Shown: one piece after another, positions 1 through 64,000 of the stretch
Numbering within the stretch: the first letter of the stretch is position 1
How the letters are laid out: every line of letters begins with the position of its first letter
NCBI GenBank assembly: GCA_963789985.1
Contig: CAWBNA010000019.1
Location: 464,464-528,463 of the forward strand
Length of the DNA: 64,000 bases
Origin: an uncultured Bacteroidales bacterium
Lineage (GTDB): Bacteria > Bacteroidota > Bacteroidia > Bacteroidales > VadinHA17
Direction: 5' to 3'
Program-made: the position numbers and the translations under genes
Notes under the pieces: generated by a model
Database searches by the model: none
The model's input: only the letters and a program-made list of their open reading frames with translations
What the model was told of the DNA's origin: nothing

Positions 1-2
1 CT

Positions 3-773
3 TACTTCACATTTAGTGACAACAATAAGCACAACCTCATTAAAGGTTATCAGTATCTTGTTTGCGGGATCCCGGTAAAATCGAAGCTTTATCATTATTC
101 TGATTTTATTCTTCCGGCAGGATACATCAGCAGCAATATGGAAGATCTGGTGAATTACCTGAAATTCCTCATAAACAATACCATTACCTCGTCAGGAGAT
201 ACAATTCTTACCTCCGGTCTTATGGATGACCTGACAGGCGGAAAACATCAGGGATACGCTATGGGTTGGTTCAATACATTTCATGATTCCCTGAGGATTG
301 TGAGGCATACCGGGCTTGACGAAAATTTTGCCTCCTCTCTGAACATTTTTCCGGGTCTCAGTCTCGGATGGGTAGTGTTGTGCAACGTCAACAGTTCCGA
401 GTTTTGCGACAAGGCCGACCTTGCCATACAATCTGTTCTCCTTGATAAAAAGAATCCTGGCTCAGCATCATTTGAAAGGCCATTGAGGTGGGCAATGTTT
501 ATTTTACCCCTTCTGCTTCTTGCAGCATTGATCTTTAATGTTGTAAGATGGGAAAAGGCAGGATTCAGGCTGGGCTTCAGTGCAAAAACCTTACCGTTTG
601 TCCGGCTGATTGTGAGCATCGTTCTAAGCGTGATTCCATTGTTACTTGTTTCAAGAATGTTCAGGATATTCATTCCCGACATGATCAGGTTCTCGCCTGA
701 TATAGGCTGGGGGCTGATACTGATTGCTTTTTTTGGAGTTGCAGGCTCGCTTGCGAGATATTTCGGCACTTAA
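3..773 (+). CDS. beta-lactamase-family serine hydrolase, C-terminal part (5' end outside window)
   Basis: The frame of ORF 138..773 stays open back to nt 3 with no stop. GYAMGWF...VRHTGLDENFASSL...GWVVLCNVN resembles the C-terminal half of class-C beta-lactamase-like hydrolases. The protein ends in hydrophobic helices (LLLLAALIF, IVSIVLSVIPLLLV, GLILIAFFGVAG). Confidence 0.5.
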   Translation, partial: YFTFSDNNKHNLIKGYQYLVCGIPVKSKLYHYSDFILPAGYISSNMEDLVNYLKFLINNTITSSGDTILTSGLMDDLTGGKHQGYAMGWFNTFHDSLRIVRHTGLDENFASSLNIFPGLSLGWVVLCNVNSSEFCDKADLAIQSVLLDKKNPGSASFERPLRWAMFILPLLLLAALIFNVVRWEKAGFRLGFSAKTLPFVRLIVSIVLSVIPLLLVSRMFRIFIPDMIRFSPDIGWGLILIAFFGVAGSLARYFGT

Positions 774-940
774 TCCGGAAAAGACCGGAAAAATGATCTG
801 TATCTAAAGTGGCACAATCATTCCTGAACGACTAAGCAGAAAATACTTTAAAATCCGGTTGCTTATGTGGAGATAATTGATAATAAGCAGTCAATACTGC
901 TATCGTTATTATTTATTAATAAGACATAAGAATAATAAAA

Positions 941-971
941 TTGACTTTTGGTTTTGTACGTTGTAACTTTG
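941..971 (+). promoter_or_regulatory. promoter, TTGAC-N18-TAACTTTG class, upstream of 1067 CDS
   Basis: The sequence reads TTGAC ttttggttttgtacgttg TAACTTTG and is preceded by AATAATAAAA. The same 31-nt architecture recurs at least 10 times in the window. Confidence 0.45.
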
Positions 972-1066
972 AATACGATTAGCCTGTTGAATTGAGAAAT
1001 TCAGATTTTTGTTTCGTTTTCTGTAAACAAGGATACTTATTAAAATCTATCGGGAGGAATAAGGTT

Positions 1067-2056
1067 ATGAAATCCAAAGTAGTCTTTTTATTTCTGATCC
1101 AGTTATTTTCTTTTGCCGGGATCACATCATCATACGGCCAGAAATCAACCCAGTGCATTGCTGTAATCACGGGTCTGAAAGGAAATGTTCTTTTAAAAAA
1201 GCAAAATCAATCAGAATTTGAAAAAACCTGTTGGGGAACACAGTTATTTAAGGGGGATCAGATAAAAACAACTTCCGAATCTGAGGCGACACTCACCTTT
1301 TCAAATAATAATCTGATAAAGCTCGATCAGAACGGAATGATTACCATTTCGGGCAGCGAATCGTCAATTGACAGCAATGCCGGAACTGTAAAGAAATTAT
1401 CACCGGAAATAATGGCAGATATGTCGGCTATTACTATGAAAAGGGATAACAGCAGGGACCTTGGCACCCTGGCGGGCCTCCGGTCAGGTGATGAGGCGCA
1501 GTCAATTGAACCGGACTCGCCATACAACACTGCATTAAAGTCGAACCGACCGGTGTTTACCTGGACTCCAAAAAAACAATTCGATGACTATATTGTGAAT
1601 CTATATAACAGCAAGGGTTTAGTGTGGAGCAGGAAAGTTACGGAAAACGCTCTGAAATACCTTGGTGATGAGAAAGGTCTTGAATTCGGGGAGGCCTATT
1701 TCTGGAACGTGGAAGGGGAGGATCTGTTAAACACTGAAAAATCACCAAACATCAGGTTTACAGTTCTTTCCGCTGAAAAGTCAAGGGAAGTTGAAGATCA
1801 GGAAGGTGTTATAAAGAAAACATTTGCAAATGATCCCGACAGCAGCAGCATGCATTCGTTTCTGGGGGCTTACTATATCAATCAGGGATTGTTTCAGGAT
1901 GCCATAAAGGAATTCCAGACCATTGCAATTATAAATCCTGATGCACCATTACCTCACGAAATTTTAGGTTCATTATTTTCAGATACAGGAAACAAGGACA
2001 AGGCCATAGAAGAGCTGCAAAAGGCTCTTGCACTGACAAAAAGCAGGGAGAAATAG
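1067..2056 (+). CDS. secreted FecR-like / TPR-repeat protein
   Basis: The ATG at 1067 gives the signal peptide MKSKVVFLFLIQLFSFAGITSSYG, whereas the listed 992 start is a TTG. GNVLLKKQNQSEFEKTCWGTQLFKGDQIKTTSESEATLTFSNNNLIKL looks FecR-like. The C-terminus has TPR-like helices (AIKEFQTIAIINPDAPLPHEILGSLFSDTGNKDKAIEELQKAL). Confidence 0.55.
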   Translation: MKSKVVFLFLIQLFSFAGITSSYGQKSTQCIAVITGLKGNVLLKKQNQSEFEKTCWGTQLFKGDQIKTTSESEATLTFSNNNLIKLDQNGMITISGSESSIDSNAGTVKKLSPEIMADMSAITMKRDNSRDLGTLAGLRSGDEAQSIEPDSPYNTALKSNRPVFTWTPKKQFDDYIVNLYNSKGLVWSRKVTENALKYLGDEKGLEFGEAYFWNVEGEDLLNTEKSPNIRFTVLSAEKSREVEDQEGVIKKTFANDPDSSSMHSFLGAYYINQGLFQDAIKEFQTIAIINPDAPLPHEILGSLFSDTGNKDKAIEELQKALALTKSREK

Positions 2057-2118
2057 TCTTACCGGCTTTTCTTGATAGTTTATTGTGATTCTGGTTCTTC
2101 AACAAAACCGTATTTGTC

Positions 2119-5010
2119 ATGGAGATACAATTCCGGATTCGGACAGCTAAAATAAGGAAGTATAGCCGGGCTGTATTTTTATTATTTAGCACTGCATTAC
2201 TGTCAATCACTTTCGCTCAGTCACAGTCTCTTTCGCAGGAAGAATTCAACCAGGGAATTATAAAAGCGTACAACAATAACAGAAGCACTATTGCTGATTC
2301 ATTGATAAAAAACAACAGGCTTCTTGTCAAACCTTTTGTAAACAGTCTGATCACAGGTTGTATTGAGAGCGAGCTGAAAGGGAAAGTAAAAGATGCATCG
2401 AATCTTCAGGCAATTGCATCAAGGGCTGCTGAAAGCTTTGAAAAGATTTTTAGTGAAAAAAGCCTGACAATAGGTGTTAATTATTTAACAGCTTGGACCA
2501 TAGAGCAGAAGAAGAAGAAAATCGTCGCTGACAGCTCTTATGCAGTTCGGGACAAAATTAAGAATCGCCAAAGAAAGGACAAAAGCCCTTCAGGAACTTA
2601 AACATGCATTTGATAAATATAGTGAAATAGAAGATGAAAGGGGTGAAGCAGAAGTTCTTGGAGGAATTGGAGCAGTCAATTTTGACGTGAAGGATGCTCA
2701 AAACGCAATGTCATTCTATAATGAAGCGCTGGTGCAAAGAGAAGAAGGTAGATGACAGGCAATTAATAGGGAGTACATTGAATGGGCTGGGTGCAGTATA
2801 ATTACATATATTCTTAATGATTATCAGAAAGCGTTGCAGTTTTATGAAAAGGCAGAAAAAATAAGAAATGAGATCGGTGAATCTTGCTGGACTCAGAACC
2901 ACAAAATCCTATGAGGCGATGCATATTTTGAATGGGGAGAATTGCAGACTCTAATACAAGGTAAATTATCACTGATGCTCTTGAAAAGTACAATGAAGCC
3001 CTATGAAATCAGAACCGAGTTGGATAAGCGATCAGAAATGGTGAGGTTCTTAGCCATATTGGGATTCGTTTATTCAAGAGTCGGAGATTATGGGAAGCTG
3101 TCAGAAAACTGACTGAAGCGGAAGAAAATTGCGAAGGAAGAAAATGATTCCCTGGGTCTTGCAGGAGTTTTCAACAATCTTGGAGTTAGTTTACAGAATG
3201 CAGGCAGGATTGAGAAATCACTGGATTACTACAATAATTCTCTTGAAATATATCAAAAGTTTGGGAAACCGGATATGACAATGCCAATATTGAGCAACTT
3301 AGGCACAATTTACTTTGACAGAAAAGAGTATGAGAAAGCAGAGGATTATCAGGAAAGAGGCCTCCAATTAAGCCGAGAACCTTGGTGAAAAGGATCTGGA
3401 AGTAAATTTTCTTCTGAACCTTGCAAACGATCAGATTATGCTTGGGAAAATTGACTCTGCCAGATCAAACTATGATTCAGCTTATGAGATCGCACGTTCT
3501 TTTAACAGTCCTGAGCTTATCTGGAAGATATTTGCCGGTATGGCTGAAACACATGAAAGGAAAGGAGAGTATGATAAAGTCATTCAGTTAAATGATTCAG
3601 CCCTGAAAATAATCGGAAATATGCGTAACAATCTTCAAAGCAGTGAATTAAGAGCCAGTTATCTGGCAAGTGAACGTTATGCCTTTGAGGGCATTATCAA
3701 TATGCTTGAAATGCTTCATGAAAAAGATGGATCGAAGGGATATGACACACTCGCTTTCCGATATGCAGAACAATGCAAGTCACGTGTTTTGCTGGATCTA
3801 TCTGACAGAATCAATGTCGAATAAGGAGAAAAAAGAGGATTACAATGAAAAAACAAGGAATGAATTCCTTCAAAATGCTCAGCCTGTCTCGCTCAAAGAG
3901 GTTCAAGCAATTTGTCCTGGCTAAAAATACTGTTATTCTCGAATACATGGTTGGGGATAGCATTCTTGTCTTTGGGCAATCACAAAAACAAACCACCAGC
4001 TTTTTAGGCTGCCGGACAGGAAGAAGCTTCAGGAACAGGTTGAAACCATCAGGTTTGCTATGCTTGATCCCAGCCAGCCGGTGAATGAGTTTTTTACTGA
4101 AGCAGGTAATTCATTATATGAAGAATTAATAAAACCTGCTGAATCATTTTTCACAAAAAAAAGCGAACTTATAATTATTCCTGACGGAGTATTGAATTAT
4201 CTTCCATTTGAAGTGTTATTAACCGAAAAAAAAACAATCAGAAATTCTGCAACTTTTTCCGATATGCCCTTTCTTGTGGAAAAGTATCCGGTCAGTTACG
4301 CCCAATCGGCAAGCGTATTGAAAAGTCTGCTTTCGGAAAGCATAAAGAAAACAAATGAGCTGCAAAAAAAGGAAAGATTTATTGCCTTTGCAGATCCGGA
4401 ATACAATAATTCCACTGAAATTCATGGTGAAAAGTTCAAAAGACTGGAATACAGCAGCGGTGAAGTTGAAAACATTGCTTCATTTTTTGATAAGGGTGCT
4501 TCAGAAATATTTCTCGGGAAAGATGCTACCGAGGAAAATGTGAAAAAAGAAAACCGTTTTTCAGGTTATAATTATATACATTTTGCAACTCATGGTCTGA
4601 TTGATGAAAATAATCCTGATCTGAGTTCTCTTGTTCTGACCAAGGACAATAATTCAAATGAAGATGGACTGCTGACAGCTTCCGAAATATTCAATCTTAA
4701 GCTTAACGCCAATCTGGTAGTCCTGAGCGCCTGCCAGACAGGTCTGGGTAAACTTGTGCGCGGTGAAGGCATGGTCGGACTTACGCGTGCCTTTATGTAT
4801 GCCGGGACACCCTCTGTTCTGGTTAGTTTATGGAGCGTATCAGATAACTCTACCTCGGTTCTGATGGGAGAGTTTTATAAAAATCTGATAAGAAACAAAC
4901 TCAGCAAAACTGATGCCTTGCGTAAAGCGCAAATGACTTTATTAAGTGACAAAAAACTTGCCCATCCTTTCTATTGGGCGCCCTTTGTCCTGATCGGAGA
5001 CTGGAGGTAG
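2119..5010 (+). pseudogene. TPR-repeat CHAT-domain (caspase-like) protein, disrupted by multiple frameshifts/stops
   Basis: The gene is split into ORF pieces 2119..2601, 2540..2755, 3438..3824, 3845..4084 and 4060..5010 in three frames. TPR peptides are still readable between them, for example NNLGVSLQNAGRIEKSLDYYNNSLEIYQKFG around 3170-3260, which runs into SREPW-stop at about 3385. The intact C-terminal 316 aa has CHAT His/Cys motifs (YIHFATHG, LVVLSACQTGLGK). The N-terminus looks like a signal peptide. Confidence 0.7.
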
Positions 5011-5766
5011 CCGTTCAGAGTTTAAGAGTTCAGACATGCTTAATAGCAAAAATTACAATCCTTGGTCGAAAATTGAAAGTTTTTACCGAAAAGTGTAATA
5101 AAATGATGGTTTTTTTAAAATTAACGTGGTGGATTTAAGTCTTAACTTTTTCATAAATTATAGTAACCGATTGACCGAATTAATACATATCATTTTGATA
5201 TTTCAAAATAATTGATTTTTAGTTAAACAATAGTTTTTTGACAATGATTCATTATACAATTTCATTGCATAAGTCACGGACTGAATAAGTGGTATTGCTG
5301 ATTTAAAAATCGTTGAAAGAGTGATTTCTTATAAAAATTTTGGATTCTTGCAACAATTTCAAATAGAAATTTGATTAAACCATTATTTTTTTTGACGAAT
5401 AATATTGACTTCAGTTTTATGATAGATGAACTTTGTTTAAGAATTTGTTTGACAAACTTTTATTTGAAAGGGTGTATTTACTTCATATATACTCTGTAGA
5501 ATATTCTTAATAATCTCCTTTCTTTTTTGATTACTGACTAGAATTTTTCAGATATAAAATTACTTGAATTATTGTAGTTGATTATTGTTCAGTTTTTGTT
5601 ACCGGTAAGCTTGGGTTGCAAACCTGACAAATTGAATTACCGTATCATTTAATGAACGCCTTATTTTATAAAGAATTTGACAAAAATCTAACTGTTATTT
5701 CATTTATTACAAAATCAAATCAAAGCTCACAACTACTAGATATTTAAATTTTTAAATAATCAGAAA

Positions 5767-6330
5767 ATGAAAAACCTGAAAAAAATTATTAACCTGAACT
5801 ATTGGGTGATTATTTGCTTTTTGCTTTTATCAGCAACAGAAACTAAAGCACAGGTGAAGAAGATGACGGCGAAAGATATGACAGATGTATCCACAGCTGT
5901 GCTTTACGGGAAATGTAAAAGTAAAAGGTGTGACTGGAATGAAAACAAGAGCACTATTTACACTTACATAACGATTGTTCCCGAGGAGTATATAAAAGGT
6001 AATCTGGGTACAGAGGTGGTGGTTGCTGTTCCCGGCGGAAGGGTGGACAAAATGCTTTATGAAGTTTCTGAAACTCCATTTTTTACTGAGGGAGAAGATG
6101 TTATGGCATTTATCTGGACCAGTCCTAAAGGTAAACACCTGATAACCGGAGGATCCCAGGGGAAGATAAAGATTGAAAAAGATGCTAAGACAGGAAAAAG
6201 ATTTGTAAATGATCCGGATGGTGACTCAGAGACAGCAACCCAAAATCTGGCGCCGGGACAAGTTAAAAAAGCTGAAAAGATACAGCTTGAGGATTATGTT
6301 GTTAAGCTGAAAGGTTATATGAAACACTAA
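5767..6330 (+). CDS. hypothetical secreted protein (signal peptide), first gene of unit with the giant T9SS protein
   Basis: A 187-aa ORF with signal peptide MKNLKKIINLNYWVIICFLLLSATETKAQ. It ends 37 nt before the 6367 start on the same strand. No family was recognised. Confidence 0.6.
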   Translation: MKNLKKIINLNYWVIICFLLLSATETKAQVKKMTAKDMTDVSTAVLYGKCKSKRCDWNENKSTIYTYITIVPEEYIKGNLGTEVVVAVPGGRVDKMLYEVSETPFFTEGEDVMAFIWTSPKGKHLITGGSQGKIKIEKDAKTGKRFVNDPDGDSETATQNLAPGQVKKAEKIQLEDYVVKLKGYMKH

Positions 6331-6366
6331 CCCGAGTAGTGATAAAATCAGTAAAAACCTGAAAAT

Positions 6367-9300
6367 ATGAATATCATAAAAAAAATAATACTACATATAA
6401 TCGCAGTAACTGCCCTTTTTTTTACTCTTTCGGGAGTTTTATTTTCACAGGGTCAGCAAGGACATCAAATTACGGATATTGATGGGAATTATTATGACAT
6501 CGTTACAATAAGTTCTCCTACATATCCTACATATCATATAGCTTGGATGGCAGAGAACCTTAAGACAACTAGATATAATGATACAACTCCACTAAATTAT
6601 CCCGGAGATAATAATTCAGATTGGGAAGCCAGTACTATAGGATCTTACGCATGGTATAATAATGATGAAGCAACATTTAAAAATACCTATGGAGCTTTAT
6701 ACAATTGGTACGTAGTAAATTCATCATACAACGTTTTGAAAGAGGTATGTCCTACTGGATGGAGAGAAGCGGGATATGGTGATTGGATTGCCTTAGTAGA
6801 TATTTTCGGAGGAGAATCAGTTGCTGGGGGAAAATTGAAAGCCACTGGTACAATTGAAGGGGGAGATGGATTGTGGCATAGTCCTAATACGGATGCAACA
6901 AACGAAGCAGGCTTTTCAGCATTACCTGGTGGACGCAGATTACCTGATGGATCTTTCGAAAAAATAGGTACAGATGGGTACTGGAGAGTTACAAAAATAG
7001 TTACTGAAGGTCAAGTGGTCTCCTATACCATGAACTACAATTCCGCTTCACTTGTAAGAGAGGATGTAAATGAAGCATATGGATATTCAATTCGTTGTGT
7101 CCATGAGGATGATATTGATGGAACATTGTATACAACACCAACTCTAACTACTGCCATAGCATCATCAATAACCGAGACAGGAGCTCAAAGTGGTGGAAAT
7201 ATTACTGATGATGGAAATACTCCGACAATAGACTCAAGGGGAGTATGCTGGAGCACATCACATAACCCGACTATTGCGAATTCTTTTACTTCTGATGGCT
7301 CAGAGACAGGCAGCTTTACAAGTGATATTGCAGGATTAGTCCCTAATACAACCTATTATGTAAGGGCTTACGCGACAAATAGCATCGGAACTGCCTATGG
7401 AAATGAAATTAGCTTTACAACTTATAAATCAGATGCAATTACTGACATTGAAGGGAATTATTATAACATAATAACTATCGGCTCTCAGGTGTGGATGGCT
7501 GAAAACCTAACCACAACAAGATATGCTAATGGCGATGCTATTCCAACGACACCTGGTTCACATGACGATATATCAGGTGAGTCGGAACCTAAATACCAAT
7601 GGCTTAGTCCTAGTCATTTTGGTAGATTTTATACATGGTACGCAATAAATGACAGTCGTAATGTATGTCCCGAAAACTGGCATGTGCCTTCCGATGTTGA
7701 ATGGACAATTCTATCAAATTATTTGGGAGGTGAAAGTGTGGCAGGTAGCAAAATGAAAGCAATAGGTAATAATTGGTTTCATTCTAACTGCAGTAACGGT
7801 AATAACGAATCGGGTTTCACGGCACTTCCTGCAGGTTTTCGAACCGATCATGACTTCGAGGGTTTTACGTATAATGCATTTTTTTGGAGTTCCACATATG
7901 CTAATAATTCCAATGCCTGGTCCAGTAAACTATATGCTTGTCAGGATCAGTTAACAATATCAGAGGACCTCCCTGGATATGGCTATTCAGTCCGTTGTGT
8001 CAAAGACGGCAATCCGGCAATTGTTACAAATACTAACGACGTTGGTGAAGGAAGTCTTAGAAATGCTATTGAATATGCAAATTCAACTATTGGAGTAAAA
8101 GATACTATCACCTTTAACATATCTGGTCCCGGACCGTTTACGATAAAGCCTGTGACACCATTCCCTGAAATCACGGATCCGGTTATCATTGATGGTTATT
8201 CTCAGCCTGGGGCCTCTCCGGCTACTGCTTATAATCCTGCAATAATCAAGATCGAAATTGATGGAGAAAATTTAAGCTCTGGAACATCAGGACTCAGAAT
8301 AAGAGCTGACAACTGTATGATTAAAGGCCTCAATATCAATCGATTTAAAGCAGATGCAATTCTTATTGGCAGTTCCAATGAAAGTTCCTTTGGAAATAAT
8401 AACACTATTGCCGGTAATTATATCGGTACGGATATAACCGGTAAAAATGTATTTAGTGAAAATGTATTTAGTGAGTATCAGAATACGGGAATAGCAGTAA
8501 ATAAAGATAACAACAGGATAGGGGGAAATTTACCATCCGAGCGAAACATCATTTGTGGAAACATAGATGGAATAGCAGTCAGTCACAATGGGAATTCTAT
8601 TCTGGGTAACTACATCGGGGTTGATGTTTCCGGCAAGCTGCCGCTTGGCAATTATAGAGGCATCTATGTAAATGTCGGGACAAATAATATTATTGGAGGA
8701 GCTGGCTCTGGCGAAAGAAATATAGTCTCCTCCAATGCCACAACAGGGATTTCGATCGCATGGTCAAGTACTGGAAATAAGATAATTGGTAATTATATAG
8801 GTGTCGATGTTACCGGTCATTTGCACCTTGGAAATGGTGACTGCGGTATCGGAATCATGAATGGTGCTTCTGACAATATTATTGGAGGATCTAATCCTGG
8901 TGAAGGAAATATTATTTCTGATAACTCGAATGAAGGGATCTTGATAAAGTTTACATCGACTGATAATGCACCAAGACCATCGCAAAGGAATAAAATTCAA
9001 GGCAACTACATAGGTACTGATGCCAGTGGAACAGAGTCCCATAGTAATGGTAAAAATGGGATCAAATTGGATGAATATGCAATTAACAACCAAATTGGTG
9101 GAACAGAAAGTGGTGCCGCGAATATTATTGCTTTCAACGGCAACTCAGGTGTCTTATGCACTGGTGTTACAAATCCTAGTTCAGGTAACAGCATTTTATC
9201 AAATTCCATCTATTCCAACACGGGATTAGGCATCGATCTTGGAAACGATGGTGTAACATCAAATGACAACAGCGATAATGACACTGGTGCCAATAACCTG

Positions 9301-12300
9301 CAAAATTATCCTTTACTGTCATCAGTCAGCTTCAGTCCTGGGAAAGTTAATATCATTGGCAGTTTTAATAGCAACGCAGGACGAGCTTATACTATCCAGT
9401 ATTTTGCAAGCAAGATGAAAAATGTTTCCGGCTTTGGCGAAGGAGAGACCTTCCTGGGATCAGAAACTGTCAATACTAATAGTAGCGGAAATGCGGCAAT
9501 CAATACCTCATTTGCAATAAACGGAGCATCAGGCCAGGTGATTACCGCAACTGCCACCGATCCGGACGGAAATACATCGGAATTTTCAAATGCTGTCGGC
9601 GGTCTGGCAGACCTGACAGTCGGTTCTGCCCTAGACCTGCATTATGTGTACAATGAAACAGGCGCAGAGAAAATTACTGACGGCTCTGATATAACTGCCA
9701 TTACCAATGCGTTCCAGACATGGACAAACATCCCTACGGCAGGCATCAGTTTTAAAAATGATGGCCCTGTTGCCACCAAATATGCAAATGCAAGTGATGG
9801 CATTAACCTTGTAAGTTTCGTGGATGACCAATACGATTGGACACCTGGCGTACTTGCTTATTCTGCCAGAATGGTGGATATGGAAGCAAACGGCGGGAAA
9901 GGGAAGATAACTGATGCAGATATAATAGTAAATCCTGAATTTGCAAACGTCCTTAAGGGGACAGTGACAGAAAATGATGCTGGAACGGAGGGATATTATG
10001 ATATTCAGAGTATTTTAACCCATGAAATTGGACATAACCTTGGCCTGCTGCATTCATGTATTGTCAATTCAACAATGTTCTACTGGCTCGATAAGGGAAA
10101 GACGGATGAAAGGAAACTGAAACCTGATGATGTGGCATGGGCAAGCTATATGTACCCCGGTGGGTCTTACAGTACTTCGTATGGTACAATATCCGGAGAT
10201 ATTACTTATGGTTATGATCCAAATCCAAAAGTAGTTGGTGCTTTCATAACTGCTACCAATGTATCTAGTGGTGACCAATTCCACTCATACAGCGAGGAAA
10301 ATGGTAAATATGTTGTGCCGGTATCTGCTCCGGCGGGTTCGGATTCCCATTACTACATCGATATTCAACCACTTGATGGTTCTGTCAATGGATTTCAGAT
10401 TACTCCGGCAAATATAAGCAATTACATTTTCAGCAATACAGTATATTTTGATTATCCGAATGAATTCTATAATTCAGGTGAATCAAACAATGATGATGTA
10501 AATGCTAAAACAGCGGTTCCTGTCTCATCTGGTTCAGAAACATCCGGAATAAATATAATTACCAATATAGATAATATACCTCCGACGGTCCTTTCCATAA
10601 CGCCTGTAAGTGGCACAAAAGTTGAGATTCTGCCGGATATAATTATCAAATTCTCAGAACCTGTTGATATTACTTCTTTCACAGATGCATCCTGCTATCT
10701 GCAATCAGGCGATAACAAATATTTTGGCAGTTATGCAAAACTGGGAGGTAATTCAGATGCAATTATTTTTACTCCTAAAAACCCTCTTCCTTATAGTACT
10801 ACATTTATTCTTCATCTTATAGGACAAGTAAGCAGTAGTGTCAAGGGAATAACTGATCTCAGAGGAAACGAACTTGATGTGTCCGGTCTGGCTCCATACA
10901 ATATTATAACTATTAATGCTGACAATGTACCGCCTACAATTCTGAGTACGGTTCCGGCCAGCGGGGCAACAGGAGTATTTGTGACTGACAAGATCTCTGT
11001 TTTTTTCTCCGAACCGATGAATAAAACCTCTGTCCAGAACAATTTCACAGTCACTGGTGGGGGCACCAGTATAGCCGGTTCATTCAGCTGGAATAATGAA
11101 CTGACTGCTGTGACGTTTACTCCTTCAAAAAGCCTGTCAGAAAATACATCTTATACTTTGACTTTAATTGATAAGATTTCGGATCTTAATGGAATTCGCT
11201 TAGGGGGAGATAATACAGATAACGATGATAATGTTGCAGTCACCTTTACAACTGTTGCAGTATCCAGACCTAAAATAGCTTACCGCGGACCTGACGACAA
11301 TAAGACAGGGATTACTGTAACCACTCCGGTTGTGATCGATTTTACGGAACCGATCAACACATTAACTGTTAATCAAACAACATTTAAATTACTGCTTAAC
11401 GGTACCCAGGTAAACGGATCCTTTGAATTTCTGAATGAGAATTCCCGCGTGGTGTTCAGGCCTGATGCTGATCTTGAGTTCAGTAAAACCTATACAGTTA
11501 CACTTTCTGAATCAATAATGGATGTATCAGATCCGAGTCAGAATCTTGACCTAGCAGGTAAACCGACAACCACTTTTACCACTGCAGCAATGCCTCTGGC
11601 TCCAAGTATCCTTTATATTGAAAAGCCAACCGGAGCTCACAGTGACGAAGTAACGATCTCAGGCGAAGGATTTGATCCTAATCCTTCAAACAACAAAGTA
11701 GATTTTGCAGGTGTTTCTGCAACGGTTACGGGTGCAACCCTTAACAGCCTGACAGTTAAAGTTCCCACAACGGCTCAGTCAGGTACGGTAAATGTTACTG
11801 TTAAAAGCAAAACAACATCTCCGGGATTCTTCTTTTATATCATCCCTGATGTGCTTGAACTGCCAGAAAACTGGGCAACAACGAACACAAATTCCAACAG
11901 CAATCCGACAGGGTTAGCTTTGAATACTGAAGCTACTACGGCATATATCACCAATCCCGGATTAAACACTGTTTCAATAATTGATATGGCAACATTAAAG
12001 ATAACCGGGAGTTATAAGGTTGGAATAATGCCGTTAAAAATTGCTTTAAATCCAACATGTACCAAAGCATACGTTACCAATTACGGCTCCTGCACCGTTT
12101 CAGTCATTGATCTTATCACGGGATCTGTTAAAGAGATCAATGTAGGATTAAATCCTTGGGGTGTTGCTGTTACTCCGGACGGCAACAGGGTTTATGTTGC
12201 AAATTATTCTTCCAATGACCTGTCAGTCATTGATGAAAACCCCAACAGCGGCGGATTCGATCATGTAGTTGCCAATGTGAATACAGGAACCGGGAACAAG

Positions 12301-13458
12301 GATCTGAAAATCACGAGTGATGGTGGATTAGCCCTGGTTGCGGGGGATGATGGACTTAAGATCGTCAATATTAATCCAAAAGATGACAATTATAACAGTG
12401 TTGCAGTGACCGGAGCTTCAGGAACAAAGACCACTGGGGTCAACCCTAACGGTGAGTGCACTTTAGCTTTTGTAATTACTGAAGAAGGATCACTTATTGT
12501 AGTTGACATAGCTCCCCAGAGCGACTATTTTGGCACATTGGTCGTTGGCACAGGCTCGGGATCAAACCCAGGCAAGAAGGGAGGGGGACCTAGTGGTGAG
12601 GGACTGCACGTTTTTGTAACAACAGAGGACAATACGGTTCTGGTTTATGAACTTGGCATTGGAGGAATGGGATCCCCAGGAGGATTAGATGCTGGAAAGA
12701 TAATACTTACTAAAGTTGCAGAAATCCCGAACGCCGGTAATGGAGATTTGATTTTTGATGCGAGAAATGAAAAATTCCTTGCAATCTATTCAGGGACAGG
12801 AGTCAACGACGGAGCTTTAAAAGTAACAAGTCTGCTTAATGGCCCATCTACTCCTGAAAGCGGGATCGCCGGTTTAATTATTACTATCCGGCAGTTGATG
12901 AATTATGGTATTATCAAAGCAGCTAATGGCAATGAAATGATTAATAAGTTGTACGATGCATTAAATGACCTTCATAATAAAAAGACAAAAAATGTTATTA
13001 ATGACTTAAATGCATTTATCAACAAAGTAAGTGCCCAAGTTCCCAAGAATAAAAGTCAGCCAATAATTGATGCAGCCAATGCAATTATTAATCAACTGAA
13101 AGGTACTAAATCCGAAGATGAGGAATTACCTAATGATTCCACAAATCAGTCAAATCAGGAAATAATAGCCAAAACTCAGCTTGGCAGCATTTATCCGAAT
13201 CCAGGCAGTGAGGCTGTTACAATCAGTTACGAGGTTTCAGCTGATGATTTGAACTCCGGTAAGGTGACAGTACAGATCTACGATATGATCGGGAGACTAA
13301 TCGAAAACCTTGTCAATAATGTGATGGAACCAGGGCGGTATACAGTGACGTGGAACAGGTCCTCACTCAATGGGATCCCGGTGCATAAGGGAATCTATTT
13401 CATCAAACTCAAAGCAGGTAAAACAGTACAGGTGAAACAAATAATGCTGATAAGATAG
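6367..13458 (+). CDS. giant (2363 aa) T9SS-sorted multidomain protein: 2x FISUMP domain, parallel beta-helix repeats, metzincin protease motif, Ig-like/IPT domains, YVTN-type beta-propeller repeats, Por-secretion C-terminal domain
   Basis: One uninterrupted 7.1-kb ORF with a signal peptide. There are two FISUMP signatures (DIDGNYYDIVTI...WMAENLKTTRYND...YGYSIRCV and DIEGNYYNIITIGSQVWMAENL...GYSVRCV). Repeated NxIxGNYIG beta-helix turns are present. HEIGHNLGLLH (nt 10021-10053) matches HExxHxxGxxH, with STMFY downstream. SbsA-like Ig repeats occur (DNIPPTVLSITP..., DNVPPTILSTVP...), as do YVTN-like repeats (AYVTNYGSCTVSVID, VYVANYSSNDLSVID). The C-terminus IYPNPGSEAVTISYEV...GIYFIKLKAGKTVQVKQIMLIR is typical of a T9SS CTD. 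Confidence 0.85.
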   Translation: MNIIKKIILHIIAVTALFFTLSGVLFSQGQQGHQITDIDGNYYDIVTISSPTYPTYHIAWMAENLKTTRYNDTTPLNYPGDNNSDWEASTIGSYAWYNNDEATFKNTYGALYNWYVVNSSYNVLKEVCPTGWREAGYGDWIALVDIFGGESVAGGKLKATGTIEGGDGLWHSPNTDATNEAGFSALPGGRRLPDGSFEKIGTDGYWRVTKIVTEGQVVSYTMNYNSASLVREDVNEAYGYSIRCVHEDDIDGTLYTTPTLTTAIASSITETGAQSGGNITDDGNTPTIDSRGVCWSTSHNPTIANSFTSDGSETGSFTSDIAGLVPNTTYYVRAYATNSIGTAYGNEISFTTYKSDAITDIEGNYYNIITIGSQVWMAENLTTTRYANGDAIPTTPGSHDDISGESEPKYQWLSPSHFGRFYTWYAINDSRNVCPENWHVPSDVEWTILSNYLGGESVAGSKMKAIGNNWFHSNCSNGNNESGFTALPAGFRTDHDFEGFTYNAFFWSSTYANNSNAWSSKLYACQDQLTISEDLPGYGYSVRCVKDGNPAIVTNTNDVGEGSLRNAIEYANSTIGVKDTITFNISGPGPFTIKPVTPFPEITDPVIIDGYSQPGASPATAYNPAIIKIEIDGENLSSGTSGLRIRADNCMIKGLNINRFKADAILIGSSNESSFGNNNTIAGNYIGTDITGKNVFSENVFSEYQNTGIAVNKDNNRIGGNLPSERNIICGNIDGIAVSHNGNSILGNYIGVDVSGKLPLGNYRGIYVNVGTNNIIGGAGSGERNIVSSNATTGISIAWSSTGNKIIGNYIGVDVTGHLHLGNGDCGIGIMNGASDNIIGGSNPGEGNIISDNSNEGILIKFTSTDNAPRPSQRNKIQGNYIGTDASGTESHSNGKNGIKLDEYAINNQIGGTESGAANIIAFNGNSGVLCTGVTNPSSGNSILSNSIYSNTGLGIDLGNDGVTSNDNSDNDTGANNLQNYPLLSSVSFSPGKVNIIGSFNSNAGRAYTIQYFASKMKNVSGFGEGETFLGSETVNTNSSGNAAINTSFAINGASGQVITATATDPDGNTSEFSNAVGGLADLTVGSALDLHYVYNETGAEKITDGSDITAITNAFQTWTNIPTAGISFKNDGPVATKYANASDGINLVSFVDDQYDWTPGVLAYSARMVDMEANGGKGKITDADIIVNPEFANVLKGTVTENDAGTEGYYDIQSILTHEIGHNLGLLHSCIVNSTMFYWLDKGKTDERKLKPDDVAWASYMYPGGSYSTSYGTISGDITYGYDPNPKVVGAFITATNVSSGDQFHSYSEENGKYVVPVSAPAGSDSHYYIDIQPLDGSVNGFQITPANISNYIFSNTVYFDYPNEFYNSGESNNDDVNAKTAVPVSSGSETSGINIITNIDNIPPTVLSITPVSGTKVEILPDIIIKFSEPVDITSFTDASCYLQSGDNKYFGSYAKLGGNSDAIIFTPKNPLPYSTTFILHLIGQVSSSVKGITDLRGNELDVSGLAPYNIITINADNVPPTILSTVPASGATGVFVTDKISVFFSEPMNKTSVQNNFTVTGGGTSIAGSFSWNNELTAVTFTPSKSLSENTSYTLTLIDKISDLNGIRLGGDNTDNDDNVAVTFTTVAVSRPKIAYRGPDDNKTGITVTTPVVIDFTEPINTLTVNQTTFKLLLNGTQVNGSFEFLNENSRVVFRPDADLEFSKTYTVTLSESIMDVSDPSQNLDLAGKPTTTFTTAAMPLAPSILYIEKPTGAHSDEVTISGEGFDPNPSNNKVDFAGVSATVTGATLNSLTVKVPTTAQSGTVNVTVKSKTTSPGFFFYIIPDVLELPENWATTNTNSNSNPTGLALNTEATTAYITNPGLNTVSIIDMATLKITGSYKVGIMPLKIALNPTCTKAYVTNYGSCTVSVIDLITGSVKEINVGLNPWGVAVTPDGNRVYVANYSSNDLSVIDENPNSGGFDHVVANVNTGTGNKDLKITSDGGLALVAGDDGLKIVNINPKDDNYNSVAVTGASGTKTTGVNPNGECTLAFVITEEGSLIVVDIAPQSDYFGTLVVGTGSGSNPGKKGGGPSGEGLHVFVTTEDNTVLVYELGIGGMGSPGGLDAGKIILTKVAEIPNAGNGDLIFDARNEKFLAIYSGTGVNDGALKVTSLLNGPSTPESGIAGLIITIRQLMNYGIIKAANGNEMINKLYDALNDLHNKKTKNVINDLNAFINKVSAQVPKNKSQPIIDAANAIINQLKGTKSEDEELPNDSTNQSNQEIIAKTQLGSIYPNPGSEAVTISYEVSADDLNSGKVTVQIYDMIGRLIENLVNNVMEPGRYTVTWNRSSLNGIPVHKGIYFIKLKAGKTVQVKQIMLIR

Positions 13459-13481
13459 GTAGGGTTTACTGGATGGGTACG

Positions 13482-13510
13482 GCAGAGACGCTCAAACCGG
13501 GCGTCTCTGC
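13482..13510. terminator. bidirectional intrinsic terminator between convergent genes
   Basis: A perfect 10-bp stem, GCAGAGACGC (13482-13491) paired with GCGTCTCTGC (13501-13510), with a 9-nt loop. A T-run (ATTTATTT) follows on the plus strand. It sits between the stop at 13458 (+) and the stop at 13525 (-). Confidence 0.75.
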
Positions 13511-13524
13511 ATTTATTTCCGGTA

Positions 13525-14778
13525 TCATTTTATGATTTCCTGCAAATGCCTGATCGTAATTTCCTTCAGATGCTTCCTGGCTTCAGCCGCTTTTGCAGAA
13601 TCAGTCTCCAGTCCGATATAGCTCTCCCATATCTCAATGCTTTTTGACAATTGTCCTGAGGATTCGTACGCCTTTGCCAGAAGATAGTTTGTCTGTGGTT
13701 CCCTGGGATTAATGTTCCGTGAAAGTTCAAGATATTTCAACGCTGAATCATTTTGCTCCTGAATCAGGTAAGCATTGCCAAGGTTTTTGTAAATGAGATA
13801 ATTGTACTTTGACCGGGGAAACTGATCCATTGCACGGTTCAGAATCAGGATAGCATCAATGGGTTGATCAATCGAGTTAAATAAATTTCCCAGACCGCTG
13901 CAGGATACTGTATAAACCGTATCCCGGCGATATGTTGAATCTATCTTAATTGCTTCTTTATACCAGCGTATTGCCTGTTTGTAATCATTTTTGTCCTGCA
14001 GTGCAATTGCCAGGTTGTAAGGTGCATAACTGTTTTTAGGATCCAGGTTGATTGCTTTTATTATCTGGTTTACTGCTTTGTCCGTGTTCCCCTGTTTGTA
14101 GCTCACAACAGCCATGTTTCCCCATGCATAGGAATACCCCGGATCGCTTTCAAGTGCAATCTCCAGTTCGCTTCCTGCCGCTTCGTAATTGCCACTTTTA
14201 ATAAGTGTCACAGCATTAGCATTATGCTCCATTGCCAGTTTCCTTTTAGCCTCGCCAAGTCCCAGCATATGAGTCAAATTCTGCCTGTAGAACACCACCA
14301 GCAGAAGAAAAGCCAAGGTAATAGCCGAGAACAACAATTTCTTAATGTTTTTTTTCCTGATTTCCCTGGCTGAGACTGCATCAAGTCTGGCTTCTTTTAA
14401 CTGATCTTCAAGAACAGTAATCTTTTTCCGGAGATCGCTCTCTTCAGCGACAATCCCTTGCATATCAGCAAGTTCCTGTATGATGGTCTGGCTGGAAGGT
14501 TTTTCTTCTGTTTTTTCATCCAGGGTCTGTGTAATTTGAATTCCCTCCGGAGTAATGTCAAACACCCAGGTGAGGATGATAACAAGAATGAATACTATTA
14601 TCAGCAGCATCAGCACAAAATTAACGGTCCACTCAGGCAATCCCATCCTCGGGAAAATAATATCGACAGCCTGCAGTATCCCGAAAGCGACAGCAAGATA
14701 GACAATAGATGCCTTTACAACCTTGCGCCGTTTTAATTCTTCCCATAAGCTGAATAAATTCTTCGACTTTCTGGGCAT
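13525..14778 (-). CDS. membrane-anchored TPR-repeat protein
   Basis: A 417-aa ORF. The N-terminal module RKVVKASIVYLAVAFGILQAVDIIFPRMGLPEWTVNFVLMLL...WVFDITPEGI is typical of membrane TPR/cyclase-type sensor proteins. It has a coiled-coil, a second TM helix, then several TPR units (YAWGNMAVVSYKQGNTDKAVNQIIKAINLDPKN...). Confidence 0.65.
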   Translation of the reverse strand: MPRKSKNLFSLWEELKRRKVVKASIVYLAVAFGILQAVDIIFPRMGLPEWTVNFVLMLLIIVFILVIILTWVFDITPEGIQITQTLDEKTEEKPSSQTIIQELADMQGIVAEESDLRKKITVLEDQLKEARLDAVSAREIRKKNIKKLLFSAITLAFLLLVVFYRQNLTHMLGLGEAKRKLAMEHNANAVTLIKSGNYEAAGSELEIALESDPGYSYAWGNMAVVSYKQGNTDKAVNQIIKAINLDPKNSYAPYNLAIALQDKNDYKQAIRWYKEAIKIDSTYRRDTVYTVSCSGLGNLFNSIDQPIDAILILNRAMDQFPRSKYNYLIYKNLGNAYLIQEQNDSALKYLELSRNINPREPQTNYLLAKAYESSGQLSKSIEIWESYIGLETDSAKAAEARKHLKEITIRHLQEIIK

Positions 14779-14885
14779 CGTTTTTTTCTTAAGACCAAGT
14801 TTAAAACAAAGATAGTAAATTCCCGGATTAATATTTTCTGCTCATGGAGCTATCCGGATATCAATCGGATTTCTGAATAATTGAG

Positions 14886-14893
14886 TAATTTTG
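14886..14893 (+). promoter_or_regulatory. Bacteroidota -7 box (TAATTTTG) upstream of mprF
   Basis: It matches TAnnTTTG and lies 14 nt upstream of the ATG at 14908. This argues against the TTG start at 14881. Confidence 0.4.
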
Positions 14894-14907
14894 CCTTATT
14901 GTTGGTC

Positions 14908-17541
14908 ATGGATAATACAATTTCTCATCATTACTTATTCTGGTCCGCTTTAAAAACAAAGCTCAGACCGGTCAGGGAAAACAGCAAGCTTATTGCTCAG
15001 TTTTTACTGGCTGTCCTTATTATTGCGCTTGGGGCATGGTTCTTTAAACACGAAAAAACGGAATTTGGTGAAATTAAGCATATTCTGCTTTCATCACGAT
15101 TGCAATATATAATTCTCGGAATTTCAATAAGCGGAGTTTATATTGTTCTTCAGGGATTTATGTACAAAATGGCTTTCGCATCAGTAAAGAAGAAGGTTCC
15201 ACTTCTAAAAACCGTTGTTCTTTACCTGAAACGAAACCTTCTAAGCATTTTTATGCCGGCAGGCGGCGTTACTTCTCTTGTTTTTTTCACGGAAGATATT
15301 GAAGAGGCGGGAACCTCTAAGACAAAAATTCATTTTGCATCCTCAATTTATGCTTTCGTGGGAGTCCTGACGGTAGTACTGATTGCTATTCCCATCCTGA
15401 TCTATTCACTTGTCAGTGGCTTTTCAGGAACAGCTGAAATTATTGGCCTTGTTGCCATGATCTTCCTTATCTCAGCTCTTTATCTGATGTATAAGTCCCT
15501 GGTCAATAAAAAACTGCTTTACAAAACAGTTGTCAGATTATTTCCGTCGGCCGGGGTTTTCCTGGATGATTTCATAAGCCATACTATTGACAGCAAATAT
15601 CTTATTTACACTGTTTTAATTTCAGTTGTAATCGATCTGACAGGCATTTGCCACCTGTATATAGCCATGATTGCACTTGGCCTGAAGGCATCCATATTAT
15701 ATGCCATGCTTGGATATCTTGCTGGTGTAATTTCAATGTTCATATCACCATTCATGAAAGGGCTTGGTGCAGTTGAGATCTCAATCTCATTTGTCCTCGG
15801 CAGTTTTGGTTTTACCAGCGCTCAGGCTTTGTCCATCACCCTGCTTTACCGGTTCTTCGAATTCTGGCTTCCGTTGCTTTCCGGAGCAGTCAGCTTTGTA
15901 CTGAAGATTAACAAGTTGCTGATGAGGGTCGTCCCGGCATTTTTGATATTTTTCCTGGGTGTGATAAACATTATATCTTCACTTATGCCTGTTGTCACGG
16001 AGAGGGTTCACCGGCTTGAAGATTTTATACCTGTTGATGCAATTTCAGCTTCCAACTACTTCGTCTTTTTTGCAGGTGCATTTATGTTGCTCACTGCAAT
16101 ATACATGCTCGGGGGATTAAGAAATGCATGGTGGATCGCTCTGATCCTGAGTGCCGCATCATGCGCCGGACATCTGATAAAAGCTATTGATTATGAGGAA
16201 GCAATATTTGCATTTGGAATATTTGTGATACTTATTTTCTCAAGAAAAGAATATGTCATCAAAGGTAATCCCAAATTGCATGTGATCGGGGTCTGGTCAG
16301 CATTACTGAGCGTAATGGCTGTTCTGATATATGGAACAATCGGATTTTATTTCCTCGATAAAAAACAATTTGGTATCGAATTTAATCTCTGGCAAAGCAT
16401 TGTTTACACGCTAAAGAGCTTTGTTCTGATAGGAAATACGGGGTTAACACCACACAGGCATTTTGCAAGGGATTTCCTTATTTCAATCAATGTAAGCGGC
16501 TTTTTGTCACTATCATTCCTGTTCTATACTGTTATAAAGCCTTATTTTTATAAGAAATCAGCAACCCCGAAGGATATTGACAAAGCCAGACAGATAGCTG
16601 AGAATTATGGCAACTCGAGTATCGATTATTTTAAAACATATTATGATAAGCTGATATTTGCACCTGAAGGAATGGACGCTTTTGTTTCCTACCGGTCTGC
16701 AGGCGGCTTTGCTGTTGCATTGGAGGACCCTGTGGCTGATGATCCTGATGATTTTAAGCAATGTATATTGCTTTTTGACAAATTCTGTTATGATAATGGC
16801 CTCAAAACTATTTTCTACCGGGTACCTGAAGAAAGCCTTCCTTGGTATAAAGAGCTTTCAAAGAAAAGTCTCTTCATAGGCCAGGAAGCGATTATTGACC
16901 TTAATACCTTTGTACTGGAAGGAGGCAGGCACAAAGCCCTGAGGAATGCAATAAACAATACAATTGCCGAAGGATATAAATCATCAATCCACATTCCTCC
17001 GGTCAGGGATGGTTTAATGCAGCAACTGGAAGCTGTTTCAGATGAATGGCTCAGGTCGACAGGACGAAATGAAATTATTTTTTCTCAGGGTATGTTCAGG
17101 TGGAGCGAATTAAAAAATCAGACAATCCTTGCAGTTGAAAATCCTGAAGGAAAGGTAATTGCTTTTCTGAATATTATTCCTGATTTCACGCCCGGTGAAG
17201 CCACCTATGACCTTATACGTAAAACAATTGATTCGCCCCACGGAGTGCTTGACTTCCTGCTGGTCGAACTTTTCAGGTATCTGAAGTCACTGAATTATTC
17301 AACTGTTAATCTGGGCTTTGCCCCAATGAGCGGGATTGATGATCCCAATACTTTTTCGAAAAGGACCATGAATTTTGCGTATGAAAGAATTAAATCTTTC
17401 TCGCATTTCAAAGGTTCGCGCAATTTCAAGGAGAAGTTTTTCCCGACATGGTACAACAAATACCTCATTTATTCGCATGATTATGATCTTCTCCAGGTGC
17501 CTGCAGCTCTGTCGAAAGTGATAAAACCCGTTTATGACTAA
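14908..17541 (+). CDS. mprF: bifunctional lysyl-phosphatidylglycerol flippase/synthase (MprF family)
   Basis: About 877 aa. The N-terminal half has many TM helices. The C-terminal soluble domain (...GFAVALEDPVADD...FYRVPEE...HKALRNAINN...NLGFAPMSG...FKEKFFPTWYNKYLIY) is typical of the DUF2156/aminoacyl-PG synthase domain. Confidence 0.7.
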   Translation: MDNTISHHYLFWSALKTKLRPVRENSKLIAQFLLAVLIIALGAWFFKHEKTEFGEIKHILLSSRLQYIILGISISGVYIVLQGFMYKMAFASVKKKVPLLKTVVLYLKRNLLSIFMPAGGVTSLVFFTEDIEEAGTSKTKIHFASSIYAFVGVLTVVLIAIPILIYSLVSGFSGTAEIIGLVAMIFLISALYLMYKSLVNKKLLYKTVVRLFPSAGVFLDDFISHTIDSKYLIYTVLISVVIDLTGICHLYIAMIALGLKASILYAMLGYLAGVISMFISPFMKGLGAVEISISFVLGSFGFTSAQALSITLLYRFFEFWLPLLSGAVSFVLKINKLLMRVVPAFLIFFLGVINIISSLMPVVTERVHRLEDFIPVDAISASNYFVFFAGAFMLLTAIYMLGGLRNAWWIALILSAASCAGHLIKAIDYEEAIFAFGIFVILIFSRKEYVIKGNPKLHVIGVWSALLSVMAVLIYGTIGFYFLDKKQFGIEFNLWQSIVYTLKSFVLIGNTGLTPHRHFARDFLISINVSGFLSLSFLFYTVIKPYFYKKSATPKDIDKARQIAENYGNSSIDYFKTYYDKLIFAPEGMDAFVSYRSAGGFAVALEDPVADDPDDFKQCILLFDKFCYDNGLKTIFYRVPEESLPWYKELSKKSLFIGQEAIIDLNTFVLEGGRHKALRNAINNTIAEGYKSSIHIPPVRDGLMQQLEAVSDEWLRSTGRNEIIFSQGMFRWSELKNQTILAVENPEGKVIAFLNIIPDFTPGEATYDLIRKTIDSPHGVLDFLLVELFRYLKSLNYSTVNLGFAPMSGIDDPNTFSKRTMNFAYERIKSFSHFKGSRNFKEKFFPTWYNKYLIYSHDYDLLQVPAALSKVIKPVYD

Positions 17542-17577
17542 AGATATCAGATTTACCTGACATCTGGTAGTGATTTT

Positions 17578-18981
17578 TTATTTTCCGATGCAGAAATTCC
17601 TAAAGATGTTTCCAAGTATCTCATCAGTTGTGATCTGTCCTGTAATCTCCCCGAGGTAATGGATTGCCTGCCTGATATCAATTGCAATCAGATCTTCAGG
17701 AATTTTTTGCTCAAGACCTGAGATTACTCTTTCCATGCTTTCAGATACACTTTTCAGAGCTTCATAATGCCTTAAATTTGTGATGATCACATCTTCACCG
17801 GCAAGCCGGTTCATATCAACGCACTTTCCCAGAGTCTTTTTTAACCGGTCAAGGCCCGTCAGGTTCTTTGCAGAGATGAACAGCAGATTATCATCTATAT
17901 CGAGGTAAACTTTATTTTTCAAGTCATCAATTGTCTTCTGATCACCCAGATCCGTCTTGTTGATAAGGATGATAAGCATGCTTCCCGAGTCAGGTGTCAT
18001 TTTCCTTATCAGGTCAGCTCTTTTATTGATTTCCTCAGGCTGCTCAGTAATTTCGTCAACCATCAGGATAACGGATGACTGCATAATTTTCTCATGAGTT
18101 TTTTTTATGCCAAGGTTTTCAATTATATCTGAAGTTTCACGTAAGCCTGCAGTATCAATGAATCTGAATTCCAGTCCGTTAACAATTATGGTATCCTCAA
18201 TAGCATCCCTTGTTGTACCTGGTATTTCTGAAACAATAGCCCTTTCTTCATTCAACAGGGCATTCAGCAGGGTAGACTTACCCGAATTTGGTTTGCCTGC
18301 TATTGCCACGGGAATGCCGTTCTTTATCACATTTCCGAGCCGGAATGATCCTGCAAGAGTGTCGGTGAGCTCCTTTACTTTATGGGTGATCTCAAGGAGT
18401 TCCTTCCTGTCGGCAAATTCCACTTCTTCTTCTCCAAAATCAAGCTCAAGCTCTATCAGTGAAGCAAATCTCAATAGTTCCGACCTCAGTTTTTCAATTT
18501 CAGATGAAAAGCCCCCGCGCATCTGGTTCATTGCGATACGGTGCGCTTCCCTGGAACCTGAGGCAACAAGGTCGGCAACGGCTTCAGCCTGCGACAGATC
18601 CATTTTCCCGTTAAAAAAAGCCCTTTGTGTGAATTCACCCGGCAAAGCTGCCTTTGCCCCGTTTTCAACAAGCAGCTCAAGTATTCTTGCAAGAATGTAT
18701 GGCGATCCGTGACAGGAAACCTCTGCTGAATCCTCACCCGTGTATGAGTGCGGTGCCCTGAACATGCTCAGAAGCACTTCATCAACGATCTCATCACCCT
18801 TATGAATAAGGCCATGAACTATCCTGTATCCCTTTTCTTCCTTTAGTATCAGGCTTTTATCTGAAGGAAGGAATATCTTTTCACAAATATCAATTGCCTC
18901 CGGACCGCTTATCCTGATCACTGATATCGCTCCTCCGTGAGGAGTTGCAGGAGCGCAGATAGTCTCTTCTTTCCTGATCAT
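17578..18981 (-). CDS. mnmE: tRNA uridine-5-carboxymethylaminomethyl modification GTPase MnmE
   Basis: ICAPATPHGGAISVIRISG N-terminus, G-domain motifs GKPNSGKSTLLNAL and DTAGLR, and the invariant C-terminal CIGK. The ATG at 18981 is preferred over the listed TTG at 19005. Confidence 0.9.
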   Translation of the reverse strand: MIRKEETICAPATPHGGAISVIRISGPEAIDICEKIFLPSDKSLILKEEKGYRIVHGLIHKGDEIVDEVLLSMFRAPHSYTGEDSAEVSCHGSPYILARILELLVENGAKAALPGEFTQRAFFNGKMDLSQAEAVADLVASGSREAHRIAMNQMRGGFSSEIEKLRSELLRFASLIELELDFGEEEVEFADRKELLEITHKVKELTDTLAGSFRLGNVIKNGIPVAIAGKPNSGKSTLLNALLNEERAIVSEIPGTTRDAIEDTIIVNGLEFRFIDTAGLRETSDIIENLGIKKTHEKIMQSSVILMVDEITEQPEEINKRADLIRKMTPDSGSMLIILINKTDLGDQKTIDDLKNKVYLDIDDNLLFISAKNLTGLDRLKKTLGKCVDMNRLAGEDVIITNLRHYEALKSVSESMERVISGLEQKIPEDLIAIDIRQAIHYLGEITGQITTDEILGNIFRNFCIGK

Positions 18982-19127
18982 CAGAAAACCTTTTGTTACC
19001 TGCAAATTTATGAAACTTTATCTTCATTATATTTAAGCCATGCAGCAGATCCTTATGGAAAATGTGTAGAAAAATAATCTGCGCTCTCCGCTCTGTTCTC
19101 TGCGCTCAACGCTCTGATCCTTCCGGA

Positions 19128-19898
19128 CTACTTTTCAAGATTCTGAATACTGAAAAATGAATCATCGACAGTTGCGCCTTCATTGATTTTAGTGAAAGCT
19201 ATTTCTGACTTTCTGTCTGTTACAAGGTTACTGGAAGTCATATCCTTAACAAGATATTTTCCTCCGGCAAGAGGCTGGACGCTTTTTATTTCTATGACCT
19301 TAAAAAGCTTATTATCAAAATTATAGAATTCCATTTTCCTGATGCGGTAATCGTCCATGCCAATATAGCTTACCTTTCTTGAAAAACCGTATTCATCTGC
19401 TTTGTTATCACCGGCCGGAGTGCTTTCAATTATCCAGGTATTGTCTGTACCTGATTTTTCAATATGCCTATGCGTAAAATCAGAAAGGGTGGGAGAGATC
19501 ATATCCGCATTCGAAAACTCAGAGCTCATAAAACTTTTTCCCTTCTCTGAAGATACAATCCTTCTTGTTTTCTTCAGTGCTGGGAGATAGATCCACATCT
19601 CACCTGCACTGTTCTTGTTGTCGATTATCAGCATTGCAGTGCCTCTGACATCCGCCGGCTCGATGAACCTGATAAAACGCTTTTCCGTTCCGTCAGGATA
19701 GCTTTTGGTTGTCATTGAGATTGTGCGGTTTCTGGTTGCACCGTTCTTTTCAGTAATCACAAGGTTTACTGTTGCAATCAATGATCCCGTGATACTCAGG
19801 TCACGGCTTTTTTCCAGTATTTGCACCGGGTCAGGAAGCTGCCCTTCTGCCTGCAAAAGCGGCAGTACTAACGCCAATAACATCACTTTTCTTTTCAT
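19128..19898 (-). CDS. LolA-like outer-membrane lipoprotein-sorting protein
   Basis: It has a signal peptide MKRKVMLLALVLPLLQAEG. ...RFIRFIEPADVRGTAMLIID...EMWIYLPALKKTRRI... resembles LolA-like proteins that accompany MMPL/RND exporters. It is the last gene of the operon. Confidence 0.6.
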   Translation of the reverse strand: MKRKVMLLALVLPLLQAEGQLPDPVQILEKSRDLSITGSLIATVNLVITEKNGATRNRTISMTTKSYPDGTEKRFIRFIEPADVRGTAMLIIDNKNSAGEMWIYLPALKKTRRIVSSEKGKSFMSSEFSNADMISPTLSDFTHRHIEKSGTDNTWIIESTPAGDNKADEYGFSRKVSYIGMDDYRIRKMEFYNFDNKLFKVIEIKSVQPLAGGKYLVKDMTSSNLVTDRKSEIAFTKINEGATVDDSFFSIQNLEK

Positions 19899-22173
19899 TT
19901 ATTCTATGTTTTTTACTGCTTGTCTCAAACCCGATAAACCCCGGCCTGAATTTCATAAGATATGCCGGTATAACAACAATTGCTCCCAGAAGGCATGATC
20001 CTATTGAGATTATTACAAGATACCCAAAGAACCTGATCGATGTAAAATCAGAGAATACCAGCGATGCAAATCCTCCCATTACAGTCAATGCATTTATTAT
20101 TATGCTTCTTCCTATTGTCTTAAGCGCTGCGGTGGTTGCCTCCGGATAATCAAGACCGCTTCGGATCTGCAGATTGAAGCACCATACATACTGTATCGTA
20201 AAATCGACTCCGACACCTATCATTATCGACGAGAGCAGTGCCGTGGCTGCATCGAGGGCAATTCCTGAAAATCCCATGAATCCGAAAAGAACCATTATTG
20301 ATGCAAAAAGAGGTATGGAGCCGATAATCCCGCCTTTTACAGACCTGAAAATTATTGAAATAAGAAAAAACACTGTCACCAAAGCCAATATAAGGGAGGA
20401 AACCTGTCCTTTTATAATCGACTGTGCAAAATCGGCCATAATAATTGCATACCCTCCGACAGTGATTTCAGCAGGGAATTTCACGGTAAGCTGTGAAATA
20501 CGCGATTTTACATTTCTTATTATTGCGTTGTCGGGCTCAGAAAGCCTCACAAGAATATGAGCCTTAGTGTTTTCAAGATTCATCAGCTGAATGAAATCTT
20601 CAGGGTTGCCGCTCATATTGTACAGTTCGAACATCTGGGCAATCGCATCCCTGGAAGAAGGTATCCTGTCATAGCCATCCTCATTTCTGCTATAGATTGC
20701 CTTGCTCATTTCCCTGACTACCTGCGATATTGAAAATACTTTCCCGACACCTTTTTCTTTCCCGACCTGGAGAGTAAGACTATCGATCCTTTTCATCACT
20801 TCTGGCGATTTAATATCCCCGGTGACCATAACGGAGATCGTCTGGGATCCGCCGAATTTTGAATTTATTATCTGAGAAGCCTGCCTTACAGGGTGCTTTT
20901 TTGAAAAGTAGTTTTCCTGGTTGGTATTTATTTTCAGAAAGCCTATGCCTGATGAGATGACCACAACAAAAACAAGTGATGCAATCAGTATCCTGCTGGC
21001 GTGAGCATTAATCATTCCTGCCAATCTGCCCAATAAACCATCAAATATCTGAGTCCTGCCGGGCCCTGTAATATTTGCCTTTACTCCTGTGCCGGTTACA
21101 AAGATAATAGCAGGTATAAGAAGGAGGCTCATAAGAAGGGCAAGTGAAACACCTGCTGCTGCAAGAGCTCCCATCTGGCGGGCAGGAATTATCGAATGTG
21201 TGAGCAGACCGAGTATCCCGGCAACTGTTGTCAGTCCGCTGAATAATATCGGCATATTCAATGACTTCAGAAGAAGAGAAACGAGCTCCTTCTTTGAGGC
21301 ATCCGGCAAGCGTAATCTGAGTTCCTGGTAGCGGGCGACAAGATAAATCCCATAATTGTTTGCCACAGCTATCAGGATGACAGGCAAAAGCAATGTTATT
21401 ATGGATATTTTCCATCCCAAAAGCGGAATAAGAGCTGTGCTGAAAACCGTTGACAGGATGACAACGGAAAATGGCATCATTACCGAACGCCATCTTCCAA
21501 GATTTACCCTGAGAATAAAAAGCATTATCAGCAGGGCAACCGGCACAAGAATAATTGCATCCCGGCTGACATCTTTCATTATATTGAACCTGATATAGGG
21601 GAGACCGCCTTTTGTGATCTTCATTTTACCGGGAAATAAGTTGATTGCCGAATCGATCTTCTGCAATGTGACCCTTTCCGGGACGGAGTTGTTGATAGTA
21701 GCTGTGATTGATGCAGTTGTAAAGTCGGAAGATATTACAATATCACGGGCAAACTTGTTATTGAGTATTTCTTTTTTAAGCTTATTAATTTCAGAAGTGT
21801 CCTCAGGCATTTTGCTGATTAACGGTTCAGCCACCATCGTGCCTTCTTCACTTTTTATGCTTCTGACGGTAAATGGCGATACCCTGTAATTTACTCCACC
21901 AATCCTTGATATGGCTCTGTCTATATTTCTGATCTGATTTAAGTTATCCTTATTAATAATACAGCTGTCTGAAAATAGTATCACCACCATATCCTGAACT
22001 CCAAATTCCTTTTCAATTTTATCAGTCTCGATCCTTGACCGGATTTTAGCCGGAACATAATTCCTTATCTCGGGGTCAACCCGTGTTCCCTTCAACAGGA
22101 ATGCGGATGCTGTTCCTATTGCGACGCAGAGGATAATTATCAGCCACCTGTATTTGAAAATAAAATCTGCCAT
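19831..22173 (-). CDS. MMPL/RND-superfamily exporter (two 6-TM bundles)
   Basis: About 780 aa with two hydrophobic blocks separated by periplasmic domains. The ATG at 22173 lies 4 nt after the upstream gene's stop (22178-22180). The 3' end overlaps the next gene by 68 nt. Confidence 0.7.
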   Translation of the reverse strand: MADFIFKYRWLIIILCVAIGTASAFLLKGTRVDPEIRNYVPAKIRSRIETDKIEKEFGVQDMVVILFSDSCIINKDNLNQIRNIDRAISRIGGVNYRVSPFTVRSIKSEEGTMVAEPLISKMPEDTSEINKLKKEILNNKFARDIVISSDFTTASITATINNSVPERVTLQKIDSAINLFPGKMKITKGGLPYIRFNIMKDVSRDAIILVPVALLIMLFILRVNLGRWRSVMMPFSVVILSTVFSTALIPLLGWKISIITLLLPVILIAVANNYGIYLVARYQELRLRLPDASKKELVSLLLKSLNMPILFSGLTTVAGILGLLTHSIIPARQMGALAAAGVSLALLMSLLLIPAIIFVTGTGVKANITGPGRTQIFDGLLGRLAGMINAHASRILIASLVFVVVISSGIGFLKINTNQENYFSKKHPVRQASQIINSKFGGSQTISVMVTGDIKSPEVMKRIDSLTLQVGKEKGVGKVFSISQVVREMSKAIYSRNEDGYDRIPSSRDAIAQMFELYNMSGNPEDFIQLMNLENTKAHILVRLSEPDNAIIRNVKSRISQLTVKFPAEITVGGYAIIMADFAQSIIKGQVSSLILALVTVFFLISIIFRSVKGGIIGSIPLFASIMVLFGFMGFSGIALDAATALLSSIMIGVGVDFTIQYVWCFNLQIRSGLDYPEATTAALKTIGRSIIINALTVMGGFASLVFSDFTSIRFFGYLVIISIGSCLLGAIVVIPAYLMKFRPGFIGFETSSKKHRINEKKSDVIGVSTAAFAGRRAAS

Positions 22174-22177
22174 AATT

Positions 22178-23566
22178 TCAGAAATCAACTCTCAGTGAAA
22201 CATAAACTCCATCCATGAAATCGTTTATAATGTCGTAAAGTGAGCCTGACTTGCCGGAATAAATTTCTGCCCCGGCAGTAATTGCTAGTCCGTCAGCCGG
22301 CTTATACCTTATTTCAGGTATCAGCAACAAATCGCGGGAAGTTATATTGTACATGCTGTAGACCGAAGGCATCAGCTTGCCGTAATTCATATCGGCTTCC
22401 ACCCTTAAGCCTATTGAATGATAGTACTTTTCAAGCTGGTAATTATAAAGCCTGTCAAAAGCTCCGACTTCCTGACGTATATACTCATTTATGTCGAATC
22501 CGGGTATCGCCAGCATTCCTGCAAGTTTTGAGTAATCAGTGGCAGTTCCTATTATCGGCTCAGCTGATGCGGGTGCAAAATCAATTATATATTTTCCGCT
22601 GTATTCAGCCGTAAAATGCCATATCCCGGCCATCCGGTCAATGCCAGCGACCCAATCGATTTCGGGCAATGCCACATATTCATATGATTTATAGGAGAGA
22701 GGAGGGGCTGACCATGCCGCTTCTCCCCGAATGCCATAAGCACCCGCAGTGGTTTCAAAATCAAAGCCCAGCACTCTTGTTTTATAAGGTTCCATCGAGA
22801 TCTCAGTATAAGCAACAGGAACGGTCTGGGTAAGATCAAGGGTAAATTTGTCGAGGGCAGCGCCGGGAACAGGATCATAGCCTTCGAACCATGACAGACT
22901 GAAGTCTATGCCTTTAAGATGAAAGTCCGACCTTAAACCGTAACCAAACATTTTACTATCTGTGATCAGGGAAGCAGTCTGGTTTATTACTGTATTTTCC
23001 GGCAGTGGAATCGGATCAATTAAGAGTGTCGACGGCCTGTAGAAAGGAATCGTAACGGCTGTCAGGCTTATGTGGTCTGAGGGATACCATTTCAATTCGG
23101 CGAGAAGGTTTCCCAGATCCATGTCTTCCCTGTCTGGCGAGCGTGATATCATGTTCTGAGGGCTCAGCTTCGAAATTGGATTTGTAAAATCACAGCGGCC
23201 CCACTTTATTATCTTCTGCCCTGCGGTTATATCCCATTTCTTTCCATTGACATTCACATAGGCTTCCCGGACATCAAACCTGCTAACTGGTTTAAGGAAC
23301 TCTGACCCATACCTGTAACGCAGGTCAGCAAAAGCTTTGAAATTAAATCCATTCCCTGCTTCCATCCTGAATCCGAGATCCGAAAATCCGGTGGAGACAT
23401 AAGGCCTGTTATTTGACTGACTGATCCAGGAATATAAACCGGCTCTGACAAACCCGCCGAATACGGGACGCCATGAATTAATCTGTGCTACGGAAGTGGA
23501 ATCCTGGGAATGTGCACTGAGACTGAAAACAATAAAAAGGAAAACTGACAGGGCACTCGACTTCAT
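22178..23566 (-). CDS. outer-membrane beta-barrel protein (unknown family), first gene of exporter operon
   Basis: The ATG at 23566 gives the signal peptide MKSSALSVFLFIVFSLSAHSQ. It has alternating beta-strand-like sequence rich in aromatic and Gly residues, and the C-terminal residue is Phe (VSLRVDF). Confidence 0.6.
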   Translation of the reverse strand: MKSSALSVFLFIVFSLSAHSQDSTSVAQINSWRPVFGGFVRAGLYSWISQSNNRPYVSTGFSDLGFRMEAGNGFNFKAFADLRYRYGSEFLKPVSRFDVREAYVNVNGKKWDITAGQKIIKWGRCDFTNPISKLSPQNMISRSPDREDMDLGNLLAELKWYPSDHISLTAVTIPFYRPSTLLIDPIPLPENTVINQTASLITDSKMFGYGLRSDFHLKGIDFSLSWFEGYDPVPGAALDKFTLDLTQTVPVAYTEISMEPYKTRVLGFDFETTAGAYGIRGEAAWSAPPLSYKSYEYVALPEIDWVAGIDRMAGIWHFTAEYSGKYIIDFAPASAEPIIGTATDYSKLAGMLAIPGFDINEYIRQEVGAFDRLYNYQLEKYYHSIGLRVEADMNYGKLMPSVYSMYNITSRDLLLIPEIRYKPADGLAITAGAEIYSGKSGSLYDIINDFMDGVYVSLRVDF

Positions 23567-23675
23567 TCTTTTTTCAGGCAAAAGAACAGTAATTTGGAGC
23601 GCATGTCGCCTTATCCGCTTATCCCGAACCTGAAAAGGGATTTATTGATGTACGTCCCGCTGAGATTGAACCATG

Positions 23676-24797
23676 CTATTTTCCTATGCCTGTCATTTTT
23701 TCCCTGTATTCGCTGGGTGTCAGGCTGGTCTGATGCTTGAAAAAAGTATTGAATGTTGTCTTGGAGTTGAATCCTGAATCCATTGCTATTGCAAGTATGG
23801 TATAATTATTGAATTTCGGATCGCTGAATCGCTGCATCACCTCCCTGACCCTGTACTCATTGATGAAAGTGAAGAAGTTCCTGCTGTACTTTTCGTTCAG
23901 CACCTGAGTGATGTGATGGCGTGATATTCCTGTTTTGGCCGCCAGGTCATGGATTGTAAGATTACCGTCGAGGTATGGCTTGTTTGTCTCCATACAATTA
24001 AGCAGTTTCTTAAGGTACTTTTCAGCCTGAGTATCTTTAAGACCGCTCCTGACATATTTCTCAGGCTTTTTCTTAAGGTCATCATCCGCCACGACTTCAC
24101 CCCCAAAAATAACCGGCTGTTTGATCCCATAGAAACTGTAAACAATTGAAAATAAGGCTATAAAGCCAAATATTACGAAATAGGGGTCAAATGGAATGAA
24201 ATTGCCTATCATGTTGAGTCCGCCCAGCATAAATAGTATGAAAAATGCAACATAAAAGCTTACTGACAATATTTTCAACCAGTTAAGAGTAATTTTCTGT
24301 GAAGTGAATGAAACAAGGTCCTTGAGATTTTCCTGATGATGTTTTATTTCAATAAATGCAAGGGCGCTGTAGATTGTAATTGAAAGGAAGAAACATACTG
24401 AATATGTGATTCTGAGAGAAATGAATCTGTCAGGCCTGAAAAAGCTTCTGAGATCCCTGACGAGCGGTTCGGATCTGAAAATGACTGATACAGTGAAGAA
24501 TGCAATGAACGGTATGAAATGAAGGAGAGCAAGCCAATTAAACTTCCGCCCCGGGTCAGTCATAAACTTAATGTACAGATATAAGAGAGGTCCGTAAGTG
24601 AATGTAATGAATGGAAATGAGTACATCTCGATGACCTTGCTGTTGATCAGCGCAAAAGCCATTTCAATGCAAATCATGAAGAGCCATGCCGCCATAAGCC
24701 TGTTTGCTGTATTGTAAGGCTTTTTTGTCGCGACAATCAATCCTGCAAAAAATGACTGGGAAATTCCAATATAAAGTACAGGGTCGATATTTACCAT
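23676..24797 (-). CDS. AraC-family transcriptional regulator with N-terminal multi-TM sensor domain
   Basis: The N-terminal ~220 aa form several TM helices. The C-terminus has the AraC HTH (LTIHDLAAKTGISRHHITQVLN...ILAIAMDSGFNSKTTFNTFFKHQTSLTPSEYR). Confidence 0.8.
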   Translation of the reverse strand: MVNIDPVLYIGISQSFFAGLIVATKKPYNTANRLMAAWLFMICIEMAFALINSKVIEMYSFPFITFTYGPLLYLYIKFMTDPGRKFNWLALLHFIPFIAFFTVSVIFRSEPLVRDLRSFFRPDRFISLRITYSVCFFLSITIYSALAFIEIKHHQENLKDLVSFTSQKITLNWLKILSVSFYVAFFILFMLGGLNMIGNFIPFDPYFVIFGFIALFSIVYSFYGIKQPVIFGGEVVADDDLKKKPEKYVRSGLKDTQAEKYLKKLLNCMETNKPYLDGNLTIHDLAAKTGISRHHITQVLNEKYSRNFFTFINEYRVREVMQRFSDPKFNNYTILAIAMDSGFNSKTTFNTFFKHQTSLTPSEYREKMTGIGK

Positions 24798-24852
24798 GAA
24801 ATATATTGTAATTTATTAATCAAATATAGCCAAAATGAACAAATAAAAAAGG

Positions 24853-24860
24853 TATATTTG
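24853..24860 (+). promoter_or_regulatory. Bacteroidota -7 box (TATATTTG) upstream of sucD
   Basis: It matches TAnnTTTG in the 24798-24933 intergenic region. Confidence 0.35.
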
Positions 24861-24933
24861 GTGTAAAGCTAAAACCCTTTCTGGCAGCATAAAATATGAA
24901 AGACTAAACAATTGAACCATAAATCTGATTCAT

Positions 24934-25809
24934 ATGGGCGTTCTTCTAAACAAAGACTCTAAAGTTATTGTCCAGGGATTTACAGGAAACGAAGCGACTT
25001 TTCACGCTTCACAAATGATTGAATATGGAACAAAAGTTGAAGGAGGAGTGACTCCGGGAAAGGGAGGTCAGGTTCACCTCGGCCTGCCTGTGTTCAACAC
25101 CGTCTGCGCTGCAGTAAAATCGACAGGAGCTGATGTATCGGTAATTTTCGTTCCTCCGGCTGCCGGCGCCGATGCAATCATGGAAGCTGCAGAAAGCGGG
25201 ATAAAGCTTGTTGTGGCAATTACTGAAGGAATCCCCGTGGCTGACATGGTTGTTGTCAAAGAATACCTTAGATCATTCAACTGCAGGCTCATAGGCCCTA
25301 ATTGCCCTGGTATAATCACTCCTGGAGAAGCAAAGGCCGGAATAATGCCCGGATTCATTCACAGGAAAGGTACGGTAGGCATTGTTTCGCGCTCCGGGAC
25401 ACTGACTTATGAAGCTGTTGACCAAATAACAAAACTGGGACTGGGCCAGTCGACATGCATCGGGATAGGAGGGGATCCTGTCATAGGAACATCAATTCTC
25501 GAAGTCGTAATGCTGCTGATGAATGATGCTGAAACTGAGGCTGTTGTCATTATCGGCGAAATAGGAGGAAACATGGAGACCGATGCAGCAGAGTGGATTA
25601 AAGTAAATGGCACCAAACCGGTTGTCGGATTCATTTCAGGGATGACTGCACCAAAAGGAAGAAAGATGGGTCATGCAGGTGCAATAATAGGAGGGAAGGC
25701 TGATACTGCAGCGGCTAAAATAGAAATAATGAAAAACTGCGGGATCAATGTGGTGCAGTCGCCGGCAGATATTGGATCAACGGTTTTTAATGTTTTAAAA
25801 CATTCATAG
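24934..25809 (+). CDS. sucD: succinate--CoA ligase subunit alpha
   Basis: [35 protein letters not shown], ...GPNCPGII..., SRSGTLTYE and the active-site MGHAGAII motif are present. Confidence 0.92.
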
Positions 25810-25971
25810 CAGGAAACTATTGGCTGCATGTATTTACCCTCAATCCGATCTTTAATTATTAAAGATATAATATATACACGTGATAATTAGTTGATTATCC
25901 TCATTACTAAACAGAGTGGAGAAAAGAAGGGGTGAGTACATGACCAAAAAACATTAACTTTTATATTCTTC

Positions 25972-25979
25972 TATATTTG
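25972..25979 (+). promoter_or_regulatory. Bacteroidota -7 box (TATATTTG) upstream of fabG
   Basis: It matches TAnnTTTG and lies 22 nt before the ATG at 26001. Confidence 0.4.
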
Positions 25980-26000
25980 CATAAACTAACTAAACCTGAC

Positions 26001-26747
26001 ATGAAACTACTTGAAGGAAAAACTGCTCTTATTACAGGCGCTTCCAGAGGTATCGGAAAAGCTATAGCCCGCAGATTTGCAGGTGAAGGAGCAACCATCG
26101 CCATAACAAATATAGTGGAGGATGAGGAATTCATTAACGCAGTCAATGAACTGAAAGCTCTGAACATACCGGCAAAAGGCTATATTTCAAATGCATCCAA
26201 TTTTGAAGACTCCCAAAGAACTGTTACAGAAATAGTGAATGATTTTGGCAAGATCGACATCCTTGTCAACAATGCCGGGATAACAAGGGATGCTTTACTT
26301 ATGAGAATGACAGAAGAACAGTGGGATTCCGTCATCGCGGTCAACCTCAAATCAGTTTTTAACCTGACAAAAGCTGTCCTTCAGACAATGCTTAAGCAGA
26401 AAAGCGGGTCAATAATAAACCTCAGCTCAGTGGTTGGTGTTTCAGGAAACGCAGGTCAGAGTAATTATTCTGCTTCAAAGGCTGGTATTATCGGCTTTAC
26501 AAAAAGTGTTGCAAAGGAACTGGGATCAAGAAATATCAGGGCAAATGCAATTGCTCCCGGCTTTATTCTTACTGACATGACCGAAAAACTGCCACCCGAT
26601 ATTAAAAGCGAATGGATAAACAAAATTCCTTTAAAGCGCGGCGGAACCCCTGATGATGTGGCTAATGCAGCTTTGTTCCTTGCCTCGGACCTGTCATCTT
26701 ATATAACCGGACAAACAATTCATGTGTGCGGAGGTATGCTAACATAA
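26001..26747 (+). CDS. fabG: 3-oxoacyl-[acyl-carrier-protein] reductase
   Basis: MKLLEGKTALITGASRGIGKAIA, NNAGITRD and the YSASKAG catalytic motif are present, and the length is classical SDR. The ATG at 26001 is preferred over the listed TTG at 25977. Confidence 0.85.
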   Translation: MKLLEGKTALITGASRGIGKAIARRFAGEGATIAITNIVEDEEFINAVNELKALNIPAKGYISNASNFEDSQRTVTEIVNDFGKIDILVNNAGITRDALLMRMTEEQWDSVIAVNLKSVFNLTKAVLQTMLKQKSGSIINLSSVVGVSGNAGQSNYSASKAGIIGFTKSVAKELGSRNIRANAIAPGFILTDMTEKLPPDIKSEWINKIPLKRGGTPDDVANAALFLASDLSSYITGQTIHVCGGMLT

Positions 26748-26756
26748 AAAAATTAT

Positions 26757-26764
26757 TATATTTG
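26757..26764 (+). promoter_or_regulatory. Bacteroidota -7 box (TATATTTG) preceding a structured leader
   Basis: It matches TAnnTTTG and lies 7 nt before the left arm of the 26772-26850 long-range stem. Confidence 0.4.
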
Positions 26765-26771
26765 CAGTACC

Positions 26772-26860
26772 GCAGGGTGCCTATCCTTTTAGCACGAGGA
26801 AATGCAGCGAGACATATTTATTCCACACTTATTTTAAACAGGCGCCCTGCTTCTTTTTTT
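26772..26860 (+). other. structured leader / small RNA candidate ending in an intrinsic-terminator-like stem plus U-tract
   Basis: GCAGGGTGCC (26772-26781) pairs 9/10 with GGCGCCCTGC (26841-26850). It is followed by TTCTTTTTTT (26851-26860), 20 nt before the M48 start codon. Confidence 0.35.
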
Positions 26861-26879
26861 ATAACAATCTGATCCATTA

Positions 26880-28106
26880 ATGCATAACTTCATATTCTTC
26901 ATTATCCTGATTATACCTGTTGCCGGGTATCTGCTCGAGGTTTATCTCGAATACCTCGATTCAAAAATGTGGTCAGAGGTCCTGCCCGCGAAACTGGAAG
27001 GCATATGCGACCATGACGAATACAGAAAAACCCAGCTATACGGTAAGGATAACAGGAGGCTCTCATTCTGGTCCTCCACTTTAAACCTCGCAGTCATCGT
27101 AATAATGATCCTTGGAGGAGGATTTGCGGCAGCCGACTCCATTGCAAGATACTTCACCAGCGATCCTGTCCTGATCGCACTGACATTCTTTGCTGTTATC
27201 GGCATTGCATCGGAAATAATAAACCTGCCGTTCGGATGGTACGACACTTTTGTAATCGAAAAGAAATATGGTTTTAACAAGATGACTACCAGGACATTCA
27301 TAACCGATCAGCTGAAATCATTGTTTATTACTGTTCTTATCGGCGGACCCATTCTTGGTGTTATTACCTGGGTTTATTACCGGACAGGCAAAGGATTCTG
27401 GATTTATGCATGGGCACTGGTAACAGTATTTTCGGTTTTCCTGAACCTGTTTTATTCCGAGCTGATAGTTCCGCTGTTCAACAAGCAGACTCCGCTGGAA
27501 GAAAGCCCGTTGAGACTGAAAATTGAATCATTTGCAAAAAAGACCGGGTTCAGACTGAAGAATATCTATGTAATTGACGGATCAAAACGGAGTACAAAGG
27601 CAAATGCCTATTTCTCAGGACTCGGGCCAAAGAAGAGAATAGTGCTTTATGATACTTTGATGAAAGAGCTTAATGAAGAAGAAATAGTTGCTGTTCTAGC
27701 CCATGAGATAGGACATTATAAAAAGAAGCATATAGTGCGAAGTCTTGTTTTTTCATTCTTCCTTACGGGCCTGATGCTTTTCCTTTTTTCACTTATCGTC
27801 GACAGTCCTCTGCTGTCGCAGGCACTGGGAGCAAAGACTCCGAGTTTCCATCTCGGACTTATAGTATTCGGGATTCTTTACAGCCCGTTATCTCTTTTGA
27901 TCGGACTTGGGACAAACTCAATTTCAAGAAGGAATGAATTTGAAGCCGACAAGTTTGTAAAGGATAATTATGATCCGAAGATACTTGCAGGAGCTTTAAA
28001 AAAGCTCTCAGTAAGAAACCTGTCGAACATGATGCCGCATCCTGCATATGTGTTCTTTCATTATTCCCATCCCCCGTTACTGGCAAGACTGGCAAAATTG
28101 GAATGA
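26880..28106 (+). CDS. M48-family (Ste24/HtpX-like) zinc metalloprotease, membrane-embedded
   Basis: Multiple TM helices are present. The HEIGHYKKKH zinc motif (HExxH) and a downstream NEFEAD glutamate motif fit the family. 408 aa. Confidence 0.8.
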   Translation: MHNFIFFIILIIPVAGYLLEVYLEYLDSKMWSEVLPAKLEGICDHDEYRKTQLYGKDNRRLSFWSSTLNLAVIVIMILGGGFAAADSIARYFTSDPVLIALTFFAVIGIASEIINLPFGWYDTFVIEKKYGFNKMTTRTFITDQLKSLFITVLIGGPILGVITWVYYRTGKGFWIYAWALVTVFSVFLNLFYSELIVPLFNKQTPLEESPLRLKIESFAKKTGFRLKNIYVIDGSKRSTKANAYFSGLGPKKRIVLYDTLMKELNEEEIVAVLAHEIGHYKKKHIVRSLVFSFFLTGLMLFLFSLIVDSPLLSQALGAKTPSFHLGLIVFGILYSPLSLLIGLGTNSISRRNEFEADKFVKDNYDPKILAGALKKLSVRNLSNMMPHPAYVFFHYSHPPLLARLAKLE

Positions 28107-28111
28107 ATTCC

Positions 28112-28119
28112 TATATTTG
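28112..28119 (+). promoter_or_regulatory. Bacteroidota -7 box (TATATTTG) upstream of tRNA-Thr
   Basis: It matches TAnnTTTG and lies 11 nt before tRNA position 1. Confidence 0.45.
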
Positions 28120-28129
28120 CAAAAAAATT

Positions 28130-28202
28130 GCCTCCTTAGCTCAGTCGGTAGAGCAGCTCATTCGTAATGAGCAGGTCGTGGGTTCGAGTCCCATTGGAGG
28201 CT
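28130..28202 (+). tRNA. tRNA-Thr (anticodon CGU)
   Basis: The cloverleaf was folded by hand: acceptor GCCTCC(T)/(T)GGAGGC, D-arm GCTC-AGTCGGTA-GAGC, anticodon arm GCTCA-TTCGTAA-TGAGC with CGT central, and T-arm GTGGG-TTCGAGT-CCCAT. No CCA is encoded. Confidence 0.9.
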
Positions 28203-28203
28203 C
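28182..28203 (+). repeat. attL-like core (3' end of tRNA-Thr)
   Basis: It is identical to 48354-48375 over 22 nt. Confidence 0.75.
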
Positions 28204-28465
28204 CTAAAACGATCTCATTTTTTTCATGACCGCTTAAAATCAAGGATTTCAGGCGGTTTCCTTTTTTACAGGTACTCAAAATGTACGCCAGAACTCCTAG
28301 AATAGGGTGAAAAATCGATACCTCTTTATAAAATGCTAATTAGGTATCGCTAAACTCTGTAACTCTCTGTTTATTTTGCATTTGATTGCAGCCTTTTGCA
28401 TGATGGCGAATGCTTAATTGAGGCGAAATTTGTACATAAAAAGAGTCCTTTAAATATATGCTATT

Positions 28466-29515
28466 ATGAAAAACAAAATTGTTACTCACTTTTATGTGAG
28501 AGAAGAGAAGAAGGATAAAAAAGGAGAAGTCCCTATTTATCTGAGAATCACCATCAATGAAGAAAGAGCAAGCCTTTCAACCGATCGAAGAGTAAATCCT
28601 GAATTATGGGATAAAGCTGCTGAGGGAGTTGCTGGGAGAAGTGAAATTGCAAGAGTAATCAATACCTCACTGAATAATCTTCTAAGTAAGGTAGAAAAGT
28701 ATTTCGGTAACCTTGATGTCAAAGATGAACTTGTTTCCGTTCATCAGATTATAGCTGAACTTAAAGGTAAGGGGATTAATCAAATGACAGTTATTAAGGC
28801 GTATGAATATCAAATTAAAAAGATGGAAGAACTTTCAGGAATTGATTATGCAATTACCACTATCAATAAGTACAGATATTCTTTGAATAGTCTAAAAAGG
28901 TTTTTGAAAACTGAGTTCAACAAAACTGATATTAGACTTTGCGACTTGGATTATAGATTCATTGAACGCTATCACAAGTATTTAAGGACATCTGAAAACT
29001 TAATGCATAATTCAGCAGTTAAGAACATTAAGAATCTTTTCAGAATAATAAATATTTCTATTACAAACAAGTGGATTAATATTAATCCATTTAAAAGCTT
29101 TAGTTGTAATTTTATTGATGCTAATAGGGGTTATTTGACTGAAGAAGAGATTGAAGCATTGTACAAAAAGGAATTTGCAATTAAGAGACTAGCCAAAGTA
29201 AGGGATGTTTTTATCTTCCAAATTTATACAGGGCTATCATATTGCGATTTGGCAAGATTAACTGATGATAGCATCGAAATCGGCATTGAGGGCAAACGAT
29301 GGATCGTATTAAATCGTAAGAAAACAGGAACTAGATCAAGCATTCCAATTTTACCAAGAGCTCAGGAAGTCCTGGATAATTACAAAACTGATCCATTATG
29401 TATCTCCGATCATAAACTTCTTCCGGTCTGCACCAATCAGCGAATGAACGGGTACCTGAAAGAGATCGCAGATTTATGTGAAATTAAAAAGACTCTAACA
29501 ATTACAAAAAGCTGA
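28466..29515 (+). pseudogene. Bacteroides-type tyrosine recombinase/integrase, 3'-truncated (catalytic HxxR and Tyr regions missing)
   Basis: The N-terminal arm-binding and SAM-like domains are typical (KIVTHFYVREEKKDKKGEVPIYLRITINEERASLST...). The first catalytic Arg region RDVFIFQIYTGLSYCDL is present. The ORF stops at ...EIKKTLTITKS, where homologues normally continue with the LTxHxxRHT box. Confidence 0.65.
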
Positions 29516-30338
29516 ACGTAAGCAGGCTGTAATCAAGCTTGCCTTACAAGGTCCTTCGGGATCAGGGAAAACTTACAGTTCATTGCTAATCGCTTATGGA
29601 CTTGTTGGAAACTGGAATCAGATTGTGGTTCTGGATACAGAGAACAATTCATCACACCTCTATTCACATCTTGGCAATTACAACGTTCTGAGCCTTTCTG
29701 AGCCATTTTCTCCTGAAAGGTATATCGAAGCATTAGAGTTTTGTGAAAAGGCTGGAATGAGAGCTATAATCATTGACAGTATAAGTCAGGAATGGGAAGG
29801 AAGCGGAGGCATTATTGAAACCCACAGCAACATGGCGGGGAACTCTTTCACAAACTGGAATCGTATGACTCCACGTCATAATGCCTTTGTCCAGAAGATG
29901 CTTCAGTCGCCTAGCCATATTATTGCTACAATAAGGTCAAAGCAGGATTATGTTTTGACTGATAAAAACGGCAAGATGGTTCCAGAAAAGGTTGGACTTA
30001 AGGGTGTCACAAGAGATGGGATGGATTATGAATTCACTCTGGTCTTCGACCTTGATATTAAACATCAAGTGACGACATCAAAAGACAGGACGAATTTATT
30101 TACCAATCCTTTACCATTTACGATAACTGAGCAGACAGGCAGTAAAATAAGAATTTGGTGCTTAGGAGAAGAGCTCATTAAGAATGCCGAGATGCAAATC
30201 AATGAAGCAAAAACAGTACTGGAATTACGCAGTATCCTGCTTAAGTATCCGACTCTCAGAGACAAGCTAGATCCACTTTGTATTCAGAGGAAGAAGGAGA
30301 TTGAGAGTATTGTAACTGATCGTATTGTCGAACCTTAA
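29499..30338 (+). pseudogene. AAA_24/Sak4-like P-loop ATPase lacking a start codon
   Basis: The frame is open from 29499 and encodes ...AVIKLALQGPSGSGKTYSSLLIAYG (Walker A) and AIIIDSISQEW (Walker B). No ATG/GTG/TTG lies upstream of the P-loop, and the first possible start (TTG 29583) is after it. Confidence 0.55.
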
Positions 30339-30352
30339 GAAACAGAATAGAA

Positions 30353-31330
30353 ATGGAATTAATAAATGTACAAAATAGCATCATGCCTGATGAAGCAAAG
30401 GTTGTCGAAACTTCTGACAATAGGTTCATCCTGGCTAATACGGAGCCGATTTCTTATGGCGACCTGAAGCATAAGTGCATCATTCCTGTCTTCAGTAAAG
30501 ACAATGAGAGTACTATTTCACATTCAGAGTTCATTGATGCAGTTGGACTAGCTGTTGATAAATTCTTTTCTGCAGAGGATATACTTCATCCAGCAATAAG
30601 AATTTCACATCCAATCAAGGGGCGTATTCCTGAAGCTATGGGGAAACCTGCTGAATTATTGCTTGAACAGGAGAAGACGATTTACTACGAGAGATGTGCT
30701 TTCCTTTATGAAGTGCCTTCAATCTATTCTCTGGTGAATGGTAATAAACTTTCACTGTCAATTGGAGGAGTAAGAGCTTACAATAGCGAGAATCTTTACG
30801 GAAAGAAAACCGAGGAACATTTCAAGGTCTTCATAGGATTCAAAAATCATGTGTGCATTAATTTGTGTATTTCAACAGATGGCTTCCTTGATGATTTGAG
30901 AGTTATGTCAGTACAGGAGCTTTTTAACAGAGTATTTCAGCTTCTGACAAGATTTGATTCTGAAAGGCAAATCAATCATCTGTCCGCTCTATCAGAATAT
31001 TCTCTTAGTGAGCACGAATTTGCTCAATTAGTGGGTAAATCAAGACTGTATCAATATTTGCCAATTAAGGCAAAGAAAACATTGGATGCTCTAATGCCAA
31101 TCTCAGATACTCAAATTTCAACAGTCGGCAGAGACTATTATCAGGACAAGTCATTCTGTAGGGAAGATTCAGGCGATATTAACCTATGGAAGGTGTATAA
31201 TCTGTTTACAGGAGCTACTAAAAGCAGTTACATAGATACATTCCTTGACAGAAATGTTGCTTCACTGCTGTTCATTAATAGTCTGGTTAGGCACATAAGG
31301 AATGAGAAGCAGTCATGGTTTCTGACATAA
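30353..31330 (+). CDS. hypothetical protein, DUF3871-like (tentative)
   Basis: A 325-aa ORF starting 15 nt after the ATPase gene. The pairing with an AAA ATPase and motifs such as FKVFIGFKNHVCINLC recall the Bacteroidota DUF3871 family. This assignment is from memory only. Confidence 0.45.
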   Translation: MELINVQNSIMPDEAKVVETSDNRFILANTEPISYGDLKHKCIIPVFSKDNESTISHSEFIDAVGLAVDKFFSAEDILHPAIRISHPIKGRIPEAMGKPAELLLEQEKTIYYERCAFLYEVPSIYSLVNGNKLSLSIGGVRAYNSENLYGKKTEEHFKVFIGFKNHVCINLCISTDGFLDDLRVMSVQELFNRVFQLLTRFDSERQINHLSALSEYSLSEHEFAQLVGKSRLYQYLPIKAKKTLDALMPISDTQISTVGRDYYQDKSFCREDSGDINLWKVYNLFTGATKSSYIDTFLDRNVASLLFINSLVRHIRNEKQSWFLT

Positions 31331-31416
31331 GGAAAGCCACATCACATTCTATATTGTGGGCAACCAGATTCTGTAAGCTGAACACACAAAAATTATTATG
31401 TAATCAATTAAATTTT

Positions 31417-31668
31417 ATGAGCAATGAAGAATATCTCAAGGAGCTGTTAAACTGGGTTTCATCTGATAGCCTATTGGTAATTGATAAGAAAGGTCTTCTA
31501 AGACGCATTTACTGCCCATTCTGGGTAGTCTGTCTTGTAGACTTTCCGGATATCAAACAAGGTGACCGGGTCTCTGTAGAAACTGTTAAATTGACTGTAG
31601 AAGTCAAGGAAGTCTATATCATCAGAGGAACGGCATACTACATTCTGTACTTTAAAATCACCATATAG
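31417..31668 (+). CDS. hypothetical small protein (83 aa)
   Basis: The ATG at 31417 (MSNEEYLKELLNW...) lies within listed ORF 31315..31668. No family was recognised. Confidence 0.35.
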   Translation: MSNEEYLKELLNWVSSDSLLVIDKKGLLRRIYCPFWVVCLVDFPDIKQGDRVSVETVKLTVEVKEVYIIRGTAYYILYFKITI

Positions 31669-31769
31669 GATTATGTCTAGCTGCATTTTATTTGCTGTTG
31701 TTATCAGATAGTTCATTTCAACTTTAAAATCTAAAGAACCCCTGAAAATCAACAGTGCAAAAGCCATTC

Positions 31770-31798
31770 ACCAGGTCCCCTAATTATGGGGACTTGGT
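31770..31798 (+). terminator. strong hairpin downstream of 31417..31668
   Basis: ACCAGGTCCCC-TAATTAT-GGGGACTTGGT forms an 11-bp stem including one G-T pair. There is no clear U-tract. Confidence 0.35.
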
Positions 31799-32015
31799 AG
31801 ATTGGTGAAAATAAACTTGACTTGTATTATAGATCTATTGTAACTTTGATAAAGTCAATATAAATACTTCAATCGGTTTTCAAGAATGGTAATAGTGATT
31901 CTGCATTAAATTCATATTAATTCCTTGATATTTTGAGGTTTAAATTTGAAATTTCGACTACTTCGTAACGGAATAACGTAGAAATCATTTTTTGAAATAA
32001 ATTTTTTACACCAAA

Positions 32016-33494
32016 ATGAAAATGAAAACTTTATTGAAATTTTCCATCTTTTTATTAGTAATCAACTTTACTTGTCAAATCCTAATTGCACAAAAAGCAA
32101 GCGATGTATTAGAAAATGGAATTCAAGTGAAGTCTGATGAAAAGTTATTTCTCCAATTTGAAGGTAAAGTACTAAAATATGCACTTGCAAAAAGCTTTCA
32201 AGACTCATCTAATCCGCCTGATTTCATGACTTTAGGTGATTCGGCTATTTTTCTTGTATCAAAGAAGGGAGTTAATGTCTATTTAAAGCCATTAAATCCA
32301 CTTAATTACAGTTTTAGCACTGAAAACAAAATAGTGATCGATCCTATTAATGAAGCGGCCGCAACTGCGATGCAATCTATAATCGATGCTCTTGGAACAG
32401 TTGGTGGTACCCCTACTGGAGTACCTTCTGGAAAAAAAACTAGAGAACATGTAGTAGCTCAACCACAAAATAAAGTATTATGTGAAATATTTCAAGCTTT
32501 ACAAAAAAGAGTTGAATCAATTCAAACCGAATTAATAGATAATAAAAAGATCAGGATTAATGAATTATTTAAGAAGCTTAAGGAACTTGGTTTTGTTGAC
32601 GAAAAGAATACTAGAGATTCCTTAATTAAAATTAAAGCGAGTATTGCTGAAATTGAAAATCATTTTAAAGTAATCGATAAATCAATGATTGAGTTTAAAA
32701 AAGATATTGAAAACTATAATTGCGATTACCCTGATATATTCACTGCCAAATATATCTTTAATTCGATTCTAAAAGAGTTTACAATGACAATAGAAGAGCA
32801 GAAAAAAAGGCTAGAAAACCTCCAAAAAGCATTCGATCTTTGTGAGAAAGCTCAGCAAACAGCAAGCACTGGTGGTGGTGAAGATGGATTGCGATGGTGT
32901 ATAAAACTAGATGAAATTCCATCTTCAGAAGGTAAAATATCTGAGTACACAATTACAATTAAAAAAGGCGGCTATGATATATCAGAAAAAGGGGAAATTG
33001 TAAATATTGAATCTAAGGATGTTTTGAAAAGAACTGTTAAGATCAGAAAATTCCAAAAACTCGTGCCGGAAGTATCCGCAGGTATAGTGTATACTTTTTT
33101 TAGTTACAATACTTATGGAACAACATCCGACTCAACTGGACAACAACATGTGGCTTCTCCTACTAAGAATAAGGTAGCGAATATTAATATTTCAACAATG
33201 ATTAACTGGAATTTTTATAGCCCAAATAGTTTTATTCATCCTTTAATTCAAACTGGCGTCGGCATAAATTCTGGAATTCCATCTTTCCTAGTTGGATGTG
33301 GTCTAAGATTCAGCAATAACGCAAAAAACAGAATAAGAATTACTGGCGGCTTGGCAATGACTTGGACAAAGGAATTAGATAAGCTGAAAGTTGGAGACAA
33401 AGTATCAGGCACAGCAGATATTGATAACGACTTGAAATACAGCGGCTCTCCAAAATTTAGCCCCTATATCGCTTTACAATACAATTTTAAATAA
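32016..33494 (+). CDS. hypothetical secreted protein with central coiled-coil and beta-rich C-terminus
   Basis: A 492-aa ORF with signal peptide MKMKTLLKFSIFLLVINFTCQILIAQ. It has a Lys/Glu-rich helical middle and a C-terminus of beta-barrel-like segments ending YIALQYNFK. Confidence 0.55.
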   Translation: MKMKTLLKFSIFLLVINFTCQILIAQKASDVLENGIQVKSDEKLFLQFEGKVLKYALAKSFQDSSNPPDFMTLGDSAIFLVSKKGVNVYLKPLNPLNYSFSTENKIVIDPINEAAATAMQSIIDALGTVGGTPTGVPSGKKTREHVVAQPQNKVLCEIFQALQKRVESIQTELIDNKKIRINELFKKLKELGFVDEKNTRDSLIKIKASIAEIENHFKVIDKSMIEFKKDIENYNCDYPDIFTAKYIFNSILKEFTMTIEEQKKRLENLQKAFDLCEKAQQTASTGGGEDGLRWCIKLDEIPSSEGKISEYTITIKKGGYDISEKGEIVNIESKDVLKRTVKIRKFQKLVPEVSAGIVYTFFSYNTYGTTSDSTGQQHVASPTKNKVANINISTMINWNFYSPNSFIHPLIQTGVGINSGIPSFLVGCGLRFSNNAKNRIRITGGLAMTWTKELDKLKVGDKVSGTADIDNDLKYSGSPKFSPYIALQYNFK

Positions 33495-34042
33495 TTCAAC
33501 TTGCGAGGAATAAAAAGTTTGTTGTAAGATGAAATAAGAGTGAAGGGTACATTCCATCTGGCAGATATCCTAAGTGGTTGGATTTTTTATTTGAATCACA
33601 TTAATGTTTTTCATAAATTTAACATAAGTCTTAGATCCAATTTTTAATTTCTTGATCTAGCATTTTAGAAATTAATCTTTTAAGTGCATAAAGATTATCA
33701 TTAATTCTTATTAAAAATGAAAAGATTTATCTGGTTAATGAAATCAATAAGGGGTTGATTAATTATAGGGCATGGATTCCCAGGTCTATTATTTTTGATG
33801 TCGAAACTGGAAGGCCATTAAATGATAAGGAAAAAGATGAAGAGTACGTTGTTGCGTTACCTCCTTGGTTCAAACTTAATGTCACCTCAAGATTGCCATA
33901 AAACTACCTTATTTTATATATATGAAGTTAAAAAGATAGACCACGATTATTTTGGGGATGAATAAAATGTTTCAATAAAAAAGTTTTGCAAATAAATAAT
34001 TGGAATTCAAATAAGTAACCGAAATTTTTTAAAAACAAAAAT

Positions 34043-34330
34043 ATGAAAACTGATCGTTACACTAAAACAGTTTTGACCATAATTGCAATTTGTTTAGTAA
34101 TCCTTGTTCTTAAAGGAACAGGCATACTTCAGAGTGTCAATGCCGGCGAGTCCAGTGCAGCAAAACTTAACTACTCTAATTACGGTTTAATACCAGTGAA
34201 TCCTGATGGTTCTATAAATGTCCACATAAAATCGGATCCTTCTAATAATGATGTTTTAGATGTAAATATTGAAACATGTTCTTCAGCTGCTTTTATGAAT
34301 GCTGAACCTATCGAGGTAAAAATTGAATAA
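34043..34330 (+). CDS. hypothetical small membrane-anchored protein
   Basis: A 95-aa ORF with a single N-terminal TM helix (KTVLTIIAICLVILVL). Confidence 0.4.
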   Translation: MKTDRYTKTVLTIIAICLVILVLKGTGILQSVNAGESSAAKLNYSNYGLIPVNPDGSINVHIKSDPSNNDVLDVNIETCSSAAFMNAEPIEVKIE

Positions 34331-34414
34331 CCGATAAATTCCATCAGGAGACGCCGCTTTTTTATTTTCTACTGCTGAACTTGCTTAATGGAATTATCAC
34401 TTGGTATAATAAAA

Positions 34415-34445
34415 TTGATTTTGGTTTAAACAAGGTGTAACTTTG
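34415..34445 (+). promoter_or_regulatory. promoter, TTGAC-N18-TAACTTTG class, upstream of FISUMP lipoprotein
   Basis: The sequence reads TTGAT tttggtttaaacaaggtg TAACTTTG, preceded by TATAATAAAA, 46 nt before the ATG at 34491. Confidence 0.5.
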
Positions 34446-34490
34446 AATATGACCAACTCTGAGAGATATTTAATTCTAAAAAATACTACC

Positions 34491-35804
34491 ATGAAATGCT
34501 TTTTAAAAATCATGATCATTGTTTTTCTTTCCGCAGGTTTTATTGCAACAATTCAGTCCTGTAAGAAGAAAGACACAATACCTTCTGTGACGACTGTGAG
34601 CGTTTCGGGTATTACCCAGACAAGTGCAGTATCGGGAGGTAATGTGACAAGCGATGGAGGAGCTGATGTAACTGCCAAAGGAGTATGCTGGGGAACCTCT
34701 CACAATCCGGCAACAGGCTCTAACGAAACAGACGACGGCAGCGGTACCGGTTCTTTTACCAGTAATTTGACAGGCTTGACGGCAAATACCACTTACTATG
34801 TTCGTGCGTATGCCACCAATAGTCAGGGAACAGGTTATGGAAATGAAGTTACGTTTAATACAAGCCAGATAGCCCTAGCAACTCTTACAACAATAGATGT
34901 GACTGGAATTACACCAACGACAGCATCCTCAGGAGGAGATATTGCAGATGACGGAGGCGGAACAATCACCGCCAGTGGTGTCTGCTGGAGTAATGCGCAA
35001 AATCCGACAATAGCCAATAATTTTACGACAGATGGATCAGAATCAGGCGGCTATTATAGCACCATAACCGGCTTAGCTGCAAACACGACTTATTATGTTC
35101 GAGCCTATGCTACCAACACTGCAGGAACTGCCTATGGGAACCAGGTGAGTTTTACGACCACAGGAATCAGTGCAATTATTTTTAATTCTAATTTGACTTA
35201 TAGCACTGTTTCAGATATTGATGGGAATGTTTATAAGACTATCCAGATTGGCACTCAGACTTGGATGGCAGAAAACCTCAAAACAACTAAATATAATGAT
35301 GGTACTCCTATACCTAATGTCACCGATTTAAGTGCTTGGGACACCCTTGCTTCCCCAGGATATTGCTGGTGCCTTAATAATGCTTCAACATACAAAGCTG
35401 TTTACGGCGCTTTATATAACTGGGATGCAGCAAACATGACAAAATTATGCCCTGCAGGATGGCATGTTCCATCATCTGATGAGTTGAATACATTAGTGAC
35501 GTACCTTGGTGGGGTTGATGTTGCCGGTGGTAAGCTGAAAGAAACCGGTACTACTCATTGGAACAGCCCAAACGGAGATGCCTCAAATGAATCAGGCTTT
35601 ACTGGTCTTCCTGGTGCAGAGCGTGACATTACTAACGACTTTGGAAATGGTACTTGGATTGGCACCTTTGGTAATTGGTGGAGTACGACTTACGCGGATC
35701 CTGTGAGTCACTATGACCTAGAATTGAATTGGGATGATGGTTCGGCTTGGCTTGGTGGTATGCCCAATGGCGAAGGACTTTCCGTTCGCTGTATACAGAA
35801 TTAG
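34491..35804 (+). CDS. FISUMP-domain lipoprotein with two FN3/Ig-like repeats
   Basis: The ATG at 34491 gives MKCFLKIMIIVFLSAGFIATIQSC (lipobox-like Cys). There are two ~85-aa repeats (...GVCW.TSHNP...TANTTYYVRAYATN..GT.YGN.V.F.T). The FISUMP core DIDGNVYKTIQIGTQTWMAENLKTTKYNDG...ALYNW...CPAGWHVPS...GLSVRCI follows. Confidence 0.8.
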   Translation: MKCFLKIMIIVFLSAGFIATIQSCKKKDTIPSVTTVSVSGITQTSAVSGGNVTSDGGADVTAKGVCWGTSHNPATGSNETDDGSGTGSFTSNLTGLTANTTYYVRAYATNSQGTGYGNEVTFNTSQIALATLTTIDVTGITPTTASSGGDIADDGGGTITASGVCWSNAQNPTIANNFTTDGSESGGYYSTITGLAANTTYYVRAYATNTAGTAYGNQVSFTTTGISAIIFNSNLTYSTVSDIDGNVYKTIQIGTQTWMAENLKTTKYNDGTPIPNVTDLSAWDTLASPGYCWCLNNASTYKAVYGALYNWDAANMTKLCPAGWHVPSSDELNTLVTYLGGVDVAGGKLKETGTTHWNSPNGDASNESGFTGLPGAERDITNDFGNGTWIGTFGNWWSTTYADPVSHYDLELNWDDGSAWLGGMPNGEGLSVRCIQN

Positions 35805-35836
35805 TTAAACCATACAGATAATAACTTATAACCAGT

Positions 35837-35866
35837 CCTCGGAATCAGCTCCGGGGGGCTTATTTT
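35837..35866 (+). terminator. intrinsic terminator after FISUMP gene
   Basis: CCTCGG-AATCAGCT-CCGGGG forms a stem with one G-T pair, followed by GGCTTATTTTT. The same module lies downstream of the truncated paralogue on the minus strand at about 55150-55185. Confidence 0.5.
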
Positions 35867-36876
35867 TACTTGATAAATAACCATTCGGGTCTCTCTCTTA
35901 ATCATCCGTCCATCCAAAACCTTTTTAAATAGGACGGACATTTTAATATTGACAAACATCTTTTTTATCCCAGTATATTACTCAGATGCCCACAAATATT
36001 ACAACTAATCATAGATTAATCTTCATATTTGGCTGTAGGATTGTAAACTATTAATTGCCCCCAGACGTCCATTTCAGACGTACCTGATACACATTTACTC
36101 TCAGGGTTTTAGCAACACGCAGCAGCACGAATAACCTTCCGGTATACTGGTCATCGGTTGAGAATTATGTACTCAGAGCCGACGCTTTTATTTATGCTAT
36201 ACTGGTATAGCCCTACTTCCTCCGAAGAGGCTTTATCTCTGTTTTTAGCGAATGCTTCTCCTACATTCTTCAGAACTGTGTCAAAACTGATTCTAGGGCT
36301 TCTTTTATTGTAATCTTTGGAGGGATCTTTTGCACTTTTCTGACAGTACAAAGATAAGCATTAATATATTAATAGCCAAATTTTTACGCGAGGTTTTAGT
36401 TATACCAGAAAACGATTTCTTATTTCACAAATAGAATATTATTGGTCATTCTAAAGGAGGTGATCAAGTAAATGTTTATTCAGAAAACAAAGTTGAATCC
36501 TCTTTACTTAGGGTTTAATCCGGTAAAATATTTCATTATTTTTCATCTCCCTTCCCCAAGGATTGTTTAACTTCCGTTGATTTGTGAAGAGTGAAGATCA
36601 GGCAATAGATACATTTTTTAAGGATACTATGAGAGAAGAATATTATTATTGTGACTGATGGGGCATTGCATTATTAAGATTGAATAATATTGTAGAAATA
36701 AGTATATCACGTCAATGGCAAACTTAACTATATCTGACAAGGGATTTCTTTAAACAGTAAATTTTATACTTCTAAAAATGAGTTATCTGCAATGATATCT
36801 GATTTTCAACTAACTGATAATCAGTGGATAAATTAGTTTAGGTTATAAATTGTCTCAGTTTTAAAATCAAAGTAAT

Positions 36877-37455
36877 ATGGAAAAACTTATGTTCATTCAA
36901 ACTGTTTCAGAGGCAGAGGCTGAGGGCAAGCTCCGCGAGATCTACGAAGGAGACCGAACGAGTCTGGGGTACGTACCTAATCACGCTAAGGTTTTCAGTC
37001 TACGTCCAGAGGTGTTGGAAGCTTGGCGAGCCTTTCAAGGGAGTATTCGAAAAAACCTGAGATTGCGGCCTTATGAGTTGATCACTCTTGCGGCTGCAAT
37101 GGCATTGAAATGCCGATATTGTCTCCTTGCTCATAGCGCAATCTTGATCAAGAATGGGGTTAGCGTGGATCAGTTGCGTAGGATCCTGATAAATTTTTAT
37201 GACGCAGGACTGGAACGAACTGAAGTCGTGATGATGGAGTTCGCGCAGAAAATTATCCGGAACGCCAATGAAATATCACAGACTGATATCGATTCGCTGC
37301 ATGAAGTGGATCTCAAAGACGTCGAAATTCTCGACATTACACTGACAGCAACAATGCGTAGCTTTGCCAGTAAAACATTCGATGCGATGGGAGCGGAACC
37401 AGACTCTGTTTACAACGAATTAGAGCACCAACTAAATGATTTGCTTCCTAAATAG
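36877..37455 (+). CDS. carboxymuconolactone decarboxylase/AhpD-like peroxidase-related protein
   Basis: A 192-aa ORF. The CRYCLLAH motif (CxxCxxxH) is typical of the CMD/AhpD fold. The gene is visibly more GC-rich than its neighbours. Confidence 0.6.
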   Translation: MEKLMFIQTVSEAEAEGKLREIYEGDRTSLGYVPNHAKVFSLRPEVLEAWRAFQGSIRKNLRLRPYELITLAAAMALKCRYCLLAHSAILIKNGVSVDQLRRILINFYDAGLERTEVVMMEFAQKIIRNANEISQTDIDSLHEVDLKDVEILDITLTATMRSFASKTFDAMGAEPDSVYNELEHQLNDLLPK

Positions 37456-37880
37456 TGTAAAACCACTGCACATAACATGGACGATAGTAAGTTGTTTGTC
37501 ACGCTTTTTGCCCCTGCATCCAAGACAAATTCGTAATGGCTGATGAACCCGGACACGCCCATCTGCCCGCAATTAAAATCCTGCACATTGACTAATTTCT
37601 GGCTCCGAGACAACTTATACCGCGACACTGCGCCAGTGACCACAACCAACTTTGTAACCGGGGATAAATTCGGGACTCCGATCAACCTTGTACCTCGACA
37701 CTCGTATAGGTCACAAAACTCGTACCAGGACGGCAAAAACCACGCCGTACCTTCCTTGCACCTTGACAGTTTTATGGCTAAAATACCGGGACCCTATCCG
37801 GCGCTTGCGTCGGGTAACACCTACTAATTTTGTGAGGCTAATTTAGAGGTTAGGGCAAATGAAAATTAATTTCTGTAAAC

Positions 37881-38624
37881 ATGACTGAAATAATTGAACT
37901 ATTCGAGAAAAAAGTATTTGAGATTTATTCAATCGAAAAGTTAACAGCTCTTCAAGACAATGATTACTCTTTTGAAGGAGTAAATGTTCTAGAAATGATT
38001 AGCCTATCAAGGAAATATTCTCTCCCAAATCCGTCTTTCAACGATATGAAACACACATGGGATATAATAAATTGTAATTCAGACTTAAGATATTTTACAG
38101 CGTTGCTCTTCCTCTACAAACCCTTTATTAACAATCCAATTAATGAAAGCGTATATTTTGAGGAACGCCTTCTCTTTACATACTTTCAAAATAGGTATGA
38201 CCATAGATACAGCCAATTTGCGAGTATCTGCTTTGAAAAACTATATAATTATTGTGATAGAATTGGGGACGTATTGGCGAACCGTTATTTCGATAAATTT
38301 CAGAATCCTCAAAATATTTATTTTCCTAAAGTAATCGATAAATTAAGATTAGATAGTAATATTCAGAATGACTCATTTTTTAAAGAAATAATCATTTATC
38401 GAGATAATGAATATAAGGAGCATAATGAAAAAAGAAGAGAAATTGTTCATTATCATCAATTTGAGACAAATTACAGGTATGATTTCACCCTTAATTCAAC
38501 GAATAAAGAAGAAATAACTAAACTTTGGGATTTTAAAAAAAACCTTCCTGAATATTTTAAAAAACAGCTTGATAAATCCAACCAATTGTTTTTAAATACA
38601 TTTAACTTCCTTAATAAAAGATAA
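37881..38624 (+). CDS. HEPN-motif protein (Rx4H: RREIVH), unknown subfamily
   Basis: A 247-aa, very AT-rich, all-helical-looking ORF. RREIVH is encoded at nt 38433-38450. FEKLYNYCDRIGDVL resembles Abi-type HEPN families. No partner gene is apparent. Confidence 0.45.
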   Translation: MTEIIELFEKKVFEIYSIEKLTALQDNDYSFEGVNVLEMISLSRKYSLPNPSFNDMKHTWDIINCNSDLRYFTALLFLYKPFINNPINESVYFEERLLFTYFQNRYDHRYSQFASICFEKLYNYCDRIGDVLANRYFDKFQNPQNIYFPKVIDKLRLDSNIQNDSFFKEIIIYRDNEYKEHNEKRREIVHYHQFETNYRYDFTLNSTNKEEITKLWDFKKNLPEYFKKQLDKSNQLFLNTFNFLNKR

Positions 38625-38884
38625 TTGCTATAACACGGCAATGCTATGAAGAGCATGGTCCCGGGTCAGATCAAATTTGTACACGTACTTTTAAAACTGT
38701 TCAATGCTTCGTTCATTCTGGCTGGTCCCAGGACTCTACCCTGATTCAGATTTTCTGCTCCAGCCTCCATTCACTCAGCAACATTTTCTTGCTTTATTGC
38801 CGAGCCTTTAGACGTCATGCCAAACTGCGACTGCGTTACTGAAAAATGAAAATTGAAATGATTACGACATTCTAAAACGATATT

Positions 38885-39550
38885 ATGCCAATCCCAGGTA
38901 AAACAATTTTCGGACCTCATCTGACTGAGCCTAGATCAGTTGATTTTGGAGAAGTTCGCCAAATTTCTGATGATGGTTTAAAACTTAACTATCTAAAACT
39001 GAGGCTTGAAACTTTTCTCATTAGTCAAATAAATCCTATTTCGGATAGAAATAAAGTTTACTCACCATTTCCATTAACTGTGCTGACATGCACAGCAGTT
39101 GAAACCTTAGGGCGTGTTGTCTTTCCGGTTGCAGAATTTGAAAAAGATAGTAAAAAGAGCAAGGAAATCTCAAAAATTGTCTCTGTTCCCATTTATGCTA
39201 TGCTTGACAAAAAGCTTTCGAGACAATTAACAAAAGAATTTAAAAAATTAATGGGCGAAAAATGGCCTAATGAAAACATTAAAAACATTTCAAGCTATGC
39301 GGAACTTTTTCATAGTTATTTAAGGAATTCATTTATTCATGGATATAGAGTAAAAAATGTTCTTTTAAGCGCAGAATTAGAATCTGGATGGGATTTAATT
39401 GATGGTTCGTTAGTAATTAATCCATACTGGTTTTGGGATCAGTATAAGCAAGTATTTAATAAATGTTTTGATAAAGTATTTGATAATAAAAAGAAGAATA
39501 ATTCATATAAGAAGAATGCTTTAGAGTTCTTTAACAGACTGATAAATTAA
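38885..39550 (+). CDS. HEPN-motif protein (RNxxxH: RNSFIH)
   Basis: A 221-aa ORF. ELFHSYLRNSFIHGYR (nt 39323-39340 encode RNSFIH) fits the canonical HEPN RNxxxH endoRNase motif. Confidence 0.5.
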   Translation: MPIPGKTIFGPHLTEPRSVDFGEVRQISDDGLKLNYLKLRLETFLISQINPISDRNKVYSPFPLTVLTCTAVETLGRVVFPVAEFEKDSKKSKEISKIVSVPIYAMLDKKLSRQLTKEFKKLMGEKWPNENIKNISSYAELFHSYLRNSFIHGYRVKNVLLSAELESGWDLIDGSLVINPYWFWDQYKQVFNKCFDKVFDNKKKNNSYKKNALEFFNRLIN

Positions 39551-40069
39551 TATACACTAACGCTCAGCAACGTATATAACCAATTGCTGGCTGAGGGTTT
39601 GCTAAGGACTACTCTTTTGGTTACTTTGTACTAACTCGACCACAGAGCACCCTGAATACGCAACTGGTCATACCCGCGAACGTTGGATGTAATTTAAAAT
39701 GAACAACTACTATAAAAATAAGCTTAATGATTTTTTCAATGATTTGAGTAAAAAACTGAAAAGTAAGGCTATTCTAAATAAAAAGGATATAAAAAGTCTT
39801 TTCCTAAGCACACTGGATTTGCATAATATTCCTTATCCTGCTTCAGAAATTGAGGAATTCTTTTTACATCCAAAAATAGTTGCGGACTTATTGATTGAGT
39901 TAATAAATAACGATTATTTAACACCCGATGATAGGTTTAAATTATATCCAACGTTTACTGAAATCCGTAAGAAATTAAGGAAACCGAAATCTTCTTATTC
40001 TTACAAGTTAAGAGTTCTTGCACCAGGGGGATTATATCCTAATCTTGAAATAAAGAGAGGATATTCAAG

Positions 40070-40078
40070 ATATTTTAT
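40070..40078 (+). repeat. target-site duplication (left) of IS4-family element
   Basis: ATATTTTAT, identical to 41507-41515. Confidence 0.85.
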
Positions 40079-41506
40079 CACTGTTATCCGATTAATAATT
40101 TAGATTCGTAATTGACTCCCATAAGTATCTGATTATCAATCATCATATCTTTCATTTAAAAATTGACCCCCTGCATATTAAAGCATAATTGTAACCCGGG
40201 AGGGATTGGTTTACTCTTAAATCTTCTTTTTGTGCTCCGCAGCAGCTCCTTAACATCCAGCATGCTTATTAAGTGTATCCGGACCAATGATGCTACCACT
40301 GAAAAGGCTTTCTTTGCCTGCGCGATCTTTTGAGTCACAGTCAATAGCAGTTGGGCTATTAATGTGCACCAGACCTGAGTATAGATGGCATTTTCGTTCT
40401 CTCCGTAAAAGTAATGTAACTGGAAGTTCTGTTTCATTTTCTTGAACAGTATCTCAATACCCCATCTTTTCTTGTAAAGTAATGCCACATCTTCAGCTTC
40501 AATATCAAAGTTATTTGTCAGAAAATCAAAATATCGGTTCTGTTCATCTTGATAACTGACCTTTCTCAGTTTCATTTTGAGTTTGGTCTTAATATCTTGC
40601 TTGCCGTCTTCTTTTTCAGGATGATATTCCAGTTCGATGATCTCATCCCTTAACACTTTTGCCTGCCCTGCCTTACGATAATGAACTCGTTTAACCTCTT
40701 TAACCGTAAATACAGCATTCCTTTTCATCCGGGTGACAAAATATACCTGTTGTGTGGTCCAGAGCGTAAACTGTTGATAATAATTATAGGCTTTATCAAA
40801 GACTATCATGCTGTTAGATATCAGTTCCAGGCTTTTTAAGAACTTTTGATCATTGACCTTTGCTGCTGTCATTTTAATAAACCTACCAACCGATTGAACC
40901 GCATCAATAAGCATATGGACCTTCATTCCGCCTTTCTTCCTGCCATCTCCTTTGGGATTACGGCCAACTCCCTTTAATATGTCACTAAATAACCGGATAG
41001 TCGTTGAGTCGATAATAAGTACCTCTTTAAAAGTCAATCCAAATGTCCGGCTGTCCGATAAAAAATTCTGATAATGTTTTATCAGGCTAAAATACAGATC
41101 TTCAAAAAACTTGCTGCTCCTGTTGCGTAAACCATCACATGCCGTACTCTTAGCTGGTGCCTGATCCATACCAAGATGATTAAGCTTGCCGCCCATTGCA
41201 CGCAGACCTTCGCAGACTTCAGTCATCGAATCGCACCGGCTTAATATCCCGAACAGCATCGTAAAAAGGTGAGTCCGCGTTTTAAATGACTTGTAATAAT
41301 AATCACTCTCGTGCTTCTTAATCAACCCCTTTATATTGACCTTGTCAACTAAATTCATTATCTGTTTGAAAATCGGCTGTCCGACTAATTTTATTTCTGT
41401 AATTTTACCCATGTTGTACTTGATTTTATGCAAAGACCAAATTACAACATCGGGGGGAACCCTCATGGGATACCCCCGTTTTTATTATTTTAGTCGGACA
41501 CTAGTG
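40079..41506 (-). mobile_element. IS4-family insertion sequence (1428 bp)
   Basis: It has imperfect terminal inverted repeats, CACTGTTATCCGATTAATAAT (left) and CACTAGTGTCCGACTAAAATAAT (right, reverse complement). It is flanked by a 9-bp direct repeat ATATTTTAT and holds a single transposase ORF. Confidence 0.85.
40156..41412 (-). CDS. IS4-family DDE transposase
   Basis: The ATG at 41412 (MGKITEIKLVGQPIFKQ...) starts the ORF. DDE-type motifs are LIIDSTTIRL and MIVFDKAYNYY, and the Y-x2-R-x3-E-x6-K signature is YKKRWGIEILFKKMK. Confidence 0.85.
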   Translation of the reverse strand: MGKITEIKLVGQPIFKQIMNLVDKVNIKGLIKKHESDYYYKSFKTRTHLFTMLFGILSRCDSMTEVCEGLRAMGGKLNHLGMDQAPAKSTACDGLRNRSSKFFEDLYFSLIKHYQNFLSDSRTFGLTFKEVLIIDSTTIRLFSDILKGVGRNPKGDGRKKGGMKVHMLIDAVQSVGRFIKMTAAKVNDQKFLKSLELISNSMIVFDKAYNYYQQFTLWTTQQVYFVTRMKRNAVFTVKEVKRVHYRKAGQAKVLRDEIIELEYHPEKEDGKQDIKTKLKMKLRKVSYQDEQNRYFDFLTNNFDIEAEDVALLYKKRWGIEILFKKMKQNFQLHYFYGENENAIYTQVWCTLIAQLLLTVTQKIAQAKKAFSVVASLVRIHLISMLDVKELLRSTKRRFKSKPIPPGLQLCFNMQGVNF

Positions 41507-41515
41507 ATATTTTAT
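41507..41515 (+). repeat. target-site duplication (right) of IS4-family element
   Basis: ATATTTTAT, identical to 40070-40078. Confidence 0.85.
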
Positions 41516-42468
41516 TCAAAATCAGCAACCAATATTACTGACTAAGGACAAAAATTATAAGGATATCTTCTCTAATAGTTCAATAATAAATTGGTTAACA
41601 AAAAATGAGTTAAAGTTTGCTACAGCTATAATGTGTGCGCCAAAACAAGGAATCTTTCATTTAGATTTTACAAACTATAACACAATAAATATAGATTGTG
41701 ATTGTATAGATGCTATACCAGATGGATTAAAAAACTTATTTCTTCGAGAATATTTTGAGATCAATAAACGATTTACACCAATTGGTTTTCGTGCATGGCA
41801 TAGGCAACCCATGCCTGACTTAATGGCATACGAATTTTCTTCTTACAATGATTCGATTGAATATTTCAACAAGCTTTATGATAATTTTAAAATATCGGAC
41901 CATCTTTTATTAAGGACATGCAATTATTTTGTCAAAGCTATAATGCATTGGAGCAATCAGATTTATATTGAAGAGGCTATTGCGAATTCCTTTTTCTGCC
42001 TTGAAGGTTGTTTACATCTGATTCAGAAAAAGTATGGCGATCACAACTTAAAGCTTAATATGAAGCTTTTAAATGAAGTATTTAAGAATGATATACCCTA
42101 TGGAGAAAATCTCTTTGAGTTTATCAAAGAAGGATATGAGAAAAGAAATACATTAGTTCATGCAGAGCCAGAATGGGGAGCTGATTGGAGTCCATTTTTG
42201 ACAGCAGAAGATTTTTATGAGTATTTTAAACTTTGTCGAGAATTACTTAATTTCATTCTCATTGATAGACAATTAGATGATTTATAATATAAACTACAAG
42301 CAATACATGGTATAAGCAAAATCAGGGCATGCAGCAGGTTTAAACGTTTTACCCCGCACTAAAGTTTGTTCTCCGAAATAGATATGTGCACCAAAGTCCA
42401 ACAATACCAATACATCCGACTTTTTTATACAAGGCTTTAAAGCCATTCATTTTTATTTAATAATATCT

Positions 42469-42508
42469 GACCAACTCAGGAATAATAATCCTCAGTTGGT
42501 CTTTTTTT
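42469..42508 (+). terminator. intrinsic terminator upstream of radC-like gene
   Basis: GACCAACTCAGG-AATAATAAT-CCTCAGTTGGTC pairs at 11/12 positions and is followed by TTTTTTT. Confidence 0.7.
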
Positions 42509-42532
42509 ATCCCACAATTAAATCTTATTATC

Positions 42533-42991
42533 ATGAAACAATCAGATATAAATATATCCGAGGTAAAACTTATTTACCGAACTAAGATCAAAGCTTCAGA
42601 GAGGCTGCAGGTAAAATCCTCAAAGGATGCATTTGATATCTTTATGGAGCATTGGGATCTTGATTCAATAGAACATGTCGAGGAATTTAAGCTCATGCTA
42701 TTAACTAGATCAAATAAAGTCCTGGGAATAGCATCAATCTCAAAAGGCGGGATTTCTGGCACAGTCACGGATGTGAGGGTCATTTTGCAGTATGCAATTA
42801 AAGCCAATGCCAGCGGCATCATAATTTGTCATAACCACCCATCAGGCAATTTAAAGCCAAGCGAATCTGATCTGACAATCACAAGAAAGGTTAAGGATTC
42901 AGGTGCTTTGATGGATATTCAGTTATTAGACAATCTGATAATCATCCCGGAAGGCAGGTATTATAGCATGGCGGATGAAGGAATAATTTAG
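42533..42991 (+). CDS. radC: RadC-like JAB/MPN-domain protein
   Basis: A 152-aa ORF. The JAMM motif IIICHNHPSGNLKPSESD (HxHx7Sx2D) is present, and the size is that of mobile-element RadC proteins. Confidence 0.8.
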   Translation: MKQSDINISEVKLIYRTKIKASERLQVKSSKDAFDIFMEHWDLDSIEHVEEFKLMLLTRSNKVLGIASISKGGISGTVTDVRVILQYAIKANASGIIICHNHPSGNLKPSESDLTITRKVKDSGALMDIQLLDNLIIIPEGRYYSMADEGII

Positions 42992-43281
42992 ACGGAACCC
43001 ATTATTTGCAGATTTTATTTTAACTGCGCATAAATAGCTAGTGTTAAAAAGGTATAAGAATTTTTACTCTACGTAGCTACCACCTACCCCTGTTTTTTCA
43101 ACGATCTTCTCCTAAGTGGTGTTCTAGTATTACCCAAGTTAAAGTGGCTATTTTTAGGGTACCGGTAAGGTAGCTAGGACATTTTTAGAATATTTTAATT
43201 ATTACACGTTTAATACAGTTAATCAGATATATAAAATCTGAACTTAATTTCATAATTTATTAACTTTTAAAACTCAATGTT

Positions 43282-43899
43282 ATGTTACCAGGACCAACAA
43301 TTATAATATCTTGCCCATTATGTGGGCAGTATGCAAAGAAAAAGACCTTAATCTCAGGCAATACCTTTGGTGCAGTTTTATGGTCTGACGGCAAAAGAAT
43401 AGCACCGATGTTACCAGAATTTCCAAGCTTAGTTCTTTGTAAGAAATGCGATCAGTTTTATTGGGTAAAAAATGCTAATAAAGTTGAGGAAATCAGCAAT
43501 TACTCAGAAATAAAAGATAAATGGGGGAATATTGATTTCGTTGAATTCCCGACCTTTCATCAGTATTTTATTGCTTTAGAAACGATTTCTAACGAGAAGT
43601 TTATCAGAATAAACATCTGGTGGAGCTTTAACGATTATTTCAGGAATAATCATGAAAATGATATTACACCGGATATGCAGAAGCTGAATACTAAAAACTT
43701 AATTGCTTTATTGAAAATTCTGGATGAATCTGACAACAATGAGCTGCTAATGAAGGCTGAGGTACTTCGTAATTTAGGACAGTTTAAAGAGAGCAAGCAG
43801 CTATTTGACAGAATAAGTGATGACGATATGGGCTGGGTAAAAAAGAAACTTCTGGTAGAGATAAATAAGCATAATACACAGGTGTTTCAATTGTATTAA
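43282..43899 (+). CDS. hypothetical protein with N-terminal zinc-ribbon (CPLCG...CKKCD)
   Basis: A 205-aa ORF with two CxxC pairs 39 residues apart and a helical C-terminus. No family was recognised. Confidence 0.45.
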   Translation: MLPGPTIIISCPLCGQYAKKKTLISGNTFGAVLWSDGKRIAPMLPEFPSLVLCKKCDQFYWVKNANKVEEISNYSEIKDKWGNIDFVEFPTFHQYFIALETISNEKFIRINIWWSFNDYFRNNHENDITPDMQKLNTKNLIALLKILDESDNNELLMKAEVLRNLGQFKESKQLFDRISDDDMGWVKKKLLVEINKHNTQVFQLY

Positions 43900-44274
43900 A
43901 TATGAATGCCGGTATGTTAAAATTCCTACCTATTCTAACCCGTTTTCAACCAGAATGGATTTATACAGATTTAATATTATAGCTAAATAGCATAAATCAT
44001 TGCTCTCAGATTCTGATTAGTAGTGGCTGGAAAATCAGGTTGAACTGAGCACTCAGTACCGGAGTACTTTGAGCATATGATTCCGAATGCGATTGAGCAT
44101 CTGAAACCTGAACATAAATATTACAATATCAAAGGGGAATGGTAAATAAATTTGATGTATATATGAATATTCTTTCAGTTTATTCTTATTCTTATTGAAT
44201 TGTTCAATATTTCCAAACCAGCACTAATCACCATTACATATTCCAATATTTAAGCATAGCTGTTTAAAATAAAA

Positions 44275-44305
44275 TTGACTTCAGCTTTTTGCTGGCGTAA
44301 CTTGC
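44275..44305 (+). promoter_or_regulatory. promoter, TTGAC-N18-TAACTTGC, upstream of small OM beta-barrel gene
   Basis: The sequence reads TTGAC ttcagctttttgctggcg TAACTTGC, preceded by TTTAAAATAAAA, 56 nt before the ATG at 44361. Confidence 0.45.
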
Positions 44306-44360
44306 ATCATATTTCTGACTTACTGATATTTATTTTTTCTATTAACCAAATTTCAATCAA

Positions 44361-44921
44361 ATGAAAACATTTTGTAAAGCCAAAATAATTGTCGTATTAC
44401 TGTTACTTTGTACAAATGGTATACAGGCACAAACGGCACAGATAAAACTTTATCAGGTTGTCTCAGCGGAAAATTTAAATTCAAAACCAGGATTGATAAA
44501 CATCACTGAGGTTAATATGGGAATTGGATTGTTCCAAACTAACCGGGATTACTCAAAAAGGTTTTATAATATTTCAGACATTTTTGGGATTGGCATCCTA
44601 AAAAATCTGATAGGAGGGATCGGCATAGGAGTTTCATTATATAACGGCGGCAGTCTGATTCCTCTTTTCGTGGATCTTAGGTATTTTATAAACATCGGGA
44701 AAATAAGTGTTTTTGCTTTTGGTGATGGTGGAATACTTTTGAACTCTGCCAAAACCACTGGTGGAACAAAAATTCTGATAAACCCGGGCGCAGGAGTGGC
44801 TTTACCTGTCAGCAAAAATCTGTCAGTAAACCTTGGGGCAGGCCTGTTCGTTAACCTTATGAAAGATTATGCTACCGACAGCTTCGTCAGTATTAAGGCT
44901 GGAATGACTTATTATTTTTAA
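44361..44921 (+). CDS. small outer-membrane beta-barrel-like protein
   Basis: A 186-aa ORF with signal peptide MKTFCKAKIIVVLLLLCTNGIQAQ. It has Gly-rich amphipathic strands and a C-terminal GMTYYF (terminal Phe). Confidence 0.5.
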   Translation: MKTFCKAKIIVVLLLLCTNGIQAQTAQIKLYQVVSAENLNSKPGLINITEVNMGIGLFQTNRDYSKRFYNISDIFGIGILKNLIGGIGIGVSLYNGGSLIPLFVDLRYFINIGKISVFAFGDGGILLNSAKTTGGTKILINPGAGVALPVSKNLSVNLGAGLFVNLMKDYATDSFVSIKAGMTYYF

Positions 44922-45023
44922 AAAAAGAATATTAAAGATGGTTAAGTATATAATCACTGATGGGCAATTTAGTCCGGCCAGCTATGGTCAAGGTCATTGG
45001 CATCTCCTCTTAGATAAATAAAA

Positions 45024-45054
45024 TTGCTATAAGCCTTTTTATAAATTAAATTTG
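45024..45054 (+). promoter_or_regulatory. promoter, TTGCT-N18-TAAATTTG, upstream of TIR gene
   Basis: The sequence reads TTGCT ataagcctttttataaat TAAATTTG, preceded by GATAAATAAAA, 24 nt before the ATG at 45078. Confidence 0.45.
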
Positions 45055-45077
45055 ATACTGAAATAAATAAACATCAG

Positions 45078-47222
45078 ATGTCAGCCATTATTGAAGGATA
45101 TAATTATGACATCTTCATCAGCTATCGCCAGAAAGACAACAAACACGATGGCTGGGTAACAGAGTTTGTAGATAACCTGAAGGGAGAACTTGAATCGACA
45201 TTTAAAGAGGAAATTAGTGTTTACTTCGACATCAACCCACATGATGGACTTTTGGAGACACATGATGTTGATGCCTCTTTGAAAGATAAACTTAAGTGCC
45301 TTGTCTTTATCCCAATTATTTCCCGCACATATTGTGATCCCAGGTCATTCGCATGGGAGCATGAGTTCAAAGCTTTTATTAATGAAGCCTCCCAAGATCA
45401 GTTTGGATTAAAGGTAAAACTGCCTAATGGGAATGTTACAAGTAGGGTATTGCCAGTTCAGATACATGAACTTGATGCTGGAGACAGGACGATTATTGAA
45501 AGTAAACTTGGAGGATTTTTAAGAGGTATTGAGTTCATCTATAAGGAACCCGGAGTCAATCGACCCCTTATGGCAAATGAAGATCATCCAGATAATAATC
45601 TCAATAAAACTTTCTATCGGAACCAAATAAACAAAGTTGCTAATGCTGTAAAAGAGATTATTACTGCAATAGCACATCCTGGACAAAAGACTGAAGGGAT
45701 TTTAAAAGAGGTTGTTAATATAAAACCTAAAAAGGCAAAAAATCTGAAAATAAAAACCATTGCTGTATCTGTTATAATACTTTTACTTATTATTCTTGGT
45801 TATTACTTAATAACCACACTTACTAAACAAAAAGAACAGCGTGCAAAATCTGTTGCTGTTTTACCTTTTATAAACGACAGCCCTAATGATTCGACCACTT
45901 ACTTCATGGATGGCGTTATGGAAGAAATACTCACGAATCTGCAGACAGTCAAGAATCTCAGGGTTATTTCCCGTACCTCTGTTGAACAATATAGAAAACA
46001 AACCAAATCCGTCCATGAAATTGCGAAAGAACTGGGTGTGAATTACATTGTGGATGGTAGCGGACAAAAATCCGGCAATAGTTTTCGTCTAAGGGTAAAA
46101 TTAATTAGGGCAAATAAAGAAAGTAATATCTGGGCAAAGTCATATGATCAGGATAATCCTGAAGCTAAAGATTATTTCAGCATACAGAGCCAGATAGCCC
46201 AGGCAATAGCAACACAATTAGAAGCAGTAATAACGCCTCAGGAGAAACAGCTTATTGAAAAAACACATACAGCAAACCTATCCGCTTACGATGCTTTTCT
46301 TAAAGGTGAATTTTATCGGAGGAAACGAACTCAAAATGATCTCAAGACTGCAATGAAATATTATCAGATTGCTTTGGAGAAAGACCCTAAATATGCCCGA
46401 GCTTATTGTGGTATTGCTTACGGCTGGTCTGAGTTTTTGGAAATGGGTTATATATCTCCATCCGAGGGATTACCAAAAGAGTACGAAGCATTAATGACTG
46501 CAGAAAAACTCGACAGTACTCTTGCTGATGTTCATTATGGTCTTGCTGTTTACACATGGAACAAATGGGATTGGAAAAGCAGTGACTCTGAATTTCAAAA
46601 AACTATCAGAATTAATCCCAATAATGCTGAAGCATATGCAGGCTACTCACAATTTCTAATTGCATTAGGTCGTTCGGAAGAAGCAATGAAACAGATAGAT
46701 TTGGCGCTTAAACTGGATCCAAATAATCCACTGATTAATGGTCGCTTCAGCTTTGATTTATTATTTGTGCAGCGATATGATGAGGCTATCTCTGTTAGTC
46801 GTGAAGCGCTTAAAAAAGATCCTGCCTGTGGTTCCGGATTATATGCTTTACAGTTTGCCCTTCATTTGACCGGCAGATATGATGAAGCGTTGGAACTTTG
46901 GAAGACAAACTATTTCGTAGGCTATCCAGGTTTTGTTCATGCTTTTGATAAAGGTTATGCTAAAGCAGGCTATATAGGAGCACTAAGTTTTGAGGCGGAT
47001 ACTCTTGTTGCACAGTCAAAAGCTGCATATATTAATCCATTTGATATTGCTATTCTTTATGTCTGTTCCGGGAATAAGGAGCGAGCTTTAGATTATTTGG
47101 AAGGTGGTTTTGAAGTACATGATGTTAATTTGACTTTTTTGTCATTGCCAATATTTGACTGTCTGCATAACTCACCTCGCTATCAAGCTTTATGTAAGAA
47201 AATGAACCTTCCTTATAGATAA
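45078..47222 (+). CDS. TIR-domain / single-TM / TolB_N-like / TPR-repeat protein
   Basis: A 714-aa ORF. The N-terminal TIR signature is YDIFISYRQKDN...LVFIPIISRTYCDPRSFAWEHEF, with no signal peptide. The TM helix is IKTIAVSVIILLLIILGYYLITTL. The next domain is SVAVLPFINDSPNDSTTYFMDGVMEEILTNL...VISRTS...LGVNYIVDGSGQKSGNSFRLRVKLI (COG5616/TolB-N-like). About 300 aa of TPR-like repeats follow. Confidence 0.7.
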   Translation: MSAIIEGYNYDIFISYRQKDNKHDGWVTEFVDNLKGELESTFKEEISVYFDINPHDGLLETHDVDASLKDKLKCLVFIPIISRTYCDPRSFAWEHEFKAFINEASQDQFGLKVKLPNGNVTSRVLPVQIHELDAGDRTIIESKLGGFLRGIEFIYKEPGVNRPLMANEDHPDNNLNKTFYRNQINKVANAVKEIITAIAHPGQKTEGILKEVVNIKPKKAKNLKIKTIAVSVIILLLIILGYYLITTLTKQKEQRAKSVAVLPFINDSPNDSTTYFMDGVMEEILTNLQTVKNLRVISRTSVEQYRKQTKSVHEIAKELGVNYIVDGSGQKSGNSFRLRVKLIRANKESNIWAKSYDQDNPEAKDYFSIQSQIAQAIATQLEAVITPQEKQLIEKTHTANLSAYDAFLKGEFYRRKRTQNDLKTAMKYYQIALEKDPKYARAYCGIAYGWSEFLEMGYISPSEGLPKEYEALMTAEKLDSTLADVHYGLAVYTWNKWDWKSSDSEFQKTIRINPNNAEAYAGYSQFLIALGRSEEAMKQIDLALKLDPNNPLINGRFSFDLLFVQRYDEAISVSREALKKDPACGSGLYALQFALHLTGRYDEALELWKTNYFVGYPGFVHAFDKGYAKAGYIGALSFEADTLVAQSKAAYINPFDIAILYVCSGNKERALDYLEGGFEVHDVNLTFLSLPIFDCLHNSPRYQALCKKMNLPYR

Positions 47223-48353
47223 TTATTGTTAATATCAACTTTGCATATCTTTATCTGGAAGCCAAAAAGGCTGTTGCCGGGCAGAAGAATAATTGATTTA
47301 CAATCAAAGAATGGCAAACACACAAATAAACATAGGAAGGTTGACTGTGTATTGATTAGGGGTGGCTAATAATAAAGGAAGACAAGGAAATTGATCCCCA
47401 GCTCCATTGGAAAGAATTCTTTTTCCCCTCATAAGTAAAAAACCTGAAAGGGAACCCAGATTCTTATCGTAATATATCCCCTGAAACCTCTGTTAACCCT
47501 TAATTCGGCAGACATATCACCTTGGGTGGATGTGCACCTTTAACACCACATCTTTATCCTTTACAACAGGGGGTAAAAGGCTATTTATTATCCTTGCTTC
47601 CCGTACGGAAGCATTACTTTGAGACAGGTTTCTATTGGCAAAATTCCTTAGGAGTTTTATGAAATCTATATGCTTAAATATATCTCCTTGAAGGTGGTAT
47701 CTACATCAATGTGAGAAGATATTCCTTTATAATAGGGCAAAGAACGTCTGTAAGAATTGATTTCTTGAAAAGATACCCTAAATTTGCGCATCAAGTTGAA
47801 GAAAGATGCAGATAGAGAATTGGGGAATAACTTATTAAAAACTGAAATTATGGAAAAATTATCAACAAGAGAAAGTCATTTAAAAAGAGTGGGAAACAAG
47901 AGAAAAGCAATGATGAAAGGTAAAGAATATCATTTCTCAAACAAGAAGTCTTCTTCAAAGTTTAGAAAAATTCTGGAAAACAACTGCTTAATAATAAAGC
48001 AATTAAGTGGAGAATCACAGAATAGGCTTTTGTTATTATAGTGTAAGTACTCTGTATTTGATTGATATTGTTAAGGATATTGATAGCCCATGTCGGTTTA
48101 GAAGTATTGGAAGCCACCCAGAATAAGAGCGTAAAATGCCGAAACAAAATATGGGAATATACTGTAAAGAGTATCTGACACAGAATGAGAATTTCTATCA
48201 ATAGCCAGAAATAAGGTTACGCAAAAAAAGCTGTTGCCAATCAAAAGAATAATTAACTTTGTCATTGCAGATGTAAGCAGAGAGGAGTATTTTTCGAGAC
48301 CTGTAAAAGCTGTATCTCTGTAGTAAATTGATTATAAGCGAAGTGAAAAAATA

Positions 48354-48375
48354 GTTCGAGTCCCATTGGAGGCTC
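48354..48375 (+). repeat. attR-like copy of tRNA-Thr 3' end
   Basis: GTTCGAGTCCCATTGGAGGCTC is identical to 28182-28203. No tRNA body lies upstream of it. Confidence 0.75.
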
Positions 48376-48563
48376 AAACTCGTAATCTACGCTGCATTAA
48401 ATCAACTAATTATAATAATAAAGAACGAGCAGAGCATTCGAGAAGTATGCAAGCTCCCTTCACCGGGAACTTTTCTCTTTCTGTAAAATTATAAATAAAA
48501 CAAAACTGCAAAACCTAGTAATTGATTTTTCTTAACTTCGATTCATAATAAGTTAGTTTTTCT

Positions 48564-49241
48564 ATGAACCAAAAAATAAAAGTCATCATCACCGGATCCA
48601 CCGGAATGGTCGGAGAAGGCGTCTTTATTGAATGCCTAAAGCATCCGGATGTGGAATCGGTGCTGGTAATCAACAGACGACCTTGCGGCATCACTCACCT
48701 GAAACTAAAGGAGATCATTCATGTCAACTTTTTTGATCTTCTCCCTATTGAATCAAAGTTATCAGGTTATGATGCCTGTTTCTTTTGTGCCGGAGTGTCA
48801 TCCGTGGGTATGAAGGAGGCGGAATACACCAGAGTCACCTATGACCTGACCATGAGTTTTGCTCAGACCCTTTGCAAATTAAATCCTGACATGACCTTCA
48901 CATACGTTTCAGGTGCTGGTACCGACAGCAGTGAAAAGGGAAAAATAATGTGGGCAAGGATCAAGGGCAAAACGGAGAACGACCTGATGAAGCTTCCGTT
49001 TAAGAATATGTTTGCCTTCCGTCCGGCATTCATGAAGCCAGTTAAAGGACAAAAAAATGCTCCGTCATTCTACAAATATATCCTGTGGCTATATCCCGCT
49101 TTACATTCGTTATTTCCTCAATACTTTGGCACCCTGAGCGATGTTGGGCTTGCAATGATCAATTGTGTCATATTCGGCACCGGAAAGAAGGTACTGGAAG
49201 CAAAAGACATTGCCGCGTTGGCGAATAAAACTTCTTATTGA
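48564..49241 (+). CDS. NAD(P)H-binding atypical SDR/epimerase-family protein
   Basis: A 225-aa ORF with an N-terminal Rossmann motif KVIITGSTGMVGEGV. Confidence 0.65.
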   Translation: MNQKIKVIITGSTGMVGEGVFIECLKHPDVESVLVINRRPCGITHLKLKEIIHVNFFDLLPIESKLSGYDACFFCAGVSSVGMKEAEYTRVTYDLTMSFAQTLCKLNPDMTFTYVSGAGTDSSEKGKIMWARIKGKTENDLMKLPFKNMFAFRPAFMKPVKGQKNAPSFYKYILWLYPALHSLFPQYFGTLSDVGLAMINCVIFGTGKKVLEAKDIAALANKTSY

Positions 49242-49370
49242 CATACCTGTTTCTTTCTTAACTTTCCCGCTAACAGCCAGACCACTGCCATTTATATCAA
49301 AATGGGGAATAGGGAACCCGGCTCTTTTATGAGTTGTTGATGAACGGTTGGTTATTCCAAGAATGTAATT

Positions 49371-50786
49371 TTAAAAGGGTTTTATATTCCGGTTCATTCG
49401 GAAAATGTTCTGTGGATCCCATTTAGTTTTAATCTCAACAAGTTGTTTAATCCTATCCCCCAGTGCCGACTGAATCCTGTCAATCCCTTCATCCTCACTT
49501 TGGAAGTTGATATAGTTCCCTCCAGTTGAAAATGATTTCATGTCGCTCCAGGCATCATGTACCCATGCAATATTTTTATCGTCGTCTTCTTCATTTTCCC
49601 ATGATCCGGGAATATTAAGAACAAAGTGTGCATTACGGTTGCCAACAGCCGAATATTCTTTTTCAAGACGGTTTAGTGCACCTTCAATCTGAAAGAGCAT
49701 TATTACTGAAAAAGGTGACTTTATTCGGGATGCATGCAGCAAAATCTTTTCACATAAAGCAGTATCTAAACGAGAAAGAAATTCACTCTTCTGGTAGTAA
49801 CGCCTACCCTTGGGATTGCTTGAGTCAAACAGGGTCTGAAGCTCTGCATAGGGGCGCCTTATTAACATGTCGCCAACCGGATTACCAAAACATTTGATTG
49901 GTGCAACCACTTTTTCTCCTTCATCAGGATTACCACTGTAACAGGCAAGTAATGCAATAATTGGCTTTCCGTGGATGTCAGCAGGTAACCATGGCGCAGG
50001 AGGTGCAATGCGCATTATTGCTGTAAGTGTAAGCTCCTGTGGAGCTTGTTTAATAAAATCCTGGTAGAAAGTGAATACTTTTGGAGCTTCATTTGCATGC
50101 CAGGCTACCATACCACCTATAACCTGTGGACCTACTGGATATAGATTGTAATCAATTTCTGTTACAACTCCAAAATTACCACCGCCACCCCGAAGCCCCC
50201 AGAAAAGGTCTGCGTTCTGCTCGCTGTTTGCTCTTACCTGTTTGGCATCAGCAGTTATAACATTCATGCCTGTGACAGTATCTGATGTCCATCCCCAGCG
50301 CCTTGAAAGATACCCGAATCCTCCACCAAGAGTAAGACCAGCAACACCTGTTGCTGAAACAAAACCAAGAACAGCAGCAAGTCCATGTAGCTGTGTTTCG
50401 CGATCAACGTCACTAAGTAAACTGCCAGCTTGTACATGTGCAATCTTCTTCTGAGGATCAACTATTACACCTCTCATGTTTGTCATATCAATCATAAAGG
50501 AGTCATCCGCTGTCGCCAATCCTGCTACATGATGTCCACCACCCTTTATACATAACAGCAGGTTATGTTCACGAACAAACCTGATGCATGCTATCACATC
50601 GGCAGTACCGCGGCACCGTACTATAATAGCTGGTTTTCTGTCAAACATACCATTCCAAACTGTCCGGCTCTCATCATAATTACTGTCTCCAGGTATCAAC
50701 ATCTGACCGCGCAGACTTTCTTTCAGACCTTCAAGGGATTCTTTACTCAGGTCAACCTCACCACCATCAAGATTTCTTGCTTTCAT
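49371..50786 (-). CDS. FAD-linked oxidoreductase (FAD_binding_4 / berberine-bridge-enzyme-like C-terminus)
   Basis: A 471-aa ORF. PAIIVRCRGTADVIACIRFVREHNLLLCIKGGGHHVAG is an FAD-binding PCMH signature. The C-terminus KWDPQNIFRMNRNI is BBE-like. Confidence 0.8.
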   Translation of the reverse strand: MKARNLDGGEVDLSKESLEGLKESLRGQMLIPGDSNYDESRTVWNGMFDRKPAIIVRCRGTADVIACIRFVREHNLLLCIKGGGHHVAGLATADDSFMIDMTNMRGVIVDPQKKIAHVQAGSLLSDVDRETQLHGLAAVLGFVSATGVAGLTLGGGFGYLSRRWGWTSDTVTGMNVITADAKQVRANSEQNADLFWGLRGGGGNFGVVTEIDYNLYPVGPQVIGGMVAWHANEAPKVFTFYQDFIKQAPQELTLTAIMRIAPPAPWLPADIHGKPIIALLACYSGNPDEGEKVVAPIKCFGNPVGDMLIRRPYAELQTLFDSSNPKGRRYYQKSEFLSRLDTALCEKILLHASRIKSPFSVIMLFQIEGALNRLEKEYSAVGNRNAHFVLNIPGSWENEEDDDKNIAWVHDAWSDMKSFSTGGNYINFQSEDEGIDRIQSALGDRIKQLVEIKTKWDPQNIFRMNRNIKPF

Positions 50787-50964
50787 AGATTTTCTTTCAT
50801 TTAAATTAATATCTGTCTCAATTTCATAACTTATTATTGTACAATGGTAATTGGTTCTTCGTATAGGATTGTGTTTAATATTTTTATATTTATTCTATAA
50901 CAATCCTTTATGGAGTTTGTTTGTTATCAGCGGTTTTAAAAAATGGCAAGAACATTCCACACTG

Positions 50965-51142
50965 AATCCTGACATGACCTTCACGTACGTTTCAGGCGCA
51001 TGTACCGACAGCAGTGAAAAGAAGGTACTGGAAGCAAAAGACATTGCCGCATTGGCAAATAAAACTCCTTAATGACATACCTGTTTCTTTCTAAACTTTA
51101 CCACTATGAGCCAGACCACTGCCATTTAAATCAAAATGGGGA
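50965..51142 (+). pseudogene. internally deleted duplicate fragment of the 48564..49241 gene plus its 3' flank
   Basis: 50965-51021 matches 48882-48938, and 51022-51142 matches 49188-49309. The two pieces are joined at a GAAAAG/GAAAGAAG microhomology. Listed ORF 50851..51072 is a chimera of these pieces. Confidence 0.75.
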
Positions 51143-51255
51143 TTTTACTGCAATCCTATTATATATAAAAGAAATACAGTTTTTTCACCATTCTAAGTTG
51201 AATAAATAAATCTGGCATAGTTATTGCGAATGAGCAATATACCATTTTCTTAACA

Positions 51256-51672
51256 ATGATAAAATACAAAAAGAATATTATCCTTGGCTTAACATTCCTG
51301 ACCGGACTCTTACTTAATCCGGGATGTAGTAAATTAAGTACTCGAGATGTAGGTTTCCTTGAAGGAAAAGTTTCTATTGGTCCTTTATGTCCTGTTGAAA
51401 AGTATCCGCCTGATTCAACTTGTTTACCTACTGCTGAGACATATAAAGCTTATCCTGTTTCAGTCTGGACGGCTGATGCTAAAAGACAGGTAACTCTGCT
51501 TAACCCTTCGCTGGATGGCTCATACAAAACAAATCTTAATCAGGGAGACTATTTAATCATTCTTGAAAATGGCAGGAACAATATTGGCAGCAGTAACCTG
51601 CCTGTTGAAGTTACTATAGAAACGGATAAAGTTACAACCCTCAATATAAATATTGATACAGGAATCCGATAG
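51256..51672 (+). CDS. hypothetical lipoprotein
   Basis: A 138-aa ORF with a signal peptide and lipobox-like LLLNPGCS. Confidence 0.5.
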   Translation: MIKYKKNIILGLTFLTGLLLNPGCSKLSTRDVGFLEGKVSIGPLCPVEKYPPDSTCLPTAETYKAYPVSVWTADAKRQVTLLNPSLDGSYKTNLNQGDYLIILENGRNNIGSSNLPVEVTIETDKVTTLNINIDTGIR

Positions 51673-51775
51673 CTTAAAGTCTTTCAATTGGCTATCCCCT
51701 TAAATTTAAAATGAATGATCATTCTTCAGCCTGGCAACAGCTTCTTCGCTGCTCGGAATGGTGAGTAATAAATCT

Positions 51776-53142
51776 TTAAGGTTTGTACGGAAGGTTGATC
51801 TTATGAAATAGATCCTGATAGCGAGGCTCATCATGAACAAATTCATAGATAGGGTCTCTTATATTACCGGATAAATTTGGATCATGAACTTCATAATCTT
51901 TTTCCAACATTTCTAATGTTCGCTCCTTATTACCGGCACAAGCATAAAGTTGTGCAATTTCGCAAGGTAAAATAAATTTTGTCTTTGACTGCTTTACAAG
52001 GCTGTCAGCCTGAAGATTCAATGCACAAGTTAAACCTCCGTTAGCAAAACCCTGATCAAAAACATTTGCATAGCCTTTGAAATTGGTGCTGTAATCCACT
52101 TCCCATGCTTCAAGTTCTTCACTATACCTTCCAACCCCATGAAGTGCAAGTGGAAGATTATCTAAGACTTCAACATTACCCGGATCAATTTTTAGTAACT
52201 CCTGTAATAACTTTATTGCTTCATTATATCTACCAGTATAAGACAATATTAACCCATTACCTGTTTTCAGACCGTTGTTCATCGGGTCCAGTTTTAAAAC
52301 CATCACGTGCTGCTCCAATCCTTCTTTGGGGCGTCCTAAAAGAATTAATAAAGCTGCATACCACACATGTACATCTGCATTGTTGGGATTAAGAAATAGC
52401 CAGGAACAATAAGAACAAGTATTATAACAGATGCAACAATTGTTTTTGAGATAAGCTTTTTTGGATGTTCCGGTTTTTCTCTAACAACTTCTTTTGAAAC
52501 TTCTCCGACCTGCTGATTATGTTTCTTTATCACTGCAATAATCTCCTTTATTGCGTTTGCAACCTTGTTGATCTGATCCCGATAGAAGGTTTTATTGAGA
52601 TTGTCCTGAGGGTGGTCTTCATTTGCTCGCAATGGTCGGTTAACACCTGCTGACTTATAAATAAATTCTATACAACGAAGAACTCCACCAAGTTCATTTT
52701 CAAGAAGGGTTTTATCTTCAGGATCGAGATCATGAATTTTGATTGGCAATATCCTGCTGGCTACATTTCCACTGGGCAGTTTTATCTTCAATCCGAACTG
52801 ATCCTGTGAGGCAAGCTCTACAAATGCCTTGAACTCATGTTCCCATGCGAATGATTTGGGATCACAATATGTGCGGGAAATGATTGGGATAAAGACTAGG
52901 CACTTCAGTTTATCTTTCAATGAGGTATCAACGTCATGTGTCTCCAAAAGTCCATCATGAGGATTGATATCGAAATAAACGCTGATCTCTTCTTTGAAAG
53001 TTGATTCGAGTTCCGTCTTCAAAGCCTCTACAAACTCACTGACCCACCTGTCGCCTTTGTTGTCTTTCTGGCGGTAGCTGATGAAGACCTGCCTTGCCGG
53101 CAGGCAGGTGTCGTAATTATATCCTTCTATGATGCTTGACAT
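51776..53142 (-). pseudogene. second TIR-TM-TPR paralogue, inactivated by an internal out-of-frame deletion
   Basis: 52345..53142 encodes the TIR and TM parts and is highly similar to 45078.. residues 1-245. 51776..52366 encodes the last ~190 aa of the TPR region. The two join at a single TTAAT (52388-52392, minus strand) in different frames. The equivalent segment in the intact copy is 805 bp, between two TTAAT sites at 45807 and 46612. Confidence 0.8.
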
Positions 53143-53164
53143 TGAAGTCTATTTATTGCGTTAT

Positions 53165-53195
53165 CAAAGTTACGCTGAGCTTTAACCAAAGTCAA
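53165..53195 (-). promoter_or_regulatory. promoter, TTGAC-N18-TAACTTTG class, upstream of TIR pseudogene
   Basis: The minus strand reads TTGAC tttggttaaagctcagcg TAACTTTG, preceded by GTTAAATAAAA, 23 nt before the start at 53142. Confidence 0.5.
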
Positions 53196-53455
53196 TTTTA
53201 TTTAACTAAAAGCCCACGGGGCTGTAGGTCAGACTTTCAATTCGCCCAAGAATAACAAAGAGAGTCAAAAAATCAGGAGCATTTAGCCACTTTTTTATTT
53301 GACAATTTACGGTTTATAAGCATACAGGCCATCCCCTGAAGAAATGATGTTAAAAAGTATATTCGGATAATAAGCTTGTAACGAAGGAAATATCATTGAT
53401 CCCGTTGCATCATGTAAGGTCACATAAGAAAAATCACTTTTATTCTTTAATAAAT

Positions 53456-53486
53456 TTGACTTTGGTTTTTTGTTGGTGTAACTTTA
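53456..53486 (+). promoter_or_regulatory. promoter, TTGAC-N18-TAACTTTA class, upstream of 53-aa ORF
   Basis: The sequence reads TTGAC tttggttttttgttggtg TAACTTTA, 25 nt before the ATG at 53511. Confidence 0.45.
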
Positions 53487-53510
53487 ATACCATAAAATTT
53501 AATTATAATC

Positions 53511-53672
53511 ATGTCGTTCGGAACCTCGACAGAAGTGGTCAGGGCAAAGATGCTGCATAATTACCTTGAAGAATGCAGTAGGAAAGAACTTCGTGAAATG
53601 CGTAAAAAGAAAAAATCTCCTTCTCAATTTGTTTGGATCGGAAAGAAACTACGGATGCTTTTTACTAAATGA
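53511..53672 (+). CDS. hypothetical small basic protein (53 aa)
   Basis: MSFGTSTEVVRAKMLHNYLEECSRKELREMRKKKKSPSQFVWIGKKLRMLFTK. It falls below the ORF-track cutoff but has a well-placed promoter. Confidence 0.35.
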   Translation: MSFGTSTEVVRAKMLHNYLEECSRKELREMRKKKKSPSQFVWIGKKLRMLFTK

Positions 53673-53686
53673 CATTTCCGATTCAA

Positions 53687-54328
53687 TTATTTTTTCCCGA
53701 ATAAATAACCAATGGATATTTGTAAAACCTTATTGTTGATTTTATATCCTTCTGAAGTATCAGAGGTAATATTTGCCAAACCCAAATCATAGCCGATCCC
53801 TACTGAGACTCTTCTGAAAATTACTCCTGCACCAATCCCAACGCCATAATCTAATCGTTTTAATAAATCATTTTGTGCATTATTACCCCATTTAATGGTT
53901 TCAGAACCTTTTACACCAGCATCGACCCAGCTATCTTTCCCGCTTAAACCTACGCCAATATATGGACCTAATGTGCCGTATCCTTTAATCTTGTTACTTC
54001 CAAATCCAAACACCGCCTTAAGGTTTAAGGGTACATCTAAATAATACAAGACATATGTTTCTGAATAGTCAGTTTCTTCATATTTGGAACCTTTCATATT
54101 GAAGAGAATTCCAGGTTCAAGAAATAGTGATTCACCTGACAAAGGGATTCCAACTGTTGCACCTAAATGGATTCCGGGTATACTCTTATCATTATAAGTT
54201 TTTGTGTTAGCCTTTTCAAGAGTATTAGATATGTTTAACCCGCCTTTTATCCCAAAGGTTTGGGCATATGAGCCAATCCGTGGTATGATGATTATAACCA
54301 CCAATAAAATTTTTAGTGTGTTTTTCAT
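53687..54328 (-). CDS. outer-membrane beta-barrel protein (OmpA-N/OMP_b-brl-like)
   Basis: A 213-aa ORF with a signal peptide. FGIKGGLNISN...YYLDVPLNLK...GVGIGAGV...ISIGYLFGKK is a typical porin-family 8-10-strand barrel. Confidence 0.65.
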   Translation of the reverse strand: MKNTLKILLVVIIIIPRIGSYAQTFGIKGGLNISNTLEKANTKTYNDKSIPGIHLGATVGIPLSGESLFLEPGILFNMKGSKYEETDYSETYVLYYLDVPLNLKAVFGFGSNKIKGYGTLGPYIGVGLSGKDSWVDAGVKGSETIKWGNNAQNDLLKRLDYGVGIGAGVIFRRVSVGIGYDLGLANITSDTSEGYKINNKVLQISIGYLFGKK

Positions 54329-54452
54329 AATGCAAGTTTTTAAAGGTTTAGTCTAAATCAATTATGAATTTTCTTAGAATTGAAACTGTAAATTCTATTA
54401 AAAAAAGGAAGAAATATTTAATATTTAGACATCTCTACAATTAGGTCATAAT

Positions 54453-54483
54453 CAAAGTTACGATATATTCTTACTGATGTCAA
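54453..54483 (-). promoter_or_regulatory. promoter, TTGAC-N18-TAACTTTG class, upstream of 53687..54328
   Basis: The minus strand reads TTGAC atcagtaagaatatatcg TAACTTTG, preceded by a hairpin plus CTTTGTTAATAAAA. Confidence 0.45.
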
Positions 54484-54633
54484 TTTTATTAACAAAGCTC
54501 CCGGGGCTGATTCCGAGGGGATACCTCTTGCTGCATTGTTGGATATAGTTTCCAACCTGCAGAATATTTCAACTCAATTTAAAACAGGTCAAATCCAGGA
54601 ATAAGTTCAGGGGGTTTTAGTCCTGTCCTTGTT

Positions 54634-55050
54634 TTATGCAGGAATAAGTGTCACTACAAAAGTGTCCCCTTCAGATACATATGTAGCCACTATTTGGTTT
54701 TCAGTAACTACTGAAGTTCCATTACTAGTGTCTAATGTCATTGTTTTTCCATCATCTGATATAGTCCACGTACCGGTATAATTTGTATCGTTCGCATCGC
54801 ACTTATTGGTACCAACATTATATGTATAGGTACCATTTGTCAAAAAAGTTAAGACGTCATCTTTTTCACAGTCCTGAAGCATTTCTACCCCATTGACTTT
54901 TGTAGAAGTAATTTTCCATGACTTTGATGTCAGAATTTCTTTCGGAGTTAAAGGTGATGTTTTTTCCTCTTTCTTGCTACAACTGCTAAGAATTAATACT
55001 AATCCCATTATTATTAATGGAACAAGCCAAATTTTGTTTTTTGTTTTCAT
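54634..55050 (-). CDS. lipocalin-like domain lipoprotein
   Basis: A 138-aa ORF with lipobox LILSSCSKK. SWKITSTKVNG...DDVLTFLTNGTYTY...GTWTISDDGKTMTLD is typical of the Bacteroidota lipocalin-like fold. Confidence 0.6.
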   Translation of the reverse strand: MKTKNKIWLVPLIIMGLVLILSSCSKKEEKTSPLTPKEILTSKSWKITSTKVNGVEMLQDCEKDDVLTFLTNGTYTYNVGTNKCDANDTNYTGTWTISDDGKTMTLDTSNGTSVVTENQIVATYVSEGDTFVVTLIPA

Positions 55051-55106
55051 TTTTGTTTATTTTTAGGATTATCTTTCTGGAACCTTATTCTACCTAATTA
55101 TTTAAT

Positions 55107-55137
55107 TAAAGTTACAACAAAAAAAAGCCTTTGTCAA
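55107..55137 (-). promoter_or_regulatory. promoter, TTGAC-N18-TAACTTTA class, upstream of lipocalin-like gene
   Basis: The minus strand reads TTGAC aaaggcttttttttgttg TAACTTTA, preceded by a hairpin plus CTTTGTTAAATAAAA. Confidence 0.45.
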
Positions 55138-55204
55138 TTTTATTTAACAAAGCCCCCGCGATTATTCCGAGGGCTGGCAATAAGTTATTATCTGTATGGT
55201 TTAA

Positions 55205-55983
55205 CTAATTCTTTATAAAGCGAACGGAATAACCTTCATTGAAGCCAATACTGGAGATAGAAGCAGAAGCCTCAAAGTTATTCATTTCAAATAGATAGCT
55301 GTTGCTATTTACTTGATCCACAACAGTTGAACTCCACCAATTACCGTAAATACCAATCTTGTCACCACTACTAAAGTCCGCAGTGAAGTCAAGCTCTGAA
55401 CCTGGAAGAGCAGTAAAGCCTGATTCATTTGTTGCTCCTTCGTTCGGGCTGTTCCAATGAGTAGTACCGGTTTCTTTTAACTTACCACCAGCAACGTCAA
55501 CTCCCCCAAGATATGTTACTAATGTGTTGCATTCATCATATGATGGAACATGCCACCCTTCCGGGCATAATTTACCTGTGTTTACTGTGTACCAATTATA
55601 TAAAGCGCCATAAACAGCTTTGTACGTTGAAGCATCATTAAGGCACCAACAATATCCTGGAGACGTGAGGGCATTCCACGCACTTAAATCTGTAACATTA
55701 GGTACAGATGTACCATCATTGTATTTGGTAGTTTTGAGGTTTTCTGCCATCCATGTCTGAGTGCCAATCCGAATAGTTTTATAAACATTCCCATCAATAT
55801 CTGAAACAGTGCCATATGTCAAATTAGAATTAAAAATAATTGCACTGATTCCTGTGGTCGTAAAACTCACCTGGTTCCCATAGGCAGTCCCTGCGCTGTT
55901 GGTGGCATAAGCACGAACATAGTAAGTGGTATTTGCCGTCAAGCCTGTCAAATTACTGGTAAAAGAACCGGTACCGCTGCCGT
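55205..55983 (-). pseudogene. 5'-truncated FISUMP paralogue (no signal peptide, one repeat module lost)
   Basis: Homology to the island copy starts abruptly at 55983. A 62-nt stretch there is identical to 34735-34796. One hybrid FN3-like module sits where the island copy has two. The stop codon and 3' flank are near-identical to 35800-35860. Confidence 0.75.
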
Positions 55984-56533
55984 TGAATTTTATTAAAGTT
56001 CGTCCAAAATGCACTTGGGTGCATAGCAATTTTTTGTCAAAAACTTTAAATTTTTGAACAAATTGCTAAACTTTTCAGCCAAACTTTAAATTTTTGGACA
56101 TTTTACCACTATCAGGATAGCATTGGAATGTTTATTAACCAAAATTTAAAAGGCAGGTATCAGACCTGTTGTAAAGGTTTCTATATTGGATACTCATTTG
56201 ATATTGAATCCTGATGTGTTCAACATCTGCTTCAAGGACGACTTTACGAAGTTAGCTGGATTGGTAGCTGAGAAGATGTATAGGGGAAGATCCTATTTAA
56301 AAGCCGCCAGAGAAGGAATGTGGAAAAAAGAACAAGCCCGATCTGTGGAAATTACCAAATCCTGTACCGCCATGGAACCGGAGATACATTAAAAAGGAAA
56401 ATGGTACCTTTCACCATAAACAAGGTAGATGCCAATTCATTTGCGCACAATTTTTAATATTACTCTATGAAAATATACAAATACTTAAATTACATCACTT
56501 TCTAGGGTGCTGGTGGTGCTGTTGCCAATTTAC

Positions 56534-56564
56534 TTGACTTCTCATTATTTTCTTAGTAACTTTA
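56534..56564 (+). promoter_or_regulatory. promoter, TTGAC-N18-TAACTTTA class, upstream of SDR gene
   Basis: The sequence reads TTGAC ttctcattattttcttag TAACTTTA, 37 nt before the ATG at 56601. Confidence 0.45.
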
Positions 56565-56600
56565 CTTACAATTCAATACGTTTTAAAGAAATGATTATTT

Positions 56601-57404
56601 ATGGAATTAACTGGTAAGGTTGTGCTTCTTACTGGTGGATCAAGAGGTATAGGTCCGATCCTGGCTGAAGCATTTGCAAAACGGGGTGCTATCGTTGCTC
56701 TCGCTGCCAGATCAGAAGCAGGATTGGAAAAGGAAGCAACCCACCTGAAAGAATCAGGACTCAAAGTTCAAATTTTTCCAACTGACCTCAGAGAATCATC
56801 CCAGCGTGAAAAGCTTATTGTATCCGTCCTTGAGAAACTGAGTACAATTGACATATTAGTCAATAATGCAGGATTGGAAACAGAAGGAGGATATTTAGAA
56901 TTACCGTGGCAGTGCATACACGAGAATATTGAGGTTAACCTGATTGCTCCAATGGCTCTGACCTATCTCGTTCTCCCTGAGATGCTCAAGAAAAAGAAAG
57001 GACACATCGTTAACATAGCTTCTATTGCCGCTAAAAGTGGTACGCCATATGCCGCAACATATTCAGGAACAAAAGCAGGTCTCGCTGAATGGACGAGAGC
57101 ACTCCGCCTGGAATTGTCGGGTAAAGGTATTAAGTTTTCAACGATATTTCCAGGTTATGTCAGAGAAGTTGGAATGTTCGCGAAATTTGGAGTTAAGTCC
57201 CCCTGGATAGTTGGATCCTGTTCTCCGGCACAGGTCGCGAAAGCAGTCACTCATGCTGTTGAAAAAGGCAGATCGGAAACTATAGTTAACTCGCGCCCAT
57301 TAAGGTATGCATTCACATTAAATGAGTTATCCCCATCTTTGGGCGATTGGCTAATGCGACTCTCAGGGGTTATTGATTTTCAGCGGAGGAAAGTAGGAAA
57401 ATAA
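56601..57404 (+). CDS. short-chain dehydrogenase/reductase (SDR) family oxidoreductase
   Basis: VVLLTGGSRGIGPILA (TGxxxGxG), NNAG and YSGTKAG (YxxxK) are present. 267 aa. Confidence 0.8.
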   Translation: MELTGKVVLLTGGSRGIGPILAEAFAKRGAIVALAARSEAGLEKEATHLKESGLKVQIFPTDLRESSQREKLIVSVLEKLSTIDILVNNAGLETEGGYLELPWQCIHENIEVNLIAPMALTYLVLPEMLKKKKGHIVNIASIAAKSGTPYAATYSGTKAGLAEWTRALRLELSGKGIKFSTIFPGYVREVGMFAKFGVKSPWIVGSCSPAQVAKAVTHAVEKGRSETIVNSRPLRYAFTLNELSPSLGDWLMRLSGVIDFQRRKVGK

Positions 57405-57466
57405 TACAGGAACCAGTAAAACTGTTTGTAAACTGAGAACTGTCGGATTTATTAACTCACAGCGGT

Positions 57467-58204
57467 TTAAATTGTAACCAAAAAACCAATATAAGACATT
57501 GTGGATCTGTCTTTGCTTATACTATGCCCTAATGAGTATATGAAATGTAACTTATCGGTGAAATTAACAAATCCGCCTATATTAAAACCAACAAAAGAAT
57601 GACCTCCGGCAGAGGACGGTGTTTTATAAAATAATTCACCACCCAAAGTAAAACGCTTTGTAAAATCATACTGCACTTCCCAACCTGAAAATAGCCAGTT
57701 TTTGTTATTATTGCCAGGGTTTATCCAATATCCACAACCTCCATAGGTAGTAAGTTTTCCCCATGATTTTTGAAGCCAGACAGGTAGATAGACCTGAAGA
57801 TTATTGCTGCCGAAATTATTATTTTTAACTGTAGGCACTTCAGCGATCGGGAATAATCCTATCTGGAACGACTGATCCTTGCTTTTAAAAAACCTGTATT
57901 TAAATCCTAATTCAGTATTAGAATATCCGTATTGAAATTCTTTATGTTGAATTGAATTATAATTCATTGGAAACTCAATATGAAATTGTCCTCCCGGTAT
58001 GATCCCGTAGTTAATTTCAACATGGGGTAATGTTCCTGTCATGAAACCTGGTTGAAATGTGTCCATAGAGGATAAGTAATATTCCCAGTGCCCGAATTCA
58101 ACAGGCTCCGGATCATCAGTTCCGAAAGGTGGTCCTGCTTTGCAAAGCTGGATGATCAGCAGTAAACTGAAAAGTAATAAAGCTTTTCTTAAAACGATCT
58201 TCAT
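57467..58204 (-). CDS. outer-membrane channel-like protein (MetA-pathway/phenol-degradation-like, tentative)
   Basis: The ATG at 58204 gives the signal peptide MKIVLRKALLLFSLLLIIQLCKA. This is followed by GPPFGTDDPEPVEFGHWE, a motif recalled from that OM family. The rest is beta-rich. Confidence 0.45.
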   Translation of the reverse strand: MKIVLRKALLLFSLLLIIQLCKAGPPFGTDDPEPVEFGHWEYYLSSMDTFQPGFMTGTLPHVEINYGIIPGGQFHIEFPMNYNSIQHKEFQYGYSNTELGFKYRFFKSKDQSFQIGLFPIAEVPTVKNNNFGSNNLQVYLPVWLQKSWGKLTTYGGCGYWINPGNNNKNWLFSGWEVQYDFTKRFTLGGELFYKTPSSAGGHSFVGFNIGGFVNFTDKLHFIYSLGHSISKDRSTMSYIGFLVTI

Positions 58205-58458
58205 CCGGTGGTTATTCTTTTTATTCTTTACTCGCTGTCTGAAAACAAAATCTAATATCAGTTTAAATATTATCAAATAAACACCTTAAAGTACTTTTGG
58301 TTCTCTTATCAATTACAAAATTCAAACCCGGGCTAAAACAAAACCGACTCTATTTCATCGGACTTAACTAACCCGCTGTAACACCAATAAGCATCGCAAG
58401 AAAAATCCAGAGGGTCAGATAGCGGTCAAGAAATTTTAACCGTTTTTGTGAAAATGTA

Positions 58459-58881
58459 CTATTGGTTTTTGATAATTTCAAGGTAGAATTTGTAAAACGC
58501 TTCCTTTATTTCGTCCCTGACTCTTCGAAATTCACTCCAGATATATTCTTCTGAACCGGTTACCTTTGAAGGGTCTTCGAAACCAAAGTGCAGGCGATGG
58601 TTAACTTTTCCCATGAATACAGGGCAGGTTTCATTTGCATCGTCACAAACTGTTATCACATAGTCCCATGCCTCACCAAGGTACAAGTCAACTGATTTTG
58701 GTTTATGGTGACTGATATCTATTCCAACTTCTTTCATAACAGCAGTGGCTTTCTCATTTAGTTTTTGAGCAGGATAAGTGCCTGCAGAACAGACGACAAT
58801 ATTTTTATCGAAAAACTGCAAAAATCCGTGCGCCATCTGGCTACGACAACTGTTTCCTGTGCAGAGAATTAATACTTTCAT
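58459..58881 (-). CDS. arsC: arsenate reductase, LMW-phosphatase family (thioredoxin-coupled type)
   Basis: MKVLILCTGNSCRSQMA contains the CX5R P-loop. The downstream Cys pair in VITVCDDANETCPVF is also present. 140 aa. Confidence 0.8.
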   Translation of the reverse strand: MKVLILCTGNSCRSQMAHGFLQFFDKNIVVCSAGTYPAQKLNEKATAVMKEVGIDISHHKPKSVDLYLGEAWDYVITVCDDANETCPVFMGKVNHRLHFGFEDPSKVTGSEEYIWSEFRRVRDEIKEAFYKFYLEIIKNQ

Positions 58882-58898
58882 TTTATTTTTTTAGAATG

Positions 58899-58916
58899 TT
58901 TCGGATAAATCCGAAA
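58899..58916. promoter_or_regulatory. inverted repeat TTTCGGA-N4-TCCGAAA, candidate ArsR operator before arsC
   Basis: It has perfect 7-bp arms and lies 18-35 nt upstream of the arsC start. It is related to the repeat at 59251-59268. Confidence 0.4.
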
Positions 58917-58931
58917 TTCATAATTAATTTT

Positions 58932-59240
58932 TTACTTTTTAAAGAATTTGGCAAATAGCAATTTTGTTTCTTTCCAATTTTCCTGATCAATATAATACCC
59001 TATATATGGCGGATTGATTTCTCCCCGGATCAAGCCGGCATTTTTCAATTCTTTCAGGTGCTCAGATAGAGTTGAGCTGGCAATAGGCAGAATTTCAGCC
59101 ATATCACCGCTATAACAGGGCCTGTTCAGGTTATTTGATAAATAATCAAGTATAAAAACACGTATCGGATTCGACAGCGCTTTTCCATAACGTGCTATTC
59201 TCTCCTGAATATCAGTTATCGGATTCTCCTTCCCTGACAT
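58932..59240 (-). CDS. arsR: ArsR/SmtB-family metalloregulator
   Basis: A 102-aa ORF. The wHTH reads LSNPIRVFILDYL...MAEILPIASSTLSEHLKELKNAGLI. It lies directly upstream of arsC. Confidence 0.8.
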   Translation of the reverse strand: MSGKENPITDIQERIARYGKALSNPIRVFILDYLSNNLNRPCYSGDMAEILPIASSTLSEHLKELKNAGLIRGEINPPYIGYYIDQENWKETKLLFAKFFKK

Positions 59241-59250
59241 AAGTATTTCA

Positions 59251-59268
59251 TTTCGGGTTTTTCCGAAA
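59251..59268. promoter_or_regulatory. inverted repeat TTTCGG-N6-CCGAAA, candidate ArsR autoregulatory operator
   Basis: It has 6-bp arms and lies 11-28 nt upstream of the arsR start. Confidence 0.4.
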
Positions 59269-59424
59269 CTAATATATGGAATTTTAATGAATACAAAGAA
59301 TTGATCAATTCTTAAATGTGAATATTATTCTCCACATTTTAAACAAAAGGATCATCTGACATTTATTGAGCAGGGGAAAAGATAATGCAGCTGCTAATCC
59401 AAATATAAAATTCTTGACACTACA

Positions 59425-59634
59425 TCATTTTTTATCTGAGGACTTGGTATTAACGTCTTTATCTTTTACTTCGGGTTCTTTTTCTTTTGTTTCATCATCC
59501 AGTTGTGATGCTTTTTTGAACTCCTTTATCCCCTGACCAAGACCTTTCATCAATTCAGGAATCTTTCTTCCACCAAATAATAATACTACTATAAGTAATA
59601 TTAACAAAATGTGCATCGGACTTGTAAAATCCAT
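59425..59634 (-). CDS. tatA: twin-arginine translocase subunit TatA/E
   Basis: A 69-aa [38 protein letters not shown] is the canonical TatA TM helix plus amphipathic helix. Confidence 0.85.
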
Positions 59635-59984
59635 AATAATTCAATTTTAAACGTTGTTAATAATCATTCTTATCAATTCTCTCATCCTGTCAGAATGCTT
59701 TTCCGTACCCATTAATACTTTTTCCAATTCATTTTACGGACTTTGTTGTCACATGATCATCAAATAAGCGACAAATTCTTCTTTTTTAAAAGTGACTAAT
59801 CTGTACAGACATCAAAATTACTAATAAATTCCAAAGTCCTCAATAAATCATACATTATATTGCCGGGCAACAGGACCCGGCATTTTAATTCCACCAGGAT
59901 CAGGTAACACAGGGTAAATTTAAATTTTATAGCTTTAAGCCTGTGAATTTTTAAATAAAGGCACAAATTTAAAGGTATGTAAAT

Positions 59985-60668
59985 ATGTATTTCAATAATA
60001 AAATACTAATCGGAATTACCTTGTCTTGCATTGGGTTAACTGCACTTCAGGCACAGACAGTGAAAGATATTGACGGCAATGTTTACAAAACTGTAACCAT
60101 TGGCTCTCAGGTCTGGTTAAAAGAGAATCTTAAAACCACGAGGTACAATGATGGCACAATCATACCAATGGTTTCAGACGGTAAAGCATGGAAAGTATTG
60201 ACTACGCCTGCATACTGCTGGTATAATAATGATAAAACAGCATATAAAAACGAGTACGGTGCTTTGTATAACTGGTACACAGTTAATACAAATAAATTAT
60301 GCCCCGTAGGTTGGCATGTGCCTACTGATGCAGAATGGAGAACATTGACAACCTATTTGGGTGGTGAAAGCGTTGCCGGGGGAAAAATGAAAGAAAAAGG
60401 TACTACCCATTGGGAAAGTCCTAATGTCGGAGCAACTAATGAAAGTGGTTTTACGGCAATTTCGAGTGGTTTTCGCAACAAGGCCGGAGAATTCGACTAC
60501 TCTGGTTCAAATGTCGATATCTTTCACTCCAACGGATATTGGTGGAGTTCTACCGGACTCTATTTTTATAACGCCTATTACAGACGCCTGTACCACACTC
60601 TCAATGATATTTATAGTAGCCTCAGCGATAAAAGGTTTGGCTTTTCTGTTCGCTGTTTGCGGAATTAG
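59985..60668 (+). CDS. FISUMP-domain secreted protein (single domain)
   Basis: A 227-aa ORF with a signal peptide. The core is VKDIDGNVYKTVTIGSQVWLKENLKTTRYNDG...ALYNWYTV...CPVGWHVPT...GFSVRCL. Confidence 0.8.
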   Translation: MYFNNKILIGITLSCIGLTALQAQTVKDIDGNVYKTVTIGSQVWLKENLKTTRYNDGTIIPMVSDGKAWKVLTTPAYCWYNNDKTAYKNEYGALYNWYTVNTNKLCPVGWHVPTDAEWRTLTTYLGGESVAGGKMKEKGTTHWESPNVGATNESGFTAISSGFRNKAGEFDYSGSNVDIFHSNGYWWSSTGLYFYNAYYRRLYHTLNDIYSSLSDKRFGFSVRCLRN

Positions 60669-60761
60669 CCGGCTGTTTGGCTTTTTTTAATTAATGACGC
60701 TCCTCATGGGGCAGAGAAAGCTTATAATGCCTTGCCTCAATGCCGGATGTAAAATTCATTT

Positions 60762-61856
60762 TTACAGTTCCTTTACCCCCCAGAACTTATTAATATTTAC
60801 CCATTTGTAAATATCAGGTTTCACAAACTGCCGTTTACACTGATCTATTGTCAATCCCCGTATTTCAATGTCGTCCAAGGCTGCAGGAACCATTCCTGAT
60901 TTATGTGCCAGTACAACAGCAGGTATGTCATTTAACTCAAAACCCATTAATAAAGATCCGACCATGTCAGTTGCAAGGGGGGATGTACCGGCAATAATCA
61001 ACCCCATATCAACCAGTTTACCGTCACTTGGTCCATTTCCCTCCATTGCTGTAGATGCATCAATAACTGAAAGGCCGGTTTTGACAGCATTGTTAATATC
61101 TAAAACTTCAAATGCTATGCCCTGAGAGCCTGCCTCCGCTGCTCTGTCATGGAGCCATGAACGGACCGCATAATACTCTGTACCCGGGTAAAGACCAATT
61201 AAATTCTTCATTGCAAGCGTGACTGTTGAAAGGGTATGTGTTTTCATCATTGGAACAGAGCATAACAAATCAATTTCTGTAAGCGATTTATGAATTTTCA
61301 CTGATTTCGCTGCAAATCCATTTTTCAAAGGCACCTCAACTATTTCTCCTGAATGAAGGTTAACCAATGGAATGTTTAAGGATTCAGCCATTTCAGTGTA
61401 TCCCAGCACATTAAAAACATGCTCCTGCATTTTATCAAGTATTTCCCTTTTCTTTGTCCTGAAGACTTCATTATTAATGGCATTAAATGAAGATGCGGCA
61501 GCAGAACCTTCACCTATCATTACTTCTTTTCCGGCTTTTTGCATAAGCTGGGCAAGAGTTTTTACAACAACAGGTTTTGTTGTAAAATAAGGACTGTCAC
61601 CGGTAAGGTTCGGCTTAAGCATTATTCTTTTCTTCCCTTTTGTAACTGTTTTTATTCCGCCTAAAAGATCAATTGCTTCTTCTACAGCTTCAGGAATATT
61701 CCCATCTTTTATGCGCACAATACTTACCACATGTTTATTCAGCTTTCCGTAAAGATTTTTATCGTATAAGTTGGTCAATCCGAATGCCAGGGAACCTGCA
61801 GCCATTGTTGAAGCAGTACCTATGAATTTTCTTCGTGAAATTTCCTGTTTTTCCAT
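60762..61856 (-). CDS. DUF362-domain protein with twin-arginine signal peptide
   Basis: The N-terminus is MEKQEISRRKFIGTASTMAAGSLAFG (Tat motif RRKFI). The body (IMLKPNLTGD...VPMMKTHTLSTVTLAMKNLIG) resembles DUF362. Confidence 0.6.
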   Translation of the reverse strand: MEKQEISRRKFIGTASTMAAGSLAFGLTNLYDKNLYGKLNKHVVSIVRIKDGNIPEAVEEAIDLLGGIKTVTKGKKRIMLKPNLTGDSPYFTTKPVVVKTLAQLMQKAGKEVMIGEGSAAASSFNAINNEVFRTKKREILDKMQEHVFNVLGYTEMAESLNIPLVNLHSGEIVEVPLKNGFAAKSVKIHKSLTEIDLLCSVPMMKTHTLSTVTLAMKNLIGLYPGTEYYAVRSWLHDRAAEAGSQGIAFEVLDINNAVKTGLSVIDASTAMEGNGPSDGKLVDMGLIIAGTSPLATDMVGSLLMGFELNDIPAVVLAHKSGMVPAALDDIEIRGLTIDQCKRQFVKPDIYKWVNINKFWGVKEL

Positions 61857-61883
61857 TCTGTTTTTATTTTCCTGTTCCGGAAT

Positions 61884-61914
61884 TAAAGTTACACTATGTC
61901 CGATATGATGTCAA
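61884..61914 (-). promoter_or_regulatory. promoter, TTGAC-N18-TAACTTTA class, upstream of DUF362 gene
   Basis: The minus strand reads TTGAC atcatatcggacatagtg TAACTTTA, preceded by GATAAAATAAAA, 28 nt before the start at 61856. Confidence 0.5.
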
Positions 61915-62280
61915 TTTTATTTTATCCTGTGATAATATTGAAAATCCGCTTAATATACATAAAAACATTATCACCGCCATCTCCGGGAAATTTTTCTACG
62001 GCGTACACATGTTCCAGAATTTATCCCGGATTCTTACTACCTTAAAGATTTTAAAAAGTTCATATTTTTGAGTGCAGATGATGTAAACAAAATTACAGTG
62101 TTCCCGTGCTTTAATGATCTGAATCCATAAAATTCATGAAACCAATGTTTCACAGCACTTATTTATTAACCTGTATTCAGGATTAAAAGAATAATTCCAA
62201 ATAAGTTGAAATTGGCCCCAATTTTGCTTAGATTTGATAAAAGCAAAACTTACAAAACCCATTTTTTAAATATCCCGGTT

Positions 62281-63591
62281 ATGAAACCTTATGTCAAAGT
62301 TGCTGTATTGGTTATCATTCTTACAGGATTTATTGCAACAATAGAATCCTGCAAGAAAAAAGAGACAGTTCCATCACTCACAACCAGCACTGTTTCAAGC
62401 ATTACCCAGACAACTGCCGTATCAGGAGGGAATGTGACAAATGACGGAGGAGTTGAAGTTACCTCACGCGGTATCTGCTGGAGCACAAACCATAATCCTA
62501 CAACAGGTTCGGAAATGACTGAGGATGGAGCAGGCAGCGGGGCATTTACGAGCAATTTGACAAGCCTGACAGCAAATACGACATACTATGTCCGTGCATA
62601 TGCTGTCAACATAGAGGGGACAGGTTACGGTAACGAGGTCTCATTTTCCACAAGCGCAATAGCACTTGCAGTGATTACAACAACTGAAGTGACTTCTATA
62701 GCTCCTACAACTGCAAACTCAGGAGGTGAAATTACCGATAACGGAGGAGGTGAAATAACGGTCAGCGGGATATGCTGGAGTACAAACCAGAATCCTGCAA
62801 TATCTGATAACCTGACAACAGATGGTTCAAATAATGGCAGTTACACAAGTATTCTTACCGGACTTACTCCAAATACGACCTATTACGTCCGTGCCTATGC
62901 AACCAACCCTGCAGGAACTGCTTACGGTAACCAGGTTTCGTTTACTACTACGGCAGGAATACCTTCAATTGTTTTTAATTCCAGTCTGACCTATGGCACA
63001 GTTACAGATATCGACGGTAATATATACAAAACAATACAAATAGGCGGCCAGACATGGATGGCTGAGAACCTTAGAACCACCACCTACAATGATAATACGG
63101 CAATACCCAATGTAACCAACTTCAGTAATTGGGATACACTTACAACTCCGGGATATTGCTGGTATTTTAATGATGCTTCAACATACAAGGCTGTTTATGG
63201 AGCCCTGTATAACTGGTACGCTGCAAACACAGGGAAATTATGCCCGACGGGCTGGCATGTACCGTCACTTGACGATTTTAATGCACTGGAGACATATCTT
63301 GGCGGGGCCGACGTTGCCGGCGGAAAGATGAAAGAAACCGGAACTGCCCATTGGCAAACACCAAACGGAGATGCAACCAATGAGTCGGGGTTTACAGGAT
63401 TGCCTGGTGAATTTCGTGACATCACTGTAAACTTTGCAGCATATCCGGGTGTTTATGGCGAATGGTGGAGCACAACTTTTCAGGATCAGGTAAATGCTAC
63501 TTCATTGACCCTGTTTTATAATGACGGCTCATTTAACTTAAGCGGCGCCCCTGAAGATCAGGGTCTGTCAGTCCGTTGTATCAAAAACTGA
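62281..63591 (+). CDS. FISUMP-domain lipoprotein with two FN3/Ig-like repeats (paralogue of 34491..35804)
   Basis: The ATG at 62281 gives MKPYVKVAVLVIILTGFIATIESC (lipobox-like). The architecture and many motifs match the island copy (TANTTYYVRAYA..., DIDGNIYKTIQIGGQTWMAENLRTTTYND..., GLSVRCI). Confidence 0.8.
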   Translation: MKPYVKVAVLVIILTGFIATIESCKKKETVPSLTTSTVSSITQTTAVSGGNVTNDGGVEVTSRGICWSTNHNPTTGSEMTEDGAGSGAFTSNLTSLTANTTYYVRAYAVNIEGTGYGNEVSFSTSAIALAVITTTEVTSIAPTTANSGGEITDNGGGEITVSGICWSTNQNPAISDNLTTDGSNNGSYTSILTGLTPNTTYYVRAYATNPAGTAYGNQVSFTTTAGIPSIVFNSSLTYGTVTDIDGNIYKTIQIGGQTWMAENLRTTTYNDNTAIPNVTNFSNWDTLTTPGYCWYFNDASTYKAVYGALYNWYAANTGKLCPTGWHVPSLDDFNALETYLGGADVAGGKMKETGTAHWQTPNGDATNESGFTGLPGEFRDITVNFAAYPGVYGEWWSTTFQDQVNATSLTLFYNDGSFNLSGAPEDQGLSVRCIKN

Positions 63592-63811
63592 CATGGTGGT
63601 TAAATAGCTTTACAATCTTTTTGTTTATGCTCGATAAGCCAGTTTCTCACTAATTCCGTTGAGAGAAACGCGGTTAGCGAGAAACGGGGAACCGAACCGT
63701 CTGCTGACGGTGAGCTCGATGAAGTAAATGCGCTCGCGGGGATTCAAACCAACCCTGTATAAACCTGAAAGTCTCCTGAGCCATGCCGGCGATTAGGGAA
63801 GGCGTTTTTAC

Positions 63812-64000
63812 CTATTTATAATTATCATTTTTTTTACGTCCGGTAAGCAATATTCCCAAGACAATGTCATTTATGAGCAGGAAAGAGAAGCAGTTTGCAA
63901 CCAGAAAGGCAATAAAACCCAACCCGTAAAGAAAAATGATTGCAACCACAACAACAAAGGAGCTTATATAAACCGATATGAATAAAGCTTTGAGCCTGAG
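63812..64000 (-). CDS. hypothetical membrane protein, C-terminal part (5' end outside window)
   Basis: The minus-strand frame is open from the window edge to a TAG at 63812-63814. It encodes ...FVVVVAIIFLYGLGFIAFLVANCFSFLLINDIVLGILLTGRKKNDNYK (two hydrophobic helices). Confidence 0.4.
   Translation of the reverse strand, partial: LRLKALFISVYISSFVVVVAIIFLYGLGFIAFLVANCFSFLLINDIVLGILLTGRKKNDNYK

Follow-up and report, generated by a model that had tools for sequence, protein, structure and literature searches.

Is the 20-kb interval that follows a tRNA-Thr gene in the genome of an uncultured Bacteroidales bacterium a single integrative element, and could it still move? In the 64,000-nucleotide stretch that we analysed (the window), which belongs to a 5.1-Mb metagenome-assembled genome where an assembly mis-join is formally possible, a first-pass annotation had found the end of the tRNA gene repeated downstream and had read this as site-specific integration regenerating the tRNA 3′ end. 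Homology of both arms to the ends of related elements now supports that reading, and we put at roughly 0.88 the probability that the interval is one family-derived integrative element, which entered by tyrosine-recombinase attP × attB recombination and later decayed.

A repeat of the tRNA-Thr 3′ end

The final 22 nt of the tRNA gene, GTTCGAGTCCCATTGGAGGCTC, recur with 22/22 identity after 20,150 bp, as first annotated (Table 1). The repeat is exactly 22 bp long because the flanking bases differ on either side, and ARAGORN found no tRNA body at the second copy, in agreement with the earlier description. A search of the whole 5.1-Mb genome returned these two copies and no others, so the 22-mer is not a common repeat; allowing as many as 3 mismatches revealed no further copy in the window, and none of 100 shuffles produced a match.

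Table 1. Coordinates of the island, its ends and its surroundings in the window
Feature	Position	Strand	Evidence
tRNA-Thr(CGU/CGT), intact, target gene (attB host)	28130-28204	+	ARAGORN; Rfam RF00005, 65 bits
attL core, 22-bp direct repeat identical to the final 22 nt of tRNA-Thr	28182-28203	+	
Left arm: hairpin 28228-28258, U-tract, then conserved ACAGGTACTCAAAATGTACGCCAGAACTCC	28204-28465	+	Homology to relatives
Tyrosine integrase pseudogene, N-terminal 345 codons kept	28466-29515	+	Pfam Arm-DNA-bind_5 and SAM_5 only
Deletion junction (~4.3 kb lost), integrase codon ~345 fused to AAA_24 codon 2 (...ACTCTAA / CAATTACAA...)	29496-29501	+	
AAA_24 P-loop ATPase gene, own ATG lost	29499-30338	+	Pfam; 86% aa identity to G081 copy
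DUF3871 gene, family backbone	30353-31330	+	Pfam E=1.6e-118; 84-87% aa identity in G081, L163, L166, L182
Small conserved backbone ORF, 117 aa	31315-31668	+	Homologues follow DUF3871 in L163, L166, L182, G081
492-aa cargo ORF	32016-33494	+	Only a sub-threshold ATG17_like match
FISUMP (Fib_succ_major) lipoprotein gene	34443-35804	+	87% nt paralogue on contig C27; more paralogues at 55-63 kb
Segment with 87% nt copy on C33; includes ~270-bp dispersed repeat (36526-36793) and CMD/AhpD-like gene (36877-37455)	36525-37746	+	
HEPN_Cthe2314-family gene	37881-38624	+	Pfam 33.7 bits (cut-off 27.1)
221-aa ORF	38885-39550	+	Rx4H motif only
Rx4H-motif gene of 383 aa, which the IS divides into 39699-40078 and 41516-42287	39699-42287	+	
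IS, 1428 bp; transposase at 40156-41466	40079-41506	-	DDE_Tnp_1 and DUF4372
RadC-like JAB gene	42533-42991	+	tblastx: 74% aa identity with RadC from the G146 element
Two ORFs, 205 aa and 186 aa (the latter with a signal-peptide-like N-terminus)	43282-44921	+	No profile matches
714-aa protein, weak TIR-like N-terminus and TPR repeats	45078-47222	+	
Decayed DNA free of ORFs, with a copy of the TPR-gene 3′ end on either side	47223-48220	.	
Right arm, ending ...GTGAAAAAATA	48221-48353	+	81% identity to G146 right arm
attR core, second copy of the 22-mer	48354-48375	+	
Further variable accessory DNA (see text)	48376-64000	.	

The arms belong to a family of elements

The first ~100 nt inside attL (28204-28300) match the sequence that, in other genomes of the same genus, directly follows tRNA-Glu (G146 and G103) and tRNA-Gln (G081), in each case adjoining an integrase 62-68% identical to that of the window, and homology to the left arm also follows tRNA-Thr in G001, G005 and G007. 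Across 65 metagenome contigs the left-arm motif lies ~35 nt past the 3′ ends of at least eight kinds of tRNA. The hairpin within this arm, together with its U-tract, is terminator-like (fold of -14.1 kcal/mol, z=-2.4) and likely acts now as the terminator of tRNA-Thr.

At the other end, the right arm corresponds to the final 135 nt before the core repeat of the G146 element. Two copies of a 22-nt tRNA-Glu repeat, 13.4 kb apart, delimit that element, whose RadC and TPR homologues come in the same order as in the window. The same right arm precedes the cores of loci L139, L140, L172 and L179 and of G009, where a related right arm is followed by the exact Thr 22-mer and then by tRNA-Gly. Wherever a core joins a right arm to a left arm, it starts with GTTCG, or with GTTCA in one decayed copy. 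Both arms are therefore common to independent insertions elsewhere, and neither a repeat arisen by chance nor a stray piece of tRNA would explain their presence at the two copies of the 22-mer.

The family is widespread in uncultured environmental Bacteroidales, with common arms and differing 22-nt tRNA cores. Its members can be stacked in tandem, as in G146, where a 42-nt repeat consists of the core and the start of the left arm, and as in L143 and L153, which share one contig; a full integrase is missing in 28 of 30 family loci. The intact backbone, present in L163, L182 and G081, runs from the integrase through two HTH_17 genes (Xis/AlpA-like), an AAA_25 or primase/helicase-like gene, a 116-aa ORF, AAA_24 and DUF3871 to variable cargo. 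No circular form of the element was seen. Intact relatives may pass through a replicative excised stage.

A truncated integrase and a disturbed interior

The interval does open with a tyrosine integrase gene, as had been annotated; the gene is truncated and inactive. What remains is a 349-aa ORF without the HxxR box, the second His or the catalytic Tyr, in which Pfam does not detect the PF00589 catalytic domain and the XerC profile covers only profile positions 13-189 of 295. Its homologues have frames of 413-445 aa, and PF00589 was demonstrated for one of them (G146). As the gene ends before HxxR, no intact tyrosine recombinase (R..HxxR..Y) is found next to the att site. The ~4.3-kb deletion removed the HxxR box and catalytic Tyr of the integrase, two HTH_17 genes and a primase/helicase-like gene. 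With its integrase broken the island is immobilised: it is a deletion derivative with an IS insertion, incapable of excising itself.

Profile searches confirmed most of the proposed gene assignments, namely AAA (AAA_24), DUF3871, FISUMP, AhpD-like (CMD), IS (DDE_Tnp_1) and RadC. Of three proposed HEPN genes, one passes its Pfam threshold and the other two have the Rx4H motif only, while the proposed TIR gene has a TIR_2 match (E=0.062, 14 bits) that lies below the cut-off of 28. The IS is flanked by a 9-bp target duplication, ATATTTTAT (40070-40078 and 41507-41515), and has a 100% identical second copy on C25; when it is removed with one copy of the duplication, the 383-aa gene becomes an open frame of 1152 nt. 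The two ORF-poor stretches singled out earlier (35.9-36.9 and 47.2-48.35 kb) are real. The first, measured here as 35.8-36.9 kb, holds the ~270-bp repeat, which has near-full copies on three other contigs, and the second holds an extra, remnant copy of the 3′ end of the TPR gene as well as the right arm.

The 714-aa protein belongs to a gene family with more than 80 paralogous nucleotide matches on ~20 contigs; in G146 homologues occupy the right end of the element, and in G001 and G007 they follow tRNA-Thr. Since close paralogues of the FISUMP, TIR-like/TPR and CMD genes are found elsewhere in the genome, part of the interior may stem from recombination with resident sequences rather than from the element. 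The GC content of the island (35.6%) is lower than that of the genome (40.1%), a modest signal that places it at the 10th percentile of random 20-kb chunks.

The region beyond attR

Between attR and the end of the window lie epimerase-like, FAD/BBE oxidase, three FISUMP, SDR, LMW phosphatase and DUF362 genes and a broken TIR-like/TPR paralogue, with neither an integrase nor a third copy of the core in 48376-64000. tRNA-Gly(CCC) follows just outside the window, at the equivalent of 64440-64513, so that ~36.2 kb separate it from tRNA-Thr, against ~90-110 nt in related species, including the closest one by the flanking M48 gene. A larger variable region therefore exists here, of which the island forms the portion next to the tRNA, and the DNA beyond attR likewise does not represent ancestral chromosome. 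An empty-site-like junction occurs in only one of 13 genus relatives, G004, where the tRNA is directly joined to sequence homologous to 48376-48441 (66 nt, z=9.9); the search for the exact 28203/48376 junction yielded neither a conspecific genome nor a metagenome contig (JGI) that has it.

Discussion

Our results suggest a simple history for this locus. A copy of the final 22 nt of tRNA-Thr(CGU) carried by the element (attP) would have recombined with the tRNA gene (attB), so that the present tRNA 3′ end and its terminator-like hairpin would have been supplied by the left arm, and the original 3′ end displaced to become the orphan 22-mer at 48354. The ~4.3-kb deletion then stripped the catalytic end of the integrase and the entire Xis/replication module; later an IS inserted in a cargo gene, and parts of the interior are now ORF-free. 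The repeat, the homologous arms, the truncated integrase, the IS and the distribution of the family are directly observed; we infer the recombination event itself, the role of the hairpin as a terminator and the replicative excised stage of intact relatives.

In several respects the island resembles the classical tRNA-gene islands with lambda-type (arm-binding) tyrosine integrases: the repeat is the tRNA 3′ end, the integrase adjoins attL, the 3′ end is element-supplied, GC is below that of the genome and the accessory cargo is defence-like. It differs in its truncated integrase, in having no excisionase and in a cargo partly paralogous to resident families. NBU1 and NBU2 of Bacteroides likewise target the 3′ ends of tRNA genes (tRNA-Leu or tRNA-Ser), with IntN-type tyrosine integrases and a core of 13-14 bp. 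Compared with them, the island has a longer core (22 bp), a different backbone (two HTH_17 genes, AAA_25 or primase-helicase, AAA_24, DUF3871) and no Mob relaxase or oriT; no Mob/relaxase profile matched any ORF of the window or any of those tested in relatives. NBU elements are IMEs with MobP relaxases (PMC5704250). CIMEs, defined as decayed ICEs or IMEs and known with tandem accretion from ICESt1/ICESt3 of Streptococcus thermophilus (PMC5704250), are similar in form, as attL and attR are kept here, the recombination genes are lost and the family forms tandem arrays. With both att sites intact the island is formally CIME-like. However, Pfam returned neither relaxase nor T4SS matches for the ORFs of the window and for those tested in G081, G146 and L163. 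As the family showed no relaxase, oriT or conjugation gene, its parent need not have been conjugative or mobilizable.

The tycheposons of Prochlorococcus (10.1101/2020.12.28.424599) share with this family related integrases that each use their own tRNA 3′ end, helicase/primase genes, tandem stacks and decayed remnants; the at least eight tRNA kinds, the arrays and the many loci without a full integrase fit that description. The phylum is another one, the cargo consists of defence-like or envelope genes instead of nutrient uptake, and the likeness concerns tRNA targeting and architecture, on which basis we do not file the island as a member. Intact relatives also recall PICI and P4-like satellites in their size (13-20 kb), their integrase, AlpA/Xis-like HTH_17 and primase/helicase module and their defence-like cargo. 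Here, packaging, interference or capsid-redirecting genes are not recognised, no helper phage is known, and the copy in the window has lost the whole Xis/replication module. We tentatively propose, at somewhat short of even odds, that the island is a decayed copy of an undescribed, tycheposon-like Bacteroidales family, in which near-identical att arms surround a swapped 22-nt tRNA core of fixed length, at least eight tRNA genes have been colonised, and the left-arm hairpin appears to be kept long after other parts are deleted, perhaps by host selection as a tRNA terminator.

Other explanations have to be weighed against that of a single decayed element. An origin of the second 22-mer by chance, or from the decay of a duplicated tRNA gene, without any integration, has in its favour only that the empty site lacks direct observation; the shuffles, the confinement of the 22-mer to two sites and the family right arm beside the second copy speak against it, and the arm homology effectively refutes it. 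A prophage remnant is very improbable. Some genes do match phage families (AAA_24, phrog_1366; RadC, phrog_10276; a 477-aa protein of G081, phrog_28855), but neither the window nor the intact relatives examined contain capsid, terminase, tail or lysis matches, none of 2.9 million IMG/VR contigs has the left-arm motif, and intact relatives are only ~13 kb or more, with replication and regulation genes. More weight, if still on the unlikely side, goes to residual mobility of the CIME type, in which a relative that encodes Xis and an integrase specific for tRNA-Thr(CGU) enters the cell and integrates in tandem, making excision or movement still possible. Both cores are perfect, the arms are well conserved and tandem arrays exist in the family, yet the genome has a single match to the integrase clade (E<=1e-40) and no other copy of either arm, and neither 150 genus genomes nor the 65 metagenome loci yielded an intact Thr-specific integrase.

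The extent of the element raises a different question, since the true unit could be the entire 36 kb between tRNA-Thr and tRNA-Gly(CCC), built by successive integrations at tRNA-Thr, with the 20-kb element as its newest, tRNA-proximal layer. The short spacer of relatives, the accessory nature of the DNA at 48.4-64.4 kb (38.4% GC, with its broken paralogue) and the tycheposon model of tRNA-proximal accretion (10.1101/2020.12.28.424599) are all consistent with this. Against it, 48376-64440 contains no third Thr core at up to 5 mismatches and 48.4-64.4 kb no integrase or arm remnant, and the spacer is variable and rearranged throughout the genus, where several genomes have tRNA-Gly in the opposite orientation, so that other processes could have filled it. 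We regard the larger unit as a serious possibility that stops a little short of being probable.

Taken by itself, the island is ordinary, an immobilised member of a common family, and does not shift current understanding. It is a clean and well-delimited case of accessory DNA, here with HEPN-motif genes, a TIR-like/TPR protein, RadC and lipoproteins, that enters and fossilises at a tRNA gene in uncultured Bacteroidales. At the level of the family, common arms with swappable 22-nt cores, frequent tandem stacking and remnants that mostly lack an integrase account for the hypervariable tRNA-Thr/tRNA-Gly spacer of the genus, and the two arms are simple markers to locate such islands in metagenomes. 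If the family is indeed an undescribed, tycheposon-like one, it would provide a natural series in which to follow how arm-binding integrases acquire new targets, and how the tRNA-proximal variable regions of soil and sediment Bacteroidales come about.

Repeat, integrase and deletion

The single tRNA in the window is tRNA-Thr(CGT), and the first-pass annotation had proposed that its last 22 nt recur exactly some 20 kb downstream, as expected of site-specific integration at a tRNA 3' end. A position search confirms the observation: the 22-mer GTTCGAGTCCCATTGGAGGCTC occurs at these two places only in the whole assembly (5.1 Mb, 39 contigs) and is thus no common repeat, and a third match with up to 3 mismatches was absent from the window (0 in 100 shuffles). 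Because the bases beside both copies differ on each side, the repeat is exactly 22 bp long. The integration interpretation is supported by terminal arms that the island shares with elements at other tRNAs, which are described below.

The island was also said to begin with a tyrosine integrase gene, and the gene is indeed present, but it is truncated and lacks the catalytic domain. The product retains arm-binding and SAM-like domains only and ends in ...EIKKTLTITKS*, just short of the HxxR box. Its residues 1-345 are matched by homologues from the same genus, whose frames stay open for 413-445 aa; that of the relative genome G146 runs on (...KKPLTTHIARHTFAT...TQIYSKV) and has PF00589. At the nucleotide level, only a few bases separate the end of integrase homology from the start of AAA_24 homology (...ACTCTAA/CAATTACAA..., the slash marking the junction), the AAA_24 gene being kept from its second codon. 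Another relative, G081, has these AAA_24 and DUF3871 genes (86% aa identity) 4.3 kb downstream of its integrase, and the interval holds a 228-aa ORF, a pair of HTH_17 genes, a primase/helicase-like gene of 477 aa (phrog_28855) and a 116-aa ORF. Together with the junction in the window, this layout indicates that one deletion removed the catalytic centre, the excisionase-like genes and a replication-type gene. The integrase is therefore dead, and the island is a deletion derivative that has become immobilised.

Conserved arms at different tRNAs

The first ~100 nt after the tRNA (28204-28300) contain a hairpin and its U-tract and, after these, ACAGGTACTCAAAATGTACGCCAGAACTCC. At first this stretch was suspected to be native, with the real insert starting further in, because the hairpin sequence follows tRNA-Thr without any integrase in three relatives (G001, G005 and G007). 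That reading is ruled out, since the same sequence immediately follows tRNA-Glu(TTC) in two genomes, G146 and G103, and tRNA-Gln(TTG) in G081, each copy adjoining an intact integrase 62-68% identical to that of the window. In G146, two 22-nt copies of the tRNA-Glu 3' end lie 13.4 kb apart and enclose the element, which contains a full integrase, RadC (74% aa identity, tblastx) and a TPR gene; over its final 135 nt it shares 81% identity with window 48221-48353. The left arm recurs after the second G146 repeat, which reveals a tandem array. On that contig (C6, L051/L052), a 42-nt repeat at oriented positions 1158 and 14515, made up of the 22-nt tRNA-Glu core and 20 nt of left arm, marks a tandem stack of two family elements, the second of which has no integrase in its first few kb.

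A metagenome scan matched the left-arm hairpin motif in 65 contigs, ~35 nt past a tRNA 3' end or past a bare core with the conserved right arm in front of it. The motif follows Glu(TTC) in 13 contigs, Gln(TTG) and Asn(GTT) in 9 each, Arg(CCT) in 3, Thr(CGT) in 2 (3 with L155, whose tRNA was untyped by ARAGORN), Lys(TTT) in 2, and Arg(ACG) and Gln(CTG) in 1 each. The core always starts with GTTCG (GTTCA in one decayed copy), right behind ...AAAATA or a close variant, as it does in the window. None of the 65 loci is on a circular contig, and the motif had no matches in IMG/VR. Beyond the motif, 30 contigs extend for 1.6 kb or more; among these, the integrase is full in 2, broken in 8 and missing from 20. 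G001, G005, G007 and the locus L069 are remnants of this kind at tRNA-Thr. The hairpin (-14.1 kcal/mol, z=-2.4), followed by UUCCUUUUUU, would now terminate tRNA-Thr, which could explain its survival after the rest of the element has gone.

Intact members (L163 and L182) share the order integrase, two HTH_17 genes, an AAA_25 helicase-like or primase-like gene, a 116-aa ORF, AAA_24, DUF3871 and a small ORF. In L163 (Ga0315543_1001952), an 891-aa Mrr_cat and STAND NTPase (Avs-like) gene, 4384-7059 from the left-arm motif, sits within the replication module and suggests that active elements carry defence cargo.

The tRNA-Thr/tRNA-Gly spacer

The host is an uncultured Bacteroidales MAG, its genus is known solely from soil, peat and sediment MAGs, and the nearest flanking-gene identity is 77% aa. 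A search for conspecific contigs with the exact M48 protein returned two 1.4-kb contigs only, both ending at the tRNA. No record matched the right-flank protein exactly, and the exact empty-site 42-mer was absent from JGI metagenome contigs. In G004, the tRNA is followed, at an unchanged offset, by 66 nt with homology to 48376-48441. The order in G009 is a related right arm, the Thr 22-mer without mismatch, a terminator and tRNA-Gly(CCC). The distance from tRNA-Thr to tRNA-Gly(CCC) is ~90-110 nt in many relatives, the closest included; here tRNA-Gly lies at window-equivalent 64440-64513, 36.2 kb from tRNA-Thr. The island thus makes up no more than the proximal portion of a variable spacer of 36 kb. 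The 16 kb right of attR are accessory DNA with no integrase, arms or third core copy, nor was a degenerate core found between attR and tRNA-Gly; this DNA may be older accreted material.

Just outside the window (C19 528903-529600, window-equivalent 64440-65100), part of the tRNA-Gly(CCC) 3' end (17 nt) is repeated ~165 nt downstream of that gene, and a second tRNA-Gly-like 3' end, ATTCGAGTCTCGTTTCCCGCTC, lies ~530 nt downstream; both look like integration scars at tRNA-Gly. In a related MAG (L061, JBJKPQ010000185.1, 4886-5085), tRNA-Gly is preceded by three reiterations of the tRNA-Thr(CGT) 3' end, spaced 87-88 nt apart; this array consists of att-like units and contains no genes.

Gene content and decay

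Features of the island and its boundaries
Feature	Position	Strand	Basis
tRNA-Thr(CGT)	28130-28204		ARAGORN; Rfam agrees
attL core	28182-28203		
Left arm	28204-28465		
Integrase ORF (truncated)	28466-29515		
AAA_24	29583-30338		Pfam
DUF3871	30353-31330		Pfam
Fib_succ_major (FISUMP) lipoprotein	34443-35804		Pfam
CMD/AhpD-like gene	36877-37455		Pfam
HEPN_Cthe2314 gene	37881-38624		Pfam
IS (1428 bp)	40079-41506		
DDE_Tnp_1/DUF4372 transposase	40156-41466	minus	Pfam
RadC	42533-42991		Pfam
TPR protein	45078-47222		Pfam
Right arm	48221-48353		
attR core	48354-48375		

Pfam bears out the AAA ATPase, DUF3871, FISUMP, AhpD-like, IS and RadC assignments of the first-pass annotation. One of its three HEPN genes stands, but the other two have the Rx4H motif alone, and the TIR call depends on TIR_2 at E=0.062. 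PADLOC gave no credible match to a defence system among the cargo, PDB sequence searches with DUF3871 and AAA_24 returned nothing informative, and a literature search on DUF3871 found no relevant paper.

The IS splits a 383-aa gene, with a 9-bp target duplication, and has an identical second copy on C25. The FISUMP gene, segment 36525-37746 and the TIR-like/TPR gene have paralogues elsewhere in the genome, the last with >80 nucleotide matches (66-95% identity) on ~20 contigs, and 47.2-48.2 kb is flanked by two copies of the TPR-gene 3' end. A suggested compositional scan found island GC below that of the genome (35.6% vs 40.1%), a modest deviation only.

The TIR-like/TM/TPR family (45078-47222, 51776-53142) is hugely expanded, the copy at 51776-53142 being broken into two frames. 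Four FISUMP paralogues lie within 30 kb (34408-35809 in the island, 55205-56029, 59985-60668 and 62206-63591), and the island gene has an 87% nt twin on C27. A ~270-bp non-coding repeat at 36526-36793 may be a MITE-like element; contigs C30, C33 and C35 have copies at 88-92%, and C22 has a partial one of ~85 nt.

Relation to known systems

The present state of the island fits the operational definition of a cis-mobilizable element (CIME), in which att sites are retained and recombination genes are gone (PMC5704250), but the island has no evident conjugative or mobilizable ancestry. Neither the Mob/oriT module of NBU elements nor the packaging genes of PICI-like satellites were recognised in the family. 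In its behaviour the family is tycheposon-like: as in the Prochlorococcus tycheposons (10.1101/2020.12.28.424599), members target several tRNAs, carry replication genes, stack in tandem and leave remnants. In mechanism, the island is of the classical tRNA-gene kind, the product of an arm-binding tyrosine integrase, and it is one of a large family that keeps its arms conserved while hopping among tRNAs.

Follow-up and report, generated by a model that had tools for sequence, protein, structure and literature searches.

The question raised by this locus is how three consecutive genes on one strand, each encoding an Rx4H motif near the C terminus, came to stand side by side, and what the GC-richer spacers between them are. 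The genes lie in a 64,000-nt stretch of DNA from an uncultured Bacteroidales bacterium (here called the window). The first-pass annotation had described them as orphan toxin or defense cassettes inserted serially into a pre-existing backbone, with a shared box of 21 to 22 nt before the next ORF. The reading that we favor, and hold to be reasonably probable, is that the locus belongs to an integron-like array of gene cassettes, of which it is a short stretch in decay. In this view, every Rx4H gene forms a single-gene cassette of its own between eroded copies of the array repeat, and the GC-rich "spacers" are the recombination-site-like repeats of the array, not a backbone. The coordinates of the features are collected in Table 1.

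Table 1. Features of the locus in their order along the window, from the CMD-family gene through alternating repeat copies and Rx4H genes to the IS-split ORF3
Feature	Coordinates	Strand	Basis
CMD-family (carboxymuconolactone decarboxylase-like) gene	36877..37455	+	Pfam PF02627, 46 bits
Near-full array-repeat copy, ~385 nt, eroded ends	37471..37855	+	nhmmer, 422 and 347 bits
5' junction of ORF1 cassette, GTTAGGG, R'-like core (GTTRRR)	37849..37855	+	Homology start
ORF1, 247 aa, Cthe_2314-family HEPN protein	37881..38624	+	Pfam PF18730
5'-truncated repeat copy (3' ~150 nt), variant subfamily	38666..38813	+	blastn, nhmmer
ORF2, 221 aa, stand-alone helical protein, unannotated family	38885..39550	+	Homologue alignment
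Short (~135-nt) array-repeat variant, ACTAAC to GTTGGAT	39556..39688	+	82% identity to L106 segment
ORF3, N-terminal part, up to the IS insertion point	39699..40078	+	Aligns to residues 1-127 of P0043 (382 aa)
IS4-family insertion sequence	40079..41505	-	Pfam DDE_Tnp_1 and DUF4372
ORF3, C-terminal part	41516..42287	+	64% identity to P0043 residues 166-381
Terminator-like inverted repeat (I13) and T-run, downstream of ORF3	42460..42510	+	Inverted-repeat listing and sequence reading

All three motifs are present where they had been reported (RREIVH, 38433 to 38450, in ORF1; RNSFIH, 39323 to 39340, in ORF2; RNTLVH, 42144 to 42161, in ORF3), and their R and H proved invariant among the homologues of each gene (R185 and H190 in the 27 sequences of the ORF1 alignment, A1; R147 and H152 in that of ORF2, A2; R213 and H218 in that of ORF3, A4). 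Since an Rx4H occurs in 7 of the 40 window ORFs of at least 150 aa, three adjacent genes that each carry it in the C-terminal third are unlikely to have arisen by chance. The proteins are otherwise dissimilar, as the first-pass annotation had said: profile-profile comparison of the three families detected no similarity (hhalign probability ≤0.2%), and no MNT/antitoxin-like or other partner gene was found adjoining the three genes. The word "orphan" overstated their isolation; each has 22 to 41 homologues among the matches listed (41 for ORF2, which matches 161 cluster representatives). Close homologues lie in widely differing neighborhoods of a defense-island-like kind, with HigB, HNH, HamA, Mrr, and an HpaII restriction-modification system. 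Each of the three genes thus behaves as a single-gene unit independent of the others, the unit boundaries fall within the spacers, and in the integron sense the cassette-like organization first ascribed to them holds.

With the stand-alone HEPN toxins and abortive-infection proteins (Cthe_2314, Apea-like, AbiV, AbiU2, and HepT of HepT-MntA), the three genes share the invariant C-terminal Rx4H, a helical product of 220 to 380 aa, and a site among defense and toxin genes; they differ in having no adjacent MNT antitoxin and, for ORF3, in being inactivated by an IS. By its sequence profile, ORF1 is a Cthe_2314-type HEPN protein (PF18730, 33.7 bits against a gathering cutoff of 27.1), and its homologue P0078 is named "Cthe_2314 family HEPN" by NCBI. 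For ORF2 and ORF3, we infer a HEPN-like nature from the invariant Rx4H together with a conserved acidic motif in an upstream helix, 47 to 74 residues before it, in each family. Profile and structure searches gave a HEPN fold for ORF1 (Pfam) and not for the other two: the ORF2 and ORF3 families had no sequence match in Pfam, NCBIfam, PADLOC, or PDB and no Foldseek match with an E value of <0.1. It is therefore conceivable, although we think it rather doubtful, that neither ORF2 nor ORF3 is a HEPN RNase, that their Rx4H is family specific in helical proteins of other function, and that only ORF1 is a HEPN protein. Against this stand the invariance of R and H at a spacing of four, the acidic motif, the company of toxins and defense genes, and the UniRef name of the ORF3 homologue P0047, "Apea-like HEPN domain-containing protein"; the best HEPN structure match, not a significant one, was AbiV (9bj7, E value = 0.48 for ORF2, whose AF2 model has a pLDDT of 91.5).

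The count of three consecutive ORFs stands for ORF1 and ORF2; the third is a gene of ~383 aa in two halves, split by an IS4-family insertion that had been missed. The two parts tile in alignment A3, and ORF3 homologues are 368 to 382 aa long. The transposase is encoded on the minus strand (40156 to 41466), and by sequence reading a 10-bp target duplication, GATATTTTAT, stands on either side of the IS (40069 to 40078 and 41506 to 41515). Furthermore, a second copy of the IS, in contig L018, aligns over 40077 to 41509, and short-read contigs from the same strain have their breaks at 40078 and 40105. ORF3 is an IS-disrupted pseudogene.

We then turn to the spacers. The ORFs have a GC content of 28 to 31% and the window a mean of 38.5%; the claim that the spacers are visibly GC richer than the ORFs was confirmed for the first three (37456 to 37880, 47%; 38625 to 38884, 42%; 39551 to 39698, 43%) and not for the fourth (42288 to 42468, only 34%). 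The first contains the only near-full repeat copy in the window, which runs from CATAAC (R''-like) to GTTAGGG and is 77 to 80% identical to two copies flanking an ORF2 homologue in contig L015; its terminal pairing boxes are eroded, and in its fold the ends are unpaired, unlike those of the intact L015 copy. DNA homology with the ORF1-homologue contigs L012 to L014 begins exactly at this GTTAGGG; in L012, GTTAGGGTAAATG occupies the matching place, and the ORF1-homologue unit there is bracketed by partial repeat copies. A gap of 15 nt separates the end of the CMD-family gene from the near-full copy; this gene is possibly the cassette that comes before.

The truncated copy between ORF1 and ORF2 shows 80 to 82% blastn identity to repeats in L034, L102, L124, and L132 (E value down to 3e-32), and its nhmmer score was reached by none of 300 shuffles. 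In L015, its counterpart by alignment is the end of the intact repeat that precedes the ORF2 homologue, and the junction on its ORF2 side is a mutated R', TTTAGAC (38807 to 38813). That homologue, 89% identical to ORF2, has intact repeat copies on both flanks; homology between its cassette and the ORF2 cassette of the window breaks off where the downstream repeat begins, at the 5' end, rather than at G|TT. The short variant downstream of ORF2 had no similarity to the long repeat by nhmmer; the L106 segment that it matches lies inside an array and is co-oriented with it, and the bottom strand of the variant folds end to end (z = -1.96). No similarity to the array repeat was found downstream of ORF3.

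Integron-like arrays of such a repeat are abundant in the Bacteroidales and allied anaerobes, by a taxonomy that comes from MAGs and may contain binning errors. With loci gathered by a conserved-motif pattern, the scan of other genomes fetched 119 loci with 329 copies. The median length of the 210 repeat-to-repeat intervals is 856 nt; they hold about one gene each and have a GC content of 34.8%, compared to 49.8% for the repeat. Among the array cassettes are HEPN, HepT, MNT-type nucleotidyltransferase, PIN, ParE, and HigB proteins; HEPN, HepT, PIN, ParE, and HigB toxins are common, which bears out the earlier proposal of toxin or defense cassettes. In addition, all 8 of the array loci that contain an Xer/IntI-like tyrosine recombinase have it upstream and on the same strand, and its placement is the same in two independent metagenome loci. 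Relatives of this recombinase precede other direct-repeat families.

Conservation of the repeat is bounded exactly, by AAC at the start and GTTA at the end, and its interior is conserved in sequence as well. It is non-coding (no 3-nt periodicity; deletions against the consensus nearly all of 1 to 2 nt). Its ends pair in an imperfect stem of ~26 bp, the terminal stem and one long-range helix are 95% pairable, and an intact copy folds end to end as single-stranded DNA. The proposed check for covariation found compensatory changes in 13 pairs (205 cells, compared with 12 to 47 when partners were slid by 1 to 3 columns and at most 92 in column shuffles). At two positions of the stem, the gene strand has A.C in 94 to 98% of copies and the other strand accordingly G.T, and pairability is 0.93 for the bottom strand versus 0.86 for the top. 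Covariation over a branched fold, an interior conserved to a degree unusual for attC sites, and wobbles that favor the strand antisense to the genes would also suit a structured RNA (an antisense RNA or a 3'-UTR/insulator) that silences, stabilizes, or terminates cassette transcripts, with the arrays built otherwise. We judge this improbable: Rfam held no matching family, the folding energy barely beats that of shuffles (z = -1.9 as DNA and -0.5 as sense RNA), and the position of the recombinase speaks against it. Moreover, conservation stops at AAC and GTTA while cassette homology starts at GTTAGG, limits that recombination cores fit better than transcript ends do.

There is only a slight chance that a non-autonomous MITE- or REP-like transposable element, as which the repeat would then count, colonized the intergenic regions of an ordinary defense island, with the HEPN genes as mere neighbors. 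The neighborhoods of the homologues suit that idea, and so do the imperfect terminal inverted repeats, the lack of coding sequence, and the many copies, in which the repeat resembles MITEs and REP/BIME elements, likewise short and intergenic. However, the array repeat is strictly co-oriented and regularly spaced, one per gene: none of the 75 multi-copy loci was mixed in orientation, and the longest ORF of an interval was co-oriented with the repeat in 193 cases versus 15. Compensatory changes maintain its long terminal stem, and the same recombinase stands at the array head. No transposase was tied to the repeat, no target-site duplications were evident in its flank profiles, and 2.9 million viral contigs yielded a single match.

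Single insertions of AT-rich toxin genes into a GC-richer backbone or gene relics, with a 21- to 22-nt box per insertion, would fit the GC-richer spacers and the 11-mer AAATGAAAATT common to two boxes but are very improbable, because the spacers are a multi-copy non-coding repeat and not unique backbone or relics of genes, the 11-mer, found twice in the window, is compatible with chance (at least two matches in 9 of 100 shuffles), is absent from other junctions, and turns up in just 8 of the 262 flanks that follow repeat copies elsewhere, and box 2 (38835) lies within the 5' leader of ORF2. Real cassette junctions are GTTRRR sites; boxes 1 (GTTAGGG, 37849) and 3 (GTTGGAT, 39682) do start at such junctions, and the junction box as such is mostly coincidental.

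The integron-like array that we prefer has its closest parallels in sedentary chromosomal integrons (such as the superintegron of Vibrio cholerae and its VCR/attC repeats) and CALINs. Common to them are long co-oriented arrays of single short ORFs between similar repeats, repeat ends that are imperfectly inverted copies of each other and in which AAC...GTT is conserved, a fold preferred by the strand that complements the genes, cassette boundaries at GTTRRR, cassettes rich in toxin-antitoxin and defense genes, and an Xer/IntI-clade tyrosine recombinase at one end. With repeats but no integrase, the window is like a CALIN, an attC cluster that lacks the integrase. The differences are also clear. 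Classical attC sites measure ~57 to 141 nt, and the repeat here is far longer (~390 nt). Sequence conservation extends over its interior, which has a modular, branched fold, whereas attC interiors are not sequence conserved. The array recombinase shares the orientation of the cassettes, lacks the IntI-specific insertion, falls below the NCBIfam cutoffs for integron integrase, and carries an N-terminal extension of 110 to 250 aa; neither an attI site nor a Pc promoter was identified. The pdif modules of Acinetobacter plasmids similarly carry accessory or toxin genes between sites on which Xer-type tyrosine recombinases act; pdif sites are 28-bp duplexes of alternating orientation served by the host XerC/D, in contrast to the folded direct repeats of ~135 to 390 nt and the dedicated recombinase gene here. 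IntegronFinder reported almost no integrons in the host phylum (PMC9024848).

By analogy with the attC sites of integrons, a tyrosine recombinase, encoded in other genomes at the upstream end of the arrays, would cut at G|TTRRR and excise or insert a gene plus its repeat; neither an excised circle nor an empty site was observed. The copy in the window is probably frozen, since no array-type recombinase was found within the 64 kb, erosion or truncation has affected the ends of the repeats, and an IS4-family insertion has inactivated ORF3. Chromosomal integrons stockpile single-gene defense systems, HEPN-like ones included (bioRxiv 10.1101/2024.07.02.601686). We propose that all three proteins encoded here are stand-alone RNases with a role as toxins or abortive-infection effectors, and the lack of an antitoxin could be tolerated if expression is low in cassettes remote from a promoter or if the N-terminal domains gate activity.

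Comparison with homologous contigs showed that the spacers between the three Rx4H genes belong to a structured repeat; arrays built from it run in one orientation and have a tyrosine recombinase at their head. It also showed that the three genes are separate units, present in other contexts as well. A repeat search within positions 36000-44500 had found no repeat family among the spacers, because the three copies there are different variants or parts of the repeat, which became visible only through homologous contigs from other genomes and metagenomes. On one of these, L015, an ORF2 homologue (89% identical) is flanked on both sides by sequence 77-80% identical to window positions 37465-37820, and the contig start coincides with the end of a third repeat copy. 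On another, L012, which carries an ORF1 homologue (76% identical), partial repeat copies lie at both ends of a four-gene unit. Since copies flank both the ORF2 homologue and the four-gene unit, we identified spacer 0 as the repeat. Spacer 1 represents a variant subfamily, in a copy that has lost its 5' part; it is 80-82% identical to the copies at four array loci (L034, L102, L124 and L132), and its nhmmer score was reached by none of 300 shuffles. Spacer 2 is 82% identical to a segment of about 135 nt that lies within, and is co-oriented with, the array of locus L106. Spacer 3 held no repeat, only a terminator-like hairpin. The window, which lies on an 815-kb metagenome contig (ENA ERZ25039512), therefore has four co-oriented genes separated by three copies or variants of the repeat, and its genes from 36.8 to 43 kb are nearly all on the forward strand. 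The long repeat was absent by nhmmer from 33495-34042, 35805-36876, 42288-42532, 42992-43281, 43900-44360 and 47223-48563.

Features of the cassette region and its surroundings, in window numbering
Feature	Position	Strand	Details
Long ORF	6367-13458	+	2363 aa
tRNA-Thr	28130-28204
Integrase, Bacteroidota type	28466-29515		only N-terminal domains detected (Arm-DNA-binding, SAM-like)
Spacer 0	37456-37880		repeat 37471-37855; the CMD gene precedes the spacer
Junction G/TTAGGG	37849		sequence shared with the L012 ORF1 unit begins here; L012 reads GTTAGGGTAAATG
ORF1	37881-38624	+	RREIVH 38433-38450; R185/H190 invariant in alignment A1 (27 sequences); acidic motif YNxWDRIGD
Spacer 1	38625-38884		truncated repeat 38666-38813, ending TTTAGAC (38807-38813); L015 reads GTTAGGCGTCATG at the same position
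ORF2	38885-39550	+	RNSFIH 39323-39340; R147/H152 invariant in alignment A2 (28 sequences); acidic motif ETLGR
Spacer 2	39551-39698		short repeat 39556-39688, ACTAAC to GTTGGAT; R'-like core 39682-39688
ORF3, N-terminal part	39699-40078	+	N-terminal end of the 134-aa ORF at 39699
IS4-family element	40079-41505		transposase 40156-41466, reverse strand; Pfam DDE_Tnp_1 (99 bits) and DUF4372
ORF3, C-terminal part	41516-42287	+	RNTLVH 42144-42161; R213/H218 invariant in alignment A4 (21 sequences); acidic motif EGCLHL
Spacer 3	42288-42468		terminator-like hairpin, then RadC
TPR protein	45078-47222		714 aa
Array-related protein	52345-53142		265 aa

The map bears on the junction boxes that the first-pass annotation had proposed at the spacer ends (from 37849, 38835 and 39682). 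Boxes 1 and 3 start at true junctions, but box 2 does not, and the 11-mer shared by two of the boxes is not significant and is compatible with chance. Homology also breaks off where the repeat that follows ORF2 has its 5' end, a position that does not fit a simple G/TT exchange. With 7 usable pairs, neither the upstream nor the downstream repeat copy clearly travels with the cassette. On L012, the cassette of the ORF1 homologue is separated from a repeat copy by a 135-nt segment (149-282) with GTTAGGGG and GTTAGGGT at its ends, perhaps a mini-cassette that is empty or vestigial.

We then characterized the repeat across intact copies. Its median length is about 400 nt (134 full-length copies); conservation starts exactly at ...AAC, within cTAAC-ACGGA-CAATATGGG, and stops at CCCATATTG-CCGGGCC-GTTA, with both flanks AT-rich and unconserved. 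The repeat is non-coding: no 3-nt period is seen in its variability, and nearly all deletions against the consensus span 1-2 nt. Its interior is modular, blocks of about 70-87 nt being missing in varied combinations, and CCTGCACCGTGACAAATTTCTGGCT and TTGTACCGCGACAC recur. The two ends pair with each other (27 tested pairs, 95% pairable across 128 non-redundant copies), and compensatory double changes occurred in 13 pairs, amounting to 205 cells, for example at 22:373 (GC in 93 copies, AT in 27), 21:374 (TA 95, AT 20, GC 3) and 40:285 (AT 58, GC 55). Sliding the partners by 1-3 columns gave 12-47 cells, and 300 column shuffles gave at most 92. At two positions of the stem, 94-98% of copies have A.C on the gene strand and hence G.T on the complementary one; for this reason the bottom strand is the better folder (pairability of 0.93, versus 0.86 for the top strand). 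When an intact copy was folded as single-stranded DNA, its ends were paired in both the minimum-energy and the centroid structures. The ends of the window copy were unpaired when folded; 3 nt of its 5' box are lost and its 3' box has diverged, and the system in the window looks fossilized. Rfam, searched at gathering and E-value thresholds with the window region and intact repeat copies, returned no family. An RNAalifold consensus over the whole repeat recovered the terminal stem only, and interior helices were therefore sought by a covariation scan. Among the 128 copies, strong compensatory covariation was also seen deep in the repeat (39:286 and 40:285, and 242:252), which points to a branched fold and not a simple hairpin.

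To survey arrays elsewhere, we scanned one genome per species for a conserved 26-base pattern, taking 8-kb fragments as loci. The scan yielded at least 119 stretches, and the at least 119 loci hold at least 329 repeat copies. Among the matches listed, the hosts were mostly Bacteroidales, Rikenellaceae, Prolixibacteraceae and Lentimicrobium metagenome-assembled genomes (MAGs), with several Ignavibacteria and single contigs labeled Flavobacteriaceae, Planctomycetales and Aminicenantes, labels to be read in the light of the fact that the MAG taxonomy of repetitive contigs may be wrong. Long-read MAG contigs with many copies of the repeat include CAVPCP010000008.1, CAVPBE010000002.1 and CAWJKD010000003.1. 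Orientation was mixed in none of the 75 multicopy loci among the matches listed; over the 210 intervals in these matches, the median distance between copies was 856 nt, and the longest ORF lay on the repeat strand in 193 intervals versus 15 on the opposite strand. The first-pass annotation had described extremely AT-rich ORFs separated by GC-richer spacers, and this was borne out for three spacers (42-47% GC, versus 28-31% for the ORFs) but not for the fourth (34%; window mean, 38.5%). The same contrast runs through the arrays (34.8% GC in intervals and 49.8% in the repeat, among the matches listed), so that the apparently inverted pattern is a general array property.

The cassette proteins are diverse, 117 of them falling into 111 clusters, and they include PF05168 HEPN, a HepT-like RNase, an MNT-type nucleotidyltransferase, PIN, ParE and HigB. 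Several window genes have homologues inside arrays, namely, RadC, the 714-aa TPR protein, the 265-aa protein, the Fib_succ_major proteins and the same IS. The TPR and 265-aa proteins carry an N-terminal module common to cassette proteins of two array loci (L034 and L054; 48-73% identity), and array cassettes may be the source of further parts of the window. In another genome, at locus L007 (6001-7580), an ORF2 homologue is followed directly by a PF05168 HEPN protein; the surrounding island also holds a HamA gene and a serine recombinase, and the pair is another tandem of unrelated HEPN-type genes.

A search of the array loci for tyrosine-recombinase motifs found one family only, present in 8 loci among the matches listed, and in 8/8 of these the recombinase lies upstream of the repeats on the same strand. 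It is closest to XerA, XerC and XerD and to integron integrases, scoring 209-213 bits against NF040815 (cutoff, 220) and 189-197 bits against TIGR02249 (cutoff, 265). It has 23 residues where the integron integrase VchIntIA (2a3v) has 65, and thus is without the IntI-specific insertion; its N terminus is extended by 110-250 aa. A tblastn search found no array recombinase in the 64-kb window. Among 80 metagenomic loci with relatives of the recombinase, this repeat follows the gene on the same strand in 2. Contigs tend to stop shortly behind the recombinase gene: less than 1 kb of downstream sequence is present in 9 of the 16 loci for which 10 kb upstream is complete. At six loci (L137, L165, L178, L189, L195 and L202), the repeats that follow relatives of the recombinase are direct repeats of other, unrelated families (56-463 nt long, at spacings of 0.4-7 kb), and contigs often end inside them; a platform of recombinase plus array may extend far beyond the present repeat family.

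Turning to the genes themselves, the three Rx4H motifs were confirmed at their reported positions (see the table). Such a motif is present in just 7 of the 40 window ORFs of at least 150 aa. Homologue searches gave 33 relatives for ORF1, 41 for ORF2 and 22 for the C-terminal part of ORF3, and the arginine and histidine are invariant in all three families. A conserved acidic motif, in a helix that lies 47-74 residues before Rx4H, is likewise present in each family. Profile-profile comparison gave no similarity among the three families, and the description of the proteins as otherwise dissimilar is therefore correct. The reported lack of an MNT partner also held, as no nucleotidyltransferase ORF or Pfam match adjoins any of the three genes; they do not follow HEPN-MNT (HepT-MntA) pairing, and the spacers flanking them are non-coding repeats.

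The HEPN assignment itself fared differently from gene to gene, with a profile match for ORF1 and no significant profile or Foldseek match for ORF2 and ORF3. ORF1 matches Pfam PF18730 (HEPN_Cthe2314) over residues 83-245 (33.7 bits; gathering cutoff, 27.1), the same match is precomputed for most of its homologues, and its sequence places it in the HEPN superfamily. ORF2 and ORF3 are putative HEPN proteins, judging from the motif. The ORF2 family consists of stand-alone proteins of about 220 aa and is small (161 representatives among 1.84 billion). ORF2 had no Pfam, NCBIfam, PADLOC or PDB sequence match; its distant members, collected by exhaustive profile search and run against Pfam, gave no bridge to a known HEPN family, and hhalign of the family with the Cthe_2314 alignment was negative. 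Its AF2 model is mostly helical (pLDDT, 91.5), and Foldseek against PDB and BFVD returned nothing at an E value of <0.1, the best HEPN structure being AbiV (9bj7; E value = 0.48, probability 0.38, not significant). For ORF3, one homologue (P0047) carries the UniRef name "Apea-like HEPN," and 0 of 18 family members match Pfam HEPN models. The ORF3 model reaches a pLDDT of only 72 and had no structural neighbor by Foldseek against PDB (E value > 3). Sequence searches of PDB with the ORF2 and ORF3 profiles were empty, NCBIfam gave zero matches for the three genes, and PADLOC found nothing meaningful in these genes and their neighbors.

The third Rx4H gene, taken by the first-pass annotation as a continuous ORF, is one gene split by an IS. 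Its homologues are 368-382 aa long; the 134-aa ORF at 39699 corresponds to their N terminus, and the ORF ending at 42287 aligns to their residues 166-381. The inserted element has the hallmarks of the IS4 family: a DDE transposase, imperfect terminal inverted repeats, a 10-bp target duplication (GATATTTTAT) on its flanks and a further copy, which on contig L018 aligns over window positions 40077-41509. Removing the element and one copy of GATATTTTAT restores the ORF3 reading frame, and short-read contigs of the same strain end at 40078 and 40105, at the IS edge. The L018 copy (4460-5893; 80% nucleotide and 87% protein identity) lies inside a repeat array of another Bacteroidales MAG, and this IS4-family element seems to occur often in arrays of this kind.

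The tRNA-Thr gene, with the integrase gene after it, lies about 9 kb upstream of the cassettes, so that these may be located within an integrative element or next to one. The integrase is followed by AAA_24 and DUF3871 genes, and the region 28130-31330 looks like the edge of such an element. Short segments 76-86% identical to each other recur in the window (35805-35861 versus 55150-55204; 44268-44303 versus 53449-53484 and 55109-55153); they adjoin the two Fib_succ_major paralogues and also occur in a third intergenic region, and one also matches contig L024.

The closest known kind of element is the sedentary chromosomal integron or CALIN. As in integrons, tandem, co-oriented and mostly single-ORF cassettes are separated by repeats, and the repeat has the architecture of an attC site, with imperfect inverted-repeat ends, AAC/GTT and a bottom-strand fold, although the window copy has lost its pairing. 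Classical attC sites are about 57-141 nt long. The repeat exceeds this length, with only the short variant in spacer 2 (about 135 nt) in range, and the array-head recombinase differs from IntI in scoring below the TIGR02249 cutoff and in being without the IntI-specific additional domain. Because array geometry and the attC-like ends and fold agree with integrons while site length and the IntI domain do not, we did not file the arrays as members of that class. Unlike miniature inverted-repeat transposable elements (MITEs), which are dispersed in either orientation and have target-site duplications, the copies are strictly co-oriented and clustered among the matches listed, and the flank profiles contain no target duplication. 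Relics of ordinary genes were rejected as a source of the spacers, since the open frames in six-frame translation are driven by GC only and the repeat alignment evolves as non-coding sequence.

With a probability somewhat below even, the structured repeat of about 390 nt may be the recombination site of an unrecognized, widespread system analogous to integrons in Bacteroidales, Ignavibacteria and other anaerobes, served by a Xer-like recombinase without the IntI domain and used as a toxin and defense stockpile. On the model of integrons, the recombinase would take the folded bottom strand of the repeat as its substrate, crossover would take place at G/TT, and a gene would move together with its repeat as a circle; the N-terminal extension of the recombinase may read the conserved internal repeat motifs. 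As HEPN-type RNases, the encoded proteins would bring about growth arrest or abortive infection; weak expression in the array, or the proteins' own N-terminal domains, would keep them harmless. Sedentary integrons have recently been recognized as banks of antiphage defense genes, including HEPN-like single genes and AbiV (bioRxiv 10.1101/2024.07.02.601686). Integrons are regarded as nearly absent from Bacteroidetes, in which IntegronFinder 2.0 found only In0 elements and one complete integron (PMC9024848). In the literature covered, which was incomplete, we found no description of these arrays.

Taken alone, the window has the more modest meaning of a fossil array piece in which one HEPN gene is annotated, two Rx4H genes are not, and an IS has inserted. 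If the proposed system is real, arrays would hold dozens of cassettes per genome, stockpiling toxins and defense genes like the three HEPN-type genes, and would be invisible to current integron finders because their sites are too long by a factor of about three. If the repeat is a giant attC-like site of this kind, compact toxin and defense cassettes would become open to discovery in their thousands, including new HEPN-like families such as those of ORF2 and ORF3, and the arrays would serve as a natural experiment on the recognition of folded DNA by tyrosine recombinases without the IntI-specific domain. With such a site used by a Xer-type recombinase, a major phylum of gut, sediment and soil would have its own large and overlooked system of cassette capture.

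Follow-up and report, generated by a model that had tools for sequence, protein, structure and literature searches.

Regulators of the CadC/ToxR type, represented by E. coli CadC (PDB 3LYA/3LY7-9), are single-pass proteins with the N-terminus inside, an N-terminal cytoplasmic output domain and a periplasmic sensor in which a TolB-N-like alpha/beta subdomain precedes a helical one. The same plan is met in a 714-aa protein encoded in the window considered here, i.e., the whole 64,000-nucleotide stretch of DNA that was analysed. The output domain of CadC is a winged-helix DNA-binding domain, whereas that of the 714-aa protein has a TIR-like fold, and a long TPR solenoid and strong paralogy further set its family apart. 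A homologous TolB-N-like plus TPR region is found in HilA/EilA and in TIGR04510-type adenylate cyclases, which carry wHTH or cyclase heads instead; these proteins are cytoplasmic, while the transmembrane (TM) helix of the 714-aa protein puts the scaffold in the periplasm.

As for the head, its best neighbours in both structure and sequence are the TIR NADases (SARM1, L6/L7/Roq1, AbTir, Thoeris ThsB), with which it shares an invariant glutamate where the helix after strand C begins and a conserved flexible loop after strand B. Unlike them, it is tethered to the membrane together with a periplasmic sensor, and is not accompanied by a ThsA-like or other effector partner. Canonical TIR_2 domains (PF13676) are exemplified in the same Bacteroidales by L055:3121-5703, a TIR_2-TM-FGE-sulfatase-hydrolase protein, which likewise has an N-terminal cytoplasmic head, a TM helix and an extracytoplasmic body. 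The two kinds of head have the first-strand motif D[IV]FISY in common and match co-linearly in profile, but the canonical domain spans about 135 aa, whereas the divergent head spans about 200 aa with three insertions, falls below every curated TIR threshold and has invariant motifs of its own. Finally, animal Toll-like receptors also combine a repeat-solenoid ectodomain, one TM helix and a cytoplasmic TIR(-like) domain, and also form a repertoire of paralogues with variable ectodomains and conserved heads. Their polarity is opposite to that of the 714-aa protein, which is of type II with an N-terminal TIR, and their ectodomain is built of LRRs rather than of a TPR/TolB-N fold; the resemblance is an analogy of architecture only, with the TIR(-like) fold as a possibly common element.

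The gene and its parts are as follows.

45047..45054, plus strand: TAAATTTG, a putative Bacteroidetes -7-like promoter motif read from the sequence, 24 nt before the ATG
45078..47222, plus strand: intact gene (714 aa) for a divergent TIR-like head, TM helix, TolB-N(CadC)-like module and TPRs
45078..45677, plus strand: cytoplasmic head, aa 1-200, flavodoxin-like, probably divergent TIR-like (AF2, Foldseek, Pfam, hhalign)
45363-45365, plus strand: codon of E96
45756..45818, plus strand: single TM helix, aa 227-247, predicted N-in
45843..46220, plus strand: TolB-N/LpoB/PelC/FlgO/CadC-like alpha/beta module and linker helix, aa ~256-381 (AF2, Foldseek)
46290..47219, plus strand: TPR solenoid, aa ~405-714, with a TPR end-of-group motif (Pfam, NCBIfam)

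All ORFs and motifs quoted in the earlier note, which had been made from the sequence, are present: the translation of ORF 45078..47222 holds DIFISYRQKDN, FIPIISRTYCDPRSFAWEHEF, AVLPFINDS, VISRTS and LGVNYIVDGS. The identical protein P0001 comes from an 814-kb MAG contig, and more than 120 full-length homologues show 56-81% identity. By hydropathy, the protein has neither an N-terminal hydrophobic segment nor a signal peptide, and the TM helix, followed by 467 residues, is the sole peak. Across the family, the net charge of the N flank of this helix (+3.8) exceeds that of the C flank (+1.5), and the same bias is seen in 197 of 235 individual members. Hydropathy and charge thus agree with the proposed N-in, single-TM topology, and the domain order suggested at the same time (cytoplasmic TIR-like head, TM, TolB-N-like module, TPR) is upheld. 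The TM helix is missing from some family members, so the TolB-N-TPR scaffold is not periplasmic in every case.

The assignment of the ectodomain to a TolB-N-like module and TPRs, also made in the earlier note, is borne out by structure search and Pfam alike. The alpha/beta module is modelled by AF2 with a pLDDT of 92, and Foldseek places it next to GNA1162, FlgT, the TolB N-domain, PelC and LpoB (E 1e-7 to 1e-5), as well as the CadC periplasmic domain (E 1e-4, TMq 0.55-0.61); a PDB profile search adds FlgO (E=1.2e-3). In the solenoid, Pfam TPR_19 (E=1.4e-15), TPR_11, TPR_14 and TPR_2 are all significant (E 1e-15 to 1e-12), while NCBIfam TPR_END_plus matches aa 655-706 with E=4e-7 and 29.9 bits, just below its curated cut-off of 32 bits. 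The scaffold had further been described as a modular one that bears other output heads elsewhere, and this is indeed the case: NCBIfam HilA/EilA matches aa 253-609 (E=2.3e-15), the TIGR04510 cyclase model matches the protein with E=3.9e-10, and relatives are named "adenylate cyclase" or "serine/threonine-protein kinase" by JGI.

The N-terminal TIR signature claimed for the head stands in part: several sub-threshold TIR signals concur, but curated thresholds are never reached. No TIR model of the Pfam, NCBIfam or PADLOC libraries passes its cut-off on the head. Pfam TIR_2 matches the 714-aa protein with E=0.07-0.08, its 14 bits being half of the required 28, and it is found below threshold in 35 of 38 family heads (best E=2.6e-4), any other family being matched by at most 2 of the 38. 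The NCBIfam FxsC TIR-like model (E=0.023) and, in a PDB profile search, the L6/L7 TIR (E=0.65-0.81) give weak matches to the head, as does PADLOC ThsB to a paralogue (E=0.0046). When the head was aligned by hhalign with 116 canonical TIR_2 domains, a probability of 56%, a score of 33.4 and P=1.1e-4 were obtained, with end-to-end co-linearity (8-197 versus 1-134); the 23 controls scored 14.5 (reversed), 10.5 and 18.4 (two unrelated alignments) and at most 22.6 (20 column shuffles). The AF2 model (pLDDT 81, pTM 0.81) has alternating beta and alpha elements, and its best Foldseek match in the PDB is the Roq1 TIR (E=2e-3, probability 0.98), with the L7 TIR at TMt 0.52 and L7, TLR5, IL-1RAPL2, SARM1, TLR1 and MAL TIRs within the top 40; these E-values are marginal, none being <=1e-3, and TM-scores are 0.38-0.52. 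A natural head swap points the same way. L050 and L066 bear the divergent head, while L055 bears a canonical TIR_2 (Pfam E=2.7e-21); L050 and L055 are 37% identical over 729 aa of the TM, FGE-sulfatase and hydrolase body (E=1e-153), and L066 clusters with both. Judged by these profile and model comparisons, the head is probably a divergent domain of the TIR superfamily, which is its most probable reading, if an unproven one.

The family is a large, unannotated and multi-copy one from uncultured environmental Bacteroidales/Rikenellaceae. It comprises 1107 clusters at 50% identity with E<=1e-3 (523 with E<=1e-30) and at least 576 genomic matches; at least 4-10 copies occur in single MAGs, and tandem arrays were seen at 19 of 80 loci. 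Median identity is 68% in the head and 21% in the ectodomain, which may be of TPR, PD40/WD40-propeller or FGE-sulfatase type. In these features the family looks like a repertoire of receptors rather than a proven phage-defence module, and the many paralogues and tandem arrays are more readily explained by a repertoire of sensors than by a gene dedicated to abortive infection. No neighbour is conserved across the 80 loci, the commonest being present at 10. SiaC with RyR-SpoIIE (PP2C), and a B12-binding radical-SAM gene, stand in operon-like order with family members at 4-7 loci, and are counted here as links to signalling, not defence.

Taken together, we assign a probability of about 0.55 to the following explanation as a whole: the protein would be a type-II (N-in, C-out) single-pass inner-membrane receptor with a TIR-like head and a CadC-like sensor, an island-borne copy from a repertoire family, acting by clustering. 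A periplasmic or envelope ligand would shift the oligomeric state of the ectodomain; this ligand is most plausibly a peptide or protein because the ectodomains are of TPR, propeller and FGE-sulfatase type. The change would bring the cytoplasmic TIR-like heads together, and the assembled heads might either process NAD+ by means of E96, yielding a nucleotide signal or consuming NAD+, or recruit a common, unlinked cytoplasmic partner.

The choice between the two outputs turns on the invariant residues of the head, namely D11, S15, Y16, D20, W93 and E96. The glutamate of WEHEF had been suggested as the NADase candidate. Of the two glutamates in this string, E96 is found in every one of 150 cluster representatives, and E94 is kept in only 59%. 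In the AF2 model E96 opens the helix that follows strand C, and its distance from the tryptophan (W93-x2-E96) is one residue off the W-x3-E spacing of known TIR NADases. E96 is at most a candidate positional equivalent of their catalytic glutamate; profile alignments are unreliable across that loop. Beyond single residues, the motifs YRQKDN, NPHDGLLET, PIISRTYCD, AWExEF, GVNRPL and YRxQxNK are invariant and specific to the head, and NPHDGLLET, nearly invariant, falls in the loop after strand B (aa 54-62) that is predicted to be flexible (pLDDT<50). Such extreme conservation of the whole head, this loop included, across paralogues with unrelated ectodomains fits one common partner, and so gives some weight to an unlikely alternative in which the TIR-like head is a non-enzymatic scaffold, its clustering recruits an unlinked adaptor or kinase in the TLR-MyD88 manner, and the invariant residues, E96 among them, form an interaction surface. 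The lack of a linked partner gene and the PP2C/SiaC partner-switch genes that adjoin some members agree with it; at the same time, the six invariant residues, acidic and aromatic ones, could equally well line a nucleotide pocket, a candidate for the partner has yet to emerge, and most of the bacterial TIR domains that have been assayed are enzymes acting on NAD+.

Apart from its domains, the intact gene is distinguished by its location, since it is carried as cargo on an integrative island of ~20.2 kb at tRNA-Thr, which is a new finding. Its landmarks are given below.

28130..28204, plus strand: tRNA-Thr(CGT) (ARAGORN), with the left att core at its 3' end (28182-28203)
28466..29515, plus strand: integrase-like gene beside the tRNA (Pfam Arm-DNA-bind_5, E=4e-15; Phage_int_SAM_5, E=2.6e-13)
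37881..38624: HEPN_Cthe2314 gene (Pfam)
42533..42991: RadC gene (Pfam)
48354..48375, plus strand: right att core, an exact 22-bp direct repeat of the tRNA-Thr 3' end

The att search with a 24-nt query gave one exact match and one with 2 mismatches, where shuffles expect 0, and the att alignment (A7) contains an identical block of 22 bp. The GC content of the island is 0.32-0.37, except for 0.39-0.40 at 34-38 kb, and upstream it is about 0.41-0.45. The island also holds an IS4 transposase. The tRNA-island setting with HEPN and RadC that the earlier note had recognized is real, and a conflict role for the intact copy would be consistent with this context (HEPN, RadC, IS). The note had proposed an envelope-sensing abortive-infection or NAD-depleting module. 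Read as a system against phages, it would have the TPR ectodomain, possibly with the neighbouring outer-membrane protein (OMP), sense phage attack on the envelope, and the TIR head deplete NAD+ through the WEHEF glutamate. We regard this as doubtful. A TIR-like head with an invariant glutamate, the island companions and the weak ThsB match to a paralogue are in its favour, as are a few relatives near BrxL and, among the 123 immediate neighbours of relatives, Fic/SoFic, HEPN with nucleotidyltransferase domains and PADLOC candidate "PDC" families. On the other hand, no defence family accounts for more than 4 of the 123, most of which are ordinary enzymes; in PADLOC, neither the protein nor its neighbours in the window gain a significant match; a conserved partner was not found among the 80 loci, at 79 of which the OMP pairing is missing; and many paralogues per genome and tandem arrays are not what such a gene would lead one to expect. 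Nor do relatives occur in any of 2.9 million viral contigs. At the level of the family, the defence-module reading is not supported, and abortive infection or NAD depletion as the function of the 714-aa protein is unsupported.

Less probable still is that the head is not a TIR but an unrelated flavodoxin-like domain (nucleotide- or flavin-binding, or deoxyribosyltransferase-like), with a convergent "DxFISY" strand. FMN-reductase-type flavodoxin folds are interleaved among the TIR matches in Foldseek, where AzoR, ArsH, WrbA, lumazine synthase and PurE folds score alike; a viral library returned generic matches only, the best being an NADPH oxidoreductase; the head exceeds a TIR domain in length by ~60 aa; and all TIR signals lie below curated or conventional significance. 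Against this, it is only TIR-type families that recur consistently across five libraries (for TIR_2, in 35 of 38 heads versus at most 2 for others), the hhalign match runs along the entire TIR_2 above all 23 controls, and an orthologous body carries a canonical TIR_2 in the same place.

The least probable alternative is a structural or assembly role in the envelope, in which a non-receptor protein would anchor or regulate a machine with the head as a regulatory cap. Modules of the TolB-N-like and TPR kinds commonly serve as scaffolds in envelope machines (TolB, LpoB, PelC/PelB, FlgT/FlgO), the structural relatives of the alpha/beta module all belong to such machines with the exception of CadC, assembly factors of the PilW, Tgl and BepA types turn up among the NCBIfam TPR matches, and secreted Fib_succ_major/T9SS-type proteins recur near family members (10 of 80 loci) and within the window. 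However, assembly factors are normally single-copy with conserved partners, whereas this family is rich in paralogues, has hypervariable ectodomains and lacks a conserved neighbour; CadC, which is a genuine sensor, reaches one of the best query TM-scores among the fold matches (up to 0.61), the scaffold is common to HilA-type regulators, and a canonical TIR_2 head is also found on the same body.

For the receptor reading, it remains to place the neighbouring OMP-like genes and the second copy.

44361..44921, plus strand: secreted 186-aa protein, possible small OM beta-barrel, with a signal-peptide-like N-terminus and a terminal YYF
51776..52366, minus strand: fragment 2 of a decayed paralogue, the last ~190 aa (TPR end), 45% identical to aa 523-714
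52345..53142, minus strand: fragment 1 of the decayed paralogue (265-aa ORF), head and TM, 72% identical over aa 1-248
53687..54328, minus strand: OMP_b-brl_2 beta-barrel gene upstream of the decayed copy (Pfam E=1.3e-19)

Both upstream genes exist as described earlier, but they do not make up a conserved OMP-TIR module. The 186-aa protein, which by its termini may be a small OM beta-barrel, matches no OMP family in Pfam or NCBIfam and belongs to a family of 40 members without a Pfam match, whereas ORF 53687..54328 also resembles the NCBIfam TDE1717 family (E=2.1e-15, 57.2 bits; curated cut-off 135 bits). The two are unrelated to each other (BLASTP E=0.59; hhalign probability 0.3%), so the "presence at two loci" represents two unrelated adjacencies. 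A homologue of the 186-aa protein, a 33-aa fragment, was found at 1 of 80 related loci, and an OMP_b-brl_2-like gene likewise at 1 of 80; three homologues of the 186-aa protein all lie in unrelated contexts, no OMP gene precedes any of the three closest TIR-like orthologues, and none of six targeted look-ups shows the pairing. The OMP-like gene upstream of the intact copy stands there by chance and does not belong to the system. The promoter class said to be common to it and the TIR-like gene is likewise weaker than stated, its basis being a single putative motif: the 10-mer TAAATTTGAT occurs at 45047 and at 44147, the latter 207 nt before ORF 44361..44921.

The decayed minus-strand copy reported in the earlier note was recovered as two fragments, which tblastn delimits to 53142-52492 and 52393-51782. 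About aa 249-522 are absent between them, i.e., the TolB-N-like module and the first TPRs have been deleted, and the decayed head carries a 7-aa insertion after YNYD, in strand A.

The ORF list of the window recovers the genes that an earlier note had described, and the intact ORF contains every motif quoted there:

44361..44921, plus strand: upstream OMP-like ORF, 186 aa
45078..47222, plus strand: intact TIR-like gene, 714 aa, with all quoted motifs
52345..53142 and 51776..52366, minus strand: decayed copy, in two overlapping ORFs
53687..54328, minus strand: gene of an OMP_b-brl_2 protein, 213 aa

The product of the intact gene is an N-in single-pass protein, in which a highly conserved cytoplasmic head precedes a periplasmic sensor composed of a CadC/TolB-N-like module and TPR repeats. 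Hydropathy analysis of the intact protein reveals no signal peptide at the N-terminus and a single TM segment, at aa 227-247. In a set of 235 family members, the net charge is +3.8 in the 15 residues before the TM helix and +1.5 in the 15 residues after it, the N-terminal flank being the more positive in 197 members and the C-terminal one in 18; by the positive-inside rule, the head is thus cytoplasmic. The members P0137, P0144, P0148, P0184, P0223, P0259, and P0262 (~680 aa) are devoid of a TM helix, and in P0137, P0223, P0259, and P0262 the AVLPF motif of the TolB-N-like module directly follows the head at about aa 223; therefore, soluble versions exist, presumably in the cytoplasm.

On the periplasmic side, Pfam identifies significant TPRs at aa 405-609, while an NCBIfam TPR end-of-group match at aa 655-706 (E=4e-7, 29.9 bits) falls slightly below the 32-bit cut-off. 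The AF2 model of aa 252-422, built from a 31-sequence alignment, has a pLDDT of 92. A Foldseek search of the PDB with this alpha/beta module yielded 46 hits at E<=1e-3, with GNA1162, FlgT, the TolB N-domain, PelC, and LpoB at the top (E 1e-7 to 1e-5) and the periplasmic domain of CadC among them (3lya/3ly7/3ly9; E 1e-4 to 3e-4, TMq 0.55-0.61), and a sequence profile of the module reaches FlgO (E=1.2e-3). The module belongs to the TolB N-terminal/LpoB/PelC/FlgO-like fold, and all of these matched proteins are periplasmic. In NCBIfam, the region aa 253-609 matches HilA/EilA (E=2.3e-15) as well as the TIGR04510 cyclase, and relatives bear the JGI names “TolB-like”, “adenylate cyclase”, and “serine/threonine-protein kinase”; these matches and labels support the earlier claim that the scaffold carries interchangeable heads. 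CadC is a ToxR-type one-component sensor, and its overall layout (a single TM helix, the N-terminus inside, a periplasmic alpha/beta plus helical sensor) is shared by the intact protein. The cytoplasmic winged-helix domain, however, is absent, with the TIR-like head in its place: no wHTH match was found in the intact protein, and the HilA/EilA match begins only at aa 253, C-terminal to the TM segment. By analogy, the protein would function as a CadC/ToxR-type sensor with another head in place of the DNA-binding one. The logic is also similar to that of TLRs, although the polarity is reversed and the ectodomain is unrelated.

As for the head itself, the TIR signature proposed earlier persists as a set of concordant sub-threshold signals, with no curated TIR model reaching its cut-off. 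The intact head scores 13.9-14.1 bits against Pfam TIR_2 (PF13676, clan STIR), where the gathering cut-off is 28 (E=0.07-0.08), and because this formal test failed, we describe it as “TIR-like”, meaning a probable divergent TIR subfamily. A precomputed TIR family is likewise absent from the best 120 listed matches to the intact protein. The best family member reaches TIR_2 at E=2.6e-4, and TIR_2 is matched (E<1) by 35 of 38 diverse heads, any other family being matched by two heads at most. Weak matches link the head to the NCBIfam FxsC “TIR-like” model (E=0.023) and the decayed paralogue to PADLOC ThsB (E=0.0046). A PDB profile search with the head returned the L6/L7 TIR domains at E=0.65-0.81 amid unrelated noise; with only such non-significant matches, a direct identification of the head from PDB sequences was rejected.

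The hhalign comparison of the head alignment with 116 canonical TIR_2 domains is co-linear end to end (head 8-197 vs. TIR 1-134) and gives a score of 33.4, a probability of 56%, and P=1.1e-4. Of the 23 controls, the reversed TIR alignment scored 14.5 and the two unrelated alignments reached 10.5 and 18.4; the maximum of the whole set, 22.6 (4.9% probability), came from the 20 column shuffles. A natural head swap was also found among the related loci: the proteins at L050 (6001-8796) and L066 (6001-8790) have the divergent head, whereas that at L055 (3121-5703) has a canonical TIR_2 head (Pfam E=2.7e-21). The bodies of the L050 and L055 proteins (TM + FGE-sulfatase + alpha/beta-hydrolase) are orthologous, with 37% identity over 729 aa (E=1e-153), and L066 clusters with both. 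We consider membership of the head in the TIR superfamily probable rather than proven, at a probability of roughly 0.8. Judging from the alignment, the head may be described as a TIR core enlarged by about 60 residues, which align as three insertions.

An exhaustive search with aa 1-225 found 1107 clusters (50% identity) at E<=1e-3 and 523 at E<=1e-30. In the best 150 clusters, the head identity is 60-81% and the length varies from 246 to 1001 aa. Most members have a TM helix at about aa 225-260, and a minority have none. The ectodomains are mostly of the TPR type, with PD40/WD40 propellers in 8 of 63 and FGE-sulfatase in 2 of 63, and the median pairwise identity is 68% for the head vs. 21% for the ectodomain. 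At least 576 matches lie in one-genome-per-species contigs, single MAGs supply 4-5 of the 80 retained loci, and tandem arrays of 2-3 copies occur at 19 of these loci. This combination of a frozen head with diversified ectodomains and numerous tandem paralogues is the hallmark of a receptor repertoire. An identical 714-aa protein (P0001) was called on an 814-kb metagenome-assembled contig, and the relatives all originate from MAGs of uncultured Bacteroidales/Rikenellaceae sampled in soil, fen, and sediment. Three contigs of 2-4 kb (L027, L039, and L051) binned as Atribacterota, Dojkabacteria, and Methanofastidiosum encode heads 76-79% identical to the query; most likely, they are mis-binned Bacteroidales contigs, not true cross-phylum occurrences. 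No relatives were found among 2.9 million viral contigs of IMG/VR, and a phage origin was rejected on this ground.

Bacterial fusions of TIR with TPR, WD40, and TM segments are known at the annotation level, and canonical TIR_2-TM-sensor proteins are present in these genomes too. Members of the family described here are publicly named “TolB-like protein”, “adenylate cyclase”, or “hypothetical”, the head being missed by annotation pipelines, so that a dedicated family HMM would annotate thousands of proteins. No description of the family was found in the literature searched, the search on COG5616/TolB yielding nothing informative.

The genomic setting of the intact gene is that of a mobile element, bounded and interrupted by the following features:

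28130-28204: tRNA-Thr, the sole tRNA in the window
28182-28203 (tRNA 3′ end) and 48354-48375: 22-bp exact direct repeat GTTCGAGTCCCATTGGAGGCTC, with 0 expected by chance
28466-29515: integrase-like gene, followed by AAA_24 and DUF3871 genes
40156-41466: IS4-family transposase, inserted within the island

Together with a GC dip between the att repeats, the tRNA-Thr, the integrase, and the 22-bp repeat delimit a ~20.2-kb tRNA-targeting integrative island at window 28130-48375, whose cargo includes the intact TIR-like gene, the 186-aa gene upstream of it, RadC, HEPN_Cthe2314 (37881..38624), and the IS4 transposase. Downstream of the TIR-like stop codon, 1.1 kb of non-coding DNA extends to the right att site and contains a 39-nt direct repeat, at 47261-47299 and 48221-48259 (79% identity, 960 nt apart); Rfam found nothing there or elsewhere in 43-49 kb of the window. 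Secreted Fib_succ_major proteins, often with Fn3-like repeats, are encoded on both sides of the locus (34443-35804 and 55205-56029) and near family members at 10 of the 80 related loci, which may be no more than a consequence of how common they are in these genomes.

Its position within the island makes the intact copy mobile cargo, the strongest point in favour of a conflict role, such as the abortive-infection module suggested in the earlier note. At the family level, the defence reading found no support. Against PADLOC-DB 2.0, the scan detected no known anti-phage system, such as Thoeris, with a significant match of the protein and adjacent partner genes. PADLOC gave a single match for the intact protein (PDC-M71B, E=7e-4, on the TPR region) and none for the four window neighbours scanned (the OMP-like ORF, 41631..42287, RadC, and 43282..43899). 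A simple PADLOC count over the window genes and the 123 immediate neighbours of relatives gave only scattered candidate families, and on this informal basis defence enrichment was rejected. Clustering of 567 ORFs from the 80 loci revealed no operon partner above 10 of 80 loci, so a conserved operon partner was rejected as well. We therefore hold an abortive-infection module to be unlikely.

The only recurrent linkages both point towards signalling. At seven loci (L048, L059, L060, L071, L073, L079, and L088), orthologues of a B12-binding radical-SAM gene (49-55% identity) lie directly downstream of the family gene on the same strand; at L088, a 69-aa ORF separates the two. This gene is absent from the window, and its recurrence may link the family to peptide modification. 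In 4-7 loci, genes for SiaC and RyR-SpoIIE (PP2C) occur directly upstream of, or near, family members; at L060 and L071 (3590-5880), as well as at L010 and L032, the SiaC phosphoprotein and RyR-domain SpoIIE/PP2C phosphatase genes immediately precede tandem, co-oriented TIR-like genes. Such an adjacency suggests a partner-switch signalling link for a subfamily.

A glutamate in the WEHEF motif of the head had been put forward as the candidate catalytic residue of an NADase. The candidate could be narrowed to E96, which is invariant in all 150 cluster representatives, while E94 is kept in 59%; a column match to the catalytic Glu was not obtained by alignment, and a narrow TIR_2 subfamily HMM, tried as a mapper of this residue, aligned to strand A of the head only. 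In TIR NADases, the catalytic Glu is placed at the N-terminus of the helix after strand C. In the AF2 model of the head, E96 occupies the N-terminus of the predicted helix 94-106, which comes after strand C at 74-81. Known NADases have a W-x3-E spacing, and the W-E spacing in the family head differs from it by one residue. The head may be enzymatically competent via E96. The binding of a ligand outside would change the oligomeric state of the ectodomain and thereby juxtapose the heads, which would then process NAD+ via E96 or recruit a shared unlinked partner. A purely non-enzymatic scaffold is an unlikely alternative.

The current view of bacterial TIR domains is almost exclusively that of cytoplasmic effectors that cleave NAD+ in phage defence. 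Here, a TIR-like head stands behind a periplasmic sensor in over 1,000 clusters (50% identity) and in many copies per genome. Should the head prove to be an active TIR, the family would represent a bacterial case of receptor-type, outside-in TIR signalling and, with its invariant E96, swappable heads, and diverse ectodomains, a tractable system for studying how TIR assembly is triggered across a membrane. A far-reaching and, taken as a whole, doubtful extension would give environmental Bacteroidales a receptor repertoire resembling that of TLRs: dozens of single-pass paralogues, with diversified ectodomains in the periplasm (TPR, propeller, or FGE-sulfatase) that are unrelated to those of TLRs, would detect peptides or proteins, perhaps peptides modified by radical-SAM enzymes, and cluster an almost invariant, previously unrecognised TIR subfamily, whose NAD+-derived second messenger would act on a PP2C/SiaC-type partner-switch in routine environmental or cell-cell sensing, not in phage defence.

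The AF2 model of the head (pLDDT 81, pTM 0.81) displays the beta/alpha alternation of the flavodoxin/TIR fold. Its best Foldseek match in the PDB is the Roq1 TIR (E=2e-3, probability 0.98), none being found at E<=1e-3, and the top 40 include the TIR domains of L7, TLR5, IL-1RAPL2, SARM1, TLR1, and MAL. FMN-reductase-type flavodoxin folds score alongside the TIRs, with TM-scores of 0.38-0.52 (L7 TIR, TMt 0.52), and a BFVD fold search gave generic Rossmann/flavodoxin matches and nothing more specific. Weighed with the TIR_2 alignment and the natural head swap, a non-TIR flavodoxin-like head is distinctly unlikely, and we retain the divergent TIR as the probable identity.

The claim of a conserved OMP-TIR pair did not survive. 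The 186-aa protein belongs to a small family (40 matches, no Pfam family), and OMP models detect nothing in 44361..44921 at E<=0.01 (Pfam) or E<=1 (NCBIfam); among 24 members of this family, single ones weakly match PagL, OMP_b-brl, and DUF3575 (E 0.04-0.13). From its signal-peptide-like N-terminus and C-terminal aromatic residue, an OMP nature is plausible, though unproven. The 186-aa protein and the OMP_b-brl_2 protein encoded at 53687 are not homologous (hhalign probability of 0.3%). In tblastn searches of the 80 related loci, each OMP was found once, the 186-aa protein as a 33-aa fragment and the OMP_b-brl_2-like gene as a partial match. Three homologues of the 186-aa protein reside in unrelated neighbourhoods, and none of the three closest TIR-like orthologues has an upstream OMP gene. 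A conserved pair was thus rejected, and the OMP adjacency is coincidental. For the intact protein, a role in envelope assembly is very unlikely. The two-box promoter pattern TTTG-N17-21-TAnnTTTG was rejected as a signal, its frequency being no higher than chance (3 found vs. 3.1 expected).

The second copy is a fragmented paralogue, not a recent duplicate: it shares 72% identity with the intact protein in the head and 45% in the tail, lacks approximately aa 249-522, and has a 7-aa insertion in strand A. Other decayed gene remnants are found just outside the island, where a 73-aa ORF at 50851-51072 carries two fragments of the epimerase-like gene 48564..49241, NPDMTFTYVSGA.TDSSEK and KKVLEAKDIAALANKT.
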